Shown piece by piece: positions 1 through 64,000 of a DNA stretch of 64,000 nucleotides. The translations under genes and the position numbers were made by a program. The notes under the pieces were generated by a model. It was given only the letters and a program-made list of their open reading frames with translations, had not been told where the DNA came from and did not search any database. Origin of the DNA: a virus; the IMG/VR virus record IMGVR_UViG_3300030103_004875; one strand, 5' to 3'. Numbering within the stretch: the stretch's first letter is position 1; every line of letters begins with the position of its first letter.

Positions 1-670
1 AGAAAGAGTTAGTGTACTTGAAGAGGAACTTAAGGCTGCTGTTGCCGAAAGTTATGAAGAAGAACTAGAATCGTTCAAGGGTGAACTCGTAGAGAGAATT
101 GATGACTACCTCAACTACGTCGTGGAAGAGTGGATGCAAGAGAATGAACTCGCAGTTGAAACTGGAGTTCGTTCTGAAGTTGCAGAGTCATTCATCGAAG
201 GACTCAAGAACCTCTTTGAAACTAACTACATCGACATCCCAGAAGAGAGAGTTGACATACTTGAAAAACTCGTCAACGAGAACGAAGAAGTTAACGATCA
301 ACTCAACGAAGCAATCAACACTAACATAGAACTCTCCAAGGACCTTCTTGGTTACCAAAAGGCAGAACTATTCTCTGAAGTTGCAAATGATTTGAGTGAT
401 GTGCAAATTGATCGATTTGCATCCTTAGCAGAGGGTATTGAATTTGAAAGTGCAGAACAATTTGCTGATAAACTAGTAGTTCTTAAGGAAAGTTACTTTG
501 GAACCGGAGAACCAGCAACACAAGAAGAAGAAGAAGTTGCCGCAACTTCAGTTAGAGCCGCTACTACTTTAAACGAAACCTCTGAAATTAAGAGCCCTAT
601 GGATCTGTATGTTAACACACTGTCCAGACAGTCCTCGCAGAGAAAACTTTACGATAAAAACACCAAATGA
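1..670 (+). CDS. gp22: Prohead core scaffold protein gp22 (5'-truncated by window edge)
   Basis: Frame open from position 2 (ERVSVLEEEL...IDDYLNYVVEEWMQENELAVETGVRSEVAESFIEGLKNLF), typical of gp22; acidic coiled coil; directly upstream of gp23. Confidence 0.92.
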   Translation, partial: ERVSVLEEELKAAVAESYEEELESFKGELVERIDDYLNYVVEEWMQENELAVETGVRSEVAESFIEGLKNLFETNYIDIPEERVDILEKLVNENEEVNDQLNEAINTNIELSKDLLGYQKAELFSEVANDLSDVQIDRFASLAEGIEFESAEQFADKLVVLKESYFGTGEPATQEEEEVAATSVRAATTLNETSEIKSPMDLYVNTLSRQSSQRKLYDKNTK

Positions 671-697
671 CCAACCAGATAAACCAAGGAGATACAC

Positions 698-2191
698 ATG
701 TTATCTGAATTCGAACTCATGAACACACAACCATATGACCAGTTGGTCGAAAAGTGGGGACCTGTTCTTAATCACGACGAATTCGGCGGCTTCGAAGATA
801 GCTACCGAAAGAAAGTTACCGCATCACTTCTTGAAAACCAAGAGCGTGCAATGCAACAACAATACCTTACAGAAACCTCACCAACTAACGCCCTCGGCGC
901 TGGTGCGTTTGGTTACGACACAGGTGCTTCCAACTTAGACACTGGTACACCAGTTTCTCGCTCAACCGGAATTGCTGGTTACGATCCAGTTCTCATTAGT
1001 CTCGTCCGCCGTGCTATGCCAAACCTTCTTGCGTATGACATTGCCGGTGTTCAGCCAATGAGCGCACCAACCGGACTCATCTTTGCGCTTCGTGCTAATT
1101 ACACAAGCCAAACTGATGATCGTGGTAGTGGTGTTGGTGAAGCACTCTTCCAAGAGCCTTACCCACCATTCTCCGGTAACGGTTTCACTTCTGGAGCAAT
1201 CGAAGGAACCACAAGCGGTGGACCTGCTGCTTTCTCTGCAACTGGTGGCGTCGATCCTGACGGTGCGGCCGCTCGCGGTATCACATCTGGTGGTACATTC
1301 CGTGCATCCGTCTTCAATGACAATTTCAGAGCAATGCTCACTGGAACTGCTGAAGGCCTCGGTGGCAGTGGAAACGAAACATTCAGTCAGATGGCATTCA
1401 CCATCGACAGAATCGCCGTTGAAGCTCGTACCAGAGCACTCAAGGCTGAATACAGCACAGAACTTGCTCAGGACCTCAAGGCTGTTCACGGACTCGACGC
1501 AGAGACTGAACTTGCTAACATCCTAAGCACCGAAGTTCTTGCTGAAATCAACCGAGAACTCATCCGTCTTCTCTACTTCAAGGCTAAGAGTGGTGCTCAA
1601 CAGGGTGATCTCACCGACGCAGGTATCTACAACCTCGACACAGACTCTGACGGACGTTGGAGTGCTGAACGATTCCGTGGACTCATGTTCCAAATCGAAC
1701 GTGAGTGCAACACAATCGCTAAGGAAACTCGTCGCGGTAAGGGTAACTTCATCGTAGTTTCTTCTGATGTTGCTTCTGCCCTTGCAATGGGTGGATTCCT
1801 CAACATCTCACCAGCACTCAATGTCCAACTCGACGTTGATGATACTGGTAGAACCTTCGCAGGTGTCCTTAATGGTAGAATCAAGGTTTACATTGATCCC
1901 TACCTTGCAACTAACGTGAACACAGTTCTCGTCGGTTATAAGGGTACATCACCATACGACGCTGGTATGTTCTACTGCCCATACGTTCCACTCCAGATGG
2001 TTCGTGCAGTTGGTGAGAACACCTTCCAGCCTAAGATCGGATTCAAGACCCGATACGGTATGGTTGCAAACCCATTCGTCGGGGGTTCGGATGCGTCTGC
2101 TCGTGACTTCACTACGGGCGGATCTTCTAGTGCTGGTAACCAGTACTACAGACTGTTCAAGGTTGATAACATTCACGGAACAATGACTTGA
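698..2191 (+). CDS. gp23: Major capsid protein gp23
   Basis: DPVLISLVRRAMPNL, GVQPMSAPTGLIFA, SRALKAEY-type motif (TRALKAEYSTELAQDLKAVHGLDAE), YCPYVPLQM, FQPKIGFKTRYG; RBS AAGGAG upstream. Confidence 0.99.
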   Translation: MLSEFELMNTQPYDQLVEKWGPVLNHDEFGGFEDSYRKKVTASLLENQERAMQQQYLTETSPTNALGAGAFGYDTGASNLDTGTPVSRSTGIAGYDPVLISLVRRAMPNLLAYDIAGVQPMSAPTGLIFALRANYTSQTDDRGSGVGEALFQEPYPPFSGNGFTSGAIEGTTSGGPAAFSATGGVDPDGAAARGITSGGTFRASVFNDNFRAMLTGTAEGLGGSGNETFSQMAFTIDRIAVEARTRALKAEYSTELAQDLKAVHGLDAETELANILSTEVLAEINRELIRLLYFKAKSGAQQGDLTDAGIYNLDTDSDGRWSAERFRGLMFQIERECNTIAKETRRGKGNFIVVSSDVASALAMGGFLNISPALNVQLDVDDTGRTFAGVLNGRIKVYIDPYLATNVNTVLVGYKGTSPYDAGMFYCPYVPLQMVRAVGENTFQPKIGFKTRYGMVANPFVGGSDASARDFTTGGSSSAGNQYYRLFKVDNIHGTMT

Positions 2192-2221
2192 CTTCCTGAT
2201 AATATCAAATAAGGTTAGAAG

Positions 2222-2252
2222 AACGGGGGATCTTACGATCCCCCGTTTTTTT
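2222..2252 (+). terminator. Rho-independent terminator after gp23
   Basis: AACGGGGGATC-ttac-GATCCCCCGTT stem-loop followed by a T run. Confidence 0.93.
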
Positions 2253-2253
2253 A

Positions 2254-2261
2254 TATACATA
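2254..2261 (+). promoter_or_regulatory. Putative gp55-dependent late promoter (TATACATA variant of TATAAATA)
   Basis: Lies just after the terminator and 5 nt before the gp3 ATG; same variant at 39509. Confidence 0.6.
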
Positions 2262-2266
2262 GTAGT

Positions 2267-2851
2267 ATGGCCGGAGAAACTGCTTCAATCCCAGACATTA
2301 CCTACAGATCCTACGGTATAACATCCGGAGGAACTGCGGGATTACCACAGGATGATAATCTTCTAAATCGTAATTACTTTAGATTCACCATCCAAAGAAT
2401 ACCAAATTTTGAAAGATTTGTAAGAAGCGTATTAGTGCCACCATTTAGATTTGGTGAACTTGTTCAACCAACAACACTGAATTTGGATATAAAATTGGCA
2501 GGAGGTAGTTTTGACTTTTTACCTCTTCAAGTAGGATTTGTTCTAGATGAGAGATTCTTATCTTACATCGAATTATATAATTGGATGACTTCTATTGGTA
2601 TGTTCAAGAATGATACGACAATTGAGAGAGAAGCTATAACATCTGATGCAACATTGCTAGTAACAAACAGTGCATATAGACCCCAATACAGAATTGTTTT
2701 CAAGGATCTATATCCGATAGCACTAGGGGAATTGGATTTCACTTCGGCAGAACCAATATCCTCACCTCTGATATCTAATGTAACTTTTAACTATACTCGA
2801 TTCGAAATATATAATGCAAATGGAAACTTATGTGATAACCTATTGGGATAA
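2267..2851 (+). CDS. gp3: Tail completion / tail tube terminator gp3-like
   Basis: NLLNRNYFRFTIQRIPN..., FVLDERFLSYIELYNWM, FKDLYPIALGELDF; position after gp23 and before uvsY, as in marine T4-like phages. Confidence 0.8.
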   Translation: MAGETASIPDITYRSYGITSGGTAGLPQDDNLLNRNYFRFTIQRIPNFERFVRSVLVPPFRFGELVQPTTLNLDIKLAGGSFDFLPLQVGFVLDERFLSYIELYNWMTSIGMFKNDTTIEREAITSDATLLVTNSAYRPQYRIVFKDLYPIALGELDFTSAEPISSPLISNVTFNYTRFEIYNANGNLCDNLLG

Positions 2852-2857
2852 CAGTGA

Positions 2858-3292
2858 ATGAACTTAAGTGATTATCAAAATTATGCAAAAAATGATCTTA
2901 TACTCGATGAAACTCAACTAGACACAGAATCTTTAAAAACACCTCAACTCCATTCAAAATACTTAAATTTTTTGATGGATGAAAAACTTAGATTAACTAA
3001 ACTTCAACATGAGTATAAGGTGATTCGAAGAAAGAAGTGGCTGTACTATACAGGTAAAATGTCTCAGGAAGAACTAGAAGAAGAGGACTGGGAACCATTC
3101 GAACTTACAATACTGAAAACGGATTTGGATAAATTTTTAGATTCCGACGAGGATCTACAATTAATTGACATGCGTATGAAATATAAAGAAACTATTGTTG
3201 ATTATCTAAACGAAATCATAAAAGTAATTAACAATAGACAGTGGAACATACGTTCTGCCATAGACTGGCTGAAATTTACGAATGGACAATGA
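2858..3292 (+). CDS. uvsY: Recombination mediator UvsY
   Basis: ESLKTPQLHSKYL, KWLYYTGK, NRQWNIRSAIDWLKF. Confidence 0.93.
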   Translation: MNLSDYQNYAKNDLILDETQLDTESLKTPQLHSKYLNFLMDEKLRLTKLQHEYKVIRRKKWLYYTGKMSQEELEEEDWEPFELTILKTDLDKFLDSDEDLQLIDMRMKYKETIVDYLNEIIKVINNRQWNIRSAIDWLKFTNGQ

Positions 3293-4803
3293 TGAGTGAT
3301 CTGATCATACGACAAATAGATGCCGTACATCTAAAAATAGAAAGTGAAAAATCAATAGCAAAAGAACTCAGTGATTTTTTCACATTCTATGTTCCGAATT
3401 ATCAGTACACCCCAGCATTTAAGAATAAATATTGGGATGGTCAGATAAGACTATTCAATTTATTCAATCGCACAATATATGTCGGACTTAAAGATTACAT
3501 TCAAAAATTCTGTGATGATAGAAATTACTCATACACATTCACAGAAGAAAAAGAAATGGCTCAATGTGATGATGCAGAGGACTTCATAAACACACTGAGT
3601 CTAACTGCCAATGGTAAACCCATAAAGATTCATGATCACCAAAAAAAGGCTTTTCTTGATTCTCTGGTAAAGAAAAGAACTTTACTCATATCTCCCACGG
3701 GTTCAGGTAAGTCTCTAATAATTTATTGCCTAGTTCGCTATCTTCTTAGATGTACAGAGGGTAAAATTTTAGTAGTTGTCCCCACAACTAATCTTGTAAA
3801 TCAAATGAGGTCCGATTTCGAAGACTACGGGTCAAATGACTCGTTCAATATTTCAGACGAAATCCATACCATATTTTCTGGACAGGAAAAACAAACAGAC
3901 AGAAGAGTGGTAATTTCAACGTGGCAGAGTTTATATACACTTCCAGAATCATACTTTGATCAATTCGAATCTGTGTTTGGAGATGAGTGTCATTTATTCA
4001 AAGCCAAATCATTGTCTGGGCTGATGGAAAAGATGAAGAACGCATACTACCGATTTGGCACAACGGGAACATTAGATGACTCAAAAACACACAAGTTGGT
4101 AATCGAAGGACTATTTGGTCCTGCGGTCAAAGTGACATCAACCACAGAGTTGATGAAAAAGAAAATTCTATCTAAACTAAAAATTCACTGCCTTACCCTG
4201 AAACACAATGAAGAATCTTGTAATGAAATGAAGAGAAAGAAGTATCAGGAAGAGATAGATTGGTTGGTTCAGAATAAGGACAGAAACCAGTTTATAGTAG
4301 ATTTGGCAAAAAAGTTAAACGGAAATACTTTGATACTTTTCAATTTTGTCAATAAGCATGGCATTCCTCTGAATGAATTAATGGAAACTCAGATCACAGA
4401 CAGACCCATATACATGATTCATGGTAAAACTGACGTAGATGAAAGAGAGATGATTCGTAAGGTTGTTGATAAAAATAAGACATCCATTTTACTGGCATCA
4501 TATGGTACATGTTCCACGGGAATCAATATTCGCAATATTCACAACATTATCTTTGCTTCACCGTCCAAATCCGTAATTCGAGTCCTCCAATCGATTGGAA
4601 GAGGTTTAAGGACTTCTGAGGGTAAAAATAAAGCAATTGTCTATGACATATCAGATAATTTATCGTATAAAAAGTACACAAACCATACGATGAATCATCT
4701 GGAGGAGAGAATCAAAATATATACTAATGAGAAGTTTGATTATGATATTTCTAACATCCGCTTAGGAGGACCTCTCGATGAAAACAACGTACAGAGTCAT
4801 TAA
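3289..4803 (+). CDS. uvsW: RNA-DNA/DNA-DNA helicase UvsW (SF2)
   Basis: WDGQIRLF, SPTGSGKS, DECH, TTGT, QSIGRGLR; ATG at 3289/3292 overlaps the uvsY stop. Confidence 0.96.
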   Translation: MMSDLIIRQIDAVHLKIESEKSIAKELSDFFTFYVPNYQYTPAFKNKYWDGQIRLFNLFNRTIYVGLKDYIQKFCDDRNYSYTFTEEKEMAQCDDAEDFINTLSLTANGKPIKIHDHQKKAFLDSLVKKRTLLISPTGSGKSLIIYCLVRYLLRCTEGKILVVVPTTNLVNQMRSDFEDYGSNDSFNISDEIHTIFSGQEKQTDRRVVISTWQSLYTLPESYFDQFESVFGDECHLFKAKSLSGLMEKMKNAYYRFGTTGTLDDSKTHKLVIEGLFGPAVKVTSTTELMKKKILSKLKIHCLTLKHNEESCNEMKRKKYQEEIDWLVQNKDRNQFIVDLAKKLNGNTLILFNFVNKHGIPLNELMETQITDRPIYMIHGKTDVDEREMIRKVVDKNKTSILLASYGTCSTGINIRNIHNIIFASPSKSVIRVLQSIGRGLRTSEGKNKAIVYDISDNLSYKKYTNHTMNHLEERIKIYTNEKFDYDISNIRLGGPLDENNVQSH

Positions 4804-5515
4804 GTTAAATAGCGGAGAAGAGATAATAGCCAAAATAAAGGGGGAAATCGAAGGCAATATGCTGATCGAAAGACCTATGATTTTCAAGTCATCTGCGGCA
4901 TTTGATGGATTTGGTAATCAAAAGGAAGTGACTTACTTGAGAAACTGGCTATCCTTTTCTAATCAGATAGAGACTAAAATTTCAAAGAATAATATCCTAA
5001 CAGTTCTTGAACCAGATTCTCATGTCATATCTTTATATGACAAAGAAAAAGAACGAGAGGATACCAAGCCGGACAATCCAACATTAGGTCCTATGAAATT
5101 GAATCCAATGAATAAAAAGAACTTGGAAGATTTTATGGATGAATTGGAAGATATGGTTGATCCTAATCTAAATGAAGATATGGATCCCGATATGGAACCA
5201 GAGGAGTACCTGAAAAAAATGGGATTTGATCCGGATCAATTATCCAATATCATGGATCAATTTTTCGGTTCTGATAATGAAGCCATAAATGAAAAGGAAT
5301 TGGTAAATCTCAATATATCTTTTGATGCCAAAATATTGAAAACGCTAGTTGATAATGATATAATACCACCAGAGTACCTTTTACGGTTAATTGATAAATT
5401 CGAAAACGGAAAAAGTATTAGTGATGAATTTACTGGAGACGAAAAAGATCGGGAAGATTTTGGTAACAAGTGGACTGATTGGAATCAGAATCCTGACAGC
5501 GAAGACTACCAATGA
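4778..5515 (+). CDS. Conserved T4-like protein with N-terminal Sm-like domain and acidic tail
   Basis: N-terminal IKLNSGEEIIAK..IERPM..W pattern, commonly found between uvsW and gp55. Confidence 0.6.
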   Translation: MKTTYRVIKLNSGEEIIAKIKGEIEGNMLIERPMIFKSSAAFDGFGNQKEVTYLRNWLSFSNQIETKISKNNILTVLEPDSHVISLYDKEKEREDTKPDNPTLGPMKLNPMNKKNLEDFMDELEDMVDPNLNEDMDPDMEPEEYLKKMGFDPDQLSNIMDQFFGSDNEAINEKELVNLNISFDAKILKTLVDNDIIPPEYLLRLIDKFENGKSISDEFTGDEKDREDFGNKWTDWNQNPDSEDYQ

Positions 5516-5566
5516 CTCACTAGGCCCTAGGCCTTACACTATTCCTTATGCTCCCGGACACAGAGG

Positions 5567-5595
5567 ATTTTAAACGCACCCCTAATTTTTGTCAA
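5567..5595 (-). promoter_or_regulatory. Leftward sigma70-type promoter (TTGACA-17-TAAAAT)
   Basis: + strand tgtcaa 5590-5595 and atttta 5567-5572; no gene follows on this strand. Confidence 0.55.
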
Positions 5596-5603
5596 GTAAA
5601 AAC

Positions 5604-5631
5604 TTGACAAAATAAAATACGAGTATAAAAT
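5604..5631 (+). promoter_or_regulatory. Sigma70-type promoter for gp55 (TTGACA-16-TAAAAT), probably leaderless
   Basis: TTGACA 5604-5609, TAAAAT 5626-5631, ATG 5638, no Shine-Dalgarno. Confidence 0.7.
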
Positions 5632-5637
5632 ATTAGC

Positions 5638-6144
5638 ATGAGTGATAACCATTATGTAGATAATAAAGAATTCCTAAAGGCTATGAGCGAATGGTTGGTT
5701 CTTGTAAAAGAAGCCAACGAAATGGATGAAAAGCGTCCTCCATTAACGAATTACATAGCAGAGTGTTTTCTTAAGATAGCAGAAAATCTTTCTCGTAAAG
5801 GAAACTTTATAAAGTATCCATATAGAGATGAGATGATTGGAGATGCAATTGAAAACTGTATATTGTACGCTCACAATTTTAACCCAGAAAAATCATCAAA
5901 CCCTTTCTCATATTTCACTCAAATAATATATTTTGCTTTTCTTCGAAGAATAGAAAAAGAGAAGAAACAACTTTATATTAAGTATAAGTTAGCTGAAGAA
6001 AAGGATATTGATGGAACTTTACATAAATGGTTCAAAGAAAATTATTTTGAAAAAGATAGTGAAAAAGAAGCCATGAAAGAACATTTTCAATTAAATGATA
6101 ATGACTTGACAAAATTTAAGGGTAACAAAAAGAAGACAAAATGA
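5638..6144 (+). CDS. gp55: Late-transcription sigma factor gp55
   Basis: HYVDNKEFL, YIAECFLKIA, YRDEMIGDAIEN, NFNPEKSSNPFSYFTQIIYFAFLRRIEKEKKQ. Confidence 0.98.
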   Translation: MSDNHYVDNKEFLKAMSEWLVLVKEANEMDEKRPPLTNYIAECFLKIAENLSRKGNFIKYPYRDEMIGDAIENCILYAHNFNPEKSSNPFSYFTQIIYFAFLRRIEKEKKQLYIKYKLAEEKDIDGTLHKWFKENYFEKDSEKEAMKEHFQLNDNDLTKFKGNKKKTK

Positions 6145-7214
6145 AAATCGCTTTAATTAACGACACTCATTTCGGTGCCAGAAATGATTCTCCAGTATTT
6201 TTGGATCATTTTATATCTTTCTTTGAGGACAAGTTCTTTCCGTATTGTGAAGAACATAACATAGACACTGTAATACATCTGGGCGATTTCTTCGACAGAA
6301 GAAAGTTTATAAATTTCAATACTCTTAACAAGACTAGATCCCAGATCATAGATGTTTTCGATGAGAAGAAAATTAATCTTCATATACTGCTGGGTAATCA
6401 CGATACTTATTATAAAAATACCAATAAAATAAACTCACTCACAGAAATCATTGGTAACAAGTATGATAATATAAAAATTTATAATGAACCCGAAGTTTTA
6501 GAAATGGACGGGTTGTGTATAGGTATTGTTCCTTGGATAAACGCAGAAAACCACGACGAATCAATTGAGTTTTTGAATAATTGTAAGTGTCCAATTATCA
6601 TGGGGCATTTTGAATTAAATGGTTATGAAGTAATGAAAGGCGTTAAGTTTGATGGAGGAATGTCAGATGCTCCATTAAAAAGATTCGAAATGGTTTTGTC
6701 TGGGCATTTTCATGGTAAAAGTTCTAAAAATAATGTAGTATATCTTGGAACTCAGTATGAAATAACTTTTGGTGATATTCACGAACAGAGGGGGTTTCAT
6801 ATATTAGACACCTCGACCCGAGAACTAAAATTTGTTCCAAATACAGATAGGATGTTCTATACGTTAGAGTACAATGACACTGATCAAGAAAATACGGAAT
6901 CTCTTATAAATAGTATAGACGAATCTTTTCGGGATAAGTATGTAAAAATAGTTGTAGTGAATAGAGATAAGCATCATTTATTTGACTCATTGATTGAAAA
7001 ATTGTATGAAGTAAACGTATCTGATGTTTCGGTGATAGAAGATTATAGAGAAATTTTTAATGATGAAGAAGACGTAGATTTAGCACAAGATACATTAACC
7101 ATTATAAACTCTGAATTGGAGAGTTTGGATGTGGATGATGTTGATTTGGATGCACTTAAAAAAATTATGAGAACCTTGTATATGGAGAGTTTATCAGATG
7201 ACAGACACAGTTGA
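6141..7214 (+). CDS. gp47: Recombination endonuclease subunit gp47 (Mre11/SbcD-like)
   Basis: DTHFG, HLGDFFDRRK, GNHD, GHFE, SGHFH metallophosphoesterase motifs. Confidence 0.97.
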   Translation: MKIALINDTHFGARNDSPVFLDHFISFFEDKFFPYCEEHNIDTVIHLGDFFDRRKFINFNTLNKTRSQIIDVFDEKKINLHILLGNHDTYYKNTNKINSLTEIIGNKYDNIKIYNEPEVLEMDGLCIGIVPWINAENHDESIEFLNNCKCPIIMGHFELNGYEVMKGVKFDGGMSDAPLKRFEMVLSGHFHGKSSKNNVVYLGTQYEITFGDIHEQRGFHILDTSTRELKFVPNTDRMFYTLEYNDTDQENTESLINSIDESFRDKYVKIVVVNRDKHHLFDSLIEKLYEVNVSDVSVIEDYREIFNDEEDVDLAQDTLTIINSELESLDVDDVDLDALKKIMRTLYMESLSDDRHS

Positions 7215-7929
7215 AAAGACAGAAGAAAATATTACAGAGCCGGTAAAGCCTGTAAAGCCTGTACAGGAAGTTTTTGACCCTCGTGAATGGGCAAGGAAAA
7301 CTTCTGGGGCGTATCGATATGATACAATGGTAGATAATACACATATGACTCATGTAAACAGACCAAAGGTTATTCCAGTGAAAGAATCGTTTGAATGTAA
7401 TTCTCAATATATTAATAATATTGATGGTACTTTCGATGTAAAGGCAACTAAAGATATTAACGGTGGTGGACTTATTGAAGAATGTCACTATTGGATCTTA
7501 GAGTCTAGACTTAATGATTTTATCAAGGGCACAAAGGACAAAATTGGTGTTCGTTTACTATGGACTGTTCCTTGTGATGAAAACACTCACGGCTGTGAAG
7601 AGTTTGGACCTCACATAATCATTCCTCGCGGTAATGCAATGTCATATCGTCCGGCCGAATCCCCGAACGCTTACTTCGAATTTGATGAAGTAACCAGAAC
7701 CATTCGTTTCTTTGCCCTCCGACCTATTGCAGAGGGAGAAAGTATTACAATTCCTGTGCCTTCACCAGAAGCAATTGGACCTTCTGGGATTTCGGCAGAA
7801 GAATTCCAGAATATATCTGGTCTTGTTTTGTCCACTCCCGGTGCTGCTAAACCAGGCGGTTGTGGTAGTTGTGCGAAGAAGGCAGAGGAAAGAAAGCAGT
7901 TCCGTGATAGGAGTAAGGAAACTTCGTGA
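7198..7929 (+). CDS. SET-domain-like protein with degenerate NHS motif
   Basis: VKATKDINGGGLIEEC and SYRPAESPNA..FFALRPIAEGESITI match SET motifs; C-terminal GGCGSC. Confidence 0.65.
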   Translation: MTDTVEKTEENITEPVKPVKPVQEVFDPREWARKTSGAYRYDTMVDNTHMTHVNRPKVIPVKESFECNSQYINNIDGTFDVKATKDINGGGLIEECHYWILESRLNDFIKGTKDKIGVRLLWTVPCDENTHGCEEFGPHIIIPRGNAMSYRPAESPNAYFEFDEVTRTIRFFALRPIAEGESITIPVPSPEAIGPSGISAEEFQNISGLVLSTPGAAKPGGCGSCAKKAEERKQFRDRSKETS

Positions 7930-7948
7930 ATTTCTTTGTAAGTAAGTT

Positions 7949-9673
7949 ATGATAAATTTTACAAAACTACGTTTCAAAAATTTTGGTTCATTTGGAAATA
8001 GTTTTACTGAAATAGACTTTACCGAAAAGGGCTTGATTCTGGTAACAGGATTAAATGGTCATGGGAAATCGTTTGCATATCTCGATGCCCTGACCTTTGC
8101 CCTTTTCGGTAAACCTTTTCGTAAAATTAACATGCCTCAGCTTGTTAATAGTATAAATTTAAAGAATTGTTTAGTAGAAGTTTATTTTACGATCGGTAAT
8201 ACTGAATACAAAATTGTTCGGGGATTGTCCCCCAAAGTCTTTGAAATTTTCAAGGACGGGGAAATGTTGGATCAGGATGCGAAGTCTAAAGACTACCAGA
8301 ATATTATAGAAGAACAAATATTAAAAATGAACTACAAGACGTTCACTCAAGTTGTTATTCTTGGTAGGTCTTCATTTATTCCTTTCATGCAGTTATCCCC
8401 AACAGATCGCCGGGTAGTCATTGAAAACATATTGGATATAAATATATTTTCTACGATGAATAGTATTGCAAAAGCAAAACTGTCTATAATTAAGGATTAT
8501 ATAAATGACATTCTCAGTAAAATTGAGGCCGCAAAAGAAAAAATCTCTTTCCAAGAGAAGTACATCCAAAAAATTGAAAGTCAAAGCAAAGAATCCACGA
8601 CTAAACTTGAAGACCAAATTAAAGATAGTTTGATTCTAATTGAGAAATGTTCTAATGAAATAAAATCATTAGAGACAAATCATGTAGCATCAGATGATAT
8701 CAGAAAAAAATCATTAGCAATAAGGTCAGAGATATCAAAGATGTCATCTCTTCGTGATCAAATTGTCAATAATATACAGTCAAATCAAAAAGATATTGAT
8801 TTTTATGAAGACAATGATTCATGTCCGGTTTGTAAACAAAGTATAGAGGAAATGTTCAGGTCTTCTAAACTTGAAACTTCAAACTTGAAGAAGGGTGAGT
8901 TGGAGGATGGCTTGGTTCTTTTGAAGGAGAAACTTTCTGAAAAGGAACTTCTTATAAAGGATATTGAAATACAGTATAAATCTTCTTTAGATATTGAAAA
9001 GAAAATAGCATCCAACAAGAGTCTATTAGAATCATCAGAAGATCAAGTCAAAAAACTTCAGAAACAAATCGATTCATTTGATCCTAATGAAGAAGAACTT
9101 CGTGAAGAAATTAAAACAAAAAATATGTTGGAGGGTCAAATTGAGTCTCTCGATGAACAATTGGAACAGAGAAAAAAAGAACAATTAAATTATAAAATTT
9201 GTGTTTCTCTTCTCAAGGATAGTGGAATTAAATCTAAAATCATAAAGCACTATCTTCCAGTGGTGAATAAAGTCATCAATAAGTTTCTTAAGAGTATGAA
9301 TTTCTTTACCCAATTCGAATTGGACGAAGAATTTAACGAGATAATTAAGAGCCGTTTTCGTGATAAGTTTAGTTACATGAGTTTCAGTGAGGGTGAAAAA
9401 CTTAGAATTGATCTTGCCTTACTGTTTGCTTGGAGAGAAGTAGCAAAACTAAAGAATAGTGCAAACTGCAATCTTCTGATACTTGATGAAATTTTTGATT
9501 CTTCACTGGACTCTATGGGAACGGAAGAACTCATGAAGACTCTTCATGGAGTTGGATTGGATGGTACTGTCTGTATTATTAGTCATAGAATGGATTCGAT
9601 GGTTGATAAATTTACAAAGGCATATCAAGTAAAGAAGATAAAGAATTTCTCTAAGTTGGTTCCGGTTAAGTGA
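7949..9673 (+). CDS. gp46: Recombination ATPase subunit gp46 (Rad50/SbcC-like)
   Basis: GLNGHGKS, CPVC zinc hook, FSEGEKLRIDLAL, LILDEIFDSSLD. Confidence 0.97.
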   Translation: MINFTKLRFKNFGSFGNSFTEIDFTEKGLILVTGLNGHGKSFAYLDALTFALFGKPFRKINMPQLVNSINLKNCLVEVYFTIGNTEYKIVRGLSPKVFEIFKDGEMLDQDAKSKDYQNIIEEQILKMNYKTFTQVVILGRSSFIPFMQLSPTDRRVVIENILDINIFSTMNSIAKAKLSIIKDYINDILSKIEAAKEKISFQEKYIQKIESQSKESTTKLEDQIKDSLILIEKCSNEIKSLETNHVASDDIRKKSLAIRSEISKMSSLRDQIVNNIQSNQKDIDFYEDNDSCPVCKQSIEEMFRSSKLETSNLKKGELEDGLVLLKEKLSEKELLIKDIEIQYKSSLDIEKKIASNKSLLESSEDQVKKLQKQIDSFDPNEEELREEIKTKNMLEGQIESLDEQLEQRKKEQLNYKICVSLLKDSGIKSKIIKHYLPVVNKVINKFLKSMNFFTQFELDEEFNEIIKSRFRDKFSYMSFSEGEKLRIDLALLFAWREVAKLKNSANCNLLILDEIFDSSLDSMGTEELMKTLHGVGLDGTVCIISHRMDSMVDKFTKAYQVKKIKNFSKLVPVK

Positions 9674-10437
9674 GTTTATTTGAAATGACATCAGATGACT
9701 ACCTCTCTCTTATTGGAGATTGGGAAGATCCAAATCCAGAACCCGTCGTAGAGGAGCACGACGGGTTTCTGGTTGTTCGTGATGATCTTCTGGGTGGAGG
9801 CTCCAAGATAAGATTTGCGGATTATTTAATTCGTGCTGATGATAATATAAAGGAGTGGGTATACGGAAGTTCACCTGCAACTGGATATGCTCAAATATCA
9901 TTGGGTCACTTATGTGAGAAATATGATAAGTCGGCAGTTGTTTTTATGGCAGATCGTGCTGTAGAAAAAAGGCATCCATATCAAATTGAAGCCATAAATA
10001 CGGGGGTTGATATGCGATGGGTTCCGAATGGAATGCTATCTGTAACAGAAAAGAGAGCAAGAGATTATGTCCAAGAAGATCCAAAAACTCGTAGACTTTT
10101 GCCTATCGGATTTGATGATGATACTGTTCTATCTAGCATCATTCGTGTGGCTCGCAATCAACCTTTTACTCCAAATGAAGTCTGGACTGTCGGATCATCA
10201 GGAACACTCACGCGGGGACTACAACTCGCGTGGCCAAATGCCTCCTTTCACTGCGTCTGTGTGGGACATAGTGGCGACTATGGACGAGCAAAAACGTATA
10301 GATGCGAAATACCATTCAACAAAGAAACAAAAGTAAAGCCTCCATTTCCATCTGCACCTACATATGATGCAAAGGCTTGGGAATTTATGCTAAATTATGC
10401 ATCTCCAGGCGCACTTTTTTGGAACGTCGGAGCATGA
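9670..10437 (+). CDS. PLP-dependent enzyme, fold type II (TrpB/ACC deaminase/cysteine desulfhydrase-like)
   Basis: VVRDDLLGGGSKIR (PLP lysine), GYAQISL, TVGSSGTL phosphate loop, PTYDAKAW, LFWNVG. Confidence 0.8.
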   Translation: MSLFEMTSDDYLSLIGDWEDPNPEPVVEEHDGFLVVRDDLLGGGSKIRFADYLIRADDNIKEWVYGSSPATGYAQISLGHLCEKYDKSAVVFMADRAVEKRHPYQIEAINTGVDMRWVPNGMLSVTEKRARDYVQEDPKTRRLLPIGFDDDTVLSSIIRVARNQPFTPNEVWTVGSSGTLTRGLQLAWPNASFHCVCVGHSGDYGRAKTYRCEIPFNKETKVKPPFPSAPTYDAKAWEFMLNYASPGALFWNVGA

Positions 10438-10438
10438 T

Positions 10439-12370
10439 ATGGTATTTATTTGCGATCCTACAGATCCTCCTTCAATAGTATCTTCTGAATTTTTAGTGAA
10501 TGGATCAGTGGGAACACCCGACGAAACGGGTGCTGGAGGAGCATTAAATCCTCCTGTATCAGAATCTACCGTTGAAGCCGTTGTAGTGACCTCCGGTGAG
10601 GTTCAGTCTATATCATATGAATATTTTTTAGATGGGGTTTCTGAATATAGTGGAAACCCATATTCTATAGTTGAGGGAGATGGGATTCCGGGAAAGGTAC
10701 TAACCTGTATAGTTACTGCGTCCAATGTTGCAGGTTCGGTTAGTACAACCATTGAAATGGGGGTAGTTTATGGTACTATTCCAGAAATACCAACGGATAT
10801 TACTACCTTTGCTGATATTGCACCCCCTATTGGGGGAATTGTTAATCCCGGTGATCTAGTTGGAGTAGTATATAATTCACTATTAACTTCTTCCGGTGAT
10901 CCAGATGTTAACTCGATTGAAACCATAATTAATGGAAATGTATACACCGGATCCTCAGTTTTACATGTGGTTGGTTCTGATGAATCAGGTTCTAACTGTA
11001 AAATTGTTTTAAATAGTATAAGTGTTAGTAACGAAAATCCCAACATTCCCGGCACAAGTGACGGATTTATCACTAGAACTTTTGATCAGGAACTTGCGGG
11101 TGTTCAGGATCCTGTGGCCGGTAATCCATGTGGTGCTGCTTTGGGTTCCTGTTGTGTAACTGGTGGGTTTGATCCTAATACTGGAATAACCCTTGGATCC
11201 TGTACACAGGAAACAGAAGCAGATTGTTTAGCACTAACACCTCAAGGTAAATGGACTGCCAACACACCGTGTCCGTTATGCGGTGATGGAAATGTGGGAA
11301 CTCCATGTTGTGATGAAATTGGAACTGGTAGGTGCTGTTGCATTCAAACTGATAACACTGGATTGTGTATTCCTGATGTGACTGCCGAAGAGTGTGTTAC
11401 CACGGATCCTAGATTTGCAAATTGTGGATCCACCGACAGTCTTGGTCAGATAACTTGGACGTATGGGGAGGAATGTCCAGAATGTGTTGTGGGGACACCA
11501 AATCCCCCCTGCTGCGCTCCATTAACTGGTAGGTGCTGTGAGGTAGTTTTGGAGAATGAAAATGGGAGACCCGTTGGTGCTTATTGTGAATCTGGTCTAG
11601 AATCATTTGACTGTCCTCAATTTCAGGAAAGTGATCCTACTAATTTCCAATGGACTCCAGATGGAACTTGTGTTGATTGTTCAGATCCAACCTTAAATTC
11701 AGGCCTTCCTTGTTGCGATCCTCTAGGACGCTGTTGTTTAAGAAGTGGCGACTTACGAGATATTACTTACGATATAACTGAGGCAAATTGTGAGCAAAAG
11801 AAGATTGATGAAGGATGGGAAAATAAAGAATGGACCCAAAATAATCCAAATCAATCATCTGCTGATTCCGGTCTTGAACTAGATTGCAGTGATCCAGATA
11901 CCGCTTCGGCAAATCCAAATTGCTGTGCTCCTCTTGGTAGGTGTTGTTGGAAAGTTTCTGATGCTACTGGTCAGTTCTCTGAGGGTAATTGTGTAGAAGC
12001 GATTACTGAATTTGAATGTTTACAGCAAATTCCTACAGCCTCTATTCCGTTTTCTGCGTGGACTCCGGGTGGTAATCTTGCCTGTCCCGGCGATCGCTTT
12101 GGTGCTGGTTGTCCCGGAGACAATGATACCAATGATTATTGCTGTGATACTAGTAAGGGGAGATGTTGTGCAGAAAATGGTGGTGTGAATAGTTGTGAAG
12201 ATAATGTATGGTATGATGATTGTCAACAATCTAACCAGACGTTCGGAAACGGGTTAGTGTGTCCGGACTGTGAAACAGAAAATGATCCGGACTGTTGTAA
12301 TGCAAATGTTGTCATAGGAGATTTTACTTTTGATTCGGATCCTCCAAAAGTTGGAGACACTGACGATTGA
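10439..12370 (+). CDS. Cys-rich repeat / Ig-like modular protein, 5' part
   Basis: ATG 10439 with GGAG upstream; Ig-like segment (ISYEY..LTCIVTASN) then G[SR]CC..C..C..W..C..C..CC repeats. Confidence 0.8.
   Translation: MVFICDPTDPPSIVSSEFLVNGSVGTPDETGAGGALNPPVSESTVEAVVVTSGEVQSISYEYFLDGVSEYSGNPYSIVEGDGIPGKVLTCIVTASNVAGSVSTTIEMGVVYGTIPEIPTDITTFADIAPPIGGIVNPGDLVGVVYNSLLTSSGDPDVNSIETIINGNVYTGSSVLHVVGSDESGSNCKIVLNSISVSNENPNIPGTSDGFITRTFDQELAGVQDPVAGNPCGAALGSCCVTGGFDPNTGITLGSCTQETEADCLALTPQGKWTANTPCPLCGDGNVGTPCCDEIGTGRCCCIQTDNTGLCIPDVTAEECVTTDPRFANCGSTDSLGQITWTYGEECPECVVGTPNPPCCAPLTGRCCEVVLENENGRPVGAYCESGLESFDCPQFQESDPTNFQWTPDGTCVDCSDPTLNSGLPCCDPLGRCCLRSGDLRDITYDITEANCEQKKIDEGWENKEWTQNNPNQSSADSGLELDCSDPDTASANPNCCAPLGRCCWKVSDATGQFSEGNCVEAITEFECLQQIPTASIPFSAWTPGGNLACPGDRFGAGCPGDNDTNDYCCDTSKGRCCAENGGVNSCEDNVWYDDCQQSNQTFGNGLVCPDCETENDPDCCNANVVIGDFTFDSDPPKVGDTDD
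11711..11946 (+). repeat. Copy 1 of ~235 bp internal duplication in the Cys-rich gene
   Basis: Similar to 13588-13826; 58-nt identical core 11819-11876 = 13698-13755. Confidence 0.9.
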
Positions 12371-15300
12371 TGTTGATGTTAACAATAATGCCACCCAGCC
12401 TTTATATAAGTTTGAAGTTGATGGTGAATTACGTCAGGACACTTTATCCAATGAGTATCAGATTCCTTACTTTACGGCCGGCTCTCTTTCCGATGCAGGA
12501 AAAGAACTGAAATGTACGGTTTCTGCTGATGATGCTGACGGAGAGACATCTACCGCTTTCGCTTCGAGGTTTATTGATGGCGAGTCTTTTGGTATGCCGG
12601 ACGATATACCTGCTACAATCATAGTCATTCCGGGTGCGATGTGGGATAACGGCTCCGGTTCATTGAATCCAGGCGATCTTGTTGGACTCTCGATAAGCAA
12701 ACCAGAAGTAGATCCTGAGATTTCTATTGCATGGGAATTTCAACAATTGAATGAAGATGTACTTGCCTCTGGGGCCGGGACGCCGGCGATTTATACAATA
12801 CCCAACGAGGCTATAGACGGGTGTGAATTGTGGGTTAATTTGACATTTAGTAATTTTACCGAGAATGCTCCTTCTACCGTAACACTATCTAAACGCTACA
12901 AGATAGGTGATGTATTCAATCCGACTCCTAATGAAAACTGTGGTACGGTTAGAGGTGCTTGCTGTAGACCTGATCCTGATAACGACATTCCAGCAGAGGG
13001 AATCGTAGGAAATAAATGTGACCAGCAAACTCCTTTGGAATGTGCAAATCTCGGAGGATATTATCAAGGGGATGCTTCATCGTGTCCTACTTCGTGCGGA
13101 GATAATCCTGATGGGTGTGATCCAAATAATCCAACTTTCGAAACTTGTTGTTGTCCACAGATAAAAACAGGAAAGTGTTGTTGTACAAAAACAAATAACA
13201 TGGGCAATTGTGTAGATGACTTAACTTATGCTGAGTGTAATAGAGTTAATCCTGACTTTGGTATTTGTGCCCAATCCTATGATGAAGTTTCTGCTCCAGA
13301 AGGAAGTCTAACTGGTGAGCCTTTATGGACTCTTGGTGGAGAATGTGATCCCGGTTGTTTCTCTGCCGTGGATCCAGTTACAGGAGAAATTGAGGATAGA
13401 TGTTGTGATGTGCAGACTGGTCGTTGTTGTTATATTGATTCTGCTGGAGATCGAGTATGTGAAATTAACTTCACCTTGGAGGATTGTATTGCTGCCCGTG
13501 ATTCTGGAGCGAGTCCTGAAGTTGGAGAATTTTTAAACGCTGGTACTTGTCCAAATTGTGAAGTCCCAGAGGAAAACGGCGACGACTGTTGTGATCCTTT
13601 AGGACGATGTTGTTTGAGAAGCAGTGGAGATTTAAGAGACATTACTTATGATATAACTGAGGCAGATTGTGAGCAAAGGAGGATTGATGAAGGATATGAA
13701 AATAAAGAATGGACCCAAAATAATCCAAATCAATCATCTGCTGATTCCGGTCTTGTGTTGACTTGTAGTGATCCAGATACCGCTTCGAACAATCCAAATT
13801 GCTGCCCTACTCTTGGTAGATGCTGCTTTAAAACTGCTAATGCTGAAGACAATGAAACTGTAGGTTTCCGTTTGGGTTTCTGTGAAGAGAATGTGACTAG
13901 TGACGATTGTGACACTCTTGCATCCCTTAATGATGCGTTAGAAGGAACTAAAACTTTTACAATTGGAGAATCATGCCCAAATTGTGGAAGTGGGGATAAC
14001 AGTGAGAGTTGCTGCGATGATAAAGAGCCTGCATTTGGTAGGTGTTGCGACAATGGTATTTGTATTCCTAATCAATTCGAAACAGACTGCCCCGATCATC
14101 ATGATGCTTCCTCTCCGACTTGTCCTGACTGCACTGATCCGAATGAAAATCCCGCAGATGATCCATCTGATTGTTGTCCCTTTGGTGTTCCTGTATTATC
14201 AATAGATTCTTTCACTGTCGATGGTAATCTATATGATCCTTCTACAAATCCTATTGGGATTGGATCAGTAGTCACGGTTTCTACAACTGAAAAGAATGTG
14301 AAAAATGTTTCTTATCGTTTTTACCTAACAGATCCACTCTCTGATTTTACATACGATTTTTCTGGTGGAGATACAAAAACACTTACAGTACCAGTGACAA
14401 CTGAGAGTCTCCCCGCAAGCGCCTTGCCTGGATTTGAACTGAATTTTGAAGTTACCGCTGATTCTGAGTTATTGGATGACAAGGATCAACCAGTAGAGTC
14501 GTTATCTGATAATATTAATTTTCACGCTACGAATGATTATATTCACGGAATTCCTCCTGTTTTTCCGGATGACATAAACACTCTTTATCCGGACTTTAAA
14601 TTCTTTCCTTCCGGTCCCGCTATCGATCCACCGATTGTTTTAAATTATGGAGATCTCTTTTTGTATCCGGGTAATTTGAAGGATCCCCTTCCGCAACTAG
14701 GACAACCACGTGCCACTGATAGTTACAAATGGACGGACAAAGACGGTAATATCATATCAGACGACAATTTCTATACAATTTCATCTGATGGAGTGATTGA
14801 AAATTGTGGTATTGGATTGCAAGTAACTCTTAAAAATGATACATCGGGTGGGTATACCATTCCCGGTGGAGCAGAAATTACCAAAATTTATAATATAGGA
14901 TCCATTCAGGGACCGGATGATACATTCTGTGGTACTGCCGTAGGAAGGTGTTGTGTTCAGGGTGGTTTCCTTCCAATAGGAATATTGAGTGACGGTCAGC
15001 CGTGGGGAGTAACGTATAGCGACTGTAGTATACAGGATGAGGAAACCTGTATTACCACTCTCGGTGGAGAATGGAATGATGATATTAATGATTGTAGTGT
15101 TTGTTCATCTGCTCCGGACGATCATAATGACACCGATATGGGTCTTGCTCCTTGCTGTGATGAGATCCCCGGAAAATGTTGTGTGGATGGCGTATGTGAT
15201 GACTTTGTTCTTTTCGCTAATTGCACGGGAACTTGGACGAGTTATTATGACGATGCGAATGTTTGTGATGATGCTTGTCCTAATGCCGGACCAGTCTGTG

Positions 15301-16733
15301 GGTGTGTGGAGACAGGTGCTTGTTGTTGTGGTCCTACCGATTTAAATGGCTCGTGTCATAATGATATCGCTCCGGAAGATTGTGCTCCGGGGCCCGGTTC
15401 CCCGTGTTCCCCTCAATCATTTCCACAGTTCCAAGGAATTGGTACATCATGTCCGAGCCAGAATCAGTGCGATAACGGTAGTGTTCCCTCTGATATAAAC
15501 GAAGCAAAATGTTGTCCTGCACCACCAGAACCAAAAGATTCGTACTGTGGTAGATCTAACTCAGGATTTGGTTCCGCTAGTTGTTGGGATATAGCATCAA
15601 ATCCTTTAAGTAATCCACGGATGTGCAATGGTGTCAGTAAACTTAATGGGGGAGCATTGGACTATACAAGTCCATGTGATTATAGAGAAATACGTACAGA
15701 TGCTTCGGGATTCGTCGTAGATGAACCTGAGTACTGTGATGTTAATTGTATATGTTCATGTTTCAAAGAAAACGATAATCCGGGTTGTGGAGGAGATTTG
15801 CATAGTTTCGGAACATCAACTAATCATCCTCAAGGTGAATCTCTTAATCTGGCTGCTCTATGTGAACAGGCAGTTTGTAATGTGAGGCCCTCGTGTTGTG
15901 TAGAGCAGCCGGAATGTCCCCTTGGTCAAGACTGTACTCCTCGATGGGACTCCCAATGCGTTTCTATTGCCGAGAGTCTTTGCACAATTAGTAATTTGGT
16001 TGGTTCTATCTCCTCGGATGCCGCCGAGGAAATGTCCACTGTTCTCCGAAAGGAATATCCCTCTTGTCCGCAAATTGGCCAGGCGACTCCGTGTATAGAC
16101 GAGACTAATGAGAACTGGTTAGATTGGTCTAGTTGTAAAAGTAAATTAGGTGTCCCGGAAGGTAGCGGTGAGTTATGTGGTGAAATTGAGTGTCCTTTAG
16201 GTAAAGTTTGCAGTGAAATAACCGAGCAGTGTGTCAATTGGAGTTGTCCTAATGTCCCATGTAAAGATCTATTCCCGAGTGTTTGTGAGTCGGGTTTCTA
16301 TGATCAGGGCGATTTATTCGGTGGTGAAGGATATAGATGGATAACATCAAGCACAGATGGGTGTGCTTTTGATAATTATCCATACGATATCTACACCGGA
16401 GGAGCGTACATCCAACTAGGGCCCGGTTCAGAAACATTTTGGAATGATTTCAATACGAGTGCGTTAAGGATTGCATTTGGTTCCCCGGAGGATGCAGAAA
16501 ATTTCAAAAATAATGGTGGAAAGGTTACACTAGATATTAATGGTATAACGAAAGATTTCTTTGCGGCAAGTGCCACACAGTTGACAGGAGGATCTAGTTT
16601 TATTGTTATATGGAAGTATTTGGCCAGCGCCGATCCAGATGTAAAGACAAGTAGTGCATTCAAAGCCGACGATCTACATGCCATATTAGAAGATATGTCT
16701 GTTGGACGGACAATACGAATAACCATTACCTAA
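12357..16733 (+). CDS. Cys-rich repeat / Ig-like modular protein, 3' part (likely the same gene, out of frame)
   Basis: Same repeat types; no convincing ATG/RBS; continues the motif PKVGD|TLTIDVDV across a frame change at ~12357. Confidence 0.8.
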   Translation, partial: TLTIDVDVNNNATQPLYKFEVDGELRQDTLSNEYQIPYFTAGSLSDAGKELKCTVSADDADGETSTAFASRFIDGESFGMPDDIPATIIVIPGAMWDNGSGSLNPGDLVGLSISKPEVDPEISIAWEFQQLNEDVLASGAGTPAIYTIPNEAIDGCELWVNLTFSNFTENAPSTVTLSKRYKIGDVFNPTPNENCGTVRGACCRPDPDNDIPAEGIVGNKCDQQTPLECANLGGYYQGDASSCPTSCGDNPDGCDPNNPTFETCCCPQIKTGKCCCTKTNNMGNCVDDLTYAECNRVNPDFGICAQSYDEVSAPEGSLTGEPLWTLGGECDPGCFSAVDPVTGEIEDRCCDVQTGRCCYIDSAGDRVCEINFTLEDCIAARDSGASPEVGEFLNAGTCPNCEVPEENGDDCCDPLGRCCLRSSGDLRDITYDITEADCEQRRIDEGYENKEWTQNNPNQSSADSGLVLTCSDPDTASNNPNCCPTLGRCCFKTANAEDNETVGFRLGFCEENVTSDDCDTLASLNDALEGTKTFTIGESCPNCGSGDNSESCCDDKEPAFGRCCDNGICIPNQFETDCPDHHDASSPTCPDCTDPNENPADDPSDCCPFGVPVLSIDSFTVDGNLYDPSTNPIGIGSVVTVSTTEKNVKNVSYRFYLTDPLSDFTYDFSGGDTKTLTVPVTTESLPASALPGFELNFEVTADSELLDDKDQPVESLSDNINFHATNDYIHGIPPVFPDDINTLYPDFKFFPSGPAIDPPIVLNYGDLFLYPGNLKDPLPQLGQPRATDSYKWTDKDGNIISDDNFYTISSDGVIENCGIGLQVTLKNDTSGGYTIPGGAEITKIYNIGSIQGPDDTFCGTAVGRCCVQGGFLPIGILSDGQPWGVTYSDCSIQDEETCITTLGGEWNDDINDCSVCSSAPDDHNDTDMGLAPCCDEIPGKCCVDGVCDDFVLFANCTGTWTSYYDDANVCDDACPNAGPVCGCVETGACCCGPTDLNGSCHNDIAPEDCAPGPGSPCSPQSFPQFQGIGTSCPSQNQCDNGSVPSDINEAKCCPAPPEPKDSYCGRSNSGFGSASCWDIASNPLSNPRMCNGVSKLNGGALDYTSPCDYREIRTDASGFVVDEPEYCDVNCICSCFKENDNPGCGGDLHSFGTSTNHPQGESLNLAALCEQAVCNVRPSCCVEQPECPLGQDCTPRWDSQCVSIAESLCTISNLVGSISSDAAEEMSTVLRKEYPSCPQIGQATPCIDETNENWLDWSSCKSKLGVPEGSGELCGEIECPLGKVCSEITEQCVNWSCPNVPCKDLFPSVCESGFYDQGDLFGGEGYRWITSSTDGCAFDNYPYDIYTGGAYIQLGPGSETFWNDFNTSALRIAFGSPEDAENFKNNGGKVTLDINGITKDFFAASATQLTGGSSFIVIWKYLASADPDVKTSSAFKADDLHAILEDMSVGRTIRITIT
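13588..13826 (+). repeat. Copy 2 of ~235 bp internal duplication in the Cys-rich gene
   Basis: Encodes CCDPLGRCCLRS..DLRDITYDITEA.CEQ..IDEG.ENKEWTQNNPNQSSADSGL..CSDPDTAS.NPNCC, as does copy 1. Confidence 0.9.
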
Positions 16734-16739
16734 TTCTTC

Positions 16740-16767
16740 TTGACATATTTTTTATGTGTGATATAAT
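16740..16767 (+). promoter_or_regulatory. Sigma70-type promoter (TTGACA-16-TATAAT), probably leaderless
   Basis: Perfect hexamers at 16740-16745 and 16762-16767; ATG at 16774 with no SD. Confidence 0.8.
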
Positions 16768-16773
16768 TACCGC

Positions 16774-18360
16774 ATGACTGTCCCGTACCAACGAAATGAT
16801 TATGTAATTAATCACGAGGTGAATGTCTGTTTCGAGGATCTACTCGAAATGACACCCGATGAGTTTCGAGTGTGGGTTGGCAAAATGCGAGATGTACTGA
16901 GGCACTCTTGGGACACCTATGACTGCCCTCCTCGAACTGGCAAACCAGAGTCCAAGATTATTGAAAACTGGAACAAACTAGAAACCTATCCAGTTCATGA
17001 ATTTGAACACGATGACGAATTGAGTGACACGCCGAAAGATGTGATTATCAATAAGTCTCGTGGCGGTTCTGAGGTTGATCAATTCTTTGAGAATATGTTC
17101 AGGACTCGGATTAATTATACCGATAAAGATAATGGGTACTCTATCTACGATTTGATTGCAGATCCCGATAGACTCGATCAGGTGTACAAGGGTTCCCTCA
17201 GACACTTCAGACGGGATTCTTTTTACAACTACGCACTATCTGCTATCAAGAACAGTAAAAAGTATTCAGTCGTATCTGTGGACTCTGGTGAAGAATGGAT
17301 TCGTGTGTTTTTCGAACAGCCCTCTCTATTCGGAGATCACGACTTTATATTGGAGCAGGTGAAACTTCGTGACGGACTCAATTCTGGTTACTTTCAACTG
17401 GAACAATCAGAAATTCTACAACTGACAAAGGATCAAGTTCAGAAATTTAAGGATTGTGGTTGGTTACAGTATCGTCATCATTCTACATTCGATATCGAGA
17501 ATATGCCCGATGATCGTGTGTATTCTATTCGCCTCTACACAAAGGGAAAGAAACTGTTCCCTGCTTGCTTTAAGGCTTTTAGAATTGGATATATTCAACC
17601 AGCAGTTAATTTTCCTCCCATGACGGCTAAATACTTATATGAAAGATTTACTGAACACATCTCCGACAAAACAGATTTGCGAATCTATGATCCGAGTTCT
17701 GGTTGGGGTGGCCGTATCCTTGGCGCTATGTCTGTCCGTGACGATCGCCATATTCGTTACATTGGCACTGATCCCAATCCTGATAATTTCTTTGATGATG
17801 GGACTTCTAAATACTCTATGGTTGCGGATTTTTACAACACCAAAACCACAAGATCCAATTCTTTCTTCTCCGACACAAATGAATACGAAGTATATCAACT
17901 AGGATCAGAAGAGGTTCGTAATGATCCTGATTTCCAGAGACATAGAGGAAAGGTGGATCTAATATTCACCTCTCCGCCATACTTCAATAGAGAAGCGTAT
18001 AGCGAAGATGAGAACCAGTCATACAAGAAGTATGGTTCTACTTATGAATCGTGGAGAGACGGGTTCCTGCGTCCTACGCTGGAGACCTGTGCGGAGTGGT
18101 TGAGGCCGGGAAGATACCTGCTATGGAACATAGCAGACATTCTGGTAAAGGGAGATTATCTTCCACTAGAAGAGGATTCACAAAAAATCCTCGAAGAAAT
18201 GGGCTTGGAGTATAAATATAAATTGAAAATGGCATTAGAAGGAATGCCCGGACAAAATAGAGTAGGGGAAGATGGAAAGCCTCTTTGTAAGAATTATTGT
18301 AAAGTGAATGGAAAACATTTAAAATATGAACCAGTTTATGTTTTTTGGAAACCACAATGA
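16774..18360 (+). CDS. DNA amino-methyltransferase (SPPY, probably N4-cytosine) with long N-terminal extension
   Basis: YDPSSGWGGR (motif I) precedes DLIFTSPPYF (motif IV); LRPGRYLLWNIAD. Confidence 0.85.
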   Translation: MTVPYQRNDYVINHEVNVCFEDLLEMTPDEFRVWVGKMRDVLRHSWDTYDCPPRTGKPESKIIENWNKLETYPVHEFEHDDELSDTPKDVIINKSRGGSEVDQFFENMFRTRINYTDKDNGYSIYDLIADPDRLDQVYKGSLRHFRRDSFYNYALSAIKNSKKYSVVSVDSGEEWIRVFFEQPSLFGDHDFILEQVKLRDGLNSGYFQLEQSEILQLTKDQVQKFKDCGWLQYRHHSTFDIENMPDDRVYSIRLYTKGKKLFPACFKAFRIGYIQPAVNFPPMTAKYLYERFTEHISDKTDLRIYDPSSGWGGRILGAMSVRDDRHIRYIGTDPNPDNFFDDGTSKYSMVADFYNTKTTRSNSFFSDTNEYEVYQLGSEEVRNDPDFQRHRGKVDLIFTSPPYFNREAYSEDENQSYKKYGSTYESWRDGFLRPTLETCAEWLRPGRYLLWNIADILVKGDYLPLEEDSQKILEEMGLEYKYKLKMALEGMPGQNRVGEDGKPLCKNYCKVNGKHLKYEPVYVFWKPQ

Positions 18361-19052
18361 ATAGCAGCGAAGAACTAGGATATCGTTTAGAGTCAATGTT
18401 TGATGAGTATCTAACCAAGATACAAAATAATGAATCTAGTAGAAAGCCTCGATTCTCTAATATTATAGATTCATACAAGACTCCGAAGAAAACTCAAAAA
18501 GAATTGTTGGAGATATTTTCTCGCAATCAAGATGAGATTCGTTGTGCTATTAGGGGAACAGATCCTCAATGCTCCGAGGCATGGTCTTTTCTGTCTACCA
18601 CTAAACTTATCAAAATCGATGAGTATCTCACTTTATTGGTGGATGTTCTAGAGAAAAATAGTAAGATTACACGAAGAAAAAAGAAAATTAATCCTTCTAA
18701 ACTGATTAAAAATTTGAAGTTTATGAAGGAAGACAGTAAGTTAAATATTAAGTCTGTCGATCCAATAAATATAGTTGGTGCGAAGTGTTGTATTCTATAT
18801 CATAAGAAAAACAATAGAATTGTTTTTCTTGAGAGTGAAGAGGGATTCACCGTATCAGGCACAACGATCAAGAACTTTAATACAGAAACTTCAGTCATGA
18901 AAGCCATACGAAACAACAAACAAATCCTCTCTGCAATAGTAAACGGCACTCCCCTCTCTGCAAAAAGGCAGATTGATTCTTTAAAATCTAAGTCAATTCC
19001 GGCAGTTGGAAGAACAAACGATGAAACGATTATATTGCGGGTGAGTCCATGA
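18357..19052 (+). CDS. Conserved T4-like hypothetical protein
   Basis: KSVDPINIVGA..GFTVSGTTIKNF..GRTNDETIIL pattern familiar from myoviruses; ATG overlaps the upstream stop. Confidence 0.6.
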   Translation: MNSSEELGYRLESMFDEYLTKIQNNESSRKPRFSNIIDSYKTPKKTQKELLEIFSRNQDEIRCAIRGTDPQCSEAWSFLSTTKLIKIDEYLTLLVDVLEKNSKITRRKKKINPSKLIKNLKFMKEDSKLNIKSVDPINIVGAKCCILYHKKNNRIVFLESEEGFTVSGTTIKNFNTETSVMKAIRNNKQILSAIVNGTPLSAKRQIDSLKSKSIPAVGRTNDETIILRVSP

Positions 19053-19351
19053 ACGAGAATATTGATTCATTTGTTATTCGCAGAGAATATCAAAAGGGTG
19101 ATCATTATGACTATGGGGATCTTGTTGAATATAATGGAAGTTCATTTTTGGCTTTGCAGTCCGGTAAACTGCCACCACCACTAGTCAACACTGAACTTTG
19201 GTATAGATTAAGTTCCATGACAAAATGTTATAGATCAGAAACCGCACCTAAATTTTCAGAAGAAGGTGATAAATGGTTGGACCCAACCGCTGGTGTATTG
19301 TATACTAGAGTAAAGCAGACAAACGGTGTCATGTTTTGGATTGAATTTTAG
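19049..19351 (+). CDS. Small protein with CBM5/12-like module and fibre-type C-terminal motif
   Basis: YDYGDLVEYNGSSFLA..PP....W; SETAP....GDKWLD...G.LY....WIEF. Confidence 0.5.
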   Translation: MNENIDSFVIRREYQKGDHYDYGDLVEYNGSSFLALQSGKLPPPLVNTELWYRLSSMTKCYRSETAPKFSEEGDKWLDPTAGVLYTRVKQTNGVMFWIEF

Positions 19352-19380
19352 TAACTTTTTTTTTATTTTTGGATTAAACT

Positions 19381-20229
19381 TTGATACTTCTTGATAATAA
19401 TCAAATACTTCTTGCCAATATTTTTCAGACTATGAAACAGGTGGATACTATTGATGAAAATATGCTAAGGCATATGGTTCTCAACACATACAGAATGTAT
19501 AGATCCATGTTCAAAGACGAGTATGGAGAACTTGTAATCTGCCATGACTCCAGCAATTGTTGGAGAAAAGACCTATTTTCTTACTATAAGCAAAATAGGA
19601 AGACGAAGCAAGATGAATCTGATGTTGATTGGAAGAGTATATATGATGCTCTCCATGAAATTCGTACAGAAATACAACACAATTTCCCGTACAAGAATAT
19701 TAAAGTTGACAGAGCAGAGGCTGACGACATCATCGCGGTTATTTGTAAAGAGTATCATTCAAAAGAGAAAATTATAATTCTTTCTAATGATAAAGACTTC
19801 AAACAACTACAAAAATTTGAAAATGTTAGGCAATATTCCTGTATCAAGAAAGATTATCTCATATGTGATGATCCTGATTTTTTTCTAGTTGATCATATTA
19901 TTAGGGGGGATACCTCTGATGGTATCCCAAATATCATGTCAGATGATGATACATTTGTAGTAAAAACTAAAAGACAAAAAAGATTAACTAAAGCCGTTAT
20001 TTCTGATATTTTAGAAACGTATAACACAACTGGATCACCTCCAGAATATTGCTCGGCGGGCTGGGATAGGAATGAAAAATTAATTGACTTGGATTCTGTA
20101 CCTGATACAATACAGAAAGAAATTATTAACCAATACGAAAATAATTCTCACGGAGACAGATCCAAAATTCTTAACTATATGATAGACAATAGACTTAAAA
20201 ATCTTATAGAGAATCTTGGAGATTTCTGA
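19381..20229 (+). CDS. rnh: T4-type RNase H / 5'-3' flap exonuclease
   Basis: ILLDNNQI, NCWRKDLFSYYK.NR, EADDIIA, SNDKDFKQL, GDTSDGIPN; TTG start. Confidence 0.95.
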   Translation: MILLDNNQILLANIFQTMKQVDTIDENMLRHMVLNTYRMYRSMFKDEYGELVICHDSSNCWRKDLFSYYKQNRKTKQDESDVDWKSIYDALHEIRTEIQHNFPYKNIKVDRAEADDIIAVICKEYHSKEKIIILSNDKDFKQLQKFENVRQYSCIKKDYLICDDPDFFLVDHIIRGDTSDGIPNIMSDDDTFVVKTKRQKRLTKAVISDILETYNTTGSPPEYCSAGWDRNEKLIDLDSVPDTIQKEIINQYENNSHGDRSKILNYMIDNRLKNLIENLGDF

Positions 20230-20232
20230 AAA

Positions 20233-20400
20233 ATGAAAAGAAGTAATAATAAAACAGATGAGTCGGAGGCTTACCGTAAAAGAAAAGAACGATCATATAA
20301 AAAAGCCTCTCGAAAAAAAGATAAGAGTTACCTAAAAAATATTAAAAAGGGTAATATGGATTATGATGATTATATGGAAAAAATGGAGGATCAATTTTGA
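20233..20400 (+). CDS. Small basic hypothetical protein (55 aa, not in the ORF track)
   Basis: MKRSNNKTDESEAYRKRKERSYKK...MEDQF*; fills the rnh-gp45 gap and its TGA overlaps the gp45 ATG. Confidence 0.65.
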   Translation: MKRSNNKTDESEAYRKRKERSYKKASRKKDKSYLKNIKKGNMDYDDYMEKMEDQF

Positions 20401-21092
20401 TGGTAAGTGAAGCAACAAAACTCAGCAAGGAAACACTTGCGGTACTTAAGAATTTTTCTAGTTTAAATTCTAACATTTTAGTACAGGAGGGCAATGTTAT
20501 TGAAACTATTACCCCCACTAAAAATGTTATGGCTAGAGCAGTAGTTGATGAAGAGTTTTCTACTAAGTTTGGTATTTGGGATCTTAGTAAGTTTTTATCT
20601 GTGGTTTCGATGTTTGATTCTCCAGAATTTACTTTCGATGATAAGTATGTGCTGATTGGTGACGGGAAGAAGAGTTCGGTAAAGTATCATTATTGTGAAC
20701 CATCTTTACTTACGGTTCCGACTAAACAGGTAAATATGCCAGATACTGCGTTGACAATTGACATGACAAATTTTATGTTTAACGAACTAACAAAGGCTTC
20801 TTCTGTTCTACAGGTTCAGGACCTAAGAATTTGTCCGAGTGATGACGGTTCGGAGATACTTGGTATTGTTCATGATGTGAATGATCCTACTAGTAATCAT
20901 TATTCGATCTCTCTGGGAGAAAACACAGTTGATGCCTCATATCAGTTTGATTTTAAGATCAATCTTTTGCGTCTGTTTCCCGGAAATTATACGGTAGATT
21001 TTACTGAAACTGTTATCAGTAAGTTTACTCATAGTGATTTTGATCTTACTTACTGGATTGCACTAGAAACCTCTAGCAAATTTGATGGGTGA
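20400..21092 (+). CDS. gp45: Sliding clamp gp45
   Basis: KLSKETLAVLKNFSSLNSNI, FGIWDLSKFL, YWIALE. Confidence 0.96.
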   Translation: MVSEATKLSKETLAVLKNFSSLNSNILVQEGNVIETITPTKNVMARAVVDEEFSTKFGIWDLSKFLSVVSMFDSPEFTFDDKYVLIGDGKKSSVKYHYCEPSLLTVPTKQVNMPDTALTIDMTNFMFNELTKASSVLQVQDLRICPSDDGSEILGIVHDVNDPTSNHYSISLGENTVDASYQFDFKINLLRLFPGNYTVDFTETVISKFTHSDFDLTYWIALETSSKFDG

Positions 21093-21101
21093 TTATATTA
21101 A

Positions 21102-22040
21102 ATGATTGATCATGGATTGTTTGTCGAAAAATATCGACCAAAGACAATTGAAGATTGTATACTTCCGCAAAGTTTGAAGGATACTTTGTCTGGGATTATT
21201 AAGTCTGGCCAGTCTCAAAATTTACTACTTTACGGTGGAGCAGGAGTTGGCAAGACTACAGTTGCTCGTGCAGTTTGTAATGAGTTAAATGCAGATTATA
21301 TACTCATAAACTGTTCAGAGGAGGGTAACATTGACACTCTTCGAACAAAGATTCGTCAGTTTGCAAGCACTGTCTCGCTGAATGGTGGAAGTAAAATTGT
21401 TATTCTAGACGAATTTGATTATAGTAATGCACAAAGTATTCAACCAGCACTTCGTGGTGCAATTGAAGAGTTCTCTAAGAACTGTAGATTTATAATTACA
21501 TGTAACTATAAGAATAGGATTATATCTCCTATTCATTCCAGATGTACTAATATTGAGTTTAAAATTCCAGCAAAAGAGAAGCCTGGAATTGCAATTCAAA
21601 TCCTTTCGAGACTAGAAGAGATTTTAAGCACGGAGAAAATACCGTATGAGAAGTCTGTTCTTGTTAGTCTAATTACGAAATACTTCCCAGATATTCGAAG
21701 GATTCTTAATGAACTCCAGAGATATTCTGTATCTGGTCTTATTGATGTTGGTATTCTTTCTTCCATAGGGGAGTTGCAAGTAAAGGATCTTGTATCTGCC
21801 ATGAAGAATCGAGACTTTGCTTCCTGTAGAAAATGGGTTGCAGAAAACATAGATAATTCGCAGACGGAACTTTTTCGTAAGATTTATGATGGATTGAATG
21901 AACATATGAAGCCGTCTTCAATTCCTCAAGCAATTCTTATTATTGCCGAGTATCAATACAAGTCTGCATTCGTTGCAGATCAAGAAATTAACCTTACCGC
22001 GTGTATCGTGGAACTTATGATGGAGTGTGAATTTAAATGA
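21102..22040 (+). CDS. gp44: Clamp loader large subunit gp44
   Basis: VEKYRPKTIEDCILP, GGAGVGKTT, LDEFD, SRC. Confidence 0.97.
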   Translation: MIDHGLFVEKYRPKTIEDCILPQSLKDTLSGIIKSGQSQNLLLYGGAGVGKTTVARAVCNELNADYILINCSEEGNIDTLRTKIRQFASTVSLNGGSKIVILDEFDYSNAQSIQPALRGAIEEFSKNCRFIITCNYKNRIISPIHSRCTNIEFKIPAKEKPGIAIQILSRLEEILSTEKIPYEKSVLVSLITKYFPDIRRILNELQRYSVSGLIDVGILSSIGELQVKDLVSAMKNRDFASCRKWVAENIDNSQTELFRKIYDGLNEHMKPSSIPQAILIIAEYQYKSAFVADQEINLTACIVELMMECEFK

Positions 22041-22351
22041 AAAATTTTATGGCGCAGGGAGACTTCCTGTTGGTAGAAAAAATTGATTATGAAGAAGAGA
22101 GAACTACGGATTCTGGTATTATTTTTAAAACCAGCCAAGTTCTAGATACCACCTTTGCAGAGGCAAAGATTATTAGTATGGGCCCCGGAGTTCCCGGAGT
22201 GGATGGAAAAATATCCAATCATATTGATTATTCTGTTGGTGATATTATTCTTTATAATGCAGCCGATCGTATTGGAGTGCATAGCGATTTCGATGTTATT
22301 AGACGATCTAATATTATAGCAGTGGTTGGAAAATCTGATGAAACTGACTGA
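22037..22351 (+). CDS. groES: GroES/Cpn10 co-chaperonin
   Basis: GDFLLVEK..EERTTDSGII mobile loop, AKIISMGPG, VGDIILY, RRSNIIAVV. Confidence 0.85.
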   Translation: MKNFMAQGDFLLVEKIDYEEERTTDSGIIFKTSQVLDTTFAEAKIISMGPGVPGVDGKISNHIDYSVGDIILYNAADRIGVHSDFDVIRRSNIIAVVGKSDETD

Positions 22352-22715
22352 GTATCTAAACTCAATCAATTATGAGAAGAATAATATATTTCTCAATGAT
22401 CCAGAATTAGCAGAAAAAAACTATCTTCCTTATGTCATAAACAGGTGTTTGTCCTATTTTACGGACACAATTTTACATGCAAATCAGATGAATATGCATT
22501 CTGATCTTAGTGGTAAAATGCAATATGATTACTACATGGAAACCATCAGAAAGAGAAAGAGATTCAGTAAATGGATTAAAAATGAGATAACTGATGACCT
22601 TCAGTTGGTAATGGATGAATTTAAATGTTCTGCTCCAAAAGCAAAAAACATACTACCTCTACTGTCCGATGAGTATATCAGCCATCTAAAGGACCTAAAT
22701 GTACAGAAAACATAA
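22338..22715 (+). CDS. gp62: Clamp loader small subunit gp62
   Basis: YLNSIN..K, YLPYVINRCLSY, ANQMN, RKRKRFSKW. Confidence 0.95.
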   Translation: MKLTEYLNSINYEKNNIFLNDPELAEKNYLPYVINRCLSYFTDTILHANQMNMHSDLSGKMQYDYYMETIRKRKRFSKWIKNEITDDLQLVMDEFKCSAPKAKNILPLLSDEYISHLKDLNVQKT

Positions 22716-22718
22716 ATA
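22711..22718 (+). promoter_or_regulatory. Putative late promoter (CATAAATA) upstream of regA and the glycan island
   Basis: Near match to T4 TATAAATA, overlapping the gp62 stop. Confidence 0.5.
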
Positions 22719-22749
22719 TTTGTAAAATGTACTCTTAGTGAGGTGATTT

Positions 22750-23151
22750 ATGGAAACTGAGGATGTCTTTAACGGACTGGGTATTGAAGTTCGACTGGAA
22801 GAAGAAGATGATTTTTTAATGGTTAAGGAGACATTAACTCGAATGGGTGTCTCCTCCAGAAAAGAAAATAAATTATTCCAATCATGTCATATTCTTCATA
22901 AACGTGGAAGATATGCCATTATGCATTTCAAGGAACTATTCATTCTGGATGGATTGGAAAGTGATATATCGGAATCGGATGTTGGACGTAGGAATTTAAT
23001 AGCCAAACTGGTAGATGAATGGGAACTCTGTGAAATCTTAAATCCCGAAAAAATCAAAGATCCAATTGCTAGTATGGGACAGATTAAAATAATCCCCCAT
23101 AAAGATAAAAAGGATTGGGAACTGATACCTAAATACCATATTGGAAAGTAA
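22750..23151 (+). CDS. regA: Translational repressor RegA
   Basis: DDFLMVKETLTRMGV, LFQSCHILHKRGRYAIMHFKELF.LDG, WELIPKYHIG. Confidence 0.97.
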   Translation: METEDVFNGLGIEVRLEEEDDFLMVKETLTRMGVSSRKENKLFQSCHILHKRGRYAIMHFKELFILDGLESDISESDVGRRNLIAKLVDEWELCEILNPEKIKDPIASMGQIKIIPHKDKKDWELIPKYHIGK

Positions 23152-23157
23152 TTTATA

Positions 23158-23790
23158 ATGACAAAAGTGATTTCTTTTTATTCTGATGTAAATGAGGATA
23201 AATACTACACAAAGTGTGCGGATAGACTTCGGGAAATGTCTTCCCGTTTTTCTCTAGACTTACACCTAGAGGAAAAGGAATCTCTGGGTTCCTATAGAAA
23301 TAATTGTTTATCGAAACCAAAGTTTATTAAAGATAAACTGGAAGAACTCAAACAACCACTGGTGTGGACTGATGTTGATACAGTTTTTAGGCAATATCCA
23401 CAGGCATTTGATATGGTTCCGGAACATGTTGATGTTGCTTTTTCATCCTCATCTCCTGATCTCAGAGGAATGAAGGCCTCTCCTTTGTATTTTAATTATA
23501 CGGATGGGGCTTTATTTTTCTTGGACGAATGGATAAATCGATCGGAACAGGTTTTATTGGATATGGATGTAAACTTTGATCACGAAGTTTTATTTGGAAT
23601 ATTTGGTTCTTGCCAGGAAATGGTGAAGTATGGCGTATTCCCACCAACATACTGTGTATGGCCGCAGGATGTGAATGAATATACAGTAATTGAGATGGGA
23701 ATGTCGGACGTTCCTGATAAGATAGAAGTTTTAAAGAAAATGGGTATAGATGGTAACCTTTTAGCAATACAAACAGTGGGAATACTATGA
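23158..23790 (+). CDS. Nucleotide-diphospho-sugar transferase (GT-A fold)
   Basis: KPKFI..L, LVWTDVD (DxD motif), DHEVL. Confidence 0.7.
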   Translation: MTKVISFYSDVNEDKYYTKCADRLREMSSRFSLDLHLEEKESLGSYRNNCLSKPKFIKDKLEELKQPLVWTDVDTVFRQYPQAFDMVPEHVDVAFSSSSPDLRGMKASPLYFNYTDGALFFLDEWINRSEQVLLDMDVNFDHEVLFGIFGSCQEMVKYGVFPPTYCVWPQDVNEYTVIEMGMSDVPDKIEVLKKMGIDGNLLAIQTVGIL

Positions 23791-24635
23791 AAAAACTACA
23801 GTGTGTGGGTGCTGGATTCAATCCAGATCAATCTTCTAATTCAAATTTAAAACCAAAAACATTTGAATGGTCAAATGAACATCAAGATATTCAAATCTTG
23901 ATCGATAACTCTATTCTATATGCAAACAAAATAGATAAGAGATTTGATCAGAAGAGATATGGATGGGTGTGTGAGTCATCAGCAATAGTTCCTCAACTTG
24001 CACAATCACTGGAGGACTTCTATGAAGTTATTATAGAAGAAGGTGAGTTCGAGGCTATATTTACTAATAATCAAAAATTGTTAGGTCTTGATGATCGTTT
24101 CATTTATAATTCAACTGGTAGTAATTTTCCGTGGATTCCTGTAGAGTCATGGGGAATGCACGACAAAATAAAATTATGTTCTATGGTTGCTTCTCCTAAA
24201 TTGGCATGTCCCGGACATCAATATAGGCATGAAATTGCTTCTAAGTTTAAAAATAAATTAGATTTATTTGGGGGTGCATGTGACTCTCCCCGAATAGGTA
24301 TTTCTGATGATTTAAATTTGAAATGGAATGATAAACGATCTGCTATATGTCCATATATGTTCTCGGTAGTAATGGAGAACGAATCTGTTCCAAATTATTA
24401 TACAGAAAAGGTGACAGATTGTTTTGCGGTAGGAACGGTTCCCATTTACTGGGGTGCAACGAACATTGGACATCGATTTGATGATCGTGGAATTATATCA
24501 TTAGATGATAATTTTGATATAGACTCTTTGAGTGCGGACTTATATGAATCTATGAAACCTTATATTCAAAATAATTTAGAGACAGTACGATCTTTAGAAA
24601 TGGCTGATGATGAACTTGCAAACAAAATCCTATAA
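23787..24635 (+). CDS. GT10 (alpha-1,3-fucosyltransferase-like) glycosyltransferase
   Basis: YMFSVVMENESVPNYYTEKVTDCFAVGTVPIYWG. Confidence 0.85.
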   Translation: MKKLQCVGAGFNPDQSSNSNLKPKTFEWSNEHQDIQILIDNSILYANKIDKRFDQKRYGWVCESSAIVPQLAQSLEDFYEVIIEEGEFEAIFTNNQKLLGLDDRFIYNSTGSNFPWIPVESWGMHDKIKLCSMVASPKLACPGHQYRHEIASKFKNKLDLFGGACDSPRIGISDDLNLKWNDKRSAICPYMFSVVMENESVPNYYTEKVTDCFAVGTVPIYWGATNIGHRFDDRGIISLDDNFDIDSLSADLYESMKPYIQNNLETVRSLEMADDELANKIL

Positions 24636-25497
24636 ACCTACAATAAAGAACGGTGATTATCTTTTTTCTGATGAATTAACATTTCCATTTCCGGTGGAAA
24701 TACATTTTACTCGTATGGAGTCATTCGATAATCCGAATGCTGTCAAAGTTCTTGTGTTGTCAAATGAATCTATGATGTCACCCAATCGATCTACCATAAG
24801 TGAGGTCATTGATAATCATAAAAAGTATGATCTTATTTTAGGAACCGATGATGAAATTATTGTTTTCTGTGAGAATGCCAAAAAGTTTCCGTATGGTAGC
24901 ACTTGGTTAAATAGAGGAAACATAAAACACCCTGATGGATTAGGTAGATATGAAGATAATAGTCCATCTTTTGATGGTATTACTAAAGATTTTAGTGTAA
25001 GTTTTCTTGCTTCTTGGTACAATCTAAATCGACCTGGTTACGCATTAAGGCAACAAGTTTGGAATAGAAAAGAAGAGATACCTATAGCAAGAAATTTTTA
25101 TACCAGTGTAAAGTGTTTTTCAAATGCACCCACTCCTCTACCCGGAGGGGAGAAAGAGGTACTATTCGATTCTCAATATCACATTTGTATAGAAAATCAT
25201 GCAATAGGAAACTACTTCACAGAAAAACTGATTGATTCTTTTCTTACATTGAGCATTCCAATTTATTGGGGATGTACCAATATAGAGGATTATTTTGATG
25301 TTGACGGAATGATTTTATTTGATACAATAGATGATCTATTAGAGAAACTTAACGATATAACTCCAGAACATTATTTCAATAAACTTGATGTCATGAAAGA
25401 AAACAAAAAACGAGCGATAGAGTATGCCAACTTTGATGAAAGAATTTTTAAGGAAATAATAAAGCATGATCGTACAAATAACAATGACCCGAAATGA
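24607..25497 (+). CDS. Second GT10-like glycosyltransferase
   Basis: YHICIENHAIGNYFTEKLIDSFLTLSIPIYWG. Confidence 0.85.
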   Translation: MMNLQTKSYKPTIKNGDYLFSDELTFPFPVEIHFTRMESFDNPNAVKVLVLSNESMMSPNRSTISEVIDNHKKYDLILGTDDEIIVFCENAKKFPYGSTWLNRGNIKHPDGLGRYEDNSPSFDGITKDFSVSFLASWYNLNRPGYALRQQVWNRKEEIPIARNFYTSVKCFSNAPTPLPGGEKEVLFDSQYHICIENHAIGNYFTEKLIDSFLTLSIPIYWGCTNIEDYFDVDGMILFDTIDDLLEKLNDITPEHYFNKLDVMKENKKRAIEYANFDERIFKEIIKHDRTNNNDPK

Positions 25498-26308
25498 ATT
25501 GTTTCTTATCAAAGAAATGATGCCTATTTGGCGGAAGTATGCAGATGCTTTTGTTTTTATGGATGATTGTTCCACTGACGGAACTAGTGAGTGGTTAGAA
25601 GAACATAAAGATGAGTTTAATATTGTGTCTGTTCTTAAAACCGAGGCTGCTGGAGATGCCACACATAAAGAATCAAATGTGAGACAGGCTTTGTTTGATG
25701 AGGCATTTAAGCATTCTGGTAATATTATTTGTTTGGACAGTGACGAGTATCTAGATGGTCACATAAGCAAGGAACAATTAGAGGAAGCACTTGAAAATAA
25801 TAAAGATACTCTACTGTATTGTCCGTGGATTCAGTATACCGGAAAGAATAGAGTAAGAGTTGATGGACCTTGGAAAAATAACTTCAAAGACAGAATATCA
25901 AGTTACTCCACTAGACCTGAGTTTAAAAAAGCGGAGATGCACTCCGAACATCTTCCCCATCCGGGTAGACATGGTGTTGTCAATTCTCCCGGTTTATTTA
26001 TAGCACATTTACAATGGTTAGACAAACCAACTGTGGCTGTTAAACAATATTTCTGGAAAGTAACTGATTATGTTAATCATGCTACCTATGGTCATGATGT
26101 TACTCCTCCCTCTGCGTATGACGAATCTGTTGCAAATTTTGATTGGGAATATGTTGACTTCGATTTTGATCTGAAGGTGGATCCTGAGATATATTCTAAA
26201 CAGGATTTGAAAGAAAGTTACAAATATAAGTTCATTAAAGAAAATGTAAAAAAATATAATATTCCAAACCTCAATGATTGGGGAATGAATATTCATGGAG
26301 ATGTATGA
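25466..26308 (+). CDS. GT2-family glycosyltransferase
   Basis: MTRNE, VFMDDCSTDGT, ICLDSDE. Confidence 0.8.
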   Translation: MIVQITMTRNELFLIKEMMPIWRKYADAFVFMDDCSTDGTSEWLEEHKDEFNIVSVLKTEAAGDATHKESNVRQALFDEAFKHSGNIICLDSDEYLDGHISKEQLEEALENNKDTLLYCPWIQYTGKNRVRVDGPWKNNFKDRISSYSTRPEFKKAEMHSEHLPHPGRHGVVNSPGLFIAHLQWLDKPTVAVKQYFWKVTDYVNHATYGHDVTPPSAYDESVANFDWEYVDFDFDLKVDPEIYSKQDLKESYKYKFIKENVKKYNIPNLNDWGMNIHGDV

Positions 26309-27017
26309 TATGGTAACCGAAACGTGTAAAATTAATAATTTTAATAAGGACTATTTAAAGTATCTGTTTCCCCAGAGAACCAGACTTACTACAGAATATG
26401 CCCTTACCGAAGATTCTCCCCAAGAGGAAGTTGACGCGGCATTGACAAAGATGAATCAAACAGACTATGATATGATTAAGGATTATCTTCCACAACTCTG
26501 TGAAAATTCTTTGGACATTGGTTGTGGCTTGAGTTTGATTGATGTGGCAATTTACAATCATTATCCTGATAATTATTATCCAAAGAGTAGGGTTCTTGAT
26601 ATTTTTCTTTTGGATAAAACCGAACTCGATACTACAAAGATTTCTGGGTTCAATGAGGAGTATAGAGGATATAACAGCATGAGTGCTGCTCGTGAGATAA
26701 TGACCGAAAACGGAGTTCCTGATGAAAAAATCCACACGTTTGAAGTTGATGAGCATGATGAATTATATGAAAAGAAATTTCATCTCATAACTTCACTCTT
26801 GTCATGTGGTTGGCATTATAATGTTGATACCTATATGGATTTGTTTGAGAAAACTTTACACCCCGAAGGGCGCATCATTATTGATATTAGACATGATACT
26901 GGACAAGTTGAAAAAATGAAGTCTAAATTTAAATTGGTTAAACAAATTTATAATCACGCCGAATCTAAGCATACTGGTGGAAACATCGGAGATCGATACG
27001 TCTTTAAACATAAGTGA
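26295..27017 (+). CDS. Class I SAM-dependent methyltransferase
   Basis: SLDIGCGLS, FHLITSLLSCGWHY, LHPEGRII. Confidence 0.75.
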   Translation: MEMYDMVTETCKINNFNKDYLKYLFPQRTRLTTEYALTEDSPQEEVDAALTKMNQTDYDMIKDYLPQLCENSLDIGCGLSLIDVAIYNHYPDNYYPKSRVLDIFLLDKTELDTTKISGFNEEYRGYNSMSAAREIMTENGVPDEKIHTFEVDEHDELYEKKFHLITSLLSCGWHYNVDTYMDLFEKTLHPEGRIIIDIRHDTGQVEKMKSKFKLVKQIYNHAESKHTGGNIGDRYVFKHK

Positions 27018-27034
27018 AGTGATAATTATACATT

Positions 27035-28348
27035 ATGAAAGAAATTTTAGAACTAGTAGAAAAATTTATCGATGAAAAGAATGAAAAGAAGTCATGGACA
27101 CCGGGAAAGGACTGGGTTCAATATGCAGGACCATATTTTGGTGTAGAGGAATATACTGCTTCTATTAAAACACTACTTGATGGGTGGTTGGTTCTTGGTA
27201 AAAATGGCATTCGATTCGAAAATCAGTTTCCTAAATTGATGCAAAAGGAGTTTGGTGTATTAACTAACAGTGGAAGCAGTTCCAATCTTATAATGATGTC
27301 TGCGTTGACATCAAAAAGATTGACAAATTTTCCTAAAGGCACTAAAGTAATAACTCCTATTGCCGGATTTCCTACTACAATAAATCCTATATTTCAAGTA
27401 GGATTTGAACCTGTATTTGTTGATATTGAATTAGATACTCTAAATTTAAATTTAGATCAGGTTGAGGAACGTGCGAAGGAGGGTTGTAAGATTATAACCT
27501 TTGCACATGTTCTCGGAAACCCCCCTAATATGGATCGACTAATGGAGATAATAGATGAGTATGGACTCATTCTATTAGAGGACTGCTGTGACGCTCTGGG
27601 ATCCACCTACAAGGATAGGGCTTTAGGTAGTTACGGTGACTTCGCGTCTTGTTCTTTCTATCCCGCACATCATATCACTATGGGTGAAGGTGGATTTGTT
27701 GCATGTAATACCAAGATGCAGGAAATTGTTGCTAGGAGTTTTCGTGAGTGGGGAAGAGGATGCTATTGTGTGGGTCAAAAGGCAGGTCTTCTGAAGAATG
27801 GGACATGTAAGAACCGTTTTTCTAATTGGTTACCTGCGTTACCTGATGAAATATTTGATCACAAGTATGTGTACGATGAGATAGGATATAATCTCAAACC
27901 TACAGATTTACAGGCAGCGATGGGTCTAGTACAGTTGGATAGACTCCCGGAGATCATAGAAAAGAGAAAGTATAATCATAAAAGATTATGTGATATATTC
28001 TCTAAGTATGATGATTATTTTGTAATTCCCAAGAAAACAGAGCACTCGGATCCTGCTTGGTTTGCATTTGCTTTGACCATAAAAGATAATGCTCCTTTTG
28101 CAAGGAAAGATATAGTAGATCATTTAGAGAATGCAATGATTCAAACTAGACCGTACTTTGCTGGTAATATTATGTTACAGCCTGCTTACGAAGGCCTCAT
28201 GGATCAGAATCAAATTGTTCGTGATTATCCAAATGCAAGAAAAGTTACCACTGATACATTTTTCTTGGGAACTAGTCCGGTCATTACTCCAGAGCAACTC
28301 GATTATATTGAAAAAATTGTGGATCAGTTTTGCGGGGATTTAAAATGA
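27035..28348 (+). CDS. rfbH: NDP-4-keto-6-deoxyglucose 3-dehydrase (RfbH/E1 type, DegT family)
   Basis: TNSGSSSNL, EDCCDALGS, SFYPAHHITMGEGG (His replaces the aminotransferase Lys), WGRGCYC..GTC Fe-S motif, DHKY. Confidence 0.92.
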   Translation: MKEILELVEKFIDEKNEKKSWTPGKDWVQYAGPYFGVEEYTASIKTLLDGWLVLGKNGIRFENQFPKLMQKEFGVLTNSGSSSNLIMMSALTSKRLTNFPKGTKVITPIAGFPTTINPIFQVGFEPVFVDIELDTLNLNLDQVEERAKEGCKIITFAHVLGNPPNMDRLMEIIDEYGLILLEDCCDALGSTYKDRALGSYGDFASCSFYPAHHITMGEGGFVACNTKMQEIVARSFREWGRGCYCVGQKAGLLKNGTCKNRFSNWLPALPDEIFDHKYVYDEIGYNLKPTDLQAAMGLVQLDRLPEIIEKRKYNHKRLCDIFSKYDDYFVIPKKTEHSDPAWFAFALTIKDNAPFARKDIVDHLENAMIQTRPYFAGNIMLQPAYEGLMDQNQIVRDYPNARKVTTDTFFLGTSPVITPEQLDYIEKIVDQFCGDLK

Positions 28349-29130
28349 AACGAGTGATTAATTGTTATAATCAGTATCATTTGGGTGATTGTATACAGAC
28401 GTTGCATTTTTTAATACATGCAACTAAGTGCAATAATGTAACTTTTAATTTTCTATGCAATCCAGCATATCACTCCCAATTGAAAGAGTTTATAGGAAAT
28501 GATGGGGTTAATTTATATTCGGTAGTTCCTGCTGATACAGATCATGAAAATTTTATTAACACATGGATAGGTGCTCATAATTATTCTCAGATATGTGATG
28601 ATTCTGATGTAATTTTTGGCGATGATTCTGATCAAGGAACATTTTTTCTCATTTTATCTAAGATTTTATCCGACAAAATGGGAATAGAATGTCCGTTTTC
28701 TAAAAAATCAGACATGATCTACAATGAATCCTCTTTGGAGTCTTCTTGCGAGACATCCATCGACTCTTACGATTATTTGTTTATCAATAGTCAAAACATG
28801 AGCATTCCCTTTCCAAATTTTGAAGAAGAGGTATCAAGTTTTATTGAACGGTTGCAGTTTAAGAATAAAAAGGTTATTACAACTACAAAATATCTTGACC
28901 TTCCTTGTACTCTGGATTATAATTTTAGTGTAGTGGACATTGCAAAATTATCTAAAAATGTTAAACATATTGTAGGTGTCAACACGGGTCCACTACACCT
29001 TTGCATGAATAAATGGACAATTGAGAATGTGGAAAGTTTTACAGTATGGTGTCCCGCAGAAACCTTTAATTACGGATCTAAGTTTAGATCCGTAAAATCC
29101 CTTGGAGAGATAGATGAGAGTAATCTTTAG
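28345..29130 (+). CDS. Putative GT-B (GT9-like) glycosyltransferase
   Basis: YHLGD near the N-terminus and IVGVNTGPLH near the C-terminus. Confidence 0.55.
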   Translation: MKRVINCYNQYHLGDCIQTLHFLIHATKCNNVTFNFLCNPAYHSQLKEFIGNDGVNLYSVVPADTDHENFINTWIGAHNYSQICDDSDVIFGDDSDQGTFFLILSKILSDKMGIECPFSKKSDMIYNESSLESSCETSIDSYDYLFINSQNMSIPFPNFEEEVSSFIERLQFKNKKVITTTKYLDLPCTLDYNFSVVDIAKLSKNVKHIVGVNTGPLHLCMNKWTIENVESFTVWCPAETFNYGSKFRSVKSLGEIDESNL

Positions 29131-29902
29131 TATTATTTTAAATGGCAAACATCATTTGTTACACAATGATCAATATAGATTTATATTAGATAATTGTGAT
29201 AAGTGGGTGGTAGTAGAAGGCGCATCCCAATCTAATGGTAGCACTCAGTGGTGTAAAACCATTCCTGATGAATATCACAATAACGGTGCAAGTGTCGATG
29301 GTACTAGAGAGTTTATGGAAGAGTTGGCGAAAACAGAATCCAATTTAGTATACGTTCCCTCTGATGGTTTCTGGAATTCTAAAGACGATCAGGTAAATCG
29401 TGCAATCGAAGAAGTCAAGAAACTCACTGACAAATGTTTTCTTTGGGAATTTGACATCGATGAACAGTGGACAGCAGAGGCACTTGATCAGGGAGAGAAA
29501 GAACTGACGGAAGGTAATCTAAAGTATGCCGGGTTTATGAGTAGATATTATGTTGGTAAGAATTTGCTCGCAAAAGGTCATTGGGGTGAAGGAAGGGATG
29601 GGGGTTACATCAGACTATGGGATTGGGAAGGTGAATCTTTTGTTCGTCATGAACCTCCAACTCTGGAGGGATGTGAGGATAAAGAAGGTAAGATGCTGAG
29701 TCCTATATTTGATCATTACAGTTATTATTTCGACGAGGATGTTAAATTTAAAGATGCTTGGTATAGTGGTCACGAAAACATTTATGAAAGATGGAAGTAC
29801 GTTAACTCTTTACCCAAAGAAGTTTTCCCGATCCACATTTCAGCGTTGATCACTGGGTACTGGGGAACAACTGATACTGGTATATTTTGGGAAGATCTAT
29901 GA
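29114..29902 (+). CDS. Putative GT-A glycosyltransferase
   Basis: VVVEGA, SVDGT, LWEFDIDE. Confidence 0.65.
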   Translation: MRVIFSIILNGKHHLLHNDQYRFILDNCDKWVVVEGASQSNGSTQWCKTIPDEYHNNGASVDGTREFMEELAKTESNLVYVPSDGFWNSKDDQVNRAIEEVKKLTDKCFLWEFDIDEQWTAEALDQGEKELTEGNLKYAGFMSRYYVGKNLLAKGHWGEGRDGGYIRLWDWEGESFVRHEPPTLEGCEDKEGKMLSPIFDHYSYYFDEDVKFKDAWYSGHENIYERWKYVNSLPKEVFPIHISALITGYWGTTDTGIFWEDL

Positions 29903-30549
29903 AAAAATTAATATGTTTTAGTCTATGGGGGAATGACAAGAAGTATACTAGTGGTGCTATTGAAAACTTAGAATTGGCTTCTACCTATTATCCCGGATGG
30001 ATTTGTAGATATTATATTTCTAAAGAAAATACTTCACCTGAACTTATACGAAAAATGAAAGAATATGATAATTGCGAAGTCTTCATGCATGATCAAATAG
30101 ATTCACAATGTCAAAGACTAATTAGATTCTTCCCTCTTCAGGAATCTGATGTTGAATATTTTATCGTAAGGGATTTGGATTCTCGGTTAGGCAGAAGAGA
30201 GGCCTCTGCTGTGGAGGAGTGGATACAATCTGGGCATGATTACCATATAATGAGAGACAATGTGGAACATGCAGTTCCTATGATGGCTGGGATGTGGGGA
30301 GCAAAGGGTAACCTTGTTCCTGATTTTTCTTCTCTAGTAGAGAAGCATAAGTTAACATTGGGAGAAGAGTTTGATACCAATGTTCAAGTGGATCAGCAGT
30401 TTCTTTGGAATTACATCATACCCAAAATTAAAAGTGCATTAGTTCATGATGAAAGCACTCATCTTGGGGGAAATAAATATCCTACAGAGAGATTAGAAAA
30501 TGAAATTCCTGAGTTTATAGGTCAATCATATGAAGATTTTGTATTATGA
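29899..30549 (+). CDS. Conserved glycan-cluster protein (GT-A-like)
   Basis: KLICFSLWG..Y..GAIEN...YPGW.CRYY, RFFPL, VRDLDSR, HIMRD, MAGMWG, DQQFL. Confidence 0.6.
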   Translation: MKKLICFSLWGNDKKYTSGAIENLELASTYYPGWICRYYISKENTSPELIRKMKEYDNCEVFMHDQIDSQCQRLIRFFPLQESDVEYFIVRDLDSRLGRREASAVEEWIQSGHDYHIMRDNVEHAVPMMAGMWGAKGNLVPDFSSLVEKHKLTLGEEFDTNVQVDQQFLWNYIIPKIKSALVHDESTHLGGNKYPTERLENEIPEFIGQSYEDFVL

Positions 30550-31514
30550 ATATTGAAGAAAAAAAAGTAGTTTATGTCACTGGATGTCTGGGATTTATTG
30601 GATCTTATGTCACTAGATTATGCCTGGATCGTGGTTGGTATGTAAAGGGTGTTGATAAAATAACCTATGCTGCCAATAAAAATCTTCTCTCGGAGTTTGA
30701 ATCCTACGATAATTTTTCATTTGTGCATTGTGATATAAACGAGTTAAAATTTTTATATGACTGTGATTATGTGATTAATACGGCAGCAGAAACACACGTT
30801 GGTAATTCTATTGCGAATAGTGATGATTTTGTTGAGTCCAATATAAACGGTGTGCATAATATTTTAGAGTTGATAAAAAATTATCGACAAGAACACACCA
30901 AGGTTCCTACTCTGTTACATTTCAGCACAGATGAGGTGTATGGGGATATAGAGGATGGTGCGCACACGGAAAATGATATATTAAAGCCTTCTAACCCTTA
31001 TTCTGCAACTAAGGCGGCCGCCGACATGTTAGTGCTGGCGTGGGCCAGAACTTATAATATCCCATATGTGATTGTTCGTCCCACCAATAATTATGGCATT
31101 GGCCAGTATGTTGAAAAATTAATACCAAAGGCTTGTAAGTTCTTGAAACTTGGTAGAAAAATACCACTTCACAATAATGGAACACCTGTCCGAAATTGGT
31201 TACATGCAGAGGATACGGCTAACGCTGTTATAAAGATTATTGAGTCTGGTATGAATAATGAAATTTATAACATCGCTGGCGGGTTTGAACAAACCAACAT
31301 GGATACTGTTCATAAGTTAATTTCTGTATTGACAGACGGGGAAGAATATGATATAAAAGACTATGTTGATACCTCATTTTCTCGTGTGGGACAAGATTTA
31401 AGGTATGCTTTGGATGACTCTAAACTTCGCTCTTTGGGATGGGAACCCAAGAAAGACTTTGATACAGAAATCATCGACATAGTAAATTACTACAAGAATA
31501 AATTTATATGGTAA
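30546..31514 (+). CDS. rfbB: dTDP-glucose 4,6-dehydratase-type extended SDR
   Basis: VTGCLGFIGS, DKITYAA, AAETHV, STDEVYG, PYSATKAAAD, NNYG..Q.VEKLIP. Confidence 0.9.
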   Translation: MNIEEKKVVYVTGCLGFIGSYVTRLCLDRGWYVKGVDKITYAANKNLLSEFESYDNFSFVHCDINELKFLYDCDYVINTAAETHVGNSIANSDDFVESNINGVHNILELIKNYRQEHTKVPTLLHFSTDEVYGDIEDGAHTENDILKPSNPYSATKAAADMLVLAWARTYNIPYVIVRPTNNYGIGQYVEKLIPKACKFLKLGRKIPLHNNGTPVRNWLHAEDTANAVIKIIESGMNNEIYNIAGGFEQTNMDTVHKLISVLTDGEEYDIKDYVDTSFSRVGQDLRYALDDSKLRSLGWEPKKDFDTEIIDIVNYYKNKFIW

Positions 31515-33322
31515 ACGATAGTAAAATTAGGGTAGCAGATTACATTGCAAATAAGATTCATGAAATGGGAGTGAATCATATTTTCACTATAACTGGCGGT
31601 GGTGCCATGTTTTTGAATGATGCAATATTAAGAAATCCCAATATAGAAGCTATTTGTGGTCACCACGAACAAGCGTCTGCAATGTCAGCCGTTGGTTATT
31701 CTAAGTACAGCGGAAAGTTGGGAGTTGTAATGCCAACAACAGGTTGTGGTGCAACCAATACCATAACGGGGTTATTGGATGCGTGGCAAGATAATGTTCC
31801 CATGCTTTTTGTATCGGGTCAGATAAATTCTCACCAAACAATGAGTAATTATGATTTACCATTGAGACAGATTGGTGTTCAAGAAGCAGATATTGTTGAG
31901 ATAGTAAAGAGTATCACTAAATATGCAGTTCTAGTTGATGATCCAAAACAAATTCGATACCATATGGAACGAGCGATCCACGAGGCCTTTTCGGGTAGAC
32001 CCGGTCCTGTTTGGTTAGATATTCCTTTGGATATTCAATCCACTCTCATAGATCCGGAATCTTTGGTTGGGTATCATCATACCGCCTCCGATGCTTTTGA
32101 TGAGATATGGTGGTCTTGGCCAAAACCTGATTTAGAAGAGGTGAGTGAGTATTTTCGTTGTGCTCAACGTCCGGTAATATTAGCGGGTAATGGTGTAAGG
32201 TTATCTGGAGCCAGTGAGGAATTTAAACAGTTTGTAGAGAAATATAATATTCCAGTGGTTAATACTTATCTTGCAGCAGATCTATTACCAACAGATCATC
32301 CGCTCAACATAGGTAGAGTTGGAATTAAGGGCAATAGAGCAGCCAATTTTGCATTGCAGAATTCTGATCTAGTATTAACGATAGGGACTAGACTAGGAAT
32401 TCCTGTTACGGGTTACATTTATGAAAACTTTGCACGAGAGGCAAAACTTGTTGTTGTCGATATTGATGATAAAGAACATCAAAAGAACACTATAAAGATA
32501 GACAAATTTATCCACTCGGACGCAAAAAAGTTTTTACAAAGATTTGAAGCCTCAAAGTGCCCAGACAACTGGTCCAAACAATGTTTAGGGTGGAAAACTA
32601 ATTGGCCCGTATTTTCGGAAGAACATTTAAATGACAGTGACGGTATAAGTTTTTACGGATTTATGAAAGTTCTTTCTGAATGCACTAGGGACGATGACGT
32701 TGTGGTTTCTGATGCCGGATCTGCTTATTATGTTTCCTCTCAAGCGGTTCATATAGAAAAAAATCAGAGGTATATTACTTCCGGTGCTCAAGCCGATATG
32801 GGATTCACGTTGCCTGCCAGCATAGGTGTTTCGGTTGCAAAAGATAGCGGAGATGTAATTGGTATTGTTGGGGACGGTTCGTTCCAAACAAATATTCAGG
32901 AATTGCAAACAATGGTTCACAATAAATTGCCTGTCAAAATGTTTGTTTGGAATAACAATGGTTATCTCTCTATTAGAACAACACAAAGAAAGTTTTTTGA
33001 TGACGGATTTATTGGAACCGATGTAGATTCGGGTGTGTCGTTCCCCGATCTTGAAAAGGTATCAGATGCGTATGGTATAAAGTATATACGATCATCCGAT
33101 ATAAATAAACTGAAAGATGATATTAACGAGTCTTTGAGTCATAATGGGCCCGTGATATGTGAAGTGATTTGTAAAGAATGGGATGAAGTATTGCCTACTA
33201 TTAGTAGTAAGAAACTACCAAACGGAAAAATGTTTTCTAAACCCTTAGAGGACATGTATCCCTTTTTGTCTCGTGAAGAATTTTTGAACAACATGATTGT
33301 AACCCCTGTGGAGGAAATTTAA
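31508..33322 (+). CDS. ThDP-dependent acetolactate-synthase-like carboligase (YerE-like)
   Basis: TGGGAMFL, HHEQASAM, TTGCGATN.ITG, VSGQ, GDGSFQTNIQEL..NNNGY. Confidence 0.9.
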   Translation: MVNDSKIRVADYIANKIHEMGVNHIFTITGGGAMFLNDAILRNPNIEAICGHHEQASAMSAVGYSKYSGKLGVVMPTTGCGATNTITGLLDAWQDNVPMLFVSGQINSHQTMSNYDLPLRQIGVQEADIVEIVKSITKYAVLVDDPKQIRYHMERAIHEAFSGRPGPVWLDIPLDIQSTLIDPESLVGYHHTASDAFDEIWWSWPKPDLEEVSEYFRCAQRPVILAGNGVRLSGASEEFKQFVEKYNIPVVNTYLAADLLPTDHPLNIGRVGIKGNRAANFALQNSDLVLTIGTRLGIPVTGYIYENFAREAKLVVVDIDDKEHQKNTIKIDKFIHSDAKKFLQRFEASKCPDNWSKQCLGWKTNWPVFSEEHLNDSDGISFYGFMKVLSECTRDDDVVVSDAGSAYYVSSQAVHIEKNQRYITSGAQADMGFTLPASIGVSVAKDSGDVIGIVGDGSFQTNIQELQTMVHNKLPVKMFVWNNNGYLSIRTTQRKFFDDGFIGTDVDSGVSFPDLEKVSDAYGIKYIRSSDINKLKDDINESLSHNGPVICEVICKEWDEVLPTISSKKLPNGKMFSKPLEDMYPFLSREEFLNNMIVTPVEEI

Positions 33323-33323
33323 T

Positions 33324-34247
33324 ATGCCAGCGGACAGCAAAACTAAAAAAACAATTTTAACACTCAACAACAATAAAAAGAATAATGACCCTACAGTTCT
33401 GGTGACTGCGTATGATTATCCTCAAGCAAGGATTGCAGACATGGCTGGAGTTGATGCTATCTTGATCGGTGACTCTCTCGGAATGACAACTCTTGGTCAC
33501 AAGACAACAATTCCGGTTACTATGGATAATATGATTGCGTCATCCGAAGCAGTTTGTAGGGGAGCAAAGAATGCCTTAATTATTGGTGACATGCCCTATA
33601 TGTCATATCAGCAGTCGAATGAACTCGCGGTAGAGAACGCCGGTAGGTTTATCGTTGCTGGTTGTGATATGGTTAAGGTAGAGGGTGCAATGACGGAGCG
33701 AATCAGAGCAATCTGTGATGCTGGTATCATGGTTATGAGTCACCTTGGACTTACTCCACATACACGAGCAAAACTTGGTGGATATAAGGTTCAGGGCAAG
33801 ACTGCAAAACAAGCAGAGATTGTTCTGAAGCAAGCCTTAGAATTACAGGATGCGGGCTGCTCCGCGCTTCTCCTAGAAGCGATGCCAAAGGAACCGGCCG
33901 GAATGATTGCAAAGGAATTGGATATTCCTGTCTATGGAATTGGTGCAGGTGATGAGGTTGATGGGCAGTTGGTTATTTTCCATGATCTCATGGGACTTTT
34001 CTGGGAATTTAAATCTAAGTTTGTTAAGAGATACTGTGAAGCAGGTCAAATTATGGCAAGTGCTCTTACCGATTATGTTAATGAAGTTCGTAGCCGACAA
34101 TTTCCAGCAGAGGAAAACTTCTATGAAATTAAAGAAGAGGAACTTGAAAAATTGCTTGGAGATTCTAAGTGGAAATATGAAACGGATCAAGGATTCCCGA
34201 CAAATCACTCAGCAACTCCAAATACGGTAACCGATAAAGACAAGTGA
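33324..34247 (+). CDS. panB: Ketopantoate hydroxymethyltransferase PanB family
   Basis: VTAYDY, LIGDSLGM..LG..TT.PVT, GDMPYMSY, VKVEG, HLGLTP, LLEA, GIGAG..DGQ..HD. Confidence 0.95.
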   Translation: MPADSKTKKTILTLNNNKKNNDPTVLVTAYDYPQARIADMAGVDAILIGDSLGMTTLGHKTTIPVTMDNMIASSEAVCRGAKNALIIGDMPYMSYQQSNELAVENAGRFIVAGCDMVKVEGAMTERIRAICDAGIMVMSHLGLTPHTRAKLGGYKVQGKTAKQAEIVLKQALELQDAGCSALLLEAMPKEPAGMIAKELDIPVYGIGAGDEVDGQLVIFHDLMGLFWEFKSKFVKRYCEAGQIMASALTDYVNEVRSRQFPAEENFYEIKEEELEKLLGDSKWKYETDQGFPTNHSATPNTVTDKDK

Positions 34248-35023
34248 ATATATTAGTAACAGGTGGTAATGGATATATTGCCAAAAGTCTTGTTAAAGGG
34301 TTTTCTGGTAAGTACAATATAACTAGTGTCACTAGGAATGATTTTGATCTATCGGATCCCGTTCTTACTTCTGAGTGGTTTAGAACTAGAGAATTTGATG
34401 TTGTTGTTCATACTGCGGCCGTCGGGGGAAGTAGGTTGTCTCCCGACGGCCCTGATGTTCTTCGGCAAAATTTGATGATGTATTATAATTTATTGTCAAA
34501 TAAAAAATCTTTCGGTAGGTTAATATCTTTTGGATCTGGTGCAGAACTGTTTCATAAAGAAACTCCATATGGTATGAGCAAGAGCATAATATCTGAGTCC
34601 ATAAGAAATACTGATAATTTCTATAACCTGAGAGTATTCGCAGTTTTTGATGAGAACGAACTGGATAGAAGATTTATAAAATCAAGTATAAATCGTTATA
34701 TTAATAAACAACCAATTATCATACACTCGGAAAAAATTATGGATTTTTTCTATATGCAAGATTTAATTTCTTTGGTAGAATACTATATTAACAATGATAA
34801 CCTTGAAAAAGAAATTAATTGTTCGTATCAAGGGAAAAAAACACTATTAGAAATTGCTTCCATTATAAATGATCTAGATAATTATACTGTTCCTGTTTTT
34901 ATAGAAACAAAAGATTATGGATTTTATTGTGGGGTGAGTGATTTGCCTATTAAGACTTATGGGTTGGAATCTGGTATAGAGAAAACCTACAAAATTATGA
35001 AAGATAATTGTAATGAAAATTGA
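34244..35023 (+). CDS. NAD-dependent epimerase/reductase (extended SDR)
   Basis: ILVTGGNGYIA, HTAAVGG, YGMSK. Confidence 0.85.
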   Translation: MNILVTGGNGYIAKSLVKGFSGKYNITSVTRNDFDLSDPVLTSEWFRTREFDVVVHTAAVGGSRLSPDGPDVLRQNLMMYYNLLSNKKSFGRLISFGSGAELFHKETPYGMSKSIISESIRNTDNFYNLRVFAVFDENELDRRFIKSSINRYINKQPIIIHSEKIMDFFYMQDLISLVEYYINNDNLEKEINCSYQGKKTLLEIASIINDLDNYTVPVFIETKDYGFYCGVSDLPIKTYGLESGIEKTYKIMKDNCNEN

Positions 35024-35915
35024 CAATGTAATATTTTCCACATCAGAAGAATATAGTAAGTTCTGGAACATCCAGTCCAAAATTTATAAAACTGCTCTGG
35101 GAATAGAACCTATCTGCATTCTTTATGGCAAAAAGAGTAACACCGACATGTCTGAAGAATATGGGACTATTATCGAGAGAGAATTTATTGAAAACTTGCC
35201 AAAGGTCTTACAGATAACATGGTCCAAATTTGATTATACAAAAACCGATCCAGAAAAAACTTGGATGATTGGTGATATTGATCTTATTCCTCTCAATAAA
35301 GAATACTTTACATCGAATATAGATTCTGCACCAGAAGATTCTTATCTACATTTAAATTTCTCAGCAATATCTGTTGTCAGGCGAGGTGTTCTGGACGGCT
35401 TTATAAAGGAAGGTCCGGCGGTTCTTAGGCGAATTAGATATGGTTGTCACGATAGTGGTGCAGACTTACCAGCACATTATCATGTTTCTAAGGGTAGTAA
35501 TTTTATTAATTTGTACGAATTAAATAGATCCTTTGATGAGCAAATACGTCATATAGTAGACTCTGGAATTTATGGTCACGGAGCACACTGTCAACCCCCG
35601 TGGCCAAAACCATCCCAAGATGAACTAATGAATTTTGAAAGTTTTTATTGGTTAGCAGAAGAAAATTATTCATCAGTGATGCTTTATAATGCACTATCTG
35701 ATAATAAGATAAAATTTATAGGTTATCATTACGATAATAGAATAAACAGAATCGATAGGAGCATGTGGTCAGATGAGAAAAATGATTATGTGTATGATAT
35801 TAATCTATTAAAACAGAAACATGTTGTTGATTTACATTGTTATCGTCCCTTCGATAAACAAAAAGAACAAATGAATAGAATAATTGATGAGTCTGAAATT
35901 TTTTCTGATAAATGA
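35013..35915 (+). CDS. Putative glycosyltransferase (GT-A-like)
   Basis: MIGDIDLIPL (DxD), RIDR, DLHCYRP. Confidence 0.5.
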   Translation: MKIDNVIFSTSEEYSKFWNIQSKIYKTALGIEPICILYGKKSNTDMSEEYGTIIEREFIENLPKVLQITWSKFDYTKTDPEKTWMIGDIDLIPLNKEYFTSNIDSAPEDSYLHLNFSAISVVRRGVLDGFIKEGPAVLRRIRYGCHDSGADLPAHYHVSKGSNFINLYELNRSFDEQIRHIVDSGIYGHGAHCQPPWPKPSQDELMNFESFYWLAEENYSSVMLYNALSDNKIKFIGYHYDNRINRIDRSMWSDEKNDYVYDINLLKQKHVVDLHCYRPFDKQKEQMNRIIDESEIFSDK

Positions 35916-37273
35916 AAAATCTTATTTGTATAACTGGGAGTTCTGGTGTAGGTAAAAGTACTTTATCTAAGTTTTTATATTTTATTTTTGGGTGTAATGA
36001 TGTAGTGACTATAAATGGTGATGATGCTCACAAGTGGGAACGTGGAGATACCAATTGGAACATACACACACATTTGAATCCATCATCTAATAATTTACAT
36101 GAAGAGATTGAAAGTTTAAAAAAACTAATTTCCGGTGAATCAATAATGAGAAAAAGATACAATCACGACACTGGAAAATTTGACGCTCCTGTTAATATTG
36201 ATCCAAAAGAAATCATATTGTATGAGGGTTTACATGCTCTATATGGTACTATGTCTGAATTATGTGACATTGGTATTTTTGTAGAAACAGAGAGAGATTT
36301 ACTGACACAATGGAAAGTTGAGAGAGATACTACAAAGCGGGGATATACTGTTGATGAAGTAAAGTCGGCAATAAAAAGAAGAGAAATTGATGAATCCTTA
36401 TATATTGAACCACAGAAACAAAAGGCTGATATAATTATTAGATTCGAAGAAAAAAGAGATAAAAAGGTTCATCTCGAATGCACATATGTAACGGGTGTCG
36501 GTAAGGAAATAGGAAAAAAAATAAAAACCATGTATGATAGGCATAGAGATTTTCTTTCTCTTTGCGAAATGACTTCTCTTGAATATGATTTAGTTCAACA
36601 CCAAGGCGGGAACATCTCCTATAAATTCGAAGATAAGATGGTGATAACTTCATCTGGGAAAAATATGGGAGATGTTACTTTACTCGATGGGTTTAGTTTA
36701 TGTGATAGTGAGGGAAACCTTCTAGACTTTAGTCAAAATCGACCATCTATGGAGTACGGGGTACATTTAAAGATACCACATAATTTTGTTTTACATACAC
36801 ATCCTATTCATTTGAATACTATTCTTTGCTCCAAGGAATCTAAAAAAATTGTTTCTGAAATCTTAAAGGATTATGATTATAACTACGTTCCATACTTTAC
36901 TCCGGGACAAGACTTGAAGAATAACTTTATACCCAATTCAGAAAACACTATAAATTTATTAGAGAGTCATGGTTTGATTTGTTCGGGTTATTCTTTTCAG
37001 GAAGTTTTTACAACTAGTATGGAAATAAACCAATTATGTAAAATTTGGTTACTTAAAAACTCTAAGAATTTTAAACAATTTTCCACAAAAAATAAAGTTC
37101 ATGGGTTTTTATTTCCTGATGCTGTGGTGTTGCCGGAATCTATGCGATCTGTTAATGATTATATGTTGAGTTTGCACAGAGAAGTCGGACTGACTTCTAA
37201 TTTTCTTTCGGAAAAGGAAATACATAAACTGAGTGGTATGGAAGAGGAAAAATATAGGAAATCTTTAGTATGA
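35912..37273 (+). CDS. Fusion of uridine kinase/phosphoribulokinase-like P-loop kinase and class II aldolase/epimerase
   Basis: N-term GSSGVGKST, GDDAHKWER, YNHDTGKF, EGLH, WKVERD..KRGY; C-term QGGNIS.K, RPSME, VLHTHP, PYFTPG, LESHG. Confidence 0.85.
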   Translation: MKNLICITGSSGVGKSTLSKFLYFIFGCNDVVTINGDDAHKWERGDTNWNIHTHLNPSSNNLHEEIESLKKLISGESIMRKRYNHDTGKFDAPVNIDPKEIILYEGLHALYGTMSELCDIGIFVETERDLLTQWKVERDTTKRGYTVDEVKSAIKRREIDESLYIEPQKQKADIIIRFEEKRDKKVHLECTYVTGVGKEIGKKIKTMYDRHRDFLSLCEMTSLEYDLVQHQGGNISYKFEDKMVITSSGKNMGDVTLLDGFSLCDSEGNLLDFSQNRPSMEYGVHLKIPHNFVLHTHPIHLNTILCSKESKKIVSEILKDYDYNYVPYFTPGQDLKNNFIPNSENTINLLESHGLICSGYSFQEVFTTSMEINQLCKIWLLKNSKNFKQFSTKNKVHGFLFPDAVVLPESMRSVNDYMLSLHREVGLTSNFLSEKEIHKLSGMEEEKYRKSLV

Positions 37274-38097
37274 AAATTATTGTTCCCATGGCCGGGCTAG
37301 GTCAAAGATTTGTGGATGCAGGATATACTGATCCAAAACCGTTAATACATGTTGCAAACAAAAAAGTAATAGAACATATAGTCGATATGTTTTCTGTTGA
37401 TGATGAGTTTATTTTCATTTGTAATGAGGATCATTTGTCCCAAACAAATATGAAAGAAGTTTTACACGAAATTTGCAAAAAATGTAAAATTGTATCGATG
37501 CCCTCCCACAAAAAGGGCCCAGTTTTTACCGTTCAGCAGGTTTACGATTTAATAGATGACGACGAAGAGGTTGTAGTTACTTATTGCGATAACCCATATT
37601 TATGGGATAGAGAAGACTTCTTGGAGTATGTGAAGAAAAATAAGTTAGACGGTTGTATATTGTCGCATTCTGGATTTCATCCGCATACACTCAACAATAC
37701 AAAAATGGCTTTTATGAGAACTGTTAATAATTTAGTTACAGAAATAAAAGAAAAAGAGTGCTACACAGATAATCCAATGAATGAACATGCCTCCACCGGA
37801 ACTTACTACTTTAGTAAAGGTTCTTACATAAAAAAATATTTTGATGAAGCAGTCATTAATAATATTCAATACAACGGGGAATATTATGTAACTCTTGTAT
37901 ATAACCTATTAATAAATGATGGGTTATTGGTTGGTTATTATGACACACCTTTTGCCACGGTTATGGGTACACCCGAAGAGGTGGATAATATTGAGGCATG
38001 GAACTCTATTTTAAATAAAGGTCAAGTTAAAAATGAAGATGACTTATTGAATTGTTATCGCTATTGGAAAGATTATTATGAGAGTGATTTACGTTGA
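37270..38097 (+). CDS. Sugar-phosphate nucleotidyltransferase
   Basis: IVPMAGLGQRF..GYTDPKPLI, YCD, GTYYF, NGEYYV, MGTPEE. Confidence 0.88.
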   Translation: MKIIVPMAGLGQRFVDAGYTDPKPLIHVANKKVIEHIVDMFSVDDEFIFICNEDHLSQTNMKEVLHEICKKCKIVSMPSHKKGPVFTVQQVYDLIDDDEEVVVTYCDNPYLWDREDFLEYVKKNKLDGCILSHSGFHPHTLNNTKMAFMRTVNNLVTEIKEKECYTDNPMNEHASTGTYYFSKGSYIKKYFDEAVINNIQYNGEYYVTLVYNLLINDGLLVGYYDTPFATVMGTPEEVDNIEAWNSILNKGQVKNEDDLLNCYRYWKDYYESDLR

Positions 38098-38374
38098 TGT
38101 TGACGAAACAATATGCAATACGCCGGACAACCCAAGAGTGTATGAAGATGCAAAACCGATCCAAGAAAATATCGATAAAATTAATAGACTATATGACGAG
38201 GGAAATACAATAGTGTATTGGACTGCAAGAGGAAGTCGTAGCGGTATTGATTGGTTTGATTTAACAAAATCTCAATTATCTAATTGGGGTGCGAAACATC
38301 ATAAACTTAGATGTGATAAGCCCTATTACGATATTTTCTATGATGATAAGACAATGAGAATTGAAGAAATATGA
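38078..38374 (+). CDS. Minimal HAD-superfamily phosphatase
   Basis: YVDVDETIC, WTARG, KP..DIFYDDK. Confidence 0.85.
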   Translation: MRVIYVDVDETICNTPDNPRVYEDAKPIQENIDKINRLYDEGNTIVYWTARGSRSGIDWFDLTKSQLSNWGAKHHKLRCDKPYYDIFYDDKTMRIEEI

Positions 38375-38814
38375 AATTAATAGCCCACAGGGGAAATACC
38401 AACGGTCCCAATTTAAAAAGAGAAAATACTCAATCATATATTGATGAGTCTATAGGTAAGGGATATGACGTAGAAATAGATGTTTGGGTGGTAAAGGGTG
38501 AATTATTTTTAGGTCATGATGAACCGATTAGTATGGTTGATTTGGAATGGTTACTTGGTAGGTCTAAAAATTTATGGATACATTGTAAAAATTTTAATTC
38601 TTTGCAGTTTCTATTGAATTATGATCAATTAAAATTATTCTTCCATGAAGAAGAAAGATACACAATTATTAGTAATGGTTTAATATGGGCCCATGATTTG
38701 AGAGAAGTAAATGATCAGTGTATAATACCGTTGTTGTCCGAGGAAGATTTGGTTTCTTGGAACCCCACCGAGGTTTTTGGTATTTGTTCTGATTATGTTG
38801 ATTATTTAAAATAA
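38371..38814 (+). CDS. Short glycerophosphodiester phosphodiesterase-like protein
   Basis: LIAHRGN, EN, DVEIDVW, LGHD, WIHCKN, GICSDY. Confidence 0.8.
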   Translation: MKLIAHRGNTNGPNLKRENTQSYIDESIGKGYDVEIDVWVVKGELFLGHDEPISMVDLEWLLGRSKNLWIHCKNFNSLQFLLNYDQLKLFFHEEERYTIISNGLIWAHDLREVNDQCIIPLLSEEDLVSWNPTEVFGICSDYVDYLK

Positions 38815-38831
38815 AGAACTGGAATATAAAA

Positions 38832-39506
38832 ATGAGAACTCCCGAGATACACTATGGTACAAATTTTGGTAAATATATTGTTAGTCTAATCGTTAATAAT
38901 AAATCAATTCAGAGAGTTATAGAGATAGGTTCTGGTAGCGGCAATGGCTCCACACAATGTCTTGCCGCTGCACTCCAGGCTAATCAGACGGAAAATACTA
39001 AACTAGTTTGTATGGAGCCAACTGAATATTTTAGTGATCTAGAAAAAAATACAGAAAACTTTTCTTTTGTGGAATGTCATAAGAATACCAGTATTTCATA
39101 TGATTCGTTTTCATTAAAAAATTATGAAGATTATATCTCGTACTGTATCGAGCATAGGGAAGTATTGAACTCCTTGAAAGGCAGAGAATTGGAATCTGTA
39201 CGAGAGGACCTCGAATCCCGTATCAACTGGTACAATCAGGATATAGTTCATTTTAAAGGATCAGATACAGGGGTTTTAAATAATCTGACAGAAGACTATG
39301 ATCTGTGTTTGATTGATGGTAGCGAATTTTCTGGATATGACGAATTTTTATTAGTTAAAGATAGAGTAAGTATAATTCTTCTCGATGATGATAATGAATA
39401 TAAAAACTACAAAACTAAACTTCACCTAAGCGAAGATAATGATTGGATATGTGTTGGACACGAGGCAGAAAGAAATGGGTGGAGTTCATGGATACGTAGG
39501 AAATGA
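38832..39506 (+). CDS. Class I SAM methyltransferase-like protein
   Basis: VIEIGSGSGNGST, DLCLIDGSEFSG, LLDD. Confidence 0.65.
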   Translation: MRTPEIHYGTNFGKYIVSLIVNNKSIQRVIEIGSGSGNGSTQCLAAALQANQTENTKLVCMEPTEYFSDLEKNTENFSFVECHKNTSISYDSFSLKNYEDYISYCIEHREVLNSLKGRELESVREDLESRINWYNQDIVHFKGSDTGVLNNLTEDYDLCLIDGSEFSGYDEFLLVKDRVSIILLDDDNEYKNYKTKLHLSEDNDWICVGHEAERNGWSSWIRRK

Positions 39507-39508
39507 AC

Positions 39509-39516
39509 TATACATA
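39509..39516 (+). promoter_or_regulatory. Putative late promoter (TATACATA)
   Basis: Intergenic, upstream of the TPR-GT2 gene; same 8-mer as upstream of gp3. Confidence 0.55.
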
Positions 39517-39540
39517 CAATGAACAAAAGGATTTTTTATC

Positions 39541-40776
39541 ATGAAACCAACTATTACTCTGTGTATGATTGTTAAAGATGAAACTCACGTTATCGAGAGG
39601 TGTCTGCGTTCCGTCGCTCCCTTCGTAGACCGATATGATATCACTGATACGGGATCTACAGACGGAACTCCCGATAAAATAAAAGAAATAATGGATGAAT
39701 TGGGTGTTCCCGGTGAAGTATACCTTTCTGATTGGAAGGGATTTGGTAATCATGCAGGTAATATTGGATCTCGTACCGAAGCGTTTCGTAATGCCGATAA
39801 TAAAGCAGACTATGCGTGGGTTATTGATGCAGATGACTCTTTAGTGGGTGAGTTGAAACTACCCGATGATGCTGATGCTGATGCGTACTCCCTAAAAATA
39901 CAGAGGGGTGACTTTGTATGGTGGAGAAATCAAATATTTAAAACTTCTTCTAGGTGGAGATATGAGGGCATACTTCACGAGTATGCAGCGTGTGATAATG
40001 AAAATGCAAAAGTTAGTCGATTGTTTGGAAACTATAGCGTAGAGGCTAGAACTGAGGGTAATCGAAATGTGGGTATAACTCCAGTAGAAAAGTATGAAAG
40101 GGATGCTGAAACTCTGAGAAATGCTTTGGAGGATGATCCGGATAATGCGAGGTATCAATTTTACCTAGCACAGTCATACTTCGATTCTCAACAATGGGAT
40201 AATTCACTCGAAGCGTATCAGAAACGAGTTGATATAGGTGGATGGCCTGAGGAAGTTTTCTATAGCATGTATAGAGTTGCAATTCTTAAGGGCATAAAAG
40301 GCGAACCTAATATGGACGTAATTAGAGCATTCGAGGACTGCTATAACTATAAACCTGACAGAGCAGAACCTTTATATCAGATATCAAGAATTTATCGTTC
40401 TATGGGTAAAAATGCTTTGGCATTTATGCACGCAAGCACTGGTATCGGAATTCCTTATCCAGACAATGATATTCTTTTCATTCAGGAGGAAGTATATAAG
40501 TATGGGTTACTGGATGAAATTGGTGCAACTGCTTTTTATGCAGGTAAACCTCATATGGGATATGCCGCATGTAAACGACTTATTGAGGAAAATTTAATCC
40601 CACCAGAACAAAAAGAGAGAGTTAGGCAAAACTACGAAAGTTATACTAACATTATGCAGCAAATGCAACAACAACAGATGATGAAGGAAATGGATTCACA
40701 AATTGATGATTTGAAGAAAAAGCAACAAAATAAAGAAACTGCCAAAAAGTATAAAAAGAAGAAAAAGAAGAGATAA
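39541..40776 (+). CDS. GT2 glycosyltransferase with C-terminal TPR repeats
   Basis: LCMIVKDE..IERCL.S, DTGSTDGT, IDADD, Y.G.LHE; ARYQFYLAQSY and PDRAEPLY TPR-like helices. Confidence 0.9.
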   Translation: MKPTITLCMIVKDETHVIERCLRSVAPFVDRYDITDTGSTDGTPDKIKEIMDELGVPGEVYLSDWKGFGNHAGNIGSRTEAFRNADNKADYAWVIDADDSLVGELKLPDDADADAYSLKIQRGDFVWWRNQIFKTSSRWRYEGILHEYAACDNENAKVSRLFGNYSVEARTEGNRNVGITPVEKYERDAETLRNALEDDPDNARYQFYLAQSYFDSQQWDNSLEAYQKRVDIGGWPEEVFYSMYRVAILKGIKGEPNMDVIRAFEDCYNYKPDRAEPLYQISRIYRSMGKNALAFMHASTGIGIPYPDNDILFIQEEVYKYGLLDEIGATAFYAGKPHMGYAACKRLIEENLIPPEQKERVRQNYESYTNIMQQMQQQQMMKEMDSQIDDLKKKQQNKETAKKYKKKKKKR

Positions 40777-40777
40777 A

Positions 40778-40798
40778 ACTTCTTAATACATAAGAAGT
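40778..40798 (+). promoter_or_regulatory. Inverted repeat enclosing an AATACATA late-promoter-like element
   Basis: ACTTCTTA-ataca-TAAGAAGT upstream of the collagen gene. Confidence 0.45.
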
Positions 40799-40818
40799 GT
40801 AGGTTTAGGAAAAACATA

Positions 40819-42222
40819 ATGTCTCAGTTTGTTCTTCAATCTAAAATTGATAATAAGTTTTCTAAAAACGATCTTTTCATAAAAGCACCTAACAATGTGG
40901 GTGTTGATGAAGTTGTAAATTTTGGAGATGGTATTTCTAGTATTGTTCTTGAAACCGAGGACAAAACTTCAGTTATCAAATTTATAGGATCTCATAAAAC
41001 CATTAATGAGTATTTTAGAGAAATAGAGGAAACTGAAAGGGATCAGTATATACTCAAGGAAACTTTAAACTCCTCTCTACAAAGAGGGGATGTTTTATTT
41101 TCCACCGATAATTCCCCCAACGTGGAAATTAGAATCAGTCCCGGTATACACAGTTTGGATGTAGAAAGCACAGATGGAAATGTTTATCGTTTCAGTGGCA
41201 GTAAAAATAACATAGATGAACTTTTTAGATACTTTCCTACCGAAGTTGTGGAAGAGGAGGAGCAAGTTTTATTGGGTGAACAAGGCCCTCCTGGCCCACA
41301 GGGTCCTAGAGGGAAAGAAGGTTCTGTTGGACCTCGTGGGCCTAAAGGAGAAAAGGGCTCTCCCGGACTTCCGGGTACAGATGGTTCAATAGGACCAAAG
41401 GGCGAGCAGGGTGAGCAGGGCCCTGTGGGAGAAAGGGGACCACAAGGTGATCAGGGTCCTGTGGGAGATCCAGGTCCCTCTGGTAAACCGGGTGTTGACG
41501 GTAAAGACGGAGAGGTTGGACCTAAAGGAATACAAGGAAACGCTGGAGAAATTGGACCTAAGGGTGATCCCGGCGAAAAGGGGGATCAGGGAGAAATCGG
41601 TCAGGTGGGCCCTCAAGGTTTAATTGGACCTAAGGGTGATCCCGGCGAAAAGGGTAAACAGGGATCCAAAGGATCTAAAGGTTCGAAGGGCGATAAAGGT
41701 GATAGGGGTGATCCGGGAACTGATGGTAAGGAGGGCCCAAGAGGACAACGTGGGTTAGATGGTAAGCAAGGACCAAAAGGTGATAAGGGTGATTCCGGGA
41801 TTGTATCTGCGAAGTATCCTCTTGTATATGATACTAATGGTAATGAGATAAGTTTTGATACAAAAAAACTAGAGGAACTTTTAGGTAAATTTAGTAATTT
41901 AGGTCCGGGACAAAATGGTCCTGATTATGCTGCTATGACAGATTGGCTTGCTGCTGCCGGTGGTGCTGTTGCAATAATAGACGGTAACAATAACAATGCC
42001 AAAGTAACAAATTCTTTGGGGGATTTTGTAATAGAGGGTAGTGGAGTTTCCCTAAATAAGTTAGGTAAGACAGTAACCATGACCATTTCTGGGGGTGGCG
42101 GGGCAACTACCGTGGTTAGTGATAATGCTCCCGATGGAATTTATGTTACCGGGGATAAATGGATTGAGTCTGATACGGGAACACTTTTTACTAGATATCA
42201 AGCCTTTTGGGTAGAATTTTGA
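40819..42222 (+). CDS. Collagen-like fibre protein
   Basis: About 58 uninterrupted Gly-X-Y triplets (41275-41796); C-terminal [16 protein letters not shown]...WVEF motif. Confidence 0.92.
41550..41654 (+). repeat. 33-bp direct repeat within the collagen region
   Basis: aattggacctaagggtgatcccggcgaaaaggg at 41550-41582 and 41622-41654. Confidence 0.9.
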
Positions 42223-42233
42223 GGTCAAACTAA

Positions 42234-44444
42234 ATGTCGAATTTTCCAACCAATCCATCAACGGGAGCCACTCACGCAATAGGAGACAAAACGTGGGAGT
42301 ATAATGGTTCTGCATGGCAAAAAATATTCAGCGGAGATGGTATACGAGCGATAGGAATCTCTGGTGGTGATGTTACGATTGGAAGAAGCGGATTAAATTT
42401 TGATTCTGACACTGTTGGCTTGACTCTATCTCTCCATTCTTCGGGAAACACTGCATCTTTGATAATAAAAGGAGACGCTTTAGCTTCCACATCCGGAAGA
42501 GCGGAGTACACATATACCGTTGTGTCTGGTGTGATAAATCCCCCAAACGCAACATCCAACGGTCAATTTGTATACAATGATGATACTGGTCAAATATCTA
42601 TTTTTAAGTTTGACAACGACGGTGGAGATTTTAGAACTCAATTATCACAAGCGGCCGCCGGAGGAGTGGAGGGAGTTAGTTCTAAAATTAATGTGGTTGT
42701 AGGGAATGATAATAGAACAAAAGTCTTCGAGATTGACAGTCAACAGGTAACTTACGATGGAACTAAGTTTAATGTTGGGAGTTCCTTCCTACAGGGAAAT
42801 ACTGCTGGAACTGGTAAAAAGGTTACTGTATTTATTGATCAGGGAGAACAATTCCTTAGAGCAAAGGAATATAGATTCCCTGACGGAACTTCTGCCTCTT
42901 CTATAGTTACTTCATTCAATGGTGAAACGGGTGATGTCACCACCACTAGCACGGTTCTTCCTGTTGCTGGAATCACTGCGACATCTGGTATCACTATAGG
43001 TGGTGACATCCATGCTCCAAATGAGTTTCATATTCGTAACGCGAGCGGTGAGACAGTCATTGATGTTGCTAATAGAAATGTAAGCATAGGAGATGTTGAC
43101 TCTGGGGGCAATGATACGGACATAAACATTCGTGATTCTCATAATGCAATTTATCTAAACGCAGGATCTCAGATCAGACTCAATGCTCCAGATGTTTACA
43201 TTGAACAGGGGGGTCATTTAGGTGCATTGGGCGATACGGATACTCATATAAATTTTGCTGGGAGTGATGAATTATTTTTAGTGGCAGGTGGAAACACGCT
43301 CATGCAAGCAACCACCAACAATATAATTATTGGCGGTGTGACATTTGGTGTCACTGGTGGGGGAGCAACATTCGGCGGAATAATACACGCACAGGGCTTA
43401 ACACTAGGACCCGGCGGAGTTACATTCCCTGATGGTACTAATATGAAAACTGCTGCTGCTGGTGGTGGCGGAATAGAAGAACTTAACGGATCTACCGCTG
43501 CTGGAATAACTCTTGCTCAGGGCTTTAGATATAAAGTATCGGCAGTTGCTGCATCACCAAGTTCACCAAGTGCGGGTGAAATCGCAATTAAAGACCTTCT
43601 TGGTGCGGGATTGCTCCCCAGTGGTTTCATACTTCACAAAAATCCTTTTAACTCTGCTATAGATCTAAGTGATACTGATAGTAATGGAAGTTATTTTAAA
43701 ATGTTTGCCGATGCTGGTGGTATCGCAACAATAATAAATGAAAAAACCGGAAAGTCCGCCCAGTTTATTAACACCTCATCTTTTACTTCGAGTAGTAATG
43801 TTTTAGAGTATACTGGTAATGCAAATTCAAATGATGCTACGAGCGCCCTCGCGTCCGTTGGTGATTTCGTTATCGTTAAATTGGATTTTTATACCGATAC
43901 TGGAGTAACATCTATTGGTGGAGATTCCTTCCAAAATAAGGGAGCTTTGGCTTTAGGTAAGGGTATAACTACGGAAAACGCTGGTAGTGGAACGGGCAGA
44001 CTCAGACTTGAACAGGAAACTATAGGATTTATTCTTGATGGTGCCGGATCTCCTCTTGGGACAGGAGACAAATTGGACGCTCTTCGTCAAATTCCATATA
44101 ATATGGAGATTGATTCGACCTCTGCTTTCATTCCTGCCGGAGTTGCCGGGGTTGATAAAACGATTACATTTTCCATCAAGAAAACTTCTACTCTTAATAG
44201 TGTAACTAGTTCTGGAGGTATAACAGGATCTAAGTTAACTTTAGGAAACACTGCGTCTGCCGATCAGACAGGATTTACCTTTGATGGTATTGTTGGCGGT
44301 GTTCTCTTTAGAGAACTGGGTAGTGCCTCATCAAATGTTGGTGCAACTGTGGATAAAAATGAGTGGATATTCCCAGAAATAACTGGTAACTCTGGTGACA
44401 TAAATAAATTACAGATATTCATGAAATTAAAACCACAGGACTAG
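42234..44444 (+). CDS. Tail fibre / virion fibre protein
   Basis: N-term NFPTNPSTGATHAIGDKTWEYNGSAW; G/T/S-rich; FPDGT and VTSFNGETGDV fibre motifs. Confidence 0.8.
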   Translation: MSNFPTNPSTGATHAIGDKTWEYNGSAWQKIFSGDGIRAIGISGGDVTIGRSGLNFDSDTVGLTLSLHSSGNTASLIIKGDALASTSGRAEYTYTVVSGVINPPNATSNGQFVYNDDTGQISIFKFDNDGGDFRTQLSQAAAGGVEGVSSKINVVVGNDNRTKVFEIDSQQVTYDGTKFNVGSSFLQGNTAGTGKKVTVFIDQGEQFLRAKEYRFPDGTSASSIVTSFNGETGDVTTTSTVLPVAGITATSGITIGGDIHAPNEFHIRNASGETVIDVANRNVSIGDVDSGGNDTDINIRDSHNAIYLNAGSQIRLNAPDVYIEQGGHLGALGDTDTHINFAGSDELFLVAGGNTLMQATTNNIIIGGVTFGVTGGGATFGGIIHAQGLTLGPGGVTFPDGTNMKTAAAGGGGIEELNGSTAAGITLAQGFRYKVSAVAASPSSPSAGEIAIKDLLGAGLLPSGFILHKNPFNSAIDLSDTDSNGSYFKMFADAGGIATIINEKTGKSAQFINTSSFTSSSNVLEYTGNANSNDATSALASVGDFVIVKLDFYTDTGVTSIGGDSFQNKGALALGKGITTENAGSGTGRLRLEQETIGFILDGAGSPLGTGDKLDALRQIPYNMEIDSTSAFIPAGVAGVDKTITFSIKKTSTLNSVTSSGGITGSKLTLGNTASADQTGFTFDGIVGGVLFRELGSASSNVGATVDKNEWIFPEITGNSGDINKLQIFMKLKPQD

Positions 44445-44457
44445 TCTAGGAGTTAAA

Positions 44458-44673
44458 ATGCAATCGTTATACCCATTCGCAGAAATCATGACTGAACTTA
44501 CAAAGATTGAAGGTCAAATTGTAAAGTTGCAAGAAATTTTTACTTCTTTGGAAGAAAGAACATCAACCGACGAATCACTTATTGACACTTTTGTTGTAAA
44601 AGCCAATGAGTTAGAAACAGCAGCAAACGCACTCAAGAACATTACCTTCACGAATTTAAATAGGAGTAAATAA
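44458..44673 (+). CDS. Small coiled-coil hypothetical protein
   Basis: AGGAG RBS; heptad pattern. Confidence 0.6.
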   Translation: MQSLYPFAEIMTELTKIEGQIVKLQEIFTSLEERTSTDESLIDTFVVKANELETAANALKNITFTNLNRSK

Positions 44674-44987
44674 TGGCAGACATTACGGACCCAGAGGCGA
44701 TTAAATTCGTCAATGAATATATTAGACCTATGTGTGAGAACATTCGTTACATGAAAGCACGGGGAGATGATTTTGCACTTAAGTGGGCACAACTAAGTGG
44801 TGATTTTCCAAACGACACCTCCCCAGTTGTAGACGGAAGAGATGCAGAGGGTATCAGCCGTTTGACTGGTGCAGACATAAACGCAGTCGCTATCATATTC
44901 AATACTCTTCTTGGAGATATTGATGCAACAGCGACAGCAGTTATTGCAAAACCTTGTGTGCGACCTCTTCTTTACTCGGGTGAATAA
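44673..44987 (+). CDS. Hypothetical protein
   Basis: AGGAG RBS; translationally coupled on both sides (TAATG). Confidence 0.65.
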   Translation: MADITDPEAIKFVNEYIRPMCENIRYMKARGDDFALKWAQLSGDFPNDTSPVVDGRDAEGISRLTGADINAVAIIFNTLLGDIDATATAVIAKPCVRPLLYSGE

Positions 44988-46102
44988 TGGCAACCAAGTA
45001 TTACTACAGTCAAGCAAGTGGTGACAATGACGGTAGCAGCGAAGCAAACGCCTACACCGATCTCCAGACGGCACTGAACGCTCTTAGTGCTGGTGATCAT
45101 TTATACTGTAAGAGACACACTTCGCGTGAGGGTGTTAAGACCACGAACTTAACATTCACAACAAATTCCAACACAAACGCTGGAAATACTATTGTCGAAG
45201 GGTACACAACTACGCCAGGTGATGGTGGGATGTATCAGACTGCAAGTCCTGTAGACTTCAATGCAGAAGGTGTAGAACTAAGATACTTTGATGTTGACGC
45301 TGATGGCGATGCCACCACTGCGATATCAATAGGCGGAGATGGTAGTATTGCTTATAGGTGCAAGGCTGTAAATGCTTATAGCTTCGGGAATGGGTTTGAA
45401 CTAATTGATGCTGCCGCTATCGAATGTTTTGCTCAGGGTAAGGTGACTCAAGCGGGCGACCAAGTTTTTAGTTGCAATCGAGCAACAATGATTAACTGTG
45501 TGGTGATCATAGATGCTGCATCTGGATCTGCGGGTGCAGCGATAGAAGCGGGTGCTGGATTTAGACAGAATCAAATAATAAACTGCTTGATTATCAATGA
45601 AGATGGTGCTGAAAGTCATGTCGGTATTAGAGCCACGGGGAGTTCTAACCAACAACAGACATATGTTAACAATACCATATACAACATGGATATAGGGATT
45701 GAGTTCGTGGAGGGACCAGCCTCGGGCAGGGTGAACGTGCCATCAACTATGTACGGTAATATACTTTATAGTGTTGGTACTGGTATAAAAAACACACAAA
45801 ACACCAATACTACCACTTTCGGTCTGCTTGCTTATCAGAATGCATTCGGGGCAGTTACAACTGCTCAAACCAGTGGTCTTGCCACAGATGTTGATAATTT
45901 TACTTTGACCGAAAATCCGTTTATTGACACCACCAACTTTCAGTTAAACAACGCGCCTGGCGGCGGAGCGTTAATTAAGGGTAAACTTGGTATTCCCGAT
46001 CCTAAAGATCCATCCAAATTAACTTCGCTAGTCAGAACTGACTTTCAGTCTTCTGGTGGTGTCACACCCAATCCAGTCGGTGAAGTTTCCAGATCTTTCT
46101 GA
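44987..46102 (+). CDS. Parallel beta-helix (pectin-lyase-like) virion protein
   Basis: YYSQASGDNDGSSEANAYTDLQTAL..LSAGD.LY; repeated INC.I / VNNTIY / GNILY stacks; DNPF..F.L closing motif (ENPFIDTTNFQL). Confidence 0.7.
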   Translation: MATKYYYSQASGDNDGSSEANAYTDLQTALNALSAGDHLYCKRHTSREGVKTTNLTFTTNSNTNAGNTIVEGYTTTPGDGGMYQTASPVDFNAEGVELRYFDVDADGDATTAISIGGDGSIAYRCKAVNAYSFGNGFELIDAAAIECFAQGKVTQAGDQVFSCNRATMINCVVIIDAASGSAGAAIEAGAGFRQNQIINCLIINEDGAESHVGIRATGSSNQQQTYVNNTIYNMDIGIEFVEGPASGRVNVPSTMYGNILYSVGTGIKNTQNTNTTTFGLLAYQNAFGAVTTAQTSGLATDVDNFTLTENPFIDTTNFQLNNAPGGGALIKGKLGIPDPKDPSKLTSLVRTDFQSSGGVTPNPVGEVSRSF

Positions 46103-46130
46103 TTGACATTTGTTAGTTACAGAGTATAAT
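46103..46130 (+). promoter_or_regulatory. Sigma70-type promoter (TTGACA-16-TATAAT) for the dUTPase-polymerase operon
   Basis: Perfect hexamers at 46103-46108 and 46125-46130. Confidence 0.8.
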
Positions 46131-46160
46131 TCATGTAAACCATGTGGAGATTCTATACCT

Positions 46161-46733
46161 ATGTCGGAAACTATGAAAATTTATAAACTGTACCCCAACG
46201 TACTTGAACTTACTCAGTCAACACATGAAGCTGCTTGTCGTGATATTCATGCACATCTTCGTGCGCCAGTTCCTCCAGAGGATAAACCAGCAATCGTTCG
46301 TGAAATACAATGGTATGATTGTTACAATCAATTACACACCACCATGCCAGATGTGACCTTTGAGTGTGACGTTCCGAATGTCACGTTTGAACTTGGACCT
46401 AAGTGTCGTGCTTTAATTCCAACTGGTATGGTATTTCACATGGGGGTTGAGTTCTCTGCTAGGATCCATCCAAGATCTGGTATGGCATGGAAGAATGGTA
46501 TTACGTTAGTCAATGCAGAAGGAGTCATTGACGCTGATTATGACAAGGAGGTTTTCATCCCTCTCTATAATACCACTAACATTCCATTTAAAATTCACCA
46601 CGGAGACAGAATCGCACAAGTTGAATTTATTCAGCCTTTTAAGAGAGTAAGTTATATTACATACACAGAGGCAACCCCGAAGAAAGATCGTTCTTCTAAT
46701 CGTAAGGGCGGCTTCGGATCAACAGGAGTTTGA
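46161..46733 (+). CDS. dut: Trimeric dUTPase
   Basis: LIPTG, PRSG, NAEGVIDADY, GDRIAQ, RKGGFGSTG; GGAG before ATG 46161. Confidence 0.95.
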   Translation: MSETMKIYKLYPNVLELTQSTHEAACRDIHAHLRAPVPPEDKPAIVREIQWYDCYNQLHTTMPDVTFECDVPNVTFELGPKCRALIPTGMVFHMGVEFSARIHPRSGMAWKNGITLVNAEGVIDADYDKEVFIPLYNTTNIPFKIHHGDRIAQVEFIQPFKRVSYITYTEATPKKDRSSNRKGGFGSTGV

Positions 46734-46734
46734 T

Positions 46735-47121
46735 ATGACAAGAGATGAATTATTAAAATATCATAGTGAAATTTGTAATGCAGCACAGCAACTAATGTCT
46801 CTGAAAAATAGAGACTATGCAGGCAGTGATGGTAATCAACCTTTTGCCAATTTTACCCGAGTGGAGTCAATGGGCATTTGTACTACTGAACAAGGGTTTA
46901 TGACCAGAGTAACGGACAAGATGAGTAGGTTGTCTTCATTTCTGGATTCCGGTAAAATGCATGTTGAAGATGAGAGTTTTTCTGATACAATAGTAGATGT
47001 AATTAATTATATGGTTCTTCTTTCTGCCTATGTAAGTGATAAGGAGAAAGTTGATAAGGTTTTTAAAGAACCTGAACTTCTTGTAGAAGATAAGAACAAA
47101 GTTTTTCATCATCCGGTTTGA
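46735..47121 (+). CDS. Nucleotide-modification-associated all-alpha NTP-PPase-like protein (Nmad1-type)
   Basis: KNRDYA...PFANF, RVTDKMSRL, DESFSDTIVDVINY. Confidence 0.7.
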   Translation: MTRDELLKYHSEICNAAQQLMSLKNRDYAGSDGNQPFANFTRVESMGICTTEQGFMTRVTDKMSRLSSFLDSGKMHVEDESFSDTIVDVINYMVLLSAYVSDKEKVDKVFKEPELLVEDKNKVFHHPV

Positions 47122-47136
47122 TTCAAGTGAGATTTA

Positions 47137-49662
47137 ATGCAGGAAACTTTTTACACAAATGTAATAATTCGTGGTAATGATATTTTATATCGCGGAATAG
47201 AAAATGGTAGGAGAGTTAGAAGAAAGATTCCATATCAACCCACTCTGTATGTCCCTACCAGCAAACAAACAGAATGGAAAACTTTAGATGGTAGAGCGGT
47301 AGAAGAATTTAAAGTTGGATCTATTCTAGAGACAAATACTTTCATGAAGGAACATAGAAATGTTTCTGGATTGGAGATTCACGGAAATCTAAATTATGTT
47401 TATTCCTACATTGCAGATGAGTTTCCCGGCGATGTCAATTATGATTTTAATGATCTAGTTATTGCATATATTGATATAGAAACGGAATGTGAAAAGGGTT
47501 TCCCCGACTACAAATCACCAAATGAAAGAATCATTGCAATAACAATCGCAGTGAATGGTGAGTATCACGTTCTTGGTCTTGGTGATTTTGTCACTAAAAA
47601 TGAAAACGAGATCGCATATAATTTTGAGACAGAGGAGCAACTTCTCAACGAATTTTATCGTCTCTGGGATGAACTTCAGCCTGATATTGTTACTGGATGG
47701 AACATTAGATTCTTTGATATTCCTTACCTCTACAACAGAAGTTGTCGGGTGGTTGGAGAAAGAAAATCAAAGATGCTTTCTCCTTGGAGAACCGTGAGGG
47801 AAAAGACAGTTCACCGAATGAATCGTGATCATGATGTGTACGAGCCTCTTGGAGTCTCTGTACTAGACTATTATGAGTTGTATCAGACGTTTACTTATAC
47901 CAACCAAGAGTCGTATAGGTTGGATCACATATCGTTTGTCGAACTTGGAGAAAAGAAACTTTCTTATGATGAGTTTGACAGTATTGCAGACTTCTACCAG
48001 AAAGATTTTCAAAAATTCATTGAGTATAATATTAAAGATGTGCAGTTGGTTCACCGGCTAGAGCAGAAGATGAAACTTCTGGAACTGGTGGTTGCTCTGA
48101 CGTACTCCGCCAAAGTTAATATGATGGATGTATTTTCTCAGGTTAAAACGTGGGATCAGATTATCTTTCATTATCTCTATGAGAAAAATATTATCATCCC
48201 GCCGAAAAACTTTTCGGAAAAGGATGTTCAATATGCGGGTGCTTATGTGAAGGATCCGATTGTGGGTAAACATGACTGGGTAGTTTCGTATGACCTTAAC
48301 TCTCTCTATCCTCACCTTATTATGCAGTATAATATATCGTCTGACACTAAGGTTAGGGGATCTATGTCTCGTAAGGCAATTGAAATTGATGGTATATTGG
48401 AGGAAACTCCTGATACCATGAATCGTATCAGGGAATGGACGAATCAAGGATACTGTGTTGCTGCAAACGGAACGCTATACAGAAAAGACAAGCAAGGGTT
48501 TCTGCCCGAACTCATGGAAAAACTCTATACTGAAAGAAAGAAGTATAAGAGGTTGATGATTGACTTCCAGAAGAGACAGCAAGCGGGGGAGAAGGGCCTT
48601 GAAAATGAGATAGCCAAATATGACAACTTTCAGCAAGTTCGTAAGATTCAATTGAACTCTGCTTATGGTGCAATTGGTAATGAATGGTTTCGCTACTACG
48701 ATGTGGAAATGGCCGAAGCAATTACACTTTCTGGACAGTTGAGTATTCGATGGATAGCAAACAAACTCAATGAATTTTTAAATGAACATGTGGGAACTAC
48801 CGACTATGACTATGTTGTGGCATCTGATACCGATTCTGTGTATCTCAGGCTTGGTAATCTTGTGGATCGTTTTTTGGCTGATGGAACTGATGTGGAGAAA
48901 ATCACAGATTTCCTTGACAAAGCATCAGAAAAAATAATAGAACCCTTTATCGACAAGAAGTATGAAGAACTTTCTGGTTTGATGAATGCGTTCGATAACA
49001 AGATGGTGATGGAGAGAGAAGTAATCGCAAAGACTGGTGTGTGGACCGCAAAGAAAAGGTACATGCTAAGTGTTCATGATTCGGAGGGTATTCGATACAA
49101 GACACCTAAGTTGAAGATCATGGGCATTGAGACTTCTCGATCATCCACACCGCAAGTGGTTCGTAACAAATTGAAAGAGATGATAAGCACTGTAATGACT
49201 GGAACAGAAGATGAACTAATTTCTTCTGTTGGTGAATTTAAGTCTGAGTTTAACTTTCTTGATCCAGAGGACATAGCATTCCCCCGCGGCGTGTCTAACC
49301 TAACGAAGTATCATGATAGTGCCCAAATATACAGCAAAGGAACACCTATCGCAGTAAAGGGTGCTTTGATTTACAACTACTATATCAACAAGATGAAACT
49401 AGGTAGGAAGTATCGTGAAATAATAGAGGGAGATAAGATAAAGTTTGTTTATCTCAAGACACCCAATCCGATGGCGGGATCCTTTGGAAAGGATCATGTT
49501 CTTTCTTTTCCGAATGGTATTCCGAAGGAATTTGAACTTACTGATTTCATCGATTATGATAAACAATTTACCAAGTCTTTTTTAGAACCTCTAAATACTA
49601 TTTTAAAAGCAGTTGGATGGGAGTATGAAAAGAAAGCATCCCTAGAAACATTTTTTGGATAA
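47137..49662 (+). CDS. gp43: Family B DNA polymerase gp43
   Basis: DIET, TGWN..FDIPY, SYDLNSLYP, KIQLNSAYG, SDTDS, KKRY. Confidence 0.98.
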   Translation: MQETFYTNVIIRGNDILYRGIENGRRVRRKIPYQPTLYVPTSKQTEWKTLDGRAVEEFKVGSILETNTFMKEHRNVSGLEIHGNLNYVYSYIADEFPGDVNYDFNDLVIAYIDIETECEKGFPDYKSPNERIIAITIAVNGEYHVLGLGDFVTKNENEIAYNFETEEQLLNEFYRLWDELQPDIVTGWNIRFFDIPYLYNRSCRVVGERKSKMLSPWRTVREKTVHRMNRDHDVYEPLGVSVLDYYELYQTFTYTNQESYRLDHISFVELGEKKLSYDEFDSIADFYQKDFQKFIEYNIKDVQLVHRLEQKMKLLELVVALTYSAKVNMMDVFSQVKTWDQIIFHYLYEKNIIIPPKNFSEKDVQYAGAYVKDPIVGKHDWVVSYDLNSLYPHLIMQYNISSDTKVRGSMSRKAIEIDGILEETPDTMNRIREWTNQGYCVAANGTLYRKDKQGFLPELMEKLYTERKKYKRLMIDFQKRQQAGEKGLENEIAKYDNFQQVRKIQLNSAYGAIGNEWFRYYDVEMAEAITLSGQLSIRWIANKLNEFLNEHVGTTDYDYVVASDTDSVYLRLGNLVDRFLADGTDVEKITDFLDKASEKIIEPFIDKKYEELSGLMNAFDNKMVMEREVIAKTGVWTAKKRYMLSVHDSEGIRYKTPKLKIMGIETSRSSTPQVVRNKLKEMISTVMTGTEDELISSVGEFKSEFNFLDPEDIAFPRGVSNLTKYHDSAQIYSKGTPIAVKGALIYNYYINKMKLGRKYREIIEGDKIKFVYLKTPNPMAGSFGKDHVLSFPNGIPKEFELTDFIDYDKQFTKSFLEPLNTILKAVGWEYEKKASLETFFG

Positions 49663-49666
49663 TACT

Positions 49667-49891
49667 ATGAACAATACAATTTATAAATGCGAATTTTCTC
49701 TACAGGATTTACAGACGATGTATTATCTTGTGGAGAAAGAAATGGTATTGACAGAGAGGAACTTATCTGCTAGTCTATCGGATAAGACAGTGAATCTTTC
49801 TCGATACGAAGATCTTCTTTCAAAGAAGAATGTATTAGAGAAGACACGAAAGCAACTTAAAAATTACTACGGAGATATTGATGTTAAATGA
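49667..49891 (+). CDS. Small hypothetical protein
   Basis: Fills the gp43-uvsX gap and overlaps the uvsX start. Confidence 0.55.
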
Positions 49892-50915
49892 TTTGATAAA
49901 AGAAAGTGGAAATAAGTACGCAAGCATCGTTGATGACGGAATTTCTGGTTCTGATATTACGGGGTTTGTCGATACTGGTTCCTTTATATTTAATGCTCTC
50001 CTTAGTGGGTCAATTTATGGTGGGATACCTGACAATAAAATCATTGCACTTGCCGGAGAGTCAGCAACTGGTAAGACGTACTTTGCGTTGGGCGTGGTTC
50101 GTAAATTCCTGTCTGACAATCCCGACGCTGTTGTTCTTTATTTTGATTCTGAGCAAGCAGTAACTTCTGATATGATTCGGGATCGAGGAATTGATCCCAA
50201 GAGAGTTGCAGTAATGCCTGTCTCTACGGTAGAAGAGTTTCGTCACCAAGCAATCAGTATTGTTGATAAGTACACGGAATTGTCAGAAAAGAAACCAATG
50301 ATGATTGTTCTTGATTCTCTTGGTATGCTTTCTACTGAGAAGGAAATGAATGATACTGCCGAAGGTAAGACTACCCGAGATATGACTCGTGCCCAAGTAA
50401 TTAAAGCCACTTTCCGTGTCTTAACTTTGAAACTGGGAGCAGCGGGTATTCCTATGATCATGACGAATCATACCTACGATCAGGTTGGCTCGATGTTTCC
50501 CACAAAGCAAATGAGTGGCGGTGCAGGTCTTAAGTATGCCGCTTCTACTATTATTTTCCTTTCCAAGAAAAAGGTAAAGGAAGGAACTGATGTCATTGGT
50601 AACATCATTCATTGTAAATTATATAAGTCCAGATTAACAAAAGAGAACGCTATGGTTGACGTTCTTCTAAATTACGATAGTGGACTTCATCTTTACTATG
50701 GTCTATTGACTCTTGCTGAAAAGTATGATATAATCAAAAAGGTTTCGACGCGATATGAGTTCCCTGACGGAACAAAAGCCTATGAGAAGGCAGTCTATAA
50801 GAATCCAGAAAAATACTTTACAGCAGATATCATGAAGCAACTCAACGAAGTGGCACTCAAAGAGTTTACTTATGGTTCAGCAGAGGATAGTGATCAAACA
50901 AATGAAGGTGACTGA
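49881..50915 (+). CDS. uvsX: RecA-like recombinase UvsX
   Basis: [47 protein letters not shown]. Confidence 0.97.
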
Positions 50916-52308
50916 AGACCTAATTTTAGAAAACTTGATGTTCAATGAAAACTTTACTCGTAAAGTAATTCCCTTTCTGAAAGAAGATTACTTTCAGGAT
51001 ACGATTAAGAGAACAATCTTCGTTGAGATCCGGGAGTTTTTCAACAAGTATAATCAGATGCCATCCAAAGATGCCCTGAATATTCAACTTGAAAAACGAA
51101 CGAATCTCAACGAGGATCAATTCAAATCTATTCTTAACTTAGTAGATTCTTTTGTGTATGACGAGGAGTCGGAAAAGTCCGATACTTGGATATACGATGA
51201 GACTGAAAACTTCTGCAAAGACCGTGCGATCTATAATGCTATTATGGATAGTATCCATATCATAGATGGTAAGTCTAAGACTCAAGATAAGAATGCAATA
51301 CCAGATCTTCTTAGTACTGCACTCGGTGTTTCTTTCAATGAGCATATCGGGCACGATTACATTTTTGATGCAGAGGATCGCTTCGATTTCTATCACAGGG
51401 TAGAGAAGAAGACTCCTTTCGATCTAGAGTTCTTCAATACTATTACAAATGGCGGTACACCCAACAAGACACTGAATGTGGTTATCGCCGGTACAGGTGT
51501 TGGTAAGTCATTATTTCTTTGTCACCATGCCGCAAATTGTCTTACCCAGAATCTAAATGTTCTTTATGTCACATGTGAAATGGCCGAGGAGAGAATCGCG
51601 GAACGAATTGATGCTAACTTATTCAACATTACTATGGATGAACTTAAAGAACTTCCAAAGCAAATGTATGATGCAAAGATCGAGAACATTAAAAAGAGTG
51701 TCGGTGGTAATCTTATCATCAAAGAATATCCTACGGCCACAGCAAATGTGAATCACTTTCGATCACTGCTAGATGAACTGAAGATTAAAAAGAGATTTGT
51801 TCCTGACATCATCTTTATTGATTATCTAAATATCTGTGCATCCGCTAGGATTAAAAATGGAGACGGCGGCGGTTCTTACTTTTACATTAAATCAATTGCA
51901 GAGGAACTCCGAGGACTTGCTGTTGAAAACAATGTTCCAATCTTCACTGCAACACAAACTAACCGAACTGGATTTTCCAGTAGTGATATTGGGTTGGAGG
52001 ATACTTCGGAATCCTTTGGATTACCTGCTACTGCCGACTTTATGTTTGCACTAATCTCTACCGAAGAGTTAGAAGAAATGCAGCAAATTATGGTGAAACA
52101 ACTTAAGAATCGATACAATGATACGGCAGTAAATCGTAAATTTATTCTAAATATCAATCGTGCAAAGATGAAACTTGAAGATGTAAAACTAGAGGAACAA
52201 AGTTTGATTGATGCCAACCAAACACCAACAGTTTCTGGTAATGGATTTGATCAGAAAAGTTTTGAAAAGAATTTCGATAAGAACAAATTTGATAATTGGA
52301 ATATTTGA
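50902..52308 (+). CDS. gp41: Replicative helicase gp41
   Basis: [58 protein letters not shown]. Confidence 0.97.
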
Positions 52309-53366
52309 TGAGTGGTTACATTGATAGAAAATATATCAATCTAGTTTCCCCCCAACTGGAACGATTTGCATGGAAAAGTGATACTCTTGCAAATTGCAGA
52401 TGTCCCATTTGCGGAGATTCTCAGAAAAATAAAAGAAAGGCCCGAGGATTCTTTTATCTAAAGGGTAATGATTATTTTTATAAGTGTCACAATTGCGGAG
52501 CAGGACATTCTTTGTATAGATTTTTAGAATCTGTTTGTGGTTCTTTATCAAAAGAATATTCTCTTGAGAGATGGAGGAACGGAGAAAATGCTCGTTCTAA
52601 TTATGTAAAACCCAAGGAAGAAAATATGTTTAATTTCAAACAACCAAAGTTCAAACCCAAGCATGACTTACTGAAACCTCTGGTGTCCGTGAAAGATCTG
52701 CCATCTGATCATATATGTCGAGAATTTGTAGAGATGAGAAAAATACCCAAGAAGTTTTATGATGTTCTTTACTATACAGATAACTTCTTGGATTATATGA
52801 GGATGATAGACCCTGAACTGAATCCCGCAAAATGGACAAACACAGAACCTCGTCTGGTCATTCCCTTCTTCAATAAAGATAATGATGTTGTTGCAGTTCA
52901 GGGCCGATCACTTTCATTGAAGGACGAGTACAACGCTCGAACCACTCTGCGTTACATCACCGTCAAGTCGGACAAGTCGATTGAACGACTCTGGTATGGT
53001 ATGTGGCGTGCAAATCCAAAGAAGCGTGTCTATGTTGTCGAAGGACCTTTGGATAGTATGTTTGTTCCTAACACCGTGGCAATGGTCGGTGCTGCTGCTA
53101 TTGATCGAGTGCCGGCACGATTCGCTAATACTGACATGGTTTACGTTCTTGACAATGAACCACGAAATCTTCAGATTGTGAAGTTCAATGAAAATCTCAT
53201 TGAACAAGGTAAGACTGTTTGTATTTGGCCGAATGGGATTAGAGATAAAGACATCAATGACATGATCTATAGATTCAGTCCGAAACAAATTAAGAAGATG
53301 ATGGACGATAACGCAGTGTCCGGACTCGAAGCAAAAATGAGACTAAATCGATGGAGGAAAGTATAG
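52308..53366 (+). CDS. gp61: DNA primase gp61
   Basis: CRCPICGDS..YKCHNCG zinc finger, RLVIPF, QGR, VEGPLDS, DNEPRN, KDIND. Confidence 0.97.
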   Translation: MSGYIDRKYINLVSPQLERFAWKSDTLANCRCPICGDSQKNKRKARGFFYLKGNDYFYKCHNCGAGHSLYRFLESVCGSLSKEYSLERWRNGENARSNYVKPKEENMFNFKQPKFKPKHDLLKPLVSVKDLPSDHICREFVEMRKIPKKFYDVLYYTDNFLDYMRMIDPELNPAKWTNTEPRLVIPFFNKDNDVVAVQGRSLSLKDEYNARTTLRYITVKSDKSIERLWYGMWRANPKKRVYVVEGPLDSMFVPNTVAMVGAAAIDRVPARFANTDMVYVLDNEPRNLQIVKFNENLIEQGKTVCIWPNGIRDKDINDMIYRFSPKQIKKMMDDNAVSGLEAKMRLNRWRKV

Positions 53367-53367
53367 A

Positions 53368-54093
53368 ATGAGTGAAACGGTATTAGACAAAGGACATGTT
53401 CATTTGGTTGATCATATGGGTTCGGATCTCATGGTATGCAACGCAGCACGGGTTTCTTTCTCTAAGGATACCGAGTGGGAGGTAGACGAGGAAGCAGTGA
53501 AAAGACTTCGTGAGAGTGGATCCTCGTATCATAAAGAAGACGTACAGAAGTTAGGTGAACGGGATGTGAAGTTACTTAAGTATCTTGCGAAGCACCAACA
53601 CTGGACACCATTCGCACACCCGCAGATTACTTTACGGGTGAAAGCGCCTGTGTCTATTCGTACTCAGATGTTCAAACATAAGCAGGGGTTCGTGGAGAAC
53701 GAGATTAGTCGTCGTTATGTTTCGTTTGAACCTGAGTTTTATTCTCCAGAATGGAGAGGAAAACCGACTGATGGCGCAAAACAGGGTAGTGATGATTTCA
53801 TAGAGATCAAACCAGATATTCAAAAGACATTTGATAATATGCTGGAAGGTTGTATGAGAACTTATAATGATCTTCTAGAAGCGGGCGTAGCACCCGAACA
53901 GGCAAGATTTATGCTTCCACAGGGAATGTATACTGAGTGGTATTGGACGGGTTCCCTTGCTGCCTATGCTCGATTCTACAAGCAACGAATCGATACACAT
54001 GCACAGTACGAAGTCAGAGAATATGCGAAAGCAATCGGTGTTCTAATTTCCCGACTTTTCCCGGTATCGTGGAAATGTCTAACCTGCCATTGA
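53368..54093 (+). CDS. thyX: Flavin-dependent thymidylate synthase ThyX
   Basis: NAARVSF, HWTPF, NEISRRYV, PEQAR..LPQ, R...HAQ.E. Confidence 0.95.
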   Translation: MSETVLDKGHVHLVDHMGSDLMVCNAARVSFSKDTEWEVDEEAVKRLRESGSSYHKEDVQKLGERDVKLLKYLAKHQHWTPFAHPQITLRVKAPVSIRTQMFKHKQGFVENEISRRYVSFEPEFYSPEWRGKPTDGAKQGSDDFIEIKPDIQKTFDNMLEGCMRTYNDLLEAGVAPEQARFMLPQGMYTEWYWTGSLAAYARFYKQRIDTHAQYEVREYAKAIGVLISRLFPVSWKCLTCH

Positions 54094-54096
54094 CTA

Positions 54097-54104
54097 TATA
54101 AGTA
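54097..54104 (+). promoter_or_regulatory. Putative late-type promoter (TATAAGTA) upstream of the RNR
   Basis: One mismatch to TATAAATA; intergenic. Confidence 0.4.
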
Positions 54105-54135
54105 ACCAACAAGAATACAAGGAGTTTTCTACATT

Positions 54136-56085
54136 ATGCAATTACCATCTTTATACCAGTCATTTATTCATCTTTCTCGTTATTCTCGTTGGTTAGATAA
54201 TGAAGGTAGAAGAGAAACGTGGCCAGAGACGGTTTCTAGGTATTTTGATTTTTTCACTGAACATCTAAAAGAAGAATGTAACTATGATGTTCCCGATAAA
54301 CTCAGAAAGGAATTAGAAAAAGCCGTAACTAACCTAGAAATTATGCCTTCTATGCGAGCACTAATGACCGCAGGGGAGGCGTTAAAAAGAGACAATGTTG
54401 CAGGGTACAATTGTTCTTACGTCAGTGCAAGTAAAGTTAAGTCGTTTGATGAGATTCTGTACATCCTCATGTGCGGGACAGGAGTCGGGTTCTCCGTAGA
54501 ACGCGACCTCATCAAAACCCTACCGACGATAGCAGAGGAGTTCGAAGACAGTGATACAACAATTATTGTCAAAGATTCAAAAATGGGTTGGGCGAAAGCC
54601 TATAGAGAATTGTTTAGCCTTCTCATTGGAGGTCAAATTCCAAAATGGGACACGAGCAAAGTTCGTCCTGCCGGCGCGCGCCTTAAGACTTTTGGAGGTA
54701 GAGCCTCCGGACCCGAACCGCTCGAAGACCTCTTCAAGTTTACCGTCGAAACTTTCCGAAAAGCAGCAGGTAGAAAACTTACTTCTATCGAATGTCACGA
54801 TATCATCTGCAAGATTGCGGAGATTGTTGTTGTCGGAGGTGTTCGAAGATCAGCCCTTATCTCTCTCTCCTCGTTAACTGATGAGAGAATGAGAGACGCG
54901 AAGAGTGGTGCATGGTGGGAAGCAGATTCACAGAGAGCACTTGCGAACAACTCTGTATCCTACAGGGAAAAACCAGAGCCTGGCACATTCATGGAAGAAT
55001 GGACCGCTCTATACAAGTCTAAGAGTGGTGAGCGTGGAATCTTCAACCGAGAAGCAGCACAGATGCAGGTTGAAAAGGCAAATGCATTTAGAACCAAGAT
55101 AGATTCCGAATACCGAACCCGAGACTCGAATCACTTGTTTGGAACAAACCCTTGTTCCGAGATTATCCTTCGGGACCGTGAGTTTTGTAATCTTACAGAA
55201 GTTGTGGTCCGTGCCGATGATACTGATAAGAGTCTGACACGCAAGGTTAAACTTGCTACCATTCTTGGCACTTGGCAATCAACTCTTCTCAACTTTCGAT
55301 TCCTCTCTGGTGAGTGGAAGAAGAATTGTGAAGAAGAACGCTTGCTCGGTGTGTCACTTACTGGTATAATGGATTGTGATATAACCAGAAGTGGAGATGG
55401 GTTGGATTTGAGACTTCAGAGACTTCGTAGTACAGCAATCAAGACGAACAAGGAACATGCCGACGATCTCGGTATTCCCCAGTCCGCTGCAATTACATGT
55501 GTAAAACCATCGGGAACTGTTTCTCAATTAACTGACGCAGCATCTGGTATTCATGCTCGTCATAACTCACATTACATTCGCACTGTGAGAGCAGATAATA
55601 AAGATCCTTTGTGTTCTTTCATGAAGGATAAGGGATTTCCGCATGAAGCAGATGTCATGAAACCAGATCATGTCACTGTGTTCTCTTTCCCTGTAAGATC
55701 GCCTGCTGGTTGTGTCACTCGCAATGACATGACAGCGATCGAACAACTTGAACTTTGGTTAGTTTATCAACGACACTGGTGTGAGCATAAACCATCCGTT
55801 ACGATCACTGTTCGGGAAGAAGAATGGCCTACTGTGGGTGGATGGGTATATGATCACTTTGATGAGATTTCTGGTATTTCTTTCTTACCTCATAGTGATC
55901 ACTCATATCGTCAAGCACCTTATCAGGATTGTACTCATGATGAGTTCAACGAATTGCTCGAAAAAATGCCAGTCGATGTTGACTGGAGCGGTCTTGGAGA
56001 GTATGAAAAGGAGGATAATACCTCTGGATCCCAGACAATGGCTTGTTCTGGGAACTCTTGCGAGATTGTAGACTTAACAAACTGA
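54136..56085 (+). CDS. nrdJ: Ribonucleotide reductase, class II (adenosylcobalamin-dependent, RTPR-like)
   Basis: SRYSRW..RRETW.ETV, YNCS, GTGVGFS, TNPCSEI, CNLTE, VKPSGT, C-terminal ACSGNSC; no NrdB nearby. Confidence 0.88.
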   Translation: MQLPSLYQSFIHLSRYSRWLDNEGRRETWPETVSRYFDFFTEHLKEECNYDVPDKLRKELEKAVTNLEIMPSMRALMTAGEALKRDNVAGYNCSYVSASKVKSFDEILYILMCGTGVGFSVERDLIKTLPTIAEEFEDSDTTIIVKDSKMGWAKAYRELFSLLIGGQIPKWDTSKVRPAGARLKTFGGRASGPEPLEDLFKFTVETFRKAAGRKLTSIECHDIICKIAEIVVVGGVRRSALISLSSLTDERMRDAKSGAWWEADSQRALANNSVSYREKPEPGTFMEEWTALYKSKSGERGIFNREAAQMQVEKANAFRTKIDSEYRTRDSNHLFGTNPCSEIILRDREFCNLTEVVVRADDTDKSLTRKVKLATILGTWQSTLLNFRFLSGEWKKNCEEERLLGVSLTGIMDCDITRSGDGLDLRLQRLRSTAIKTNKEHADDLGIPQSAAITCVKPSGTVSQLTDAASGIHARHNSHYIRTVRADNKDPLCSFMKDKGFPHEADVMKPDHVTVFSFPVRSPAGCVTRNDMTAIEQLELWLVYQRHWCEHKPSVTITVREEEWPTVGGWVYDHFDEISGISFLPHSDHSYRQAPYQDCTHDEFNELLEKMPVDVDWSGLGEYEKEDNTSGSQTMACSGNSCEIVDLTN

Positions 56086-56107
56086 TCTAAATCATAAGGA
56101 GAAAAAA

Positions 56108-57130
56108 ATGAAAATGATCAATGCTATTATTGCATCCTTGGCACTCAGTGGAGTTGCTGCTGCCGGGGAACAGGAAATGGATGTGCTCGATCGCGTCCAG
56201 ATTGATGCCGCTACTCGCGCATCATTAAAGTCAGACTGGTTGTCGGTGAACCTCGGCGGTTTTCTTCAAACAGGTTGGCAGTATTCAAACGGTGGTGACC
56301 TTCCAGCAGAGAATGGTTTCTTCGTTCAGCGTGCAAGACTCGAACTTTCAGGAGATATGAGTGATGAATCAATGTCGTATCAGGTCGCAGGTGAGTGGAG
56401 CGATTCCACTGGTAGCTTCGATCTTATTGATGCTAACCTCACTCTTCGCATGTTCGACTTTGCCAATGTCCGGGTCGGCCGGTTCGTCTCCAGTTTTTAC
56501 ACCGGATTCGTTGACAACCCAACCCATCTTACAACCAAGAACTACAGTGTCTCAGCCCTCACCTTCGGTCAAGGCCGAGGAGACGGTGTTGAACTCTTCC
56601 GAAGTTTCGGGGACATCGAAGTTAGTGCCTTCTACAACAATGGTTTCAGCAACCTCGGCGGAGTCGGTAGTAACAACTATGCCCTCGGTATTGTCGGGCG
56701 TTATGACCTTGGCGACGGTCTTGCTTTTAGTGGTGGGTTTGCAAGTAATTCTGTCGGACCGCAAACGGTAAACAATCTTACTGCCAGTGGTTCTTACGTT
56801 AGTGGTCCTTGGGACGCTTCCGTTGAGTTTATTATCAACAACCAAGGTGAGGACTTTGACAACTGGTCGCTAGTTTCCACGGTTGGTTATCAGTGTACTG
56901 ATGACTTCCAAGGATTTGCTCAATGGGAGTGGGGTGATTACGATGGTAGTCTGAACTTACTCACCGTTGGTGGTAACTATGATCTCGGACATAATCTCGT
57001 CTGGACCAACACCGTTGGTCTTGCGATGGACAGTCTTGGATCAAACTTTGTAACGGACAACACTGGATGGCGCGCCGGTAGCGGTGGTGGACAGTGGGTT
57101 GCCCGTAGTGTAATTACTTTTAGTTTCTGA
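56108..57130 (+). CDS. Outer-membrane porin (OprO/OprP-like beta-barrel)
   Basis: Signal peptide MKMINAIIASLALSGVAAA; F.VQRARL.LSG; LIDA..VRVGRF; amphipathic strands; C-terminal Phe (ITFSF); strong RBS. Confidence 0.85.
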   Translation: MKMINAIIASLALSGVAAAGEQEMDVLDRVQIDAATRASLKSDWLSVNLGGFLQTGWQYSNGGDLPAENGFFVQRARLELSGDMSDESMSYQVAGEWSDSTGSFDLIDANLTLRMFDFANVRVGRFVSSFYTGFVDNPTHLTTKNYSVSALTFGQGRGDGVELFRSFGDIEVSAFYNNGFSNLGGVGSNNYALGIVGRYDLGDGLAFSGGFASNSVGPQTVNNLTASGSYVSGPWDASVEFIINNQGEDFDNWSLVSTVGYQCTDDFQGFAQWEWGDYDGSLNLLTVGGNYDLGHNLVWTNTVGLAMDSLGSNFVTDNTGWRAGSGGGQWVARSVITFSF

Positions 57131-57151
57131 ATTTAATAAAGGAGATATAAA

Positions 57152-57439
57152 ATGGCTAATAAAGTAGAAACATGTTCAACTTCATGCTGTCCTTGGGGAT
57201 GGCTCGGTAAGAGATTCTTTGGTCTTTCACTTGGACTTTGGTTCATTGTGTTTGCAGTTCTTCCGCATACCGTTCAGGGTCTTTCGTGGACTGCTAACAT
57301 GATTTCCAGTGCCTGGAGACCATCAGAACGTGTGGTTGTTGTTGAACCAGTTGAGATGCGACCGGTCCGTGCTGAAATGACAGATCCGCGAGGAATCCGT
57401 CGTGGGGTTGTTCGACCAACTCCAGCACCTTCCGAGTAA
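57152..57439 (+). CDS. Small membrane protein
   Basis: AAGGAG RBS; N-terminal CSTSCC; hydrophobic FFGLSLGLWFIVFAVLP. Confidence 0.65.
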   Translation: MANKVETCSTSCCPWGWLGKRFFGLSLGLWFIVFAVLPHTVQGLSWTANMISSAWRPSERVVVVEPVEMRPVRAEMTDPRGIRRGVVRPTPAPSE

Positions 57440-57486
57440 AAATTTATATATAGTGTACACTTAAAATTTAAGTGGATCACTCCTGC

Positions 57487-57520
57487 GCACGGGGATGCAT
57501 ATGCATCCCCGTGTTTTTTT
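57487..57520 (+). terminator. Rho-independent terminator built on a perfect 26-bp palindrome
   Basis: CACGGGGATGCATATGCATCCCCGTG (57488-57513) followed by T7. Confidence 0.9.
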
Positions 57521-57528
57521 GATAAATA
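57521..57528 (+). promoter_or_regulatory. Putative late promoter (GATAAATA)
   Basis: Immediately after the terminator, 5 nt before ATG 57534; same layout as gp23 terminator-gp3. Confidence 0.55.
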
Positions 57529-57533
57529 ATAGT

Positions 57534-58112
57534 ATGAGCGAAAAGGAATTTATAGCTGGAATAGATTATAGTTTATGTGGACCTGCAATTTGTATCAGTG
57601 ATATGAATGAGCCATTTGACTTTTATAGTTGTGAGTTTTTCTTTCTTACTAATATTAAAAAATATGCAAAGAAAATAAAACAAAATATCACTGGAGAGAC
57701 ATTTCTAGACTATAATCAAGAGATTCAGAGATATGAAACAATAGCAGACTGGGCAGTGGATAAGGTTGTGGGGTGCTCTCGCATAGGCCTTGAAGGATAT
57801 GCTTATAACGCTACCGGAAAGATCTTTCATATAGCAGAAAATACTGGTGTCCTGAAGTATAAATTATACCAAAAATCTCTTCCTGTTGATGTATTCACTC
57901 CCAGCGTAATTAAAAAGTTTGCAACTGGCAAGGGAAACGCGAGTAAAGAAAAAATGTATGAATCGTTCTTGCAGGAGACAGGTGTTCCCCTCAACTCTTT
58001 TTTGGGGATGTCTAGGCAAAAAACGGAACCTCAGAAAATAAAAAGTCCAGTATCTGATATAGTGGACTCATATTATATTTGTAAATTTTTAAGATATGAA
58101 ATTATTGTTTAG
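57534..58112 (+). CDS. RuvC-like Holliday junction resolvase
   Basis: IAGIDYSL, LEGYAY, IAENTGVLK, KKFATGKGNASKE, DIVDSY. Confidence 0.85.
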   Translation: MSEKEFIAGIDYSLCGPAICISDMNEPFDFYSCEFFFLTNIKKYAKKIKQNITGETFLDYNQEIQRYETIADWAVDKVVGCSRIGLEGYAYNATGKIFHIAENTGVLKYKLYQKSLPVDVFTPSVIKKFATGKGNASKEKMYESFLQETGVPLNSFLGMSRQKTEPQKIKSPVSDIVDSYYICKFLRYEIIV

Positions 58113-58317
58113 GTTTTTTGAATTCGTGCCACACTAAAAGTCCAACGCCTATTGTTACAGTTCCCCATATGATGTAAGGGAAAATGCTGTCAGATTCCTT
58201 TGATTCGCTTTCGTAACTAGGAGGTTTTTCGGTTCTTGTGTAATCGGATCCTCTTAAAGTTTGAGTGCCAGCACAACCGACTAGGAATATAATGCATCCA
58301 ATTAGTAAATTTTTCAT
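58102..58317 (-). CDS. Small lipoprotein with C-terminal TM helix (possible spanin-like)
   Basis: Lipobox LVGC after MKNLLIGCIIF; C-terminal hydrophobic segment followed by KKPK. Confidence 0.55.
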   Translation of the reverse strand: MKNLLIGCIIFLVGCAGTQTLRGSDYTRTEKPPSYESESKESDSIFPYIIWGTVTIGVGLLVWHEFKKPKQ

Positions 58318-59321
58318 GGGGTTTCACCTTTATATAATCTTCTAACTCTTCCTTTTGAGAATTCCACTATTTTACTAAAAAGACTTTCAATGTGATTGTC
58401 ATAGTAATTCCCTTGCGTTTCTGATAGCAAAGCGTACCATACTGAGATATGTCTAGTCTCTTTTAGTAGTTGACATATCTCAGTTGCGTTTTGAACATCT
58501 GCGTTCTGATTGCTTGATTGATCCGGATTGTTATTTGTGTTTCCCTCTGTTTGATGAGAAATGATCGGGATCATTGGTTTTGAATAACCAAACTCTGCTC
58601 TTAATGCTCTTCTTATCTGTTTTGCTTGGTATGTTCTGTCCCCGTTTATGGTTCTTTCATACGCCGGATGTCCCTCTGGGTAATAGTGATAAAACACCGG
58701 GGAAAGGAAATCTACCGAATCGTAGAAAGTTCTGGGAAGTAAGGTGTTTGATTGTCCATTTGAGTCATATACAACTTTTGACGCAGATATGAAGTTATTG
58801 ATTCTTGTTTCTAGGTTTCCCAGACCTGAATTATGACTAGTTCCATATCTCCAAACACCGATCTTTGCTTTCGGAACAAACTCTCTCAGTACCTTTATTC
58901 TTTTGATTAGACCTTTAACAAATATTTCAATATGTTCTTGTGAAAGATTTTCAATCGAAAGAAAGTTAAATGGTTTCTCTATGTCAATTATGATATAACC
59001 TTTTGTCTCTGAGTTAAGGTAAGTGTTCCTTATTACCCCTCTTGCGTCACCGTTGTTTATGAGGGTTTCTAATTTTTCTCGGATCTGATCTTCGGTGACT
59101 TCATCATATTCTTGTATCGCTTCTGGCCCGGTGTCATTTATACCAAGCAGATCTGAGTTACCAAACCAGAATATGCTGGTTTTTTTCCCGGTTAGTATGT
59201 CCTCCGGATTTGTTGCTACCCTAATTACTCCAGGCGCCAGAGTTATATCTCTTCGTTTTTTTATACGAAATTTTTTAAACCAAGAAACTAATCTTCCTAT
59301 TGAAATTTTAATTATTTTCAT
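58314..59321 (-). CDS. Hypothetical protein, possible TIM-barrel glycoside hydrolase
   Basis: IIIDIEKP (DxE), PKAKIGVW, VDFLSPVFY. Confidence 0.45.
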   Translation of the reverse strand: MKIIKISIGRLVSWFKKFRIKKRRDITLAPGVIRVATNPEDILTGKKTSIFWFGNSDLLGINDTGPEAIQEYDEVTEDQIREKLETLINNGDARGVIRNTYLNSETKGYIIIDIEKPFNFLSIENLSQEHIEIFVKGLIKRIKVLREFVPKAKIGVWRYGTSHNSGLGNLETRINNFISASKVVYDSNGQSNTLLPRTFYDSVDFLSPVFYHYYPEGHPAYERTINGDRTYQAKQIRRALRAEFGYSKPMIPIISHQTEGNTNNNPDQSSNQNADVQNATEICQLLKETRHISVWYALLSETQGNYYDNHIESLFSKIVEFSKGRVRRLYKGETP

Positions 59322-59770
59322 CGGTTCTTTCCTGCTGCGTTACCGAAGTAGAATCCTACAATGGTAACTAGAATTTGTCTATTCTCCTGAGTAAACAAAA
59401 ACCCATTTATACTCTCGAAGGAAATGTAAGTATTGGTCCCGAATAATCCAAAGAAATCAAGGGGTGCGTAGCGAGTTTCTTTCAACTCTACCACTGTTGG
59501 AATTGAGAAAAATGGTAAAATGAATGGTGCCATAATGGTCCCAAACAAAATCGATAGAACAATAATTCTACGAACTACTTTTCCTGCTTCGATCGAAACT
59601 CGACTGGCGGCCGCATCTGCAACCTCACTATTCTTATCAATCAGGGACAGGGTTCTTTCGAACCTCTCTTTTTCGTCCTGTCGTCTTTCTGCTATCGATT
59701 TGAAGATAAATCCGGCGAGACTTCCGCCTATCATCGAGAGAAATTCAGTTGTCAGTAGACTTTCTAGCAT
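59318..59770 (-). CDS. Holin-like multi-TM membrane protein
   Basis: Start MLESLLTTEF at 59770; TM segments, VRRIIVL.., terminal IVGFYFG. Confidence 0.6.
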   Translation of the reverse strand: MLESLLTTEFLSMIGGSLAGFIFKSIAERRQDEKERFERTLSLIDKNSEVADAAASRVSIEAGKVVRRIIVLSILFGTIMAPFILPFFSIPTVVELKETRYAPLDFFGLFGTNTYISFESINGFLFTQENRQILVTIVGFYFGNAAGKNR

Positions 59771-60359
59771 TCTTCTTCTTCTTTCTTCGCTTAAGGAGTC
59801 TGTGTAGTGGGTTATCCCTTCGAATTGATTGAGGGATTCCTTTCCCAAACCCTTCGTATCCTGGCAGTGAATCAAATCCAGCAATTGCATTGGACCGAGA
59901 AACTGGATCAGGACTTAAATTCATATTGTTCGCGCCAAACGCACCTGCACCCATAGAATTTGCGGGTGCATCTTCAAACATTAAATCTATTTTTTCTTCT
60001 TTTAAGTTTATTCCATTTTCGGCGAAGAATATGTCGATACCTTCAATAAGTGATTTACCATCACCGCCAATTTTTTCTGTTTCCTCTCCAAATAATTTTA
60101 ACGCAGTGATTACGGATTGTAATTGTGCCCTTGTTTTTGGATCGGGAACTTTACCAAATATTTTCTTTACATTAATTATCATTTGATAATACGGAGAATA
60201 TGCTTGCTGTTCTTGACCAGTTTTGGGTTCTTTTATCTTAATACCATTTGCATCAATTATTCCTAGTTTATAGGCTGGGAAGGATGTAAATGGTGCAGTG
60301 ATATCCTTTATAAATTTGTACATTGTGAATGATGTGATGTATGATCCGAGACTGTTCAT
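59745..60359 (-). CDS. Conserved T4-like hypothetical (probable virion protein)
   Basis: YKFIK.IT.PF...PAYKLGIIDANG; EDAPANS; basic C-terminus. Confidence 0.6.
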   Translation of the reverse strand: MNSLGSYITSFTMYKFIKDITAPFTSFPAYKLGIIDANGIKIKEPKTGQEQQAYSPYYQMIINVKKIFGKVPDPKTRAQLQSVITALKLFGEETEKIGGDGKSLIEGIDIFFAENGINLKEEKIDLMFEDAPANSMGAGAFGANNMNLSPDPVSRSNAIAGFDSLPGYEGFGKGIPQSIRRDNPLHRLLKRRKKKKNARKSTDN

Positions 60360-60733
60360 TTTAAGTTTTCCAATGACTTTGCTATTTTACTGTCCACGTT
60401 CACATACTTTAAATTCAACTCCGGGATGTCTATTGGTAGATATTTTAAATAATCAAGAAAGGCTTTTAGATATGAATGGTGTTCTTGTGTTACATTAAAA
60501 AATAACATTCTTACACAAAATTCAGTTCCAAATAAATTATTAAGAACTATGATATGATTTAGAATTAGCCTTTCCCTTAGTTCTCCCGACTTGTGATACT
60601 TACTGAACAATCGTTTTATGTATTTTATTCTATGTAAATCCTCTTGAAACTCTTCCATACTTTCACAAGCAGGATTTTCGTAAGTTTTAAGGGCCATCAT
60701 AATAAAATTTTGATCAGTAAGTCGAACGCTCAT
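60356..60733 (-). CDS. Conserved T4-like hypothetical protein
   Basis: YENPAC...EF.EDL.RIKYIKRL..GELRERLILNHIIVL.N.FG. Confidence 0.75.
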   Translation of the reverse strand: MSVRLTDQNFIMMALKTYENPACESMEEFQEDLHRIKYIKRLFSKYHKSGELRERLILNHIIVLNNLFGTEFCVRMLFFNVTQEHHSYLKAFLDYLKYLPIDIPELNLKYVNVDSKIAKSLENLK

Positions 60734-61323
60734 TTTTTATACTGTGTAAACGATTCTAGAGTATCTTTTTCTTTCTTTTCTGATTTACCCGGATGAAGAA
60801 CCTTTGAGTCTGTTTCTGTTGGTTTGTCTTCGACATCAAAGGATGCGTTTTCTGAAACCTCAGATACATTTGCTTCTATTCTGTATAGTCCATTTGGAAC
60901 GTCGATTAACTTTACGTTTAAGGCAAATGCTTTACCATCAGAAAATCCATTTGTATTATCAAATTCGTCGATCGGTGTGTCAACTGCTTTACCAAATGTT
61001 CCACCGAAGCGAGTTAATTCAAAGGATTTATTTTCGGTGGTTAGTTCTACTGATTTGTCAATTTTAAAATCTAACCCTGTGAGGTTTAGTTTTGATCGGA
61101 GTACACCCAGTGCTGCTCTTGGATCAAGAAACTCTTTTTGTGTGAACGCATGAATAAATGCATTTACCCTTTTGAGTTGGGCTGGACTTTCGGTTCTATA
61201 GACACCTGCATCACTATATGCGGATCTCCCGTGACTGTCCTCGGGATCGCCTATTCCGAACCCTCCGCCGTCACCGTATTCGCTTTCGTTTATTTTTTGT
61301 AATATTTGATCGTAAGTTTTCAT
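60730..61323 (-). CDS. Hypothetical protein (probable virion/head)
   Basis: AGGAG RBS; CTAAATA late-like element at 61340-61346 on the minus strand. Confidence 0.6.
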   Translation of the reverse strand: MKTYDQILQKINESEYGDGGGFGIGDPEDSHGRSAYSDAGVYRTESPAQLKRVNAFIHAFTQKEFLDPRAALGVLRSKLNLTGLDFKIDKSVELTTENKSFELTRFGGTFGKAVDTPIDEFDNTNGFSDGKAFALNVKLIDVPNGLYRIEANVSEVSENASFDVEDKPTETDSKVLHPGKSEKKEKDTLESFTQYKK

Positions 61324-61342
61324 AGAAGTCTCCTAACTCTAT

Positions 61343-62605
61343 TTAGCCTTTTTTCCAGCCCCCACCACGCTTCTTATACCATTTTGATGCCCATCCGTTT
61401 GCGTATGCACTTGGATAAACATCAAATTTTTTCTTTGCGAGTGATTTAGCTCTGGACCATAGTGAGGGGTTGGTTGGTACGTTTTTCTCTGTGAGTTCAG
61501 TGCCTTCTGGTTCGAAGTGACTCTTTAGGGTTGCACCGTTGGTTTTGGGATTATACTTGTATTCTGAGGGCTTTCTACCGGATCTCGTTGCAGCACGATC
61601 CTTTGCTCTACCCGAAGCACCCATTGATTGTCTCTTTTTACCATGCTTGGTAAGTTCTTTAGTCCCTGATTTGAAAGAACCAGATTTCTGAAGTTGCATA
61701 GTTGCTGTTGCGTGTGCTTTGTCTTTAGGCATTCCCTTACCTAAAAGTTGAGACACCAGTCTATCATAAAGTTTACCTTCTGAAATTTCATTACCTTCTG
61801 GCTCATAAGAACTGTTTAGTGAACCACAATCCCATTTTCTGAGTGAAAGGGCCTTTCTAGTTGGTCTTCCTTTCTCGTCTTTCATTGGACCTGGCATACC
61901 ACTCATACGAGCACAGAATGATTTACGTCTCTTTGCTGCTTTTCCGCCTTTGCTCTTGGCCGCTTGCTCTCGGGAGACGGGTGCCTTCAGATCACTTCCG
62001 GGATTCTCTCGCTCATAGGATTTTCGTCCTGCGGCGTTGAGCCCACCCTCTTTGTTCTTACCCTCTTTTCTTTGCCATGCAGCAGATTTTTCGTTCAGTT
62101 GTTCTTCTCTTACATTGTAATTTTTATCTAGTGTGGCATACTCTAGGACTTCATTTCCCTTGGAATCTGAAAGAACAATAAGTCTTACGTTTGGGGATAT
62201 TTTCTCGATGGATTCTACAATGTAAGAAAACCCATGATCTTTTAAAATGGTGCAACCCTCTTTTATTTCGGAGAGTGGTAGTTCTACTATTTTTCTCATT
62301 GTATTTTCCTTGGTTTCTATTTTATTGGAAACCATTACTGGGCTTCCACCTTTACCCGAACGATCAGCAACGGGATCTTTTCTTCTTTTTCTGCGGACAG
62401 CAGCAGCCCTTTGTTTCTTTGACATTTTTGCTGCCTTTTCCCGAGAAAGGCACTTAGGCTTACCCTCTCCAGGCCCTCTTGCACATTTTCCTATGCGTTC
62501 ACCTTTGGTGTTGTATCTGTCCCAACCACCACCTCCGACGCCACCCTTGCCGCCGGTTCCGAACCATTTACGAAGATCTTCTTTTAGTCTTTGTTTATCG
62601 ACCAT
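61343..62605 (-). CDS. Multi-module basic protein, probable processed internal head protein
   Basis: Basic modules (LRKWF..GKPKC; AWQRKEGKN.EGGLN..RRKSFCARM; KKFDVYPSAYANGW) separated by acidic L/I-x-E linkers. Confidence 0.65.
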   Translation of the reverse strand: MVDKQRLKEDLRKWFGTGGKGGVGGGGWDRYNTKGERIGKCARGPGEGKPKCLSREKAAKMSKKQRAAAVRRKRRKDPVADRSGKGGSPVMVSNKIETKENTMRKIVELPLSEIKEGCTILKDHGFSYIVESIEKISPNVRLIVLSDSKGNEVLEYATLDKNYNVREEQLNEKSAAWQRKEGKNKEGGLNAAGRKSYERENPGSDLKAPVSREQAAKSKGGKAAKRRKSFCARMSGMPGPMKDEKGRPTRKALSLRKWDCGSLNSSYEPEGNEISEGKLYDRLVSQLLGKGMPKDKAHATATMQLQKSGSFKSGTKELTKHGKKRQSMGASGRAKDRAATRSGRKPSEYKYNPKTNGATLKSHFEPEGTELTEKNVPTNPSLWSRAKSLAKKKFDVYPSAYANGWASKWYKKRGGGWKKG

Positions 62606-62864
62606 TTTCTTCTAAAGACTTTCTTATCCATAACAAATCTGTTTTTATCTCTGCAAGATCTGTCATCAGTGTTGCACGAAAAGTTTCGCTGGTATCGAGT
62701 CGTGAATCTAAACTCACTATATCTTTTTCTATGAACTGTAATCTAGTGGAAAATGAAGCATCCTTTTGACTAATATAAGCCACAGCAGATCCAAAAGTAA
62801 TGATCCAGCCTAGCACGGCACTTATTACAGAGATCTTTATTCCCTGTTTATTAGTATCAGTCAT
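62595..62864 (-). CDS. Small TM plus coiled-coil protein
   Basis: N-terminal hydrophobic helix, C-terminal LAEIKTDLLWI. Confidence 0.55.
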   Translation of the reverse strand: MTDTNKQGIKISVISAVLGWIITFGSAVAYISQKDASFSTRLQFIEKDIVSLDSRLDTSETFRATLMTDLAEIKTDLLWIRKSLEENGR

Positions 62865-64000
62865 TTTTTAATTTACCTTTTTTGCGAGAGACTAAATATG
62901 GTGTTTTTGCACCGGGAGTACCCTCTATGTAGTTTTTTAGTAACTTATCTGTCCCTTCGTCTCCGGCTCCGTGCTCCTCACCTAAGCGATGTTTATTGTC
63001 TGCTCGATTCGATCTGACTGATCGTACTCTGAGATTAGAATCTCCGTTATTGAGTGCGTTTCCATCCTTATGATCTATATCTTTTCCGTCACCTTTACGG
63101 GCTTTTCCCTTTTTAATCATTTTTCTTCTAGCAAGAACGCGATTTGATCTTTTCTTTCTTTGCTTCGCTTTCCCATGAAATGTTCTATACTCATGCTTAT
63201 AATCTCTCTTTGAGGGATCATCTTGTTCGAAGAGTGCAGAAAAAGATTCATTCATTTCATCATCTTCCCTATCCTCTACCGTATCAAAGTCCGGTTTTTC
63301 GGGTAAAACTGGAATTTTAGTAGTTTTTCCATCAACTGTTATGACATTGAAAACTTCATCCTCCTGCATTTTGTTATTTGCATCACCACTCACTGAGATA
63401 TCAAGGGAACTAGAAAGTTCTCTTAAAATTTCTTGAGGATTTTTTGTATAAAAATCTGAAAGCATTTCTGGAGTCATGATAAACGCCATATCACCATCTG
63501 GTTTTATATTGGGCTTATTTTGCTCAACAATCTCTAATTTTTTCCCTTTGAGTTCGAATCTGAATGTTGGTTGGGTAATTCTTCCTCTGCTTTTTGCCCT
63601 GATCCCGACATAAGTCTTAGGCATTAAACTTGAGACATAATTACCATCAACATCCCCTATTTCCTCAAACCCTGCGGGACTCAATAGGTGGGTTGCTGCT
63701 GCATCCGGATTATCTGCAAATGCTCTACTCCCAGTTAGTGCCTCGTGAACTAAATGTCTTTTGAAGTCCTCGTTATCAGATAAAAAGGTAGTGAAGTCTT
63801 GCTGTAGGTCTCTGGTGAGGGAACCCTTATACTTTTCCCAGTTGTACTTATCTTGAAGTTTACCATTCTTAAACATCTCTTGGAACCAAGGTTTGTCGCC
63901 GTGACGATCCATTGCTTCCTCTAAGTTTTTTGGATCAATCATCTTATTTGGTAAAGATTTCAAAGATTTAGACACTTTCTTTGCTGCGGACTGCATAAGT
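62857..64000 (-). CDS. Protein with C-terminal HNH-like module (probably 5'-truncated by window edge)
   Basis: RDYKHEY..HGK..KRSNR..ARR..GDGKDIDHKDGNALNN..NLRV..NR; frame stays open to the window edge. Confidence 0.6.
   Translation of the reverse strand, partial: LMQSAAKKVSKSLKSLPNKMIDPKNLEEAMDRHGDKPWFQEMFKNGKLQDKYNWEKYKGSLTRDLQQDFTTFLSDNEDFKRHLVHEALTGSRAFADNPDAAATHLLSPAGFEEIGDVDGNYVSSLMPKTYVGIRAKSRGRITQPTFRFELKGKKLEIVEQNKPNIKPDGDMAFIMTPEMLSDFYTKNPQEILRELSSSLDISVSGDANNKMQEDEVFNVITVDGKTTKIPVLPEKPDFDTVEDREDDEMNESFSALFEQDDPSKRDYKHEYRTFHGKAKQRKKRSNRVLARRKMIKKGKARKGDGKDIDHKDGNALNNGDSNLRVRSVRSNRADNKHRLGEEHGAGDEGTDKLLKNYIEGTPGAKTPYLVSRKKGKLKND

Follow-up and report, generated by a model that had tools for sequence, protein, structure and literature searches.

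Hoc of phage T4, as portrayed in PMC10385173, consists of variable Ig domains strung together on a capsid-binding domain, and this is the logic that we propose below for a giant phage protein: a non-essential string of variable Ig-like domains on a T4-type phage. The virion fibres of cyanophage Pam3 are disulfide-linked, and its tail fibres and baseplate, assembled in the cytoplasm with functional, reduction-responsive disulfides, provide a precedent (PMC9942802), although Pam3 links the subunits of a trimeric fibre through only a few cysteines, compared with 161 in intramolecular repeat modules here, and no sequence relation to the giant protein. The ice-binding adhesin MpIBP of Marinomonas and the grappling-hook protein GhpA of Aureispira are extended, very acidic chains of Ig-like domains that act away from the surface, but they are secreted bacterial proteins, stiffened by Ca2+ and without Cys-rich modules.

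Here we describe a gene at positions 10439-16733 of a 64,000-nucleotide stretch of IMG/VR virus record IMGVR_UViG_3300030103_004875 (the window); it lies on the + strand, as do all features given below, and encodes a 222 kDa protein. The carrier is a lineage of uncultured marine T4-like myoviruses, in which the gene is accessory. The protein differs from T4 Hoc in being 5-6 times larger, in having 15 Cys-rich mini-domains that are missing in Hoc, in having neither a Hoc PHROG match nor a recognisable capsid-binding domain, and in its genome position.

One gene, divided by a two-nucleotide deletion

Positions 10439-16733 constitute a single gene, divided in the present record by a 2 nt deletion near 12353-12357. 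In the ORF list and translation, a first frame begins with the ATG at 10439 and stops at 12370, and a second frame, offset by +1, extends from 12330 to 16733. The 5' part (10439..12370; 643 codons up to a premature TGA) encodes macro-unit 1 plus the opening strand of macro-unit 2 (see below), and its product matches residues 1-641 of the intact protein P0001 at 99.8-100% identity. The break lies within 12350..12370, where GTTGGAGACA is 2 nt short relative to the intact allele (GGAG in the window and GGnGAG in the intact allele, at about 12353-12357), and the premature TGA occupies 12368-12370. P0001, encoded on a sister contig, has 100% identity and no interruption in its 2,098 aa, reading K-V-G-E-T-L-T-I-D-V over the break, and bears out the proposal of the first-pass annotation that the two frames, if joined, give one protein of about 2100 aa. 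The intact gene is present in at least 12 near-identical contigs (2,098/2,112 aa), and at loci L001 and L002 the frame is also uninterrupted (1,853-2,053 aa). Another contig has a different, 1 nt frameshift with the break elsewhere in the gene, and two independent frameshift alleles are found in one cluster (at least 90% identity). Unless the deletion is an assembly error, the present copy can yield only macro-unit 1 (641 native residues), and from the frameshifted alleles the phage is apparently viable without the full protein.

At the start of the gene (10429..10441), a Shine-Dalgarno GGAG (10429-32) precedes the TGA that ends the upstream gene (10435-37) and the ATG (10439-41), a junction that couples translation to that of the upstream gene. 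The GGAG and the tight stop/start junction are kept in L001, L002 and L003.

An accessory cassette between two DNA-modification genes

The upstream flanking gene (9670..10437) encodes a 255-aa protein with the PHROG label 'threonine dehydratase', and the downstream gene (16774..18360) a 528-aa N6/N4 methyltransferase-like protein, which in most relatives is the immediate neighbour of the 255-aa gene. The giant gene had been placed in the replication module between a PLP enzyme and a methyltransferase. The position is correct, but the PLP name derives solely from the PHROG label: the 255-aa protein has no Pfam or PDB sequence match, and in other phages its homologue is an internal domain of DNA methyltransferases. 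The two flanking genes are in fact one DNA-modification pair, split by the giant gene. None of 71 informative related IMG/VR loci has a giant gene at this site, and the flanking genes abut in 33 of them. The giant gene forms an accessory cassette, flanked by linked DNA-modification genes.

The 40 nt spacer before the methyltransferase gene contains a sigma-70-type promoter (16740..16767) with a perfect TTGACA, 16 nt, and TG-TATAAT. TTGAC and TATAnT are kept in all four cassette-bearing loci, and where the flanking genes abut there is no space for this promoter. No T4-type late promoter was found near the giant gene, the sole near-match (CATAAATA) lying 440 nt upstream in coding sequence. The gene sits among early/middle-type replication genes, coupled to a DNA-modification gene and outside the structural module.

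Three paralogous macro-units

P0001 contains 161 Cys (7.7%), with a net charge of -235 and a pI of 4.05, as acidic and Cys-rich as first described, and none of the other ORFs, of 52 in the window, is Cys-rich (at most 3.8%, against 7.4-8.1% for this gene). P0001 lacks a signal peptide, as had been noted, and also a membrane segment (maximum Kyte-Doolittle 19-residue window 1.4); neither the phage protein nor any of its homologues has a hydrophobic N-terminus or anchor. The protein is built of three macro-units, each consisting of two Ig-like beta-sandwiches followed by Cys repeats (6, 6 and 3), and a unique C-terminus. This is the triplicated layout that the first-pass annotation had read: the macro-units are paralogues, with 35% identity over 663 aa between units 1 and 2 (E 1e-97) and 25% over 498 aa between units 1 and 3 (E 3e-21), and the signatures NPGDLVG, NPGDLVG and NYGDLFL are found in the translation.

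The Ig-like pair of macro-unit 1 lies at 10466..11113 (residues ~10-110 and 120-225, by AlphaFold2 and Foldseek), that of macro-unit 2 at 12299..12938 (by paralogy to unit 1 and its NPGDLVG, with the frame break within the first strand), and that of macro-unit 3 at 14178..14927 (beta strands, AlphaFold2 pLDDT 60-85); by windowed identity, macro-unit 3 is the best-conserved part among distant homologues. Repeat alignment places the Cys-repeat clusters at 11129..12298 (six GxCC repeats of 53-75 aa), 12939..14177 (six) and 14928..15515 (three). All 15 repeats align to CC-x4-GRCC-x9-C-x7-C-x13-W-x5-CPxC-x8-CC, with about eight nearly invariant cysteines in each mini-domain, and the repeat regions, at ~12-15% Cys, have a conserved Trp and some predicted secondary structure. 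The last Cys pair is variably spaced (CxxC, CxxxC or longer), unlike the fixed CxxC/His ligand spacing of metallothionein and zinc-finger repeats. The window's own protein has no Pfam match to metal-binding families, and zinc-finger Pfam matches were seen only below threshold, in the homologue P0007 and the bacterial protein P0011 (E 0.012-0.013, 15.7-16.3 bits). A 239 nt segment in repeat 4 of cluster 1 (11727..11965) has 84% DNA identity to its partner copy in repeat 4 of cluster 2 (13606..13844), pointing to either gene conversion or a recent partial duplication.

Beyond the third cluster lies a unique Cys-rich region (15516..16358) with family-conserved motifs around TSPCDYREI, ICSC and LCEQ-VC (invariant alignment columns), and then a Cys-free domain of ~120 aa with the stop codon (16359..16733), which is present in the closest homologues only and, when close relatives are compared, varies more than any other part. 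Searches found no relatives of the Cys-free domain outside the family, and among homologues generally the C-terminus is variable or absent.

Structure prediction, which the first-pass annotation had proposed, gave beta-sandwiches for the two Cys-poor segments of unit 1 (AlphaFold2 pLDDT ~90 and ~80); models of the Cys repeats were poor (pLDDT 35-60), and the C-terminal third gave no fold (pLDDT <50) and no recognised attachment or receptor-binding domain. In Foldseek comparisons, unit 1 matched PDB entries for tandem Ig modules and for long bacterial adhesins (E 1e-4 to 1e-3), MpIBP and GhpA among them, and phage Ig-like proteins (E 6e-7 to 1e-4). The phage matches include Hoc proteins of Acinetobacter phages, a T5-like decoration protein, tail proteins and a cyanophage virion structural protein; the matches to tail proteins are generic Ig-fold ones. 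Neither half of the gene has a PHROG, Pfam or NCBIfam match, and no sequence or fold match to a fibre shaft, tip or trimerisation module was obtained, PHROG tail families included; a collagen-like fibre gene at 40819-42222 matches 39 PHROG tail families in the same search.

Variability and selection

Compared with locus L002, the flanks have 88-98% protein identity and the giant gene 38-44%, and at the DNA level homology is lost 31 nt into the gene and restarts at its last base. Cysteines are 95% conserved, against 40-79% for other residues. Between L002 and L003, dN/dS is 0.93 and 0.72 for the Ig domains, 0.28 for the Cys repeats and 0.04 for gp46, and P0001 and its close relative P0002 diverge mainly within the C-terminal 400 aa. 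By these comparisons the gene behaves as a hypervariable allele in conserved flanks. The giant protein is common to only about nine phage clusters, and its homologues vary in macro-unit number (1,252-2,169 aa).

Cellular relatives of the Cys repeat

A profile of the repeat, as first suggested, was built and searched against 1.84 billion proteins, and only eight matched: five of this phage family and three bacterial proteins (P0010, P0011 and P0012), the only cellular matches, that carry signal peptides, IPTL-CTERM anchors or choice-of-anchor domains. Proteins of the P0010 and P0011 type have 7/7 genome relatives in Phycisphaerae metagenome-assembled genomes, all seven being confirmed loci from a scan whose pattern was derived from two such proteins. 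These Phycisphaerae GxCC proteins are secreted and IPTL-CTERM-anchored and have up to 20 repeats. Phage and bacterial repeats are distantly related, with an hhalign profile-profile probability of 85-94%, ~40-47 bits per protein over 5-7 repeats and 17-21% identity, and in hmmsearch alignments they share a colinear framework of C, GxCC, C, x3-[VIT]-x3-C, W and C-x2-4-C. The likeness to secreted Phycisphaerae proteins that the first-pass annotation had named is thereby substantiated, as a resemblance. The two nevertheless differ: the bacterial repeats are ~50 aa, whereas the phage units are 53-87 aa and begin with CC, and the bacterial proteins have a signal peptide and a C-terminal sorting anchor, both lacking in the phage protein.

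We find no support for the gene being host-derived or mimicking host surface proteins, possibilities that the first-pass annotation had also raised: the similarity is remote, and nothing links this phage to a planctomycete host. Its GC3 of 0.25-0.29 equals the phage background, compared with a total GC of ~0.6 (0.59-0.65) for the Phycisphaerae loci, and with such a phage-native GC3 a recent capture from a host is unlikely. The GxCC module is without any curated family.

Discussion

We give a slightly better than even chance to the interpretation that the giant protein is a dispensable, disulfide-stiffened virion-surface fibre or decoration, working like T4 Hoc. A 'beads-on-a-string' protein synthesised in the cytoplasm with no export signal would be attached to the outside of the virion, forming a long, flexible fibre or decoration with an extended length of perhaps 60-70 nm (our own rough estimate from typical domain sizes). 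The Ig-like domains and the variable C-terminal region would bind ligands on cell surfaces or particles through weak, fast-evolving contacts, and the GxCC mini-domains would be rigid spacers whose cysteines pair as disulfides once the particle reaches oxic seawater. As with Hoc or an accessory tail or whisker fibre, the protein would be non-essential, modular and hypervariable, and its gene may be swapped between phage backbones through recombination. Virion location, disulfide state and ligand binding are what we infer. The adhesin- or decoration-like fibre first suggested has indirect support from the Ig fold matches of unit 1, the hypervariable cassette, the high Ig dN/dS and the presence of the repeat type in secreted bacterial proteins. 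Disulfides would be favoured over metal coordination because the relatives of the repeat are secreted and the Cys spacing is variable. Among the window ORFs scanned, there is no gene for a thiol oxidase, DsbA or a thioredoxin fold.

The points that we counted against a virion fibre are the early/middle-type neighbourhood with its coupling to a DNA-modification gene, the lack of a late promoter, the lack of a structural-family match, the poor models of the Cys repeats and C-terminal third, the negative scan for thiol-oxidising genes and the frameshifted alleles. A rival reading is a role inside the infected cell, as a cysteine sink that buffers metal or redox state, or as a giant acidic decoy for a host defence, with the cysteines reduced or metal-bound. 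Cytoplasmic synthesis, the CC and CxxC motifs with the large negative charge, and the early-type surroundings are all in keeping with such a role, and hypervariability also suits counter-defence genes. We nevertheless think it improbable: the repeat has its nearest relatives in bacterial proteins that are secreted and anchor-sorted, the variable last Cys pair is a poor fit to a metal site, intracellular inhibitors do not typically have six Ig-like domains, and the Cys content, conserved Trp and predicted secondary structure of the repeats differ from metallothioneins.

Marginally less probable again is that the protein acts outside the virion, being released at lysis and oxidised extracellularly, where it could, for instance, save progeny from being lost on dead cells by coating debris or receptors, or else attach to particles or gels. 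An extracellular-type repeat without an export signal, encoded by an accessory, hypervariable gene outside the structural module and with no late promoter, would be as expected, but the fold matches are to virion proteins, phage Ig-like domains are, as far as is known, overwhelmingly on virion proteins, and no released phage factor of 222 kDa is known to us.

We consider it very unlikely that the gene, as a selfish element or relic, was inserted and is now decaying as a passenger without current function. Its absence from all 71 informative related loci, the two frameshift alleles and an Ig-domain dN/dS of ~0.7-0.9 might be read this way; against it, open frames of 1,200-2,170 codons are retained in about nine diverged clusters and many contigs, 95% of the cysteines are conserved, dN/dS in the Cys repeats is low, and the ribosome binding site, upstream coupling and downstream promoter are all conserved. 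A programmed +1 frameshift making two products on purpose has next to no probability: the window does show two overlapping frames, and some phage Ig domains are added via programmed frameshifts, but the continuous frames of the sister contigs (at 100% protein identity), L001 and L002 already contradict it, in the other split allele the break lies elsewhere, and there is no slippery site.

Returning to the virion-surface fibre, a more specific and tentative proposal is that GxCC is an undescribed disulfide-rich module of Phycisphaerae surface proteins and marine T4-like phages, which the phage may use in a redox-matured fibre, reduced and pliable in the cytoplasm and stiff at the length estimated above only after lysis into oxic seawater, with the hypervariable Ig and C-terminal parts setting adsorption specificity. 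If so, it would be a new building block of phage adhesins and would add a redox step to virion maturation.

The locus is a clean natural example of a cassette between coupled genes that comes with a replacement promoter for the downstream gene, and the GxCC repeat merits a curated family because it also fills large secreted Phycisphaerae proteins. If the fibre interpretation is true, T4-like phages of the ocean have an optional, recombining surface fibre whose building block is a Cys-rich module described in no database. The module would then be a handle on how uncultured phages vary adsorption or particle binding, and would show how proteins from a reducing cytoplasm can depend on dozens of disulfides.

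An acidic and cysteine-rich giant protein, split in the window

The giant gene (10439–16733, + strand) is split in the window, where one frame runs from the ATG at 10439 to a TGA at 12370 and the +1 frame from 12330 to 16733. A search of 5.8 billion proteins recovered an uninterrupted form of 2,098 aa (P0001) that is 100% identical to the window protein and reads KVGETLTIDV across the break point. This peptide demands GGnGAG where the window has GGAG, and 2 nt are thus missing from the window at about 12353–12357. Within the 90% cluster of P0001 the intact allele is present on at least 12 contigs, and the split pair of the window (657 + 1,467 aa) was seen once. A second, independent frameshift allele, with a 1-nt deletion near residue 357, is carried by an 8,627-bp ENA contig (P0015 + P0021) in a population that is otherwise ~98–100% identical. 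From these comparisons the window break is judged to be a lesion in this one copy or an artefact of assembly. A programmed frameshift is exceedingly improbable, as the frame is continuous in P0001 and its sister contigs and the other allele is split elsewhere. If the 2-nt deletion is present, the window allele would yield macro-unit 1 only; the first ATG of the downstream frame lies ~87 codons in. That a single near-clonal cluster holds two distinct frameshift alleles fits a dispensable gene.

The first-pass annotation described three macro-units, each with an Ig-like pair and a cluster of Cys repeats, followed by a unique C-terminus, and this architecture matches the sequence. The units are paralogous (E 1e-97 and 3e-21), and in each two Cys-poor segments are followed by Cys repeats of 50–87 aa, numbering 6, 6 and 3 respectively. 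P0001 has 161 Cys (7.7%), a net charge of -235 and a pI of 4.05, and no hydrophobic leader or membrane segment was found in it. All other window ORFs have at most 3.8% Cys. Cys is absent altogether from the 467-aa collagen-like fibre protein and from the 736-aa protein encoded after it (40819–44444), so Cys richness is not a general trait of the fibre-like proteins of the window. Thiol oxidase genes, which the same annotation had suggested looking for, were absent from the window ORFs scanned, as were genes for DsbA and thioredoxin.

AlphaFold2 modelling of macro-unit 1, run on a 12-sequence alignment, folds its two Cys-poor segments as beta-sandwiches (pLDDT ~90 and ~80). Foldseek comparison with the PDB matched these to the tandem Ig modules of titin, PECAM-1 and Robo, the Ig domains of LdtMt2, and the long adhesins MpIBP and GhpA, all with E values of 1e-4 to 1e-3; among viral models the matches were phage Ig-like proteins, including Hoc of Acinetobacter phages, a T5-like decoration protein, several described as tail proteins, and one virion structural protein from a cyanophage. 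Repeat 4 was modelled as a hairpin-helix-strand (pLDDT 73–82), but the Cys repeats of this unit are mostly below a pLDDT of 60, such that a fold search with them is not meaningful. The model of macro-unit 3 with the C-terminus (mean pLDDT 47) is usable for the Ig pair only.

Sequence searches with the giant protein gave no matches in Pfam, PHROGs or NCBIfam, none by tblastn against 50,697 phage records, and none in IMG/VR with either the single protein or the family alignment. Word-indexed searches for shorter proteins with the C-terminal domain or the N-terminal Ig pair returned only one fragment of the same family, and the C-terminus had no match in the ESM Atlas.

The GxCC repeat and its resemblance to secreted Phycisphaerae proteins

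A 64-position profile of the repeat, built from the 15 window units and scored against 1.84 billion representatives, matched eight proteins, five of the phage family (1,207–2,098 aa) and three of bacterial type. Two of the latter, P0010 and P0011, have IPTL-CTERM anchors, with an additional signal peptide and TSP3 repeat in P0011, and the third, P0012, combines a choice-of-anchor J domain with a signal peptide. In domain alignments every Cys, the GxCC anchor and the Trp are colinear between the phage and bacterial repeats, and profile-profile probabilities are 85–94%. The repeat has no model in Pfam or NCBIfam, its profile drew no sequence match in the PDB, and the ESM Atlas leads for this part of the protein are weak, amounting to two clusters from Uroviricota and one from Planctomycetota.

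With P0010 and P0011 as seeds, a genome scan yielded seven confirmed loci, all in Phycisphaerae MAGs (GC 0.59–0.65), although the pattern is specific to those two proteins and was run without a control phylum, and 7/7 is therefore no proof of enrichment. The proteins encoded there are large and secreted and carry as many as 20 repeats. As a resemblance, the link that the first-pass annotation drew between this repeat style and secreted Phycisphaerae proteins was thus right. The suggestion that the gene is host-derived fared less well: its GC3 of 0.25–0.29 equals the phage background, so recent capture from a Phycisphaerae-like host is unlikely. Recent transfer from a high-GC host was set aside on the same grounds, the excess in total GC arising from codon positions 1 and 2.

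A cassette between two DNA-modification genes

The window comes from an uncultured, T4-like marine myovirus, whose gp23 is only ~54% identical to those of its closest cultured counterparts (cyanomyoviruses). It begins with gp22, gp23, UvsY, a DNA helicase (3241–4803, PHROG label only), gp47 and gp46, continues with the 255-aa gene, the giant gene, the 528-aa methyltransferase-like gene, RNase H, gp45, gp44, gp62 and RegA, and ends with a long sugar cassette, the collagen-like fibre, gp43, UvsX, a DnaB/gp41-type helicase, ThyX and NrdA. Directly after nrdA, a 340-aa ORF (56108–57130) stands out by its GC3 of 0.47, the highest of the window ORFs checked (its total GC is 0.49); it contains a single Cys, carries a net charge of -22, and has only a weak Porin_O_P match and no Pfam match to the ribonucleotide-reductase small subunit. 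Four metagenome loci share the order gp47, orf243, gp46, 255-aa gene, giant gene, 528-aa gene, orf235, rnh, gp45, gp44. The 243-aa ORF between gp47 and gp46 (7198–7929), 61–72% conserved in two of these loci (L001 and L002), matches a SET domain weakly and below threshold (E 7.6e-4).

The genes on either side of the giant gene appear to belong together. In Erythrobacter phage ZS04 an 812-aa DNA methyltransferase contains the 255-aa protein (9670–10437 in the window) as an internal domain at 41% identity, and the PPY motif of this enzyme, located after that domain, aligns with the 528-aa protein (16774–18360). Matches in Erythrobacter phage R6L and Microcystis phage Mae-JY30 also lie under genes annotated as DNA methyltransferase or modification methylase. 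On this sequence evidence the 255-aa 'PLP-like' and 528-aa methyltransferase-like proteins form a linked DNA-modification pair, and the ZS04 domain arrangement identifies the giant gene as a cassette that split it. The GGGSK-IR motif of the 255-aa protein, which resembles the PLP-lysine motif of ACC deaminase and D-cysteine desulfhydrase enzymes, hints at a possible DNA hypermodification. The idea that this gene supplies cysteine was rejected, since in other phages its product is a domain inside DNA methyltransferases.

The downstream gene was used to survey empty sites, giving 80 IMG/VR loci, 71 with enough upstream sequence. The 255-aa and 528-aa genes abut (0–48 nt) in 33 of the 71 and are separated by a small insert in four, and in the other 34 the 528-aa gene follows gp46 either immediately or after a small ORF; a giant gene is at the site in none of these 71 informative loci. 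In one locus where the genes abut (L017, IMGVR_UViG_3300025168_015645), the 528-aa protein is 95% identical to that of the window, the 255-aa protein 74% and gp46 only 57%, which points to strong backbone mosaicism around the site, as do the dS values between L002 and a further cassette locus, L003 (0.69 for gp46, 0.07 for the 255-aa gene). Three other loci (L072, L074 and L076) have different cargo of ~1.1 kb in the same slot, a 353–379 aa ORF with 2.3–2.7% Cys and no GxCC, which suggests that insertions recur at this junction.

Both borders carry expression signals. At the 5' border a conserved GGAG is followed by TGA-N-ATG, and the cassette assumes translational coupling with the upstream gene. 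At the 3' border, the 40-nt spacer holds a predicted sigma-70 promoter (16740–16767) with a 12-of-12 consensus match and an extended -10; it is conserved in all four cassette-bearing loci (including L001, L002 and L004) and is impossible or absent where the 255-aa and 528-aa genes abut. This predicted promoter looks like a replacement that would restore expression of the 528-aa gene. A T4-type late promoter for the giant gene was rejected, TATAAATA and TATACATA occurring no more often than by chance, with none just upstream.

Divergence within the cassette

Relative to L002, the flanking proteins are 88–98% identical and the giant protein 38–44%; DNA homology (~85%) stops at 10470, 31 nt inside the giant gene, and restarts at 16733, its last base. 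The gene is also mosaic internally, with patches 88.5% identical to L003, a divergent block between L002 and L003 (else 93% identical), and a 239-nt segment of repeat 4 that is 84% identical between units 1 and 2. Unit number varies among homologues to give proteins of 1,252–2,169 aa. Between P0001 and its homologue P0002 the C-terminal 400 aa are 54–78% identical, compared with ~81–99% elsewhere. Across six homologues Cys is 95% conserved, as against 40–79% for every other residue. For L002 and L003, on an ungapped alignment, dN/dS is 0.93 for Ig domain 1 and 0.72 for Ig domain 2 (small counts, with 27 non-synonymous and 10 synonymous changes in the pair), 0.28 for the Cys repeats and 0.04 for the flanking gp46.

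A probable role outside the cell

The six Ig-like domains, the extracellular-type cysteine-framed repeat and the extreme acidity indicate that the giant protein would face outwards and take part in recognition, as do its accessory nature and an allele hypervariability confined to the gene, with fast-evolving Ig domains and C-terminus. In a lytic phage of the T4-like type, a fibre or decoration on the virion surface, with a function like that of Hoc (PMC10385173), would be the simplest protein of this kind, and we lean modestly towards this reading. Cyanophage Pam3 provides a precedent for disulfides in fibres assembled in the cytoplasm (PMC9942802). Against a fibre we count the lack of a late promoter, the position in an early/middle-type gene string, the lack of a sequence link to structural families, and the failure to identify an attachment domain. 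An intracellular protein acting in metal binding, redox or as a decoy is unlikely, and a factor released at lysis is slightly more so. A functionless relic is very improbable.

Ig-bearing accessory fibres are already a known kind. What is new here is the GxCC module, on a scale of 15 copies and 161 Cys, together with the link to secreted Phycisphaerae proteins and the anatomy of the cassette.

Follow-up and report, generated by a model that had tools for sequence, protein, structure and literature searches.

The GT-A glycosyltransferase SgtA of Clostridioides difficile carries four TPRs and its gene lies immediately upstream of bclA3. SgtA attaches β-O-GlcNAc to Thr in collagen repeats, and SgtA-BclA3 is an experimentally characterised pair (PMC7157674). 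In marine T4-like phages (pelagimyophages and cyanomyophages), gene clusters of the kind described here have been read as host-surface modification (PMC7029224, PMC12801897), and glycosyltransferases that hypermodify DNA are also on record in phages (Pyle 2024, as cited in PMC12619734).

We have analysed a 64-kb window (the whole stretch of DNA under study) from an uncultured marine T4-like phage, in which a 16-kb sugar-building block has a TPR-bearing GT2 glycosyltransferase (TPR-GT2) as its last gene. The best reading of this locus, to which we assign a probability of about 0.55, is that the phage encodes a cytoplasmic system for glycosylating proteins of its virion surface. Since a sugar-to-collagen-like-protein type of enzyme, predicted to be expressed late, stands before the phage's own collagen-like and fibre genes, it is probably the particle that is sugar-coated and not the host surface.

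A mosaic sugar island between regA and gp43

The island comprises 20 overlapping or abutting ORFs on the + strand (to which all coordinates below refer) at 23158-40776, between regA and gp43. Its upstream boundary is the translational repressor gene regA (22750..23151; Pfam Translat_reg, 1e-39). In 80 related viral contigs the order was regA, variable island, TPR-GT2, variable structural block, dUTPase-like gene and gp43, with TPR-GT2 as the fixed anchor of the region; the sugar island on its 5' side is mosaic and measures 0-10 kb, and the G-x-T-rich structural gene block on its 3' side 0-8 kb. Six minimal relatives carried the enzyme between regA and dUTPase without an adjoining structural gene.

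The gene map obtained by ORF, family and motif analysis largely matched an earlier note on this DNA, which had listed 20 glycan-related genes. Sugar chemistry had family-level support for 13 of them; two gave weak, sub-threshold hints and, for five (starting at 23158, 28330, 29887, 35013 and 38371), Pfam, NCBIfam, PHROGs and PDB gave nothing informative. The first of these five (210 aa, 23158..23790) is found in relatives directly after regA, alongside two GT10-like genes. The two GT10 enzymes described earlier were recovered in the window: the product of 23787..24635 passed the Pfam Glyco_transf_10 cut-off (29.8 bits), and that of 24607..25497 fell below it (19.8 bits) but has the C-terminal motif in common with the former (35% identity across the motif, E 2e-13). 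The GT2-type (GT-A) glycosyltransferase (25466..26308) scored above the cut-offs of both Glyco_tranf_2_4 and Glycos_transf_2, and the sugar-synthesis genes were likewise backed by Pfam/NCBIfam. A 262-aa ORF (29114..29902), 85% identical to relative L001, may encode another GT-A enzyme (Pfam Glycos_transf_2, E 0.08, sub-threshold). As for the two proposed methyltransferases, the one at 38832..39506 is a probable class I enzyme just under the Pfam cut-off (Methyltransf_24, 25.4 vs 26.3 bits), and the one at 26295..27017 (240 aa) is a weak candidate whose matches (MTS, E 0.01; Methyltransf_31, E 0.03) were both below cut-off. The remaining ORFs without an assigned function were a 266-aa ORF (28330..29130) kept in relatives L001, L020 and L039, a 220-aa ORF (29887..30549) frequent in related islands (13 loci, by synteny), a 300-aa ORF (35013..35915) and a 147-aa member of a phage family without known function (38371..38814; phrog_34507, 2.6e-38). 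In the proposed pathway, extension of the glycan would fall to the pair of GT10-like enzymes and to one or two of the GT2 type, and its methylation to other island enzymes.

The sugar-synthesis genes suggest a first route. The NDP-hexose 4,6-dehydratase is RmlB-like (30546..31514; Pfam GDP_Man_Dehyd/Epimerase; TIGR01181 at 301 bits, below its equivalog cut-off). The RfbH/E1-type NDP-4-keto-6-deoxyhexose 3-dehydrase (27035..28348) exceeded the equivalog cut-off of NCBIfam NF011936 RfbH (471.6 vs 423 bits) and also matched Pfam DegT_DnrJ_EryC1 (1.5e-76). The ThDP enzyme (31508..33322) has three TPP domains and matched PDB 8rph, which is JanthE (PMC12188165), at 2.8e-131 vs 1e-74 for acetolactate synthases; judging from its sequence, it is a putative YerE/JanthE-type carboligase that would add a sugar branch. 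The adjoining gene encodes PanB, a ketopantoate hydroxymethyltransferase (33324..34247; Pfam 2e-98; above the NCBIfam cut-off), which may supply a γ-hydroxy α-keto acid donor to the ThDP enzyme. PanB occurred in 0 of the 80 related loci; in relative L054, an HpcH/HpaI aldolase gene lies just upstream of the ThDP enzyme gene. A short SDR (34244..35023; Pfam Epimerase, 3e-16), which adjoins ThDP or transketolase genes in relatives and is conserved, is the candidate YerF-like reductase. Acting together, the 4,6-dehydratase, RfbH, the carboligase fed by PanB and the reductase would yield an acyl-branched 3,6-dideoxyhexose. The earlier description of the assembly line as complete is not supported; a partner reductase of the E3 type for RfbH was not detected among the island genes.

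A second sugar module would consist of a PRK/Udk-family kinase fused to a class II aldolase/epimerase domain (35912..37273; Pfam PRK 1e-34, Aldolase_II 2.5e-21), a sugar-1-phosphate nucleotidyltransferase (37270..38097; Pfam NTP_transf_3 and NTP_transferase) and a small HAD-like phosphatase (38078..38374; mainly phrog_1238, 1.7e-27; NCBIfam EcbF-BcbF phosphatase, E 3e-4). The fusion gene and the next three genes form a cassette in relatives L017 and L021. The 16-kb island is a mosaic of exchangeable cassettes that would make activated rare sugars.

The island had been described as devoid of any obvious membrane protein, flippase, polymerase or exporter, and the scan bore this out: no TM segment was found in the 24 ORFs of the island and fibre block (no 19-residue window above Kyte-Doolittle 1.6), no polytopic protein among 720 island ORFs of relatives, and no initiating phosphoglycosyltransferase, flippase, polymerase, ligase or ABC exporter in the island or the 80 related loci. 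This argues against a scheme in which the island acts at the inner membrane face to build or alter undecaprenyl-phosphate-linked units of host O-antigen or capsule, relies on the host for the initiating transferase, flippase, polymerase and ligase, and serves to block superinfection or re-adsorption; there, the TPR enzyme may have a role of its own and simply be a neighbour of the island. RfbH, 4,6-dehydratase, YerE-like and GT10/GT11/GT34-type enzymes are typical of O-antigen clusters (PMC9306805), and 3,6-dideoxy or branched sugars with GT10/GT11-type transferases are classic O-antigen chemistry. Peripheral glycosyltransferases of the LPS pathway are likewise without TM helices, and envelope remodelling is the published reading for the phage clusters cited above. 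However, the island without exception has a protein-type glycosyltransferase with a late-promoter motif as its last gene, and structural genes follow; in addition, a surface change made late would have little time to take effect when the T4-like phage is strictly lytic. We consider envelope remodelling unlikely, while giving it real weight. The island and the TPR enzyme are linked by position only; from this fixed linkage and the absent membrane machinery, we infer that island products reach the same acceptor as TPR-GT2.

The TPR glycosyltransferase and its bacterial homologues

TPR-GT2 (39541..40776) is a SgtA/GmaR/SunS-like GT-A + TPR glycosyltransferase with Pfam GT2 and TPR matches. DTGSxD and DADD were invariant, and the TPR domain was as conserved as the catalytic domain. 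In Foldseek, its AF2 model (pLDDT 93) came closest, along its whole length, to the solved folds of two peptide S-glycosyltransferases, SunS and ThuS (about 1e-13), and the closest solved sequence in PDB was that of GmaR, a flagellin O-GlcNAc transferase (4e-7). Giant viruses have the same GT-A + TPR module (TM 0.76-0.83, 31-36% identity).

Bacterial homologues were found at 359 places in GTDB genomes, with 36-44% identity over residues 1-364, and their neighbourhoods were counted in the 80 bacterial loci kept. A collagen-like ORF was present in 38 of these 80, and about 30 of them had long G-X-Y runs with Thr at Y in 0.44-0.95, mostly at most 1 kb from the enzyme. Where whole bacterial genomes were checked (5/5), the neighbour was the main or only collagen-like gene. 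This arrangement is that of SgtA-BclA3 in C. difficile (PMC7157674) and, by this analogy, TPR-GT2 is a candidate for the type of enzyme that puts sugars on collagen-like proteins.

The enzyme might instead glycosylate a host protein (flagellin, pilin, S-layer or collagen-like), with a receptor being masked or a host function disabled. The flagellin substrate of GmaR would be compatible with this, as would a TPR domain that is highly conserved though the neighbouring structural genes differ, and the retention of the enzyme in minimal loci. We find this option improbable: the bacterial homologues are paired with collagen-like genes of their own, the phage gene has a late-promoter motif and is predicted to be co-transcribed with the structural genes of the phage, and the G-x-T enrichment described below is specific to phage proteins encoded downstream.

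Promoter motifs and predicted timing

The late-type promoter reported for TPR-GT2 was confirmed as the late-promoter-like motif TATACATA (39509-39516), 32 nt before the ATG. Late-type motifs were also present before regA (CATAAATA, 22711-22718) and 22 nt before the first island gene (CTAAATAC, 23129-23136), the latter inside the regA 3' end, where coding constrains its sequence too. Motif AATACATA occurred 50 nt upstream of the nucleotidyltransferase gene (37219-37226) and, as part of a hairpin loop, 27 nt ahead of the collagen-like gene (40785-40792), and a further CATAAATA (44399-44406) lies upstream of a 71-aa ORF. ATACATA has four + strand copies, all four within 60 nt of an ORF start, preceding gp3 and the nucleotidyltransferase, TPR-GT2 and collagen-like genes. 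In relatives, NTAAATA or ATACATA precedes regA, and (T/C)ATAAATA is found at -25 to -28 of TPR-GT2, where the surrounding sequence is of at least six different kinds. The upstream hexamer with the strongest enrichment in a complete relative was TAAATA (17 vs 1.2 expected), which, in the replication module, marked only regA, TPR-GT2 and one dubious site. These motifs suggest late expression of TPR-GT2. The enzyme would be soluble, and the late promoter would co-transcribe it with the collagen-like, fibre and beta-helix genes.

Directly after the structural block there is a sigma-70-type promoter, TTGACA-16-TATAAT (46103..46130; 12/12 match), predicted to end the late block and restart the early genes (dUTPase-like, DUF1599, gp43). 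Homologues of the dUTPase ORF as listed align from residue 18-22. This perfect early promoter stands between the fibre block and the dUTPase-like gene and weighs against the TPR enzyme or other island transferases adding sugars to modified phage DNA bases, helped by the adjoining dUTPase/dCTP-deaminase-like and DUF1599-like genes. The TPR enzyme does sit within the replication module, where its neighbours are always a dUTPase-like gene and one with a weak match to DUF1599 ("nucleotide modification associated"). Yet the DUF1599 match was below its Pfam cut-off, no hydroxymethylase was found among the ORFs scanned, ThyX and RNR were ordinary, and the fold and TPR domain indicate peptide acceptors; DNA glycosylation is thus very improbable.

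Structural block and candidate acceptors

The collagen-like, Ser/Thr-rich fibre and beta-helix genes reported behind TPR-GT2 were recovered by Pfam Collagen, composition and Atlas features, respectively. In the collagen-like protein (467 aa, 40819..42222; Pfam Collagen 1.2e-27; PHROG tail-fibre families), residues 153-329 form 59 G-X-Y triplets in which the Y position is occupied mainly by Lys, Gln or Pro, not Thr. This protein is unlike an SgtA-type substrate because only 2 of the 59 triplets are G-x-T. The next protein (736 aa, 42234..44444) is fibre-like and Gly/Thr/Ser-rich (14% Gly, 10% Thr, 10% Ser), with 60% identity to relative L002 and weak nearest Atlas clusters that were all viral. 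It is the only protein in the window with a strong G-x-T excess (23 observed vs 10.6 expected, z 4.4; G-x-T-[GA], z 3.8). Because the collagen-like protein has Lys or Gln instead of Thr at Y, the 736-aa fibre fits the G-x-T motif better and, from its sequence, is the best acceptor candidate in the window.

A 71-aa ORF (44458..44673), absent from the earlier description, fills an apparent gap within the fibre block. The 104-aa ORF after it (44673..44987) is conserved together with the beta-helix gene (88% identity to L002; present too in L003, L029 and L032). The 371-aa protein (44987..46102) had no Pfam or PHROG match; its Atlas features (0.96 to NosD/Beta_helix/DUF1565 clusters, to which all ten best named matches belonged) give a lead towards a right-handed beta-helix.

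In relatives, the ORF after the TPR enzyme encoded a protein of about 145 aa in 42 of 58 cases and, in other cases, a collagen-like protein. The fold of the former matched the Ig-like chain (about 140 aa) of the T5/DT57C tail tip (TM 0.57-0.67); this small partner of most relatives was not found in the 64-kb window. We propose that TPR-GT2 would add the first sugar to Thr/Ser in Gly-x-Thr contexts of phage structural proteins, with the 736-aa fibre as acceptor in the window and the small Ig-like virion protein and Thr-rich collagen-like fibres as acceptors in most relatives. The phage-encoded cytoplasmic glycosylation of virion fibres put forward in the earlier note, in place of host LPS remodelling, is upheld in part: the SunS/ThuS fold, the Thr-rich collagen-like neighbours with their SgtA-BclA3 precedent, the late motif and the G-x-T-enriched downstream proteins support it. 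Which protein is the acceptor, which sugars are donated, when the genes are expressed and whether the island feeds the same glycan are inferences.

Across the loci compared, the G-x-T excess beyond composition had a mean z of 1.8 in the downstream ORFs (25% above 3) and 0.0 in the island ORFs (1% above 3). The two sets differed (Mann-Whitney p 7e-20), and p-values for synteny and G-x-T overstate independence because the loci are related to one another. Outside the region, one small ORF showed a G-x-T z of 3.4, on 3 motifs.

Genome setting and gene content of the sugar island

The source of the window is an uncultured, T4-like marine myovirus. The window encodes gp23 (698-2191), a gp3-like tail protein (2267-2851), UvsW (3241-4803) and, at 20397-23151, the sliding clamp, clamp loader and RegA. 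From 46110 on it carries a dUTPase-like gene, a weak DUF1599 gene, and the genes for gp43 polymerase, UvsX and gp41, with ThyX and an RNR further on. Since RegA ends the upstream genes and gp43 is among the downstream ones, the sugar island (23158-40776, + strand) and the structural block behind it occupy the regA-gp43 junction of the replication module. Window gp43 and gp23 are only ~50-55% identical to proteins of cyanomyophages, the nearest cultured relatives, and megablast with the whole region returned no match in cultured phages. Two other genes of the window deserve mention. A Cpn10/GroES-like gene lies at 22037-22351, between the clamp-loader genes gp44 and gp62, and was found in one of 80 related loci. 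A 340-aa ORF at 56108-57130 weakly matched phosphate-selective porin O/P (22.0 bits vs. a cut-off of 20.9), which would be odd for a phage if real.

The gene map of the earlier note was essentially right as an observation, although some of its wording went further than the data. Its "twenty glycan genes" are indeed 20 contiguous, co-oriented ORFs with ends overlapping or nearly abutting, and 13 of them received family-level support (Pfam, NCBIfam, PHROGs). These included two GT10-like proteins, a GT2, a near-threshold methyltransferase and a GT2 protein with TPRs (39541-40776, + strand; hereafter the TPR enzyme), which ends the island. The others were RfbH and PanB, each above its cut-off (for RfbH the NCBI equivalog one), an RmlB-like 4,6-dehydratase, a ThDP enzyme of three domains, a short SDR, a nucleotidyltransferase, a small HAD-like phosphatase and a PRK/Udk kinase with a fused class II aldolase. 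Two more ORFs had sub-threshold matches only (26295, methyltransferase; 29114, GT2), so that of the "two methyltransferases" claimed one stood near threshold and the other exceeded the data. The ORFs at 23158, 28330, 29887, 35013 and 38371 gave nothing usable in PHROGs, NCBIfam or relaxed Pfam searches, and the first four gave nothing usable in the PDB by phmmer either. The GDPD-like reading of ORF 38371, which had rested on an N-terminal motif, was without Pfam support and was dropped. Calling the assembly line "complete" was also too strong, as the island yielded no E3-type reductase.

The NDP-sugar synthesis genes and several glycosyltransferases of the island are a feature of O-antigen and capsule clusters. 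Pfam families for an initiating phosphoglycosyltransferase, Wzx/Wzy or an ABC exporter were not found in it, and none of the 24 ORFs in 23158-46102 had a hydrophobic 19-residue window above 1.6, that is, a TM segment, in agreement with the earlier statement that the island lacks membrane proteins. In the relatives, none of 720 candidate island ORFs is a polytopic membrane protein. Similar clusters have been published as remodelling the host envelope: the LPS-like or "cell-wall" clusters of P-SSM2, S-SCSM2R and pelagimyophages are read as modifying the host O-chain (PMC7029224, PMC12801897). Such a role fits the O-antigen-like chemistry of the island, but accounts for neither the TPR enzyme nor the missing membrane steps.

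The TPR enzyme and its bacterial and viral relatives

The N-terminal GT-A domain of the TPR enzyme scored above the cut-off of Pfam Glycos_transf_2. TPR matches were located at residues 184-245, with helices spanning 181-349 in the AlphaFold model (pLDDT 93). The motifs DTGSxD (36-41) and DADD (96-99) were invariant in an alignment of 48 sequences, in which the TPR domain was conserved as well as the catalytic domain (33 vs. 41 invariant columns). The best full-length fold matches were the peptide S-glycosyltransferases SunS/ThuS (~1e-13), which outranked teichoic-acid transferases and plain TPR proteins, while the nearest solved chain by sequence, over the GT-A domain, was the flagellin O-GlcNAc transferase GmaR of Listeria. 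SunS, ThuS and GmaR all glycosylate peptides or proteins; the identity of the phage enzyme to them is, however, only 14-18% in structural alignments, and its NCBIfam SunS match spans only residues 2-65 (E 0.0012). In contrast to glycocin SunS/ThuS, it is not accompanied by a glycocin precursor, thiol-disulfide oxidoreductase or exporter, its neighbours being sugar enzymes and fibre genes; unlike GmaR, it shows no sign of a flagellin context or an anti-repressor role.

Relatives of the TPR enzyme were rare among cultured phages, with ten tblastn matches (jumbo phages, PaBG and Listeria records) and none in any cultured T4-like marine phage. When the protein was used as a probe, 143 IMG/VR relatives were found, of which 80 loci were kept, and 2,083 clusters of the protein database were related at E <= 1e-10, with some relatives there at 77-90% identity. 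The top matches in the viral structure library BFVD were giant-virus GT2 proteins with the same two-domain unit (TM 0.76-0.83, 31-36% identity). The giant viruses carrying this unit include Indivirus, Pithovirus, Harvfovirus, Cedratvirus and CeV, where it often lies within much longer proteins. In two relatives (L040:10001-12438 and L041:9023-11367) a tandem pair of TPR-glycosyltransferase paralogues was observed, the second copy being ~42% identical to the window enzyme, which suggests diversified donor or acceptor specificity.

One genome from each prokaryotic species was scanned, which revealed 359 places encoding a relative with 36-44% identity over residues 1-364, in Mycolicibacterium, Streptomyces, Burkholderiales, Solimonas, Caulobacteraceae, Acidobacteriota and others. 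A collagen-like ORF was present in 38 of the 80 bacterial loci kept. About 30 of the 80 had long G-X-Y runs with Thr at Y in 44-95% of the triplets, usually within ~1 kb of the enzyme gene. As a base-rate control, the Pfam collagen family was searched in five of these whole genomes (3.4-7.9 Mb): the neighbour of the enzyme was the strongest collagen-like gene in all five, and in two the enzyme's neighbours were the only ones. In four loci from Burkholderiales and their relatives (L098, L100, L121, L130), the GT-A+TPR unit sits inside an open frame of ~1,750 aa beside a G-X-T collagen-like gene; such a frame could encode a multidomain enzyme or result from an ORF call extended too far in GC-rich DNA.

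The bacterial pairing matches the arrangement characterised in Clostridioides difficile. There, SgtA, a 358-aa protein with a GT-A domain and four TPRs whose gene directly precedes bclA3, places the initiating beta-O-GlcNAc on collagen-repeat threonines from UDP-GlcNAc (PMC7157674). Judged by its published description, SgtA shares with the phage enzyme (411 aa) a soluble GT-A domain followed by TPRs, a gene immediately upstream of a collagen-like gene (BclA3 being an exosporium collagen-like glycoprotein) and, putatively, cytoplasmic action without a lipid carrier. Moreover, the bacterial homologues of the phage enzyme pair, as SgtA does, with Thr-rich G-X-T collagen-like genes. In the window, the gap between the TPR enzyme and the collagen-like gene at 40819 is 42 nt, and this pairing was found in ~12 viral relatives. 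The phage system differs in being phage-encoded, in the late-promoter motif in front of the enzyme and in the 16-kb rare-sugar island that precedes it; in addition, Lys/Gln occupies Y in the collagen-like protein beside it, whereas BclA3 has Thr.

Overall, the TPR enzyme is likely to O-glycosylate proteins, its acceptors being structural proteins of the phage. Action on host proteins, as GmaR acts on flagellin, is possible but less well supported; glycosylation of DNA is likewise possible, and was given low weight beside an enzyme whose closest structural matches modify peptides and proteins.

Late-type motifs, structural block and candidate acceptors

The late-type motif TATACATA that had been reported before the TPR enzyme was located in the sequence and is real. 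Its core, ATACATA, is present in four copies on the + strand across 58 kb, each within 60 nt of an ORF start, and the ORFs concerned are the late gene gp3, the nucleotidyltransferase, the TPR enzyme and the collagen-like gene. The relaxed hexamers TACATA and TAAATA were not specific in the window, and weight was placed only on the 7-mer and on the evidence from relatives. Among these, 37 of 80 have ATA[AC]ATA within 70 nt of the start of the TPR enzyme gene, mostly as (T/C)ATAAATA at -25 to -28 and in at least six unrelated sequence contexts. For a complete 147-kb relative, TAAATA was the most enriched hexamer upstream of ORFs (17 vs. 1.2 expected). In that genome [CA]TAAATA marks ORFs of the structural blocks, and in the 43-kb replication module its sites are confined to regA and the TPR enzyme gene, apart from a dubious one. 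A late-type motif of this kind precedes regA in the window and in relatives.

A further element, CTAAATAC, lies in the 3' end of window regA, 22 nt before the first island gene, and fronts whichever gene comes after regA: the first island gene in the window, the TPR enzyme in phages with a minimal locus. It also encodes conserved RegA residues, being contained in the C-terminal coding sequence CCTAAATACCATAT (window 23126-23137; L035-L038, L044 and L048), so that a promoter role is inseparable from coding constraint. On the other side of the structural block, a perfect sigma-70-type promoter (TTGACA-16-TATAAT) begins one base past the stop of its last gene, at 46103, and would mark the point where early transcription resumes. 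This promoter region (46103-46162) and the TTG listed as the start of the dUTPase-like ORF overlap; because homologues align only from residue 18-22, the true start is probably the ATG at ~46162. Late motifs at the TPR enzyme and the sigma-70 promoter directly after the block make 39509-46102 appear to be a late unit. Only perfect matches were used for sigma-70-type promoters, and the count of such promoters in the island was not above the shuffled expectation. Near-perfect early promoters (TTGACA-17-TATAAA/TATAAT) were also seen in the intergenic gaps 5560-5638 and 16735-16774, preceding ORFs 5638 and 16774; ORF 16774 has a weak DNA methylase match.

The structural block contains a collagen-like protein (40819; 59 G-X-Y triplets), a 736-aa Gly/Thr/Ser-rich protein (42234), a 71-aa ORF (44458) that was absent from the earlier gene list, a 104-aa ORF (44673) and a 371-aa protein with beta-helix features (44987-46102). 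The 736-aa and 371-aa proteins had no tblastn match in cultured phages. The collagen-like protein was rejected as the leading Thr acceptor on its repeat composition, with G-x-T in 2 of 59 triplets and K/Q/P at Y. The 736-aa protein has 23 G-x-T motifs vs. 10.6 expected (z 4.4), the only strong excess in the window. A small ORF outside the region (18345-19052) reached z 3.4 with only 3 motifs. When the motif is extended to G-x-T-[GA], two proteins stand out, the gp3-like and the 736-aa one, and gp23 does not. Across the relatives, unique ORFs downstream of the enzyme showed a G-x-T excess over shuffled sequence (mean z 1.8, 25% above 3), in contrast to island ORFs (mean z 0.0, 1% above 3; Mann-Whitney p 7e-20, for loci that are not independent).

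Collagen-like proteins of the relatives are of two kinds, charged (Y = K/Q/R/D, as in the window) and G-X-T (Y = T 0.42-0.80). A different neighbour, of ~145 aa, is the ORF after the enzyme in 42 of the 58 relatives having a short ORF there. It carries a hypervariable Gly/Thr/Ser loop of the type GVTGGGSTGEF, and its model (pLDDT 87) is nearest to a ~140-aa Ig-like chain of the T5/DT57C tail tip (TM 0.57-0.67). Among the PHROGs, phrog_1084 matched it, as did one for tail-fibre assembly at lower strength, and two minimal-locus phages encode two tandem paralogues elsewhere in the contig. This Ig-like partner was absent from the 64-kb window by tblastn and HMM search with filters off, and profile comparison with the window collagen-like and 736-aa proteins was not significant.

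We favour, at a probability of about 55%, the reading that the phage encodes a cytoplasmic system glycosylating the surface proteins of its own virion, because this explains five features together: the type of the enzyme, its conserved association with G-x-T proteins both in bacteria and in phages, the late-type motif, a location with sugar genes on one side and structural genes on the other, and the absence of membrane machinery. Mycobacteriophage-encoded glycosyltransferases reportedly decorate virion proteins in the cytoplasm, as Freeman et al. are said to have described in 2023 (cited in PMC12801897 and PMC12619734). The likeness is to the decoration proposed for the window phage; the mycobacteriophage enzymes belong to another family, and their acceptor sites are the C-termini of capsid and tail tube. 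Those phages are not known to carry nucleotide-sugar islands of the window type. The clusters of other marine T4-like phages resemble the island in being large, variable sets of glycosyltransferase and NDP-sugar genes, often near fibre genes, whereas a late GT-A+TPR enzyme and G-x-T pairing are not described for them in the excerpts of those reports (PMC7029224, PMC12801897).

If virion-protein glycosylation holds, many "LPS" auxiliary clusters of marine myoviruses would be virion-glycosylation islands instead of host-surface modifiers, dressing the particle in variable glycans, with a bearing on adsorption, stickiness, grazing and decay of marine viruses. The SgtA-BclA3 principle of a GT-A+TPR enzyme with a G-x-T collagen-like protein would extend beyond one spore-former to many bacterial phyla, a phage family with >2,000 protein clusters and giant viruses. 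Concrete enzyme-substrate pairs would also be named that are testable in E. coli without phage culture.

Exchangeable cassettes and sugar chemistry

Mapping the window proteins onto the 80 loci revealed one invariant order: regA, a variable sugar island, the TPR enzyme, a variable structural block, the dUTPase-like gene, DUF1599 and gp43. In loci showing both ends, island length ranged from ~30 nt to 9.8 kb, and the block after the enzyme fell into size classes of <200 nt (6 loci), 0.65-1.45 kb (26) and >2 kb (16). The island is a mosaic of cassettes. The first (ORF 23158 and the two GT10 genes) usually lies directly after regA; the second comprises RfbH, the dehydratase, the branching enzyme and the SDR, and the third the kinase-aldolase, the nucleotidyltransferase, the HAD-like phosphatase and ORF 38371. 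The three recur independently in the 80 loci, with identities unrelated to that of the TPR enzyme gene. What occupies the branching step of the sugar pathway appears to be exchangeable. In one locus (L054) this slot is filled by an HpcH/HpaI aldolase and a YerE-like enzyme, and a close relative (L001:3458-7218) replaces the YerE-like enzyme and PanB with a split transketolase-like pair (215 and 158 aa), a little past which its island encodes a 382-aa RuBisCO large-chain-like protein. Across the 80 related loci, PanB was not found.

The window ThDP enzyme matched JanthE (8rph), a YerE-class carboligase accepting ketones, at 1e-131, and acetolactate synthases only at 1e-74. Together with RfbH 3-dehydrase (above cut-off), the 4,6-dehydratase and the SDR, it would reproduce the yersiniose/erwiniose logic, where a neighbouring aldolase supplies the gamma-hydroxy alpha-keto acid that serves as donor (PMC9306805). 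The correspondence to YerE/YerF and ErwE/ErwF/ErwI covers an RfbH-type 3-dehydrase, a 4,6-dehydratase, a YerE-class carboligase, a reductase and an adjacent donor-making enzyme (PMC9306805). Just upstream of its YerE-like enzyme, L054 encodes a keto-acid-making HpaI-type aldolase. Ketopantoate, made by PanB, is a gamma-hydroxy alpha-keto acid. Because PanB makes such a keto acid and L054 pairs a YerE-like enzyme with an aldolase, a ketopantoate-derived branch on a 3,6-dideoxyhexose is a reasonable candidate product. The phage pathway differs from yersiniose/erwiniose synthesis in its setting, in PanB replacing the pyruvate aldolase, which would give a different and possibly ketopantoate-derived branch, and in having no E3 reductase that could be found. 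The kinase-aldolase, nucleotidyltransferase and phosphatase of the third cassette would follow the kinase, phosphatase and nucleotidyltransferase logic of NDP-heptose synthesis.

We propose tentatively, and at somewhat less than even odds, that this lineage coats its fibres, and perhaps other virion proteins, with phage-made hypervariable glycans. A conserved SgtA-like late enzyme would start the glycans on G-x-T motifs, and swappable cassettes would make the rare sugars from which they are built, here including an undescribed acyl-branched 3,6-dideoxyhexose of the YerE type fed by PanB. Such islands would then be a reservoir of rare branched-sugar chemistry, combining YerE-type carboligases with PanB, an HpaI-type aldolase or a split transketolase. 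Among cultured phages, no YerE-class enzyme was detected; RfbH homologues occur in some Synechococcus phages and panB in one Microcystis phage.

Follow-up and report, generated by a model that had tools for sequence, protein, structure and literature searches.

A cassette in a marine T4-like phage that may build C4-branched 3,6-dideoxyhexoses with a PanB from a virus-only lineage

A stretch of viral DNA (64,000 nt; IMG/VR record IMGVR_UViG_3300030103_004875; hereafter the window) encodes, inside a glycosyltransferase island, a PanB of a virus-only lineage next to a YerE-like ThDP carboligase and genes for an NDP-4-keto-3,6-dideoxyhexose. We read this cassette, with somewhat more confidence than doubt, as encoding a viral pathway to an NDP-activated 3,6-dideoxyhexose with an acyl or hydroxyalkyl branch at C4, a variant of yersiniose and erwiniose synthesis in which a 4-hydroxy-2-oxoacid made by PanB would be added at C4 by the ThDP enzyme and an SDR would reduce the product. 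On this reading, genes described as 'pantothenate' or 'acetolactate synthase' genes in ocean viruses probably serve glycan synthesis. There are no biochemical data for the clade.

The phage and its cassette

Judging by the genes it carries, the source of the window is a large marine T4-like phage (myovirus): RNase H, gp45, gp44, RegA and the gp43 polymerase are all present, the last being ~50% identical to cyanomyovirus polymerases. All cassette genes lie on the + strand (Table 1). An earlier note on this DNA had listed the genes with their coordinates, and every one was found where it had been placed. The same note had remarked on the tight coupling of the 4,6-dehydratase, ThDP, PanB and SDR genes, and the junctions, read directly from the sequence, show translational coupling of all four: the dehydratase and ThDP genes overlap by 7 nt (ATGGTAA), the ThDP gene gives way to panB through TAA-T-ATG preceded by GGAGGA, and panB overlaps the SDR gene by 4 nt (GTGA). 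A gene for a collagen-like protein comes after the island.

Table 1. Features of the cassette and the surrounding island, with window coordinates.
Feature	Coordinates	Strand	Basis or remark
Glycosyltransferases: GT10-like, GT10-like, GT2	23787..26308	+	Pfam; upstream of cassette
E1/RfbH-type PMP- and [2Fe-2S]-dependent NDP-4-keto-6-deoxyhexose 3-dehydrase	27035..28348	+	NCBIfam RfbH equivalog; Yersinia E1 3BCX/3BB8
Three overlapping ORFs, family unknown (266, 262, 220 aa)	28330..30549	+	Outside conserved core
RmlB-like NDP-glucose 4,6-dehydratase	30546..31514	+	TIGR01181, below cut-off
YerE/JanthE-like three-domain ThDP carboligase, proposed branching enzyme	31508..33322	+	JanthE 8RPH; three TPP domains
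Virus-clade PanB (2-oxoacid C3 hydroxymethyltransferase), proposed donor builder	33324..34247	+	panB equivalog
Short extended SDR, proposed branch ketoreductase (YerF/ErwF counterpart)	34244..35023	+	Pfam Epimerase, RmlD_sub_bind
Unknown 300-aa ORF and PRK/uridine-kinase–class II aldolase fusion	35013..37273	+	Pfam PRK and Aldolase_II
Nucleotidyltransferase (275 aa), HAD-like fragment (98 aa), conserved unknown (147 aa, phrog_34507)	37270..38814	+	Probable sugar-activation sub-module
GT2-TPR glycosyltransferase, end of island	39541..40776	+	Pfam; downstream of cassette

Genes for the sugar acceptor

The 3-dehydrase meets the criteria for an E1 enzyme, namely an equivalog-level score (471.6 bits to the NCBIfam RfbH/E1 model, cut-off 423), a histidine replacing the PLP lysine (in a 'YPAHHIT' motif, with His212 aligned to E1 His220) and four cysteines for a [2Fe-2S] cluster (Cys185, Cys243, Cys245 and Cys258, window numbering); it scores 364 bits against the Yersinia E1 structures. 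As for an E3 (AscD)-type reductase/ferredoxin, no plant-type ferredoxin Cys motif was found in any frame of the window, and no reductase family for the E3 role was found by Pfam among the window ORFs scanned. E1 homologues such as SpnQ use general host reductases.

The 4,6-dehydratase scores 301 bits with TIGR01181 (cut-off 365) and only 75 bits with the CDP-glucose type model TIGR02622, and homologues 60–81% identical to it occur in 35 of 86 related cassettes. The nucleotide cues conflict: this enzyme looks dTDP-type rather than CDP-type, but the E1 is closest to CDP-type enzymes. The three overlapping ORFs between the two genes have no Pfam, NCBIfam or PHROG match, the sole trace being GT2 at E = 0.08 in the middle one, and all three lack a ferredoxin-type Cys motif; they are probably glycosyltransferases. 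The third has a conserved R-D-x-D-S-R stretch and homologues at seven loci on six other viral contigs, again beside the 4,6-dehydratase.

Downstream, the 275-aa ORF gives weak NTP_transferase, RmlA and GlmU N-domain matches. This ORF, the HAD-like fragment and the phrog_34507 protein have homologues in 16, 25 and 14 of the 86 cassettes respectively, and one cassette (L003) has a HAD (beta-phosphoglucomutase-like) domain fused to an NTP-transferase domain; a role in sugar activation is probable. Homologues of the upstream glycosyltransferases recur among related cassettes, and those of GT2-TPR occur in five. The ORFs that follow the SDR gene have homologues in one cassette of the 86 (L061) and lie in the island but outside the conserved core.

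A YerE-like carboligase

On sequence grounds the ThDP protein is a YerE-like carboligase; that it accepts keto-sugars is inferred, with no assay to support it. All three TPP domains are present (PF02776, PF00205, PF02775), and the catalytic Glu54 and the ThDP/Mg motif (G455-D456-G457...N482-N483) are invariant in the ThDP alignment. Placement with YerE or with IlvB/IlvI had been proposed as a test, and the outcome favours YerE: the best match among solved structures is JanthE (8RPH; 442 bits, full length), against at most 255 bits for AHAS, identity to E. coli IlvI is 29%, and the ALS equivalog model reaches 371 bits, far under its cut-off of 538. In a ThDP tree, built without YerE and ErwE themselves, the window enzyme falls far from E. 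coli IlvI, and an ErwE-context enzyme is nested within its class. Two proteins representing the other viral ThDP classes linked to PanB likewise have JanthE and PpYerE (5AHK) as their first matches. The window enzyme is surrounded by the NDP-4-keto-3,6-dideoxyhexose genes and the reductase that follows, without an AHAS small subunit.

JanthE, the source of this comparison, comes from Janthinobacterium sp. HH01 (PDB 8RPH/8RPI/8RPJ), and what it acts on in the cell is not known (PMC12188165). In vitro, YerE-like enzymes show promiscuous carboligase activity (PMC12247030). JanthE has a CDG ThDP motif in contrast to the canonical GDG of the window enzyme, and its K567 aligns with Thr564. We found no residue signature distinguishing PanB-linked from PanB-free ThDP enzymes. 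The ThDP enzymes of PanB-free viral cassettes come from a different subclade, which suggests that ThDP specificity tracks the presence of PanB.

A PanB lineage confined to viruses

The PanB of the window meets the criteria for its family, scoring above the curated cut-off of the panB equivalog (TIGR00222; 283 bits, cut-off 207) with the Mg ligands and catalytic residues in place: D45, S46, D84, K112, E114, H136 and E181 (E. coli numbering) are retained in 100% of the viral clade. The pocket residue I202 is also retained, and position I212 is Leu, as in most cellular PanBs compared. Because catalytic and pocket residues are kept, the viral protein still looks like a 2-oxoacid enzyme, and with so orthodox a pocket the possibility of plain ketopantoate synthesis cannot be excluded. 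E. coli PanB itself hydroxymethylates a range of 2-oxoacids to 4-hydroxy-2-oxoacids (PMC7611260).

Its ancestry is nonetheless distinct from that of the housekeeping KPHMTs, to which it is only ~40–50% identical. Rather than grouping with these enzymes, an outcome that would have counted against the earlier note, the viral PanBs form a separate, monophyletic, virus-only clade on a long stem (SH-aLRT 100), whose members are 71–94% identical to each other and at most 52% identical to any cellular PanB found. They share the fold family and the catalytic and Mg-binding residues with the housekeeping enzymes (E. coli 1M3U, N. meningitidis 1O66, M. tuberculosis 1OY0) but differ in a conserved 40-aa C-terminal extension, in seven clade-specific substitutions near catalytic residues (those flanking them include I113V, G135S, Q142H, S143T, V183M and L213V), with LTPQS invariably changed to LTPHT, and in having YerE-like rather than pan neighbours. 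The tail might dock PanB to the ThDP enzyme for channelling.

No pan gene was ever seen beside a viral PanB. PanC, PanD and IlvH were not found by tblastn with the E. coli proteins, a search of the window only and not of the whole phage genome, and PanC, PanD and IlvH/N were likewise not found in 87–88 viral-type loci. IlvC, IlvD and PanE were not queried by name, but a Pfam scan of 37 ORFs (10397–49662) showed none of these families. The absence of these genes from the window, asserted previously, thus holds within these limits. Membership of a pantothenate pathway with panC, panD and panE appears not to be met for this PanB, and absence from the whole genome is not proven.

An aldolase slot

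Two relatives of the cassette have pyruvate-aldolase-type genes in the slot of PanB. One is cellular, an erwiniose-type cluster from Doudnabacteria whose ThDP enzyme is 55% identical to that of the window; upstream of its gene lie genes for an acetaldehyde dehydrogenase, a 4-hydroxy-2-oxovalerate aldolase (376 bits to its model, cut-off 286) and an HpaI-type aldolase, and downstream lies an SDR gene. The product of the latter is 33% identical (E = 4e-37) to the window SDR, which has TGGNGYIA and YGMSK motifs. The other is a viral cassette (L220), with a dehydratase 78% and an SDR 53% identical to those of the window and an HMGL-like aldolase in place of PanB. By analogy, we infer that PanB may play the aldolase's role.

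In the erwiniose cluster of Pectobacterium atrosepticum (ErwI/ErwJ aldolase–dehydrogenase, ErwE, ErwF) and the related caryophyllose (MMAR_2331/2332) and gastriose (MygI/MyGE/MygF) clusters, brought together in a 'unifying scheme', a pyruvate aldolase makes a 4-hydroxy-2-oxoacid, which ErwE uses; ErwE accepts 4-hydroxy-2-oxobutanoate and rejects pyruvate (PMC9306805). The idea, put forward before this analysis, that PanB supplies a hydroxymethylated donor fits this scheme and is reinforced by the aldolases in the PanB slot, with the chemistry remaining an inference.

Linkage across related loci

A survey of neighbourhoods, as the earlier note had advised, revealed near-obligate linkage of the 3-dehydrase, ThDP enzyme, PanB and SDR; all the computational checks suggested in that note gave results that favour it. 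PanB directly adjoins a YerE-like ThDP gene, in either order, in 85 of the 86 loci (the exception is cut by a contig end), so the arrangement is not due to chance; the order is PanB–ThDP in about a quarter of cassettes. Every viral ThDP homologue at least 50% identical and with downstream room has PanB, and none of 78 cellular PanBs has a ThDP neighbour. Of the 86 cassettes, 59 include an SDR homologue. The DegT-family partners number 77, and each carries His where E1 has His220 (51 are of the Fe-S E1 type, 26 of the ColD type), so the acceptor would always be a 3-deoxygenated 4-keto sugar, as for YerE. Around a PanB that stays closely conserved, at least three deep classes of ThDP partner and two types of dehydrase occur, a pattern that we infer would be expected of an enzyme whose substrate is a constant free metabolite and not the variable sugar nucleotide. 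No PanB–ThDP fusion was found; where cellular PanBs occur as fusions the partner is PanC or PanE, and no viral-type PanB showed such a fusion. The 86 cassettes have no acyltransferase or ligase in common.

The order of the PanB and ThDP steps cannot be read from sequence, and these data must be weighed against a scheme in which a pyruvate-derived acetyl group would first be placed on C4. The resulting sugar-bound alpha-hydroxyketone, which could chelate Mg2+ as a 2-oxoacid does, would next have its enolisable branch hydroxymethylated by PanB, and the SDR would act last. The ThDP–PanB–SDR order of the window matches such a series, and the substitutions by the catalytic residues and the C-terminal extension could reflect a new, larger substrate. 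We nevertheless consider it unlikely: every 2-oxoacid-binding residue is retained, gene order is reversed in about a quarter of cassettes, PanB shows no co-variation with the widely divergent ThDP and dehydrase classes such as a sugar-nucleotide enzyme should show, PanB-free cassettes use another ThDP subclade, and in the only system that has been tested the aldol reaction is the earlier step and ErwE rejects pyruvate (PMC9306805).

Two further readings dispense with the sugar branch. PanB and the ThDP enzyme together could yield a free hydroxy-acyloin, hydroxy acid or similar small molecule, used as a non-carbohydrate glycan substituent or elsewhere, without a C–C branch on the sugar; the in vitro promiscuity of YerE-like enzymes (PMC12247030), the unknown substrates of JanthE (PMC12188165) and the persistence of the PanB–ThDP pair where other sugar genes vary would allow this. 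Yet the pair always stands alongside a 3-dehydrase making exactly the acceptor type of YerE, the window has an SDR homologous to the one found behind ErwE-like genes, and the cassettes lack a conserved acyltransferase or ligase, all of which make it quite improbable. That these are ordinary auxiliary metabolic genes, an acetolactate synthase and a PanB that boosts pantothenate and CoA, is what automated names would suggest, with PanB clearing its equivalog threshold and ALS models heading the NCBIfam names given to the ThDP protein, and viral PanB ('pantoate transferase') from marine viromes has been read in the literature as a vitamin-B5 auxiliary gene (PMC8940887). We give this very little credence given the sub-threshold ALS score and much higher JanthE score, the lack of IlvH/N, PanC and PanD from the viral-type loci and the window, the absence of ThDP neighbours and the restriction of PanC/PanE fusions among cellular PanBs, and the translational coupling inside a deoxysugar cassette.

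Proposed pathway and its relatives

The analysis establishes which genes are present, how they are linked and that this PanB lineage is restricted to viruses; in the donor-building pathway that we favour, the order of steps, donor, nucleotide, product and target are all inferred. The nucleotidyltransferase and the RmlB-like 4,6-dehydratase would yield an NDP-4-keto-6-deoxyhexose, from which the Fe-S E1, with a host ferredoxin/flavodoxin system, would strip the 3-OH to give the NDP-4-keto-3,6-dideoxyhexose. In parallel, PanB would transfer a hydroxymethyl group from methylene-tetrahydrofolate to C3 of a 2-oxoacid supplied by the host, giving a 4-hydroxy-2-oxoacid; the pocket being like that of housekeeping PanB, our first guess is 2-oxoisovalerate converted to ketopantoate, with 2-oxobutanoate and pyruvate as alternatives. 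The ThDP enzyme would decarboxylate the donor and attack the C4 ketone with the resulting acyl anion equivalent, leaving a tertiary alcohol with a 3-hydroxyacyl branch, whose ketone the SDR would reduce; neighbouring glycosyltransferases would then attach the sugar to a target not yet identified. We know of no natural sugar with the predicted branch, although our search was not exhaustive, and this counts against the pathway.

A more specific proposal, which we offer as speculative and rather doubtful, is a new sugar: a 3,6-dideoxyhexose with a C4 pantoyl-like 1,3-dihydroxy-2,2-dimethylpropyl branch, or a shorter 1,3-dihydroxyalkyl one, built from ketopantoate by the virus-only PanB and displayed on virion fibres or the infected-cell surface. 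If the proposal is true, marine phages would make a sugar unknown to glycochemistry.

Like erwiniose-type clusters, the window combines genes for an NDP-4-keto-3,6-dideoxyhexose acceptor with what we infer to be a 2-oxoacid-extending enzyme beside a YerE-like ThDP enzyme and an SDR. It differs in its viral host, in a 4,6-dehydratase that is dTDP-like, not CDP-like, in lacking an E3 reductase and in its proposed donor builder, PanB (methylene-THF hydroxymethyl transfer; PEP-mutase/ICL fold) instead of a pyruvate aldolase; the branch would thus be longer by one hydroxymethyl carbon, which might adjoin a quaternary centre. With the yersiniose A pathway of Yersinia pseudotuberculosis (DdhA-D/AscA-D, YerE, YerF) the proposed route shares 4,6-dehydration, E1-type 3-deoxygenation, ThDP-dependent C4 branching and subsequent reduction, but YerE takes pyruvate and needs no donor-building enzyme. 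The PanB-free viral cassettes (L224, L229 and L231) are closer to yersiniose A than is the window.

Genomic setting and organization of the cassette

The window belongs to a T4-like myovirus in which the sugar genes form a 17 kb island between regA and gp43, co-oriented and mostly overlapping one another. The polymerase shares ~50% identity with its counterparts in marine cyanomyoviruses, and no cultured phage matches it more closely. By megablast, the island had no match among 50,697 phage records, and protein matches to its PanB and ThDP enzyme in the same collection were mostly to bacterial-looking records at < 50% identity. Three ORFs at 28330–30549 and another at 35013 match no family of Pfam, NCBIfam or PHROGs. 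The replication module includes, at 10397–18360, ORFs of 657 and 1467 aa without a Pfam family and, after them, a 528-aa protein that carries an N6/N4 DNA methylase domain at its C terminus.

All of the sugar genes named in the earlier note were recovered where it had placed them. The 3-dehydrase can be aligned over its full length to Yersinia E1 (3BCX, 364 bits) and keeps both the His-for-Lys motif YPAHHIT and the cluster cysteines. No E3 reductase or ferredoxin motif was found in the window; E1 would have to be reduced by a system of the host. From the dehydratase to the SDR the genes are tightly coupled, with a 7-nt overlap ahead of the ThDP gene, a 1-nt gap behind GGAGGA ahead of panB, and a 4-nt overlap ahead of the SDR gene. 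The clues to the sugar nucleotide conflict: the dehydratase is dTDP-like, whereas the E1 protein is closest to CDP-type enzymes.

Cassette genes and T4-like genes flanking the island
Feature	Position	Strand	Support
RNase H	19381	+	
gp45 clamp	20397	+	
gp44 clamp loader	21102	+	
RegA	22750	+	
RfbH/E1-type 3-dehydrase	27035–28348	+	RfbH equivalog 471.6 (cut-off 423)
RmlB-like 4,6-dehydratase	30546–31514	+	301 bits to dTDP model, only 75 to CDP model
Three-domain ThDP enzyme	31508–33322	+	
PanB	33324–34247	+	panB equivalog 283 (cut-off 207)
Short extended SDR	34244–35023	+	
gp43 family-B polymerase	47137	+	

Identity of the ThDP enzyme and PanB

The best solved relative of the ThDP enzyme is 8RPH (442 bits, full length), the structure of JanthE, a characterized YerE-like aldehyde–ketone carboligase (PMC12188165, PMC12247030), while no AHAS structure exceeds 255 bits. 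ALS family models score the protein far below their cut-offs, its identity to Escherichia coli IlvI is 29%, and there is no IlvH-like small subunit near the gene. By these comparisons the protein is YerE-like, as the earlier note had inferred, and not an acetolactate synthase. Our ThDP tree lacked authentic YerE and ErwE, for which PDB bit scores and a homologue from an ErwE-type context stood in.

Judged by its sequence, the viral PanB appears orthodox in chemistry and unorthodox in lineage. Every residue that binds Mg or takes part in catalysis in E. coli PanB is invariant across the viral clade. At the two specificity hotspots described for PanB (PMC7611260), I202 is conserved and the I212 position is occupied by Leu, as in most of the cellular PanBs compared; the same study shows that the wild-type E. 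coli enzyme can hydroxymethylate various 2-oxoacids (PMC7611260). Beside the catalytic residues, the viral clade carries invariant changes (I113V, G135S, Q142H, S143T, V183M, L213V), and its proteins share a conserved C-terminal extension of 40 residues. The 70 viral rows of a 149-sequence tree group together in a single clade (SH-aLRT 100), with short internal branches on a stem of 0.97 substitutions per site, and stand apart from housekeeping enzymes. The nearest outsider is a Bathyarchaeia MAG sequence (L098:115–930; 51% identity, SH-aLRT 98, long branches). That gene lies at the start of its contig, and its upstream neighbour falls outside it.

Viral-type PanB occurs on more than 100 IMG/VR contigs at 71–94% identity, though PHROGs holds no family for it. 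Across 185,579 prokaryote species, each represented by one genome, just two contigs exceed 52% identity to the window PanB. These two, the sole cellular-genome records with viral-type PanB, are a contig assigned to a Pelagibacter MAG (L087, 75%) and one from a Prochlorococcus single-cell assembly (L088, 72%, with a ThDP gene adjoining); both are probably phage DNA, and they provide possible hints as to hosts.

Linkage of PanB to the ThDP enzyme and dehydrase

A neighbourhood survey of the kind suggested in the earlier note shows that the linkage of 3-dehydrase, ThDP and PanB genes extends well beyond the window. A ThDP gene directly adjoins PanB, in either order, in 85 of 86 PanB-bearing loci, and in the sole exception the contig ends 331 bases upstream of PanB. 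At all 78 cellular PanB loci a neighbouring ThDP gene is lacking. Conversely, of the 75 viral loci that carry a YerE-like gene, 56 also have PanB, which accompanies every viral ThDP homologue of at least 50% identity that has room downstream. The DegT-family genes of the cassettes have His at the position of E1 His220 in all cases (77/77), and therefore each cassette encodes a C3-deoxygenating dehydrase, the maker of the YerE acceptor; 51 of these have the Fe–S cysteines (E1 type) and 26 lack them (ColD type). Homologues of PanC, PanD and IlvH are absent from every viral locus examined. Adjacency to panC is a poor marker for cellular PanB loci, as a search with E. coli PanC picked up just one of the 78. 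We found no PanB–ThDP fusion proteins, although their absence is weak evidence; the only fusions seen joined cellular-type PanB to PanC, PanE or other domains. Nor did any residue separate PanB-linked from PanB-free ThDP enzymes (≥ 90% versus ≤ 20%).

PanB as a probable donor-building enzyme

The enzyme that supplies a 4-hydroxy-2-oxoacid in the erwiniose, caryophyllose and gastriose clusters is an aldolase whose gene adjoins that of the ThDP enzyme; ErwE accepts acids of this kind, 4-hydroxy-2-oxobutanoate among them, but not pyruvate, and an SDR then reduces the branch (PMC9306805). A comparable cluster occurs in Doudnabacteria. Its ThDP enzyme shares 55% identity with that of the window and falls within one tree class with it, and the gene order is nucleotidyltransferase, 4,6-dehydratase, acetaldehyde dehydrogenase, 4-hydroxy-2-oxovalerate aldolase (376 bits, cut-off 286), HpaI-type aldolase, ThDP enzyme and SDR, the last 33% identical to the window SDR. 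Among viral cassettes, L220:4053–10230 has a window-type dehydratase (78%) and SDR (53%) without PanB, and an HMGL-like aldolase-fold gene (weakly 4-hydroxy-2-oxovalerate-aldolase-like) lies directly upstream of a ThDP gene (43%) from another YerE-like subclade. The presumed donor-building enzyme has thus been exchanged in a natural cassette. Three T4-like phage contigs with gp45/gp44 nearby (L224, L229 and L231, ~3500–10400 in each) carry E1, ThDP, SDR and dehydratase genes with no PanB, the slot being empty; their YerE-like gene has 39% identity to that of the window, and they also carry a homologue of the ORF at 29887 in the window. From its gene content, the cassette in these contigs looks like a simple, yersiniose-like form. 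Thus the slot beside the ThDP gene holds nothing, an aldolase or PanB, and the ThDP subclade shifts accordingly.

PanB is near-constant across the cassettes, but at least three deep classes can be told apart among its ThDP partners, and two types among the dehydrases. We infer that this constancy fits an enzyme acting on a constant free metabolite. On this comparative evidence PanB is best read as a donor-builder, although sequence cannot order the PanB and ThDP steps. Because the PanB pocket is housekeeping-like, our first guess for substrate and product is 2-oxoisovalerate and ketopantoate, and the branch would then be of neopentyl type. The proposed pathway would share the working logic of the erwiniose-type pathway but differ in being viral and in replacing the pyruvate aldolase with a folate-dependent hydroxymethyltransferase.

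Two further loci vary the arrangement. Viral contig L221 (2041–8408) reads E1-like, YerE-like (42%), an unknown 526-aa ORF, divergent PanB and SDR; this PanB is 43% identical to the window's, scores above the panB equivalog cut-off and may represent a second, independent recruitment. A second architecture, seen in L001 (7548–20241), places PanB ahead of the ThDP gene, and the flanking genes (two radical SAM enzymes, one of them B12-binding, GT47-like, RmlC-like, ColD-type dehydrase and PfkB kinase) suggest further tailoring of the branched sugar.

Implications and possible glycan targets

Our literature search on PanB together with YerE-like enzymes or branched sugars returned no paper joining them. 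If the assignment is true, a folate-dependent hydroxymethyltransferase would be a new type of donor-building enzyme within the aldolase/ThDP logic for acyl-branched sugars, and the model predicts a new sugar structure. In one marine virome, viral 'pantoate transferase' was reported as the most abundant vitamin-related auxiliary gene and read as a vitamin-B5/CoA gene that boosts CoA (PMC8940887); if viral PanB is really a glycan gene, that inference, and parallel 'acetolactate synthase' calls, would need revision. With activity inferred, the PanB–ThDP pair could also offer biocatalysis a ready-made cascade to hindered tertiary alcohols.

More than 100 contigs of uncultured large marine phages devote 10–17 kb to private glycan synthesis, which raises the question of what is glycosylated. 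Directly after the sugar island, at 40819–44444, lie genes for a 467-aa collagen-triple-helix-repeat protein (40819–42222) and a 736-aa family-less protein, both possible glycosylation targets or fibres. A collagen-like gene likewise follows the cassette of a related locus, L067, so virion fibres are one candidate target. Elsewhere in the island, a phosphoribulokinase/uridine-kinase-like domain is fused to a class II aldolase/epimerase domain (35912–37273), a gene seen in one other cassette only (L061). A HAD-like ORF of just 98 aa (38078–38374) may be truncated or split; another related locus, L003, has a full-length HAD (beta-phosphoglucomutase-like) domain in a fusion with the nucleotidyltransferase.
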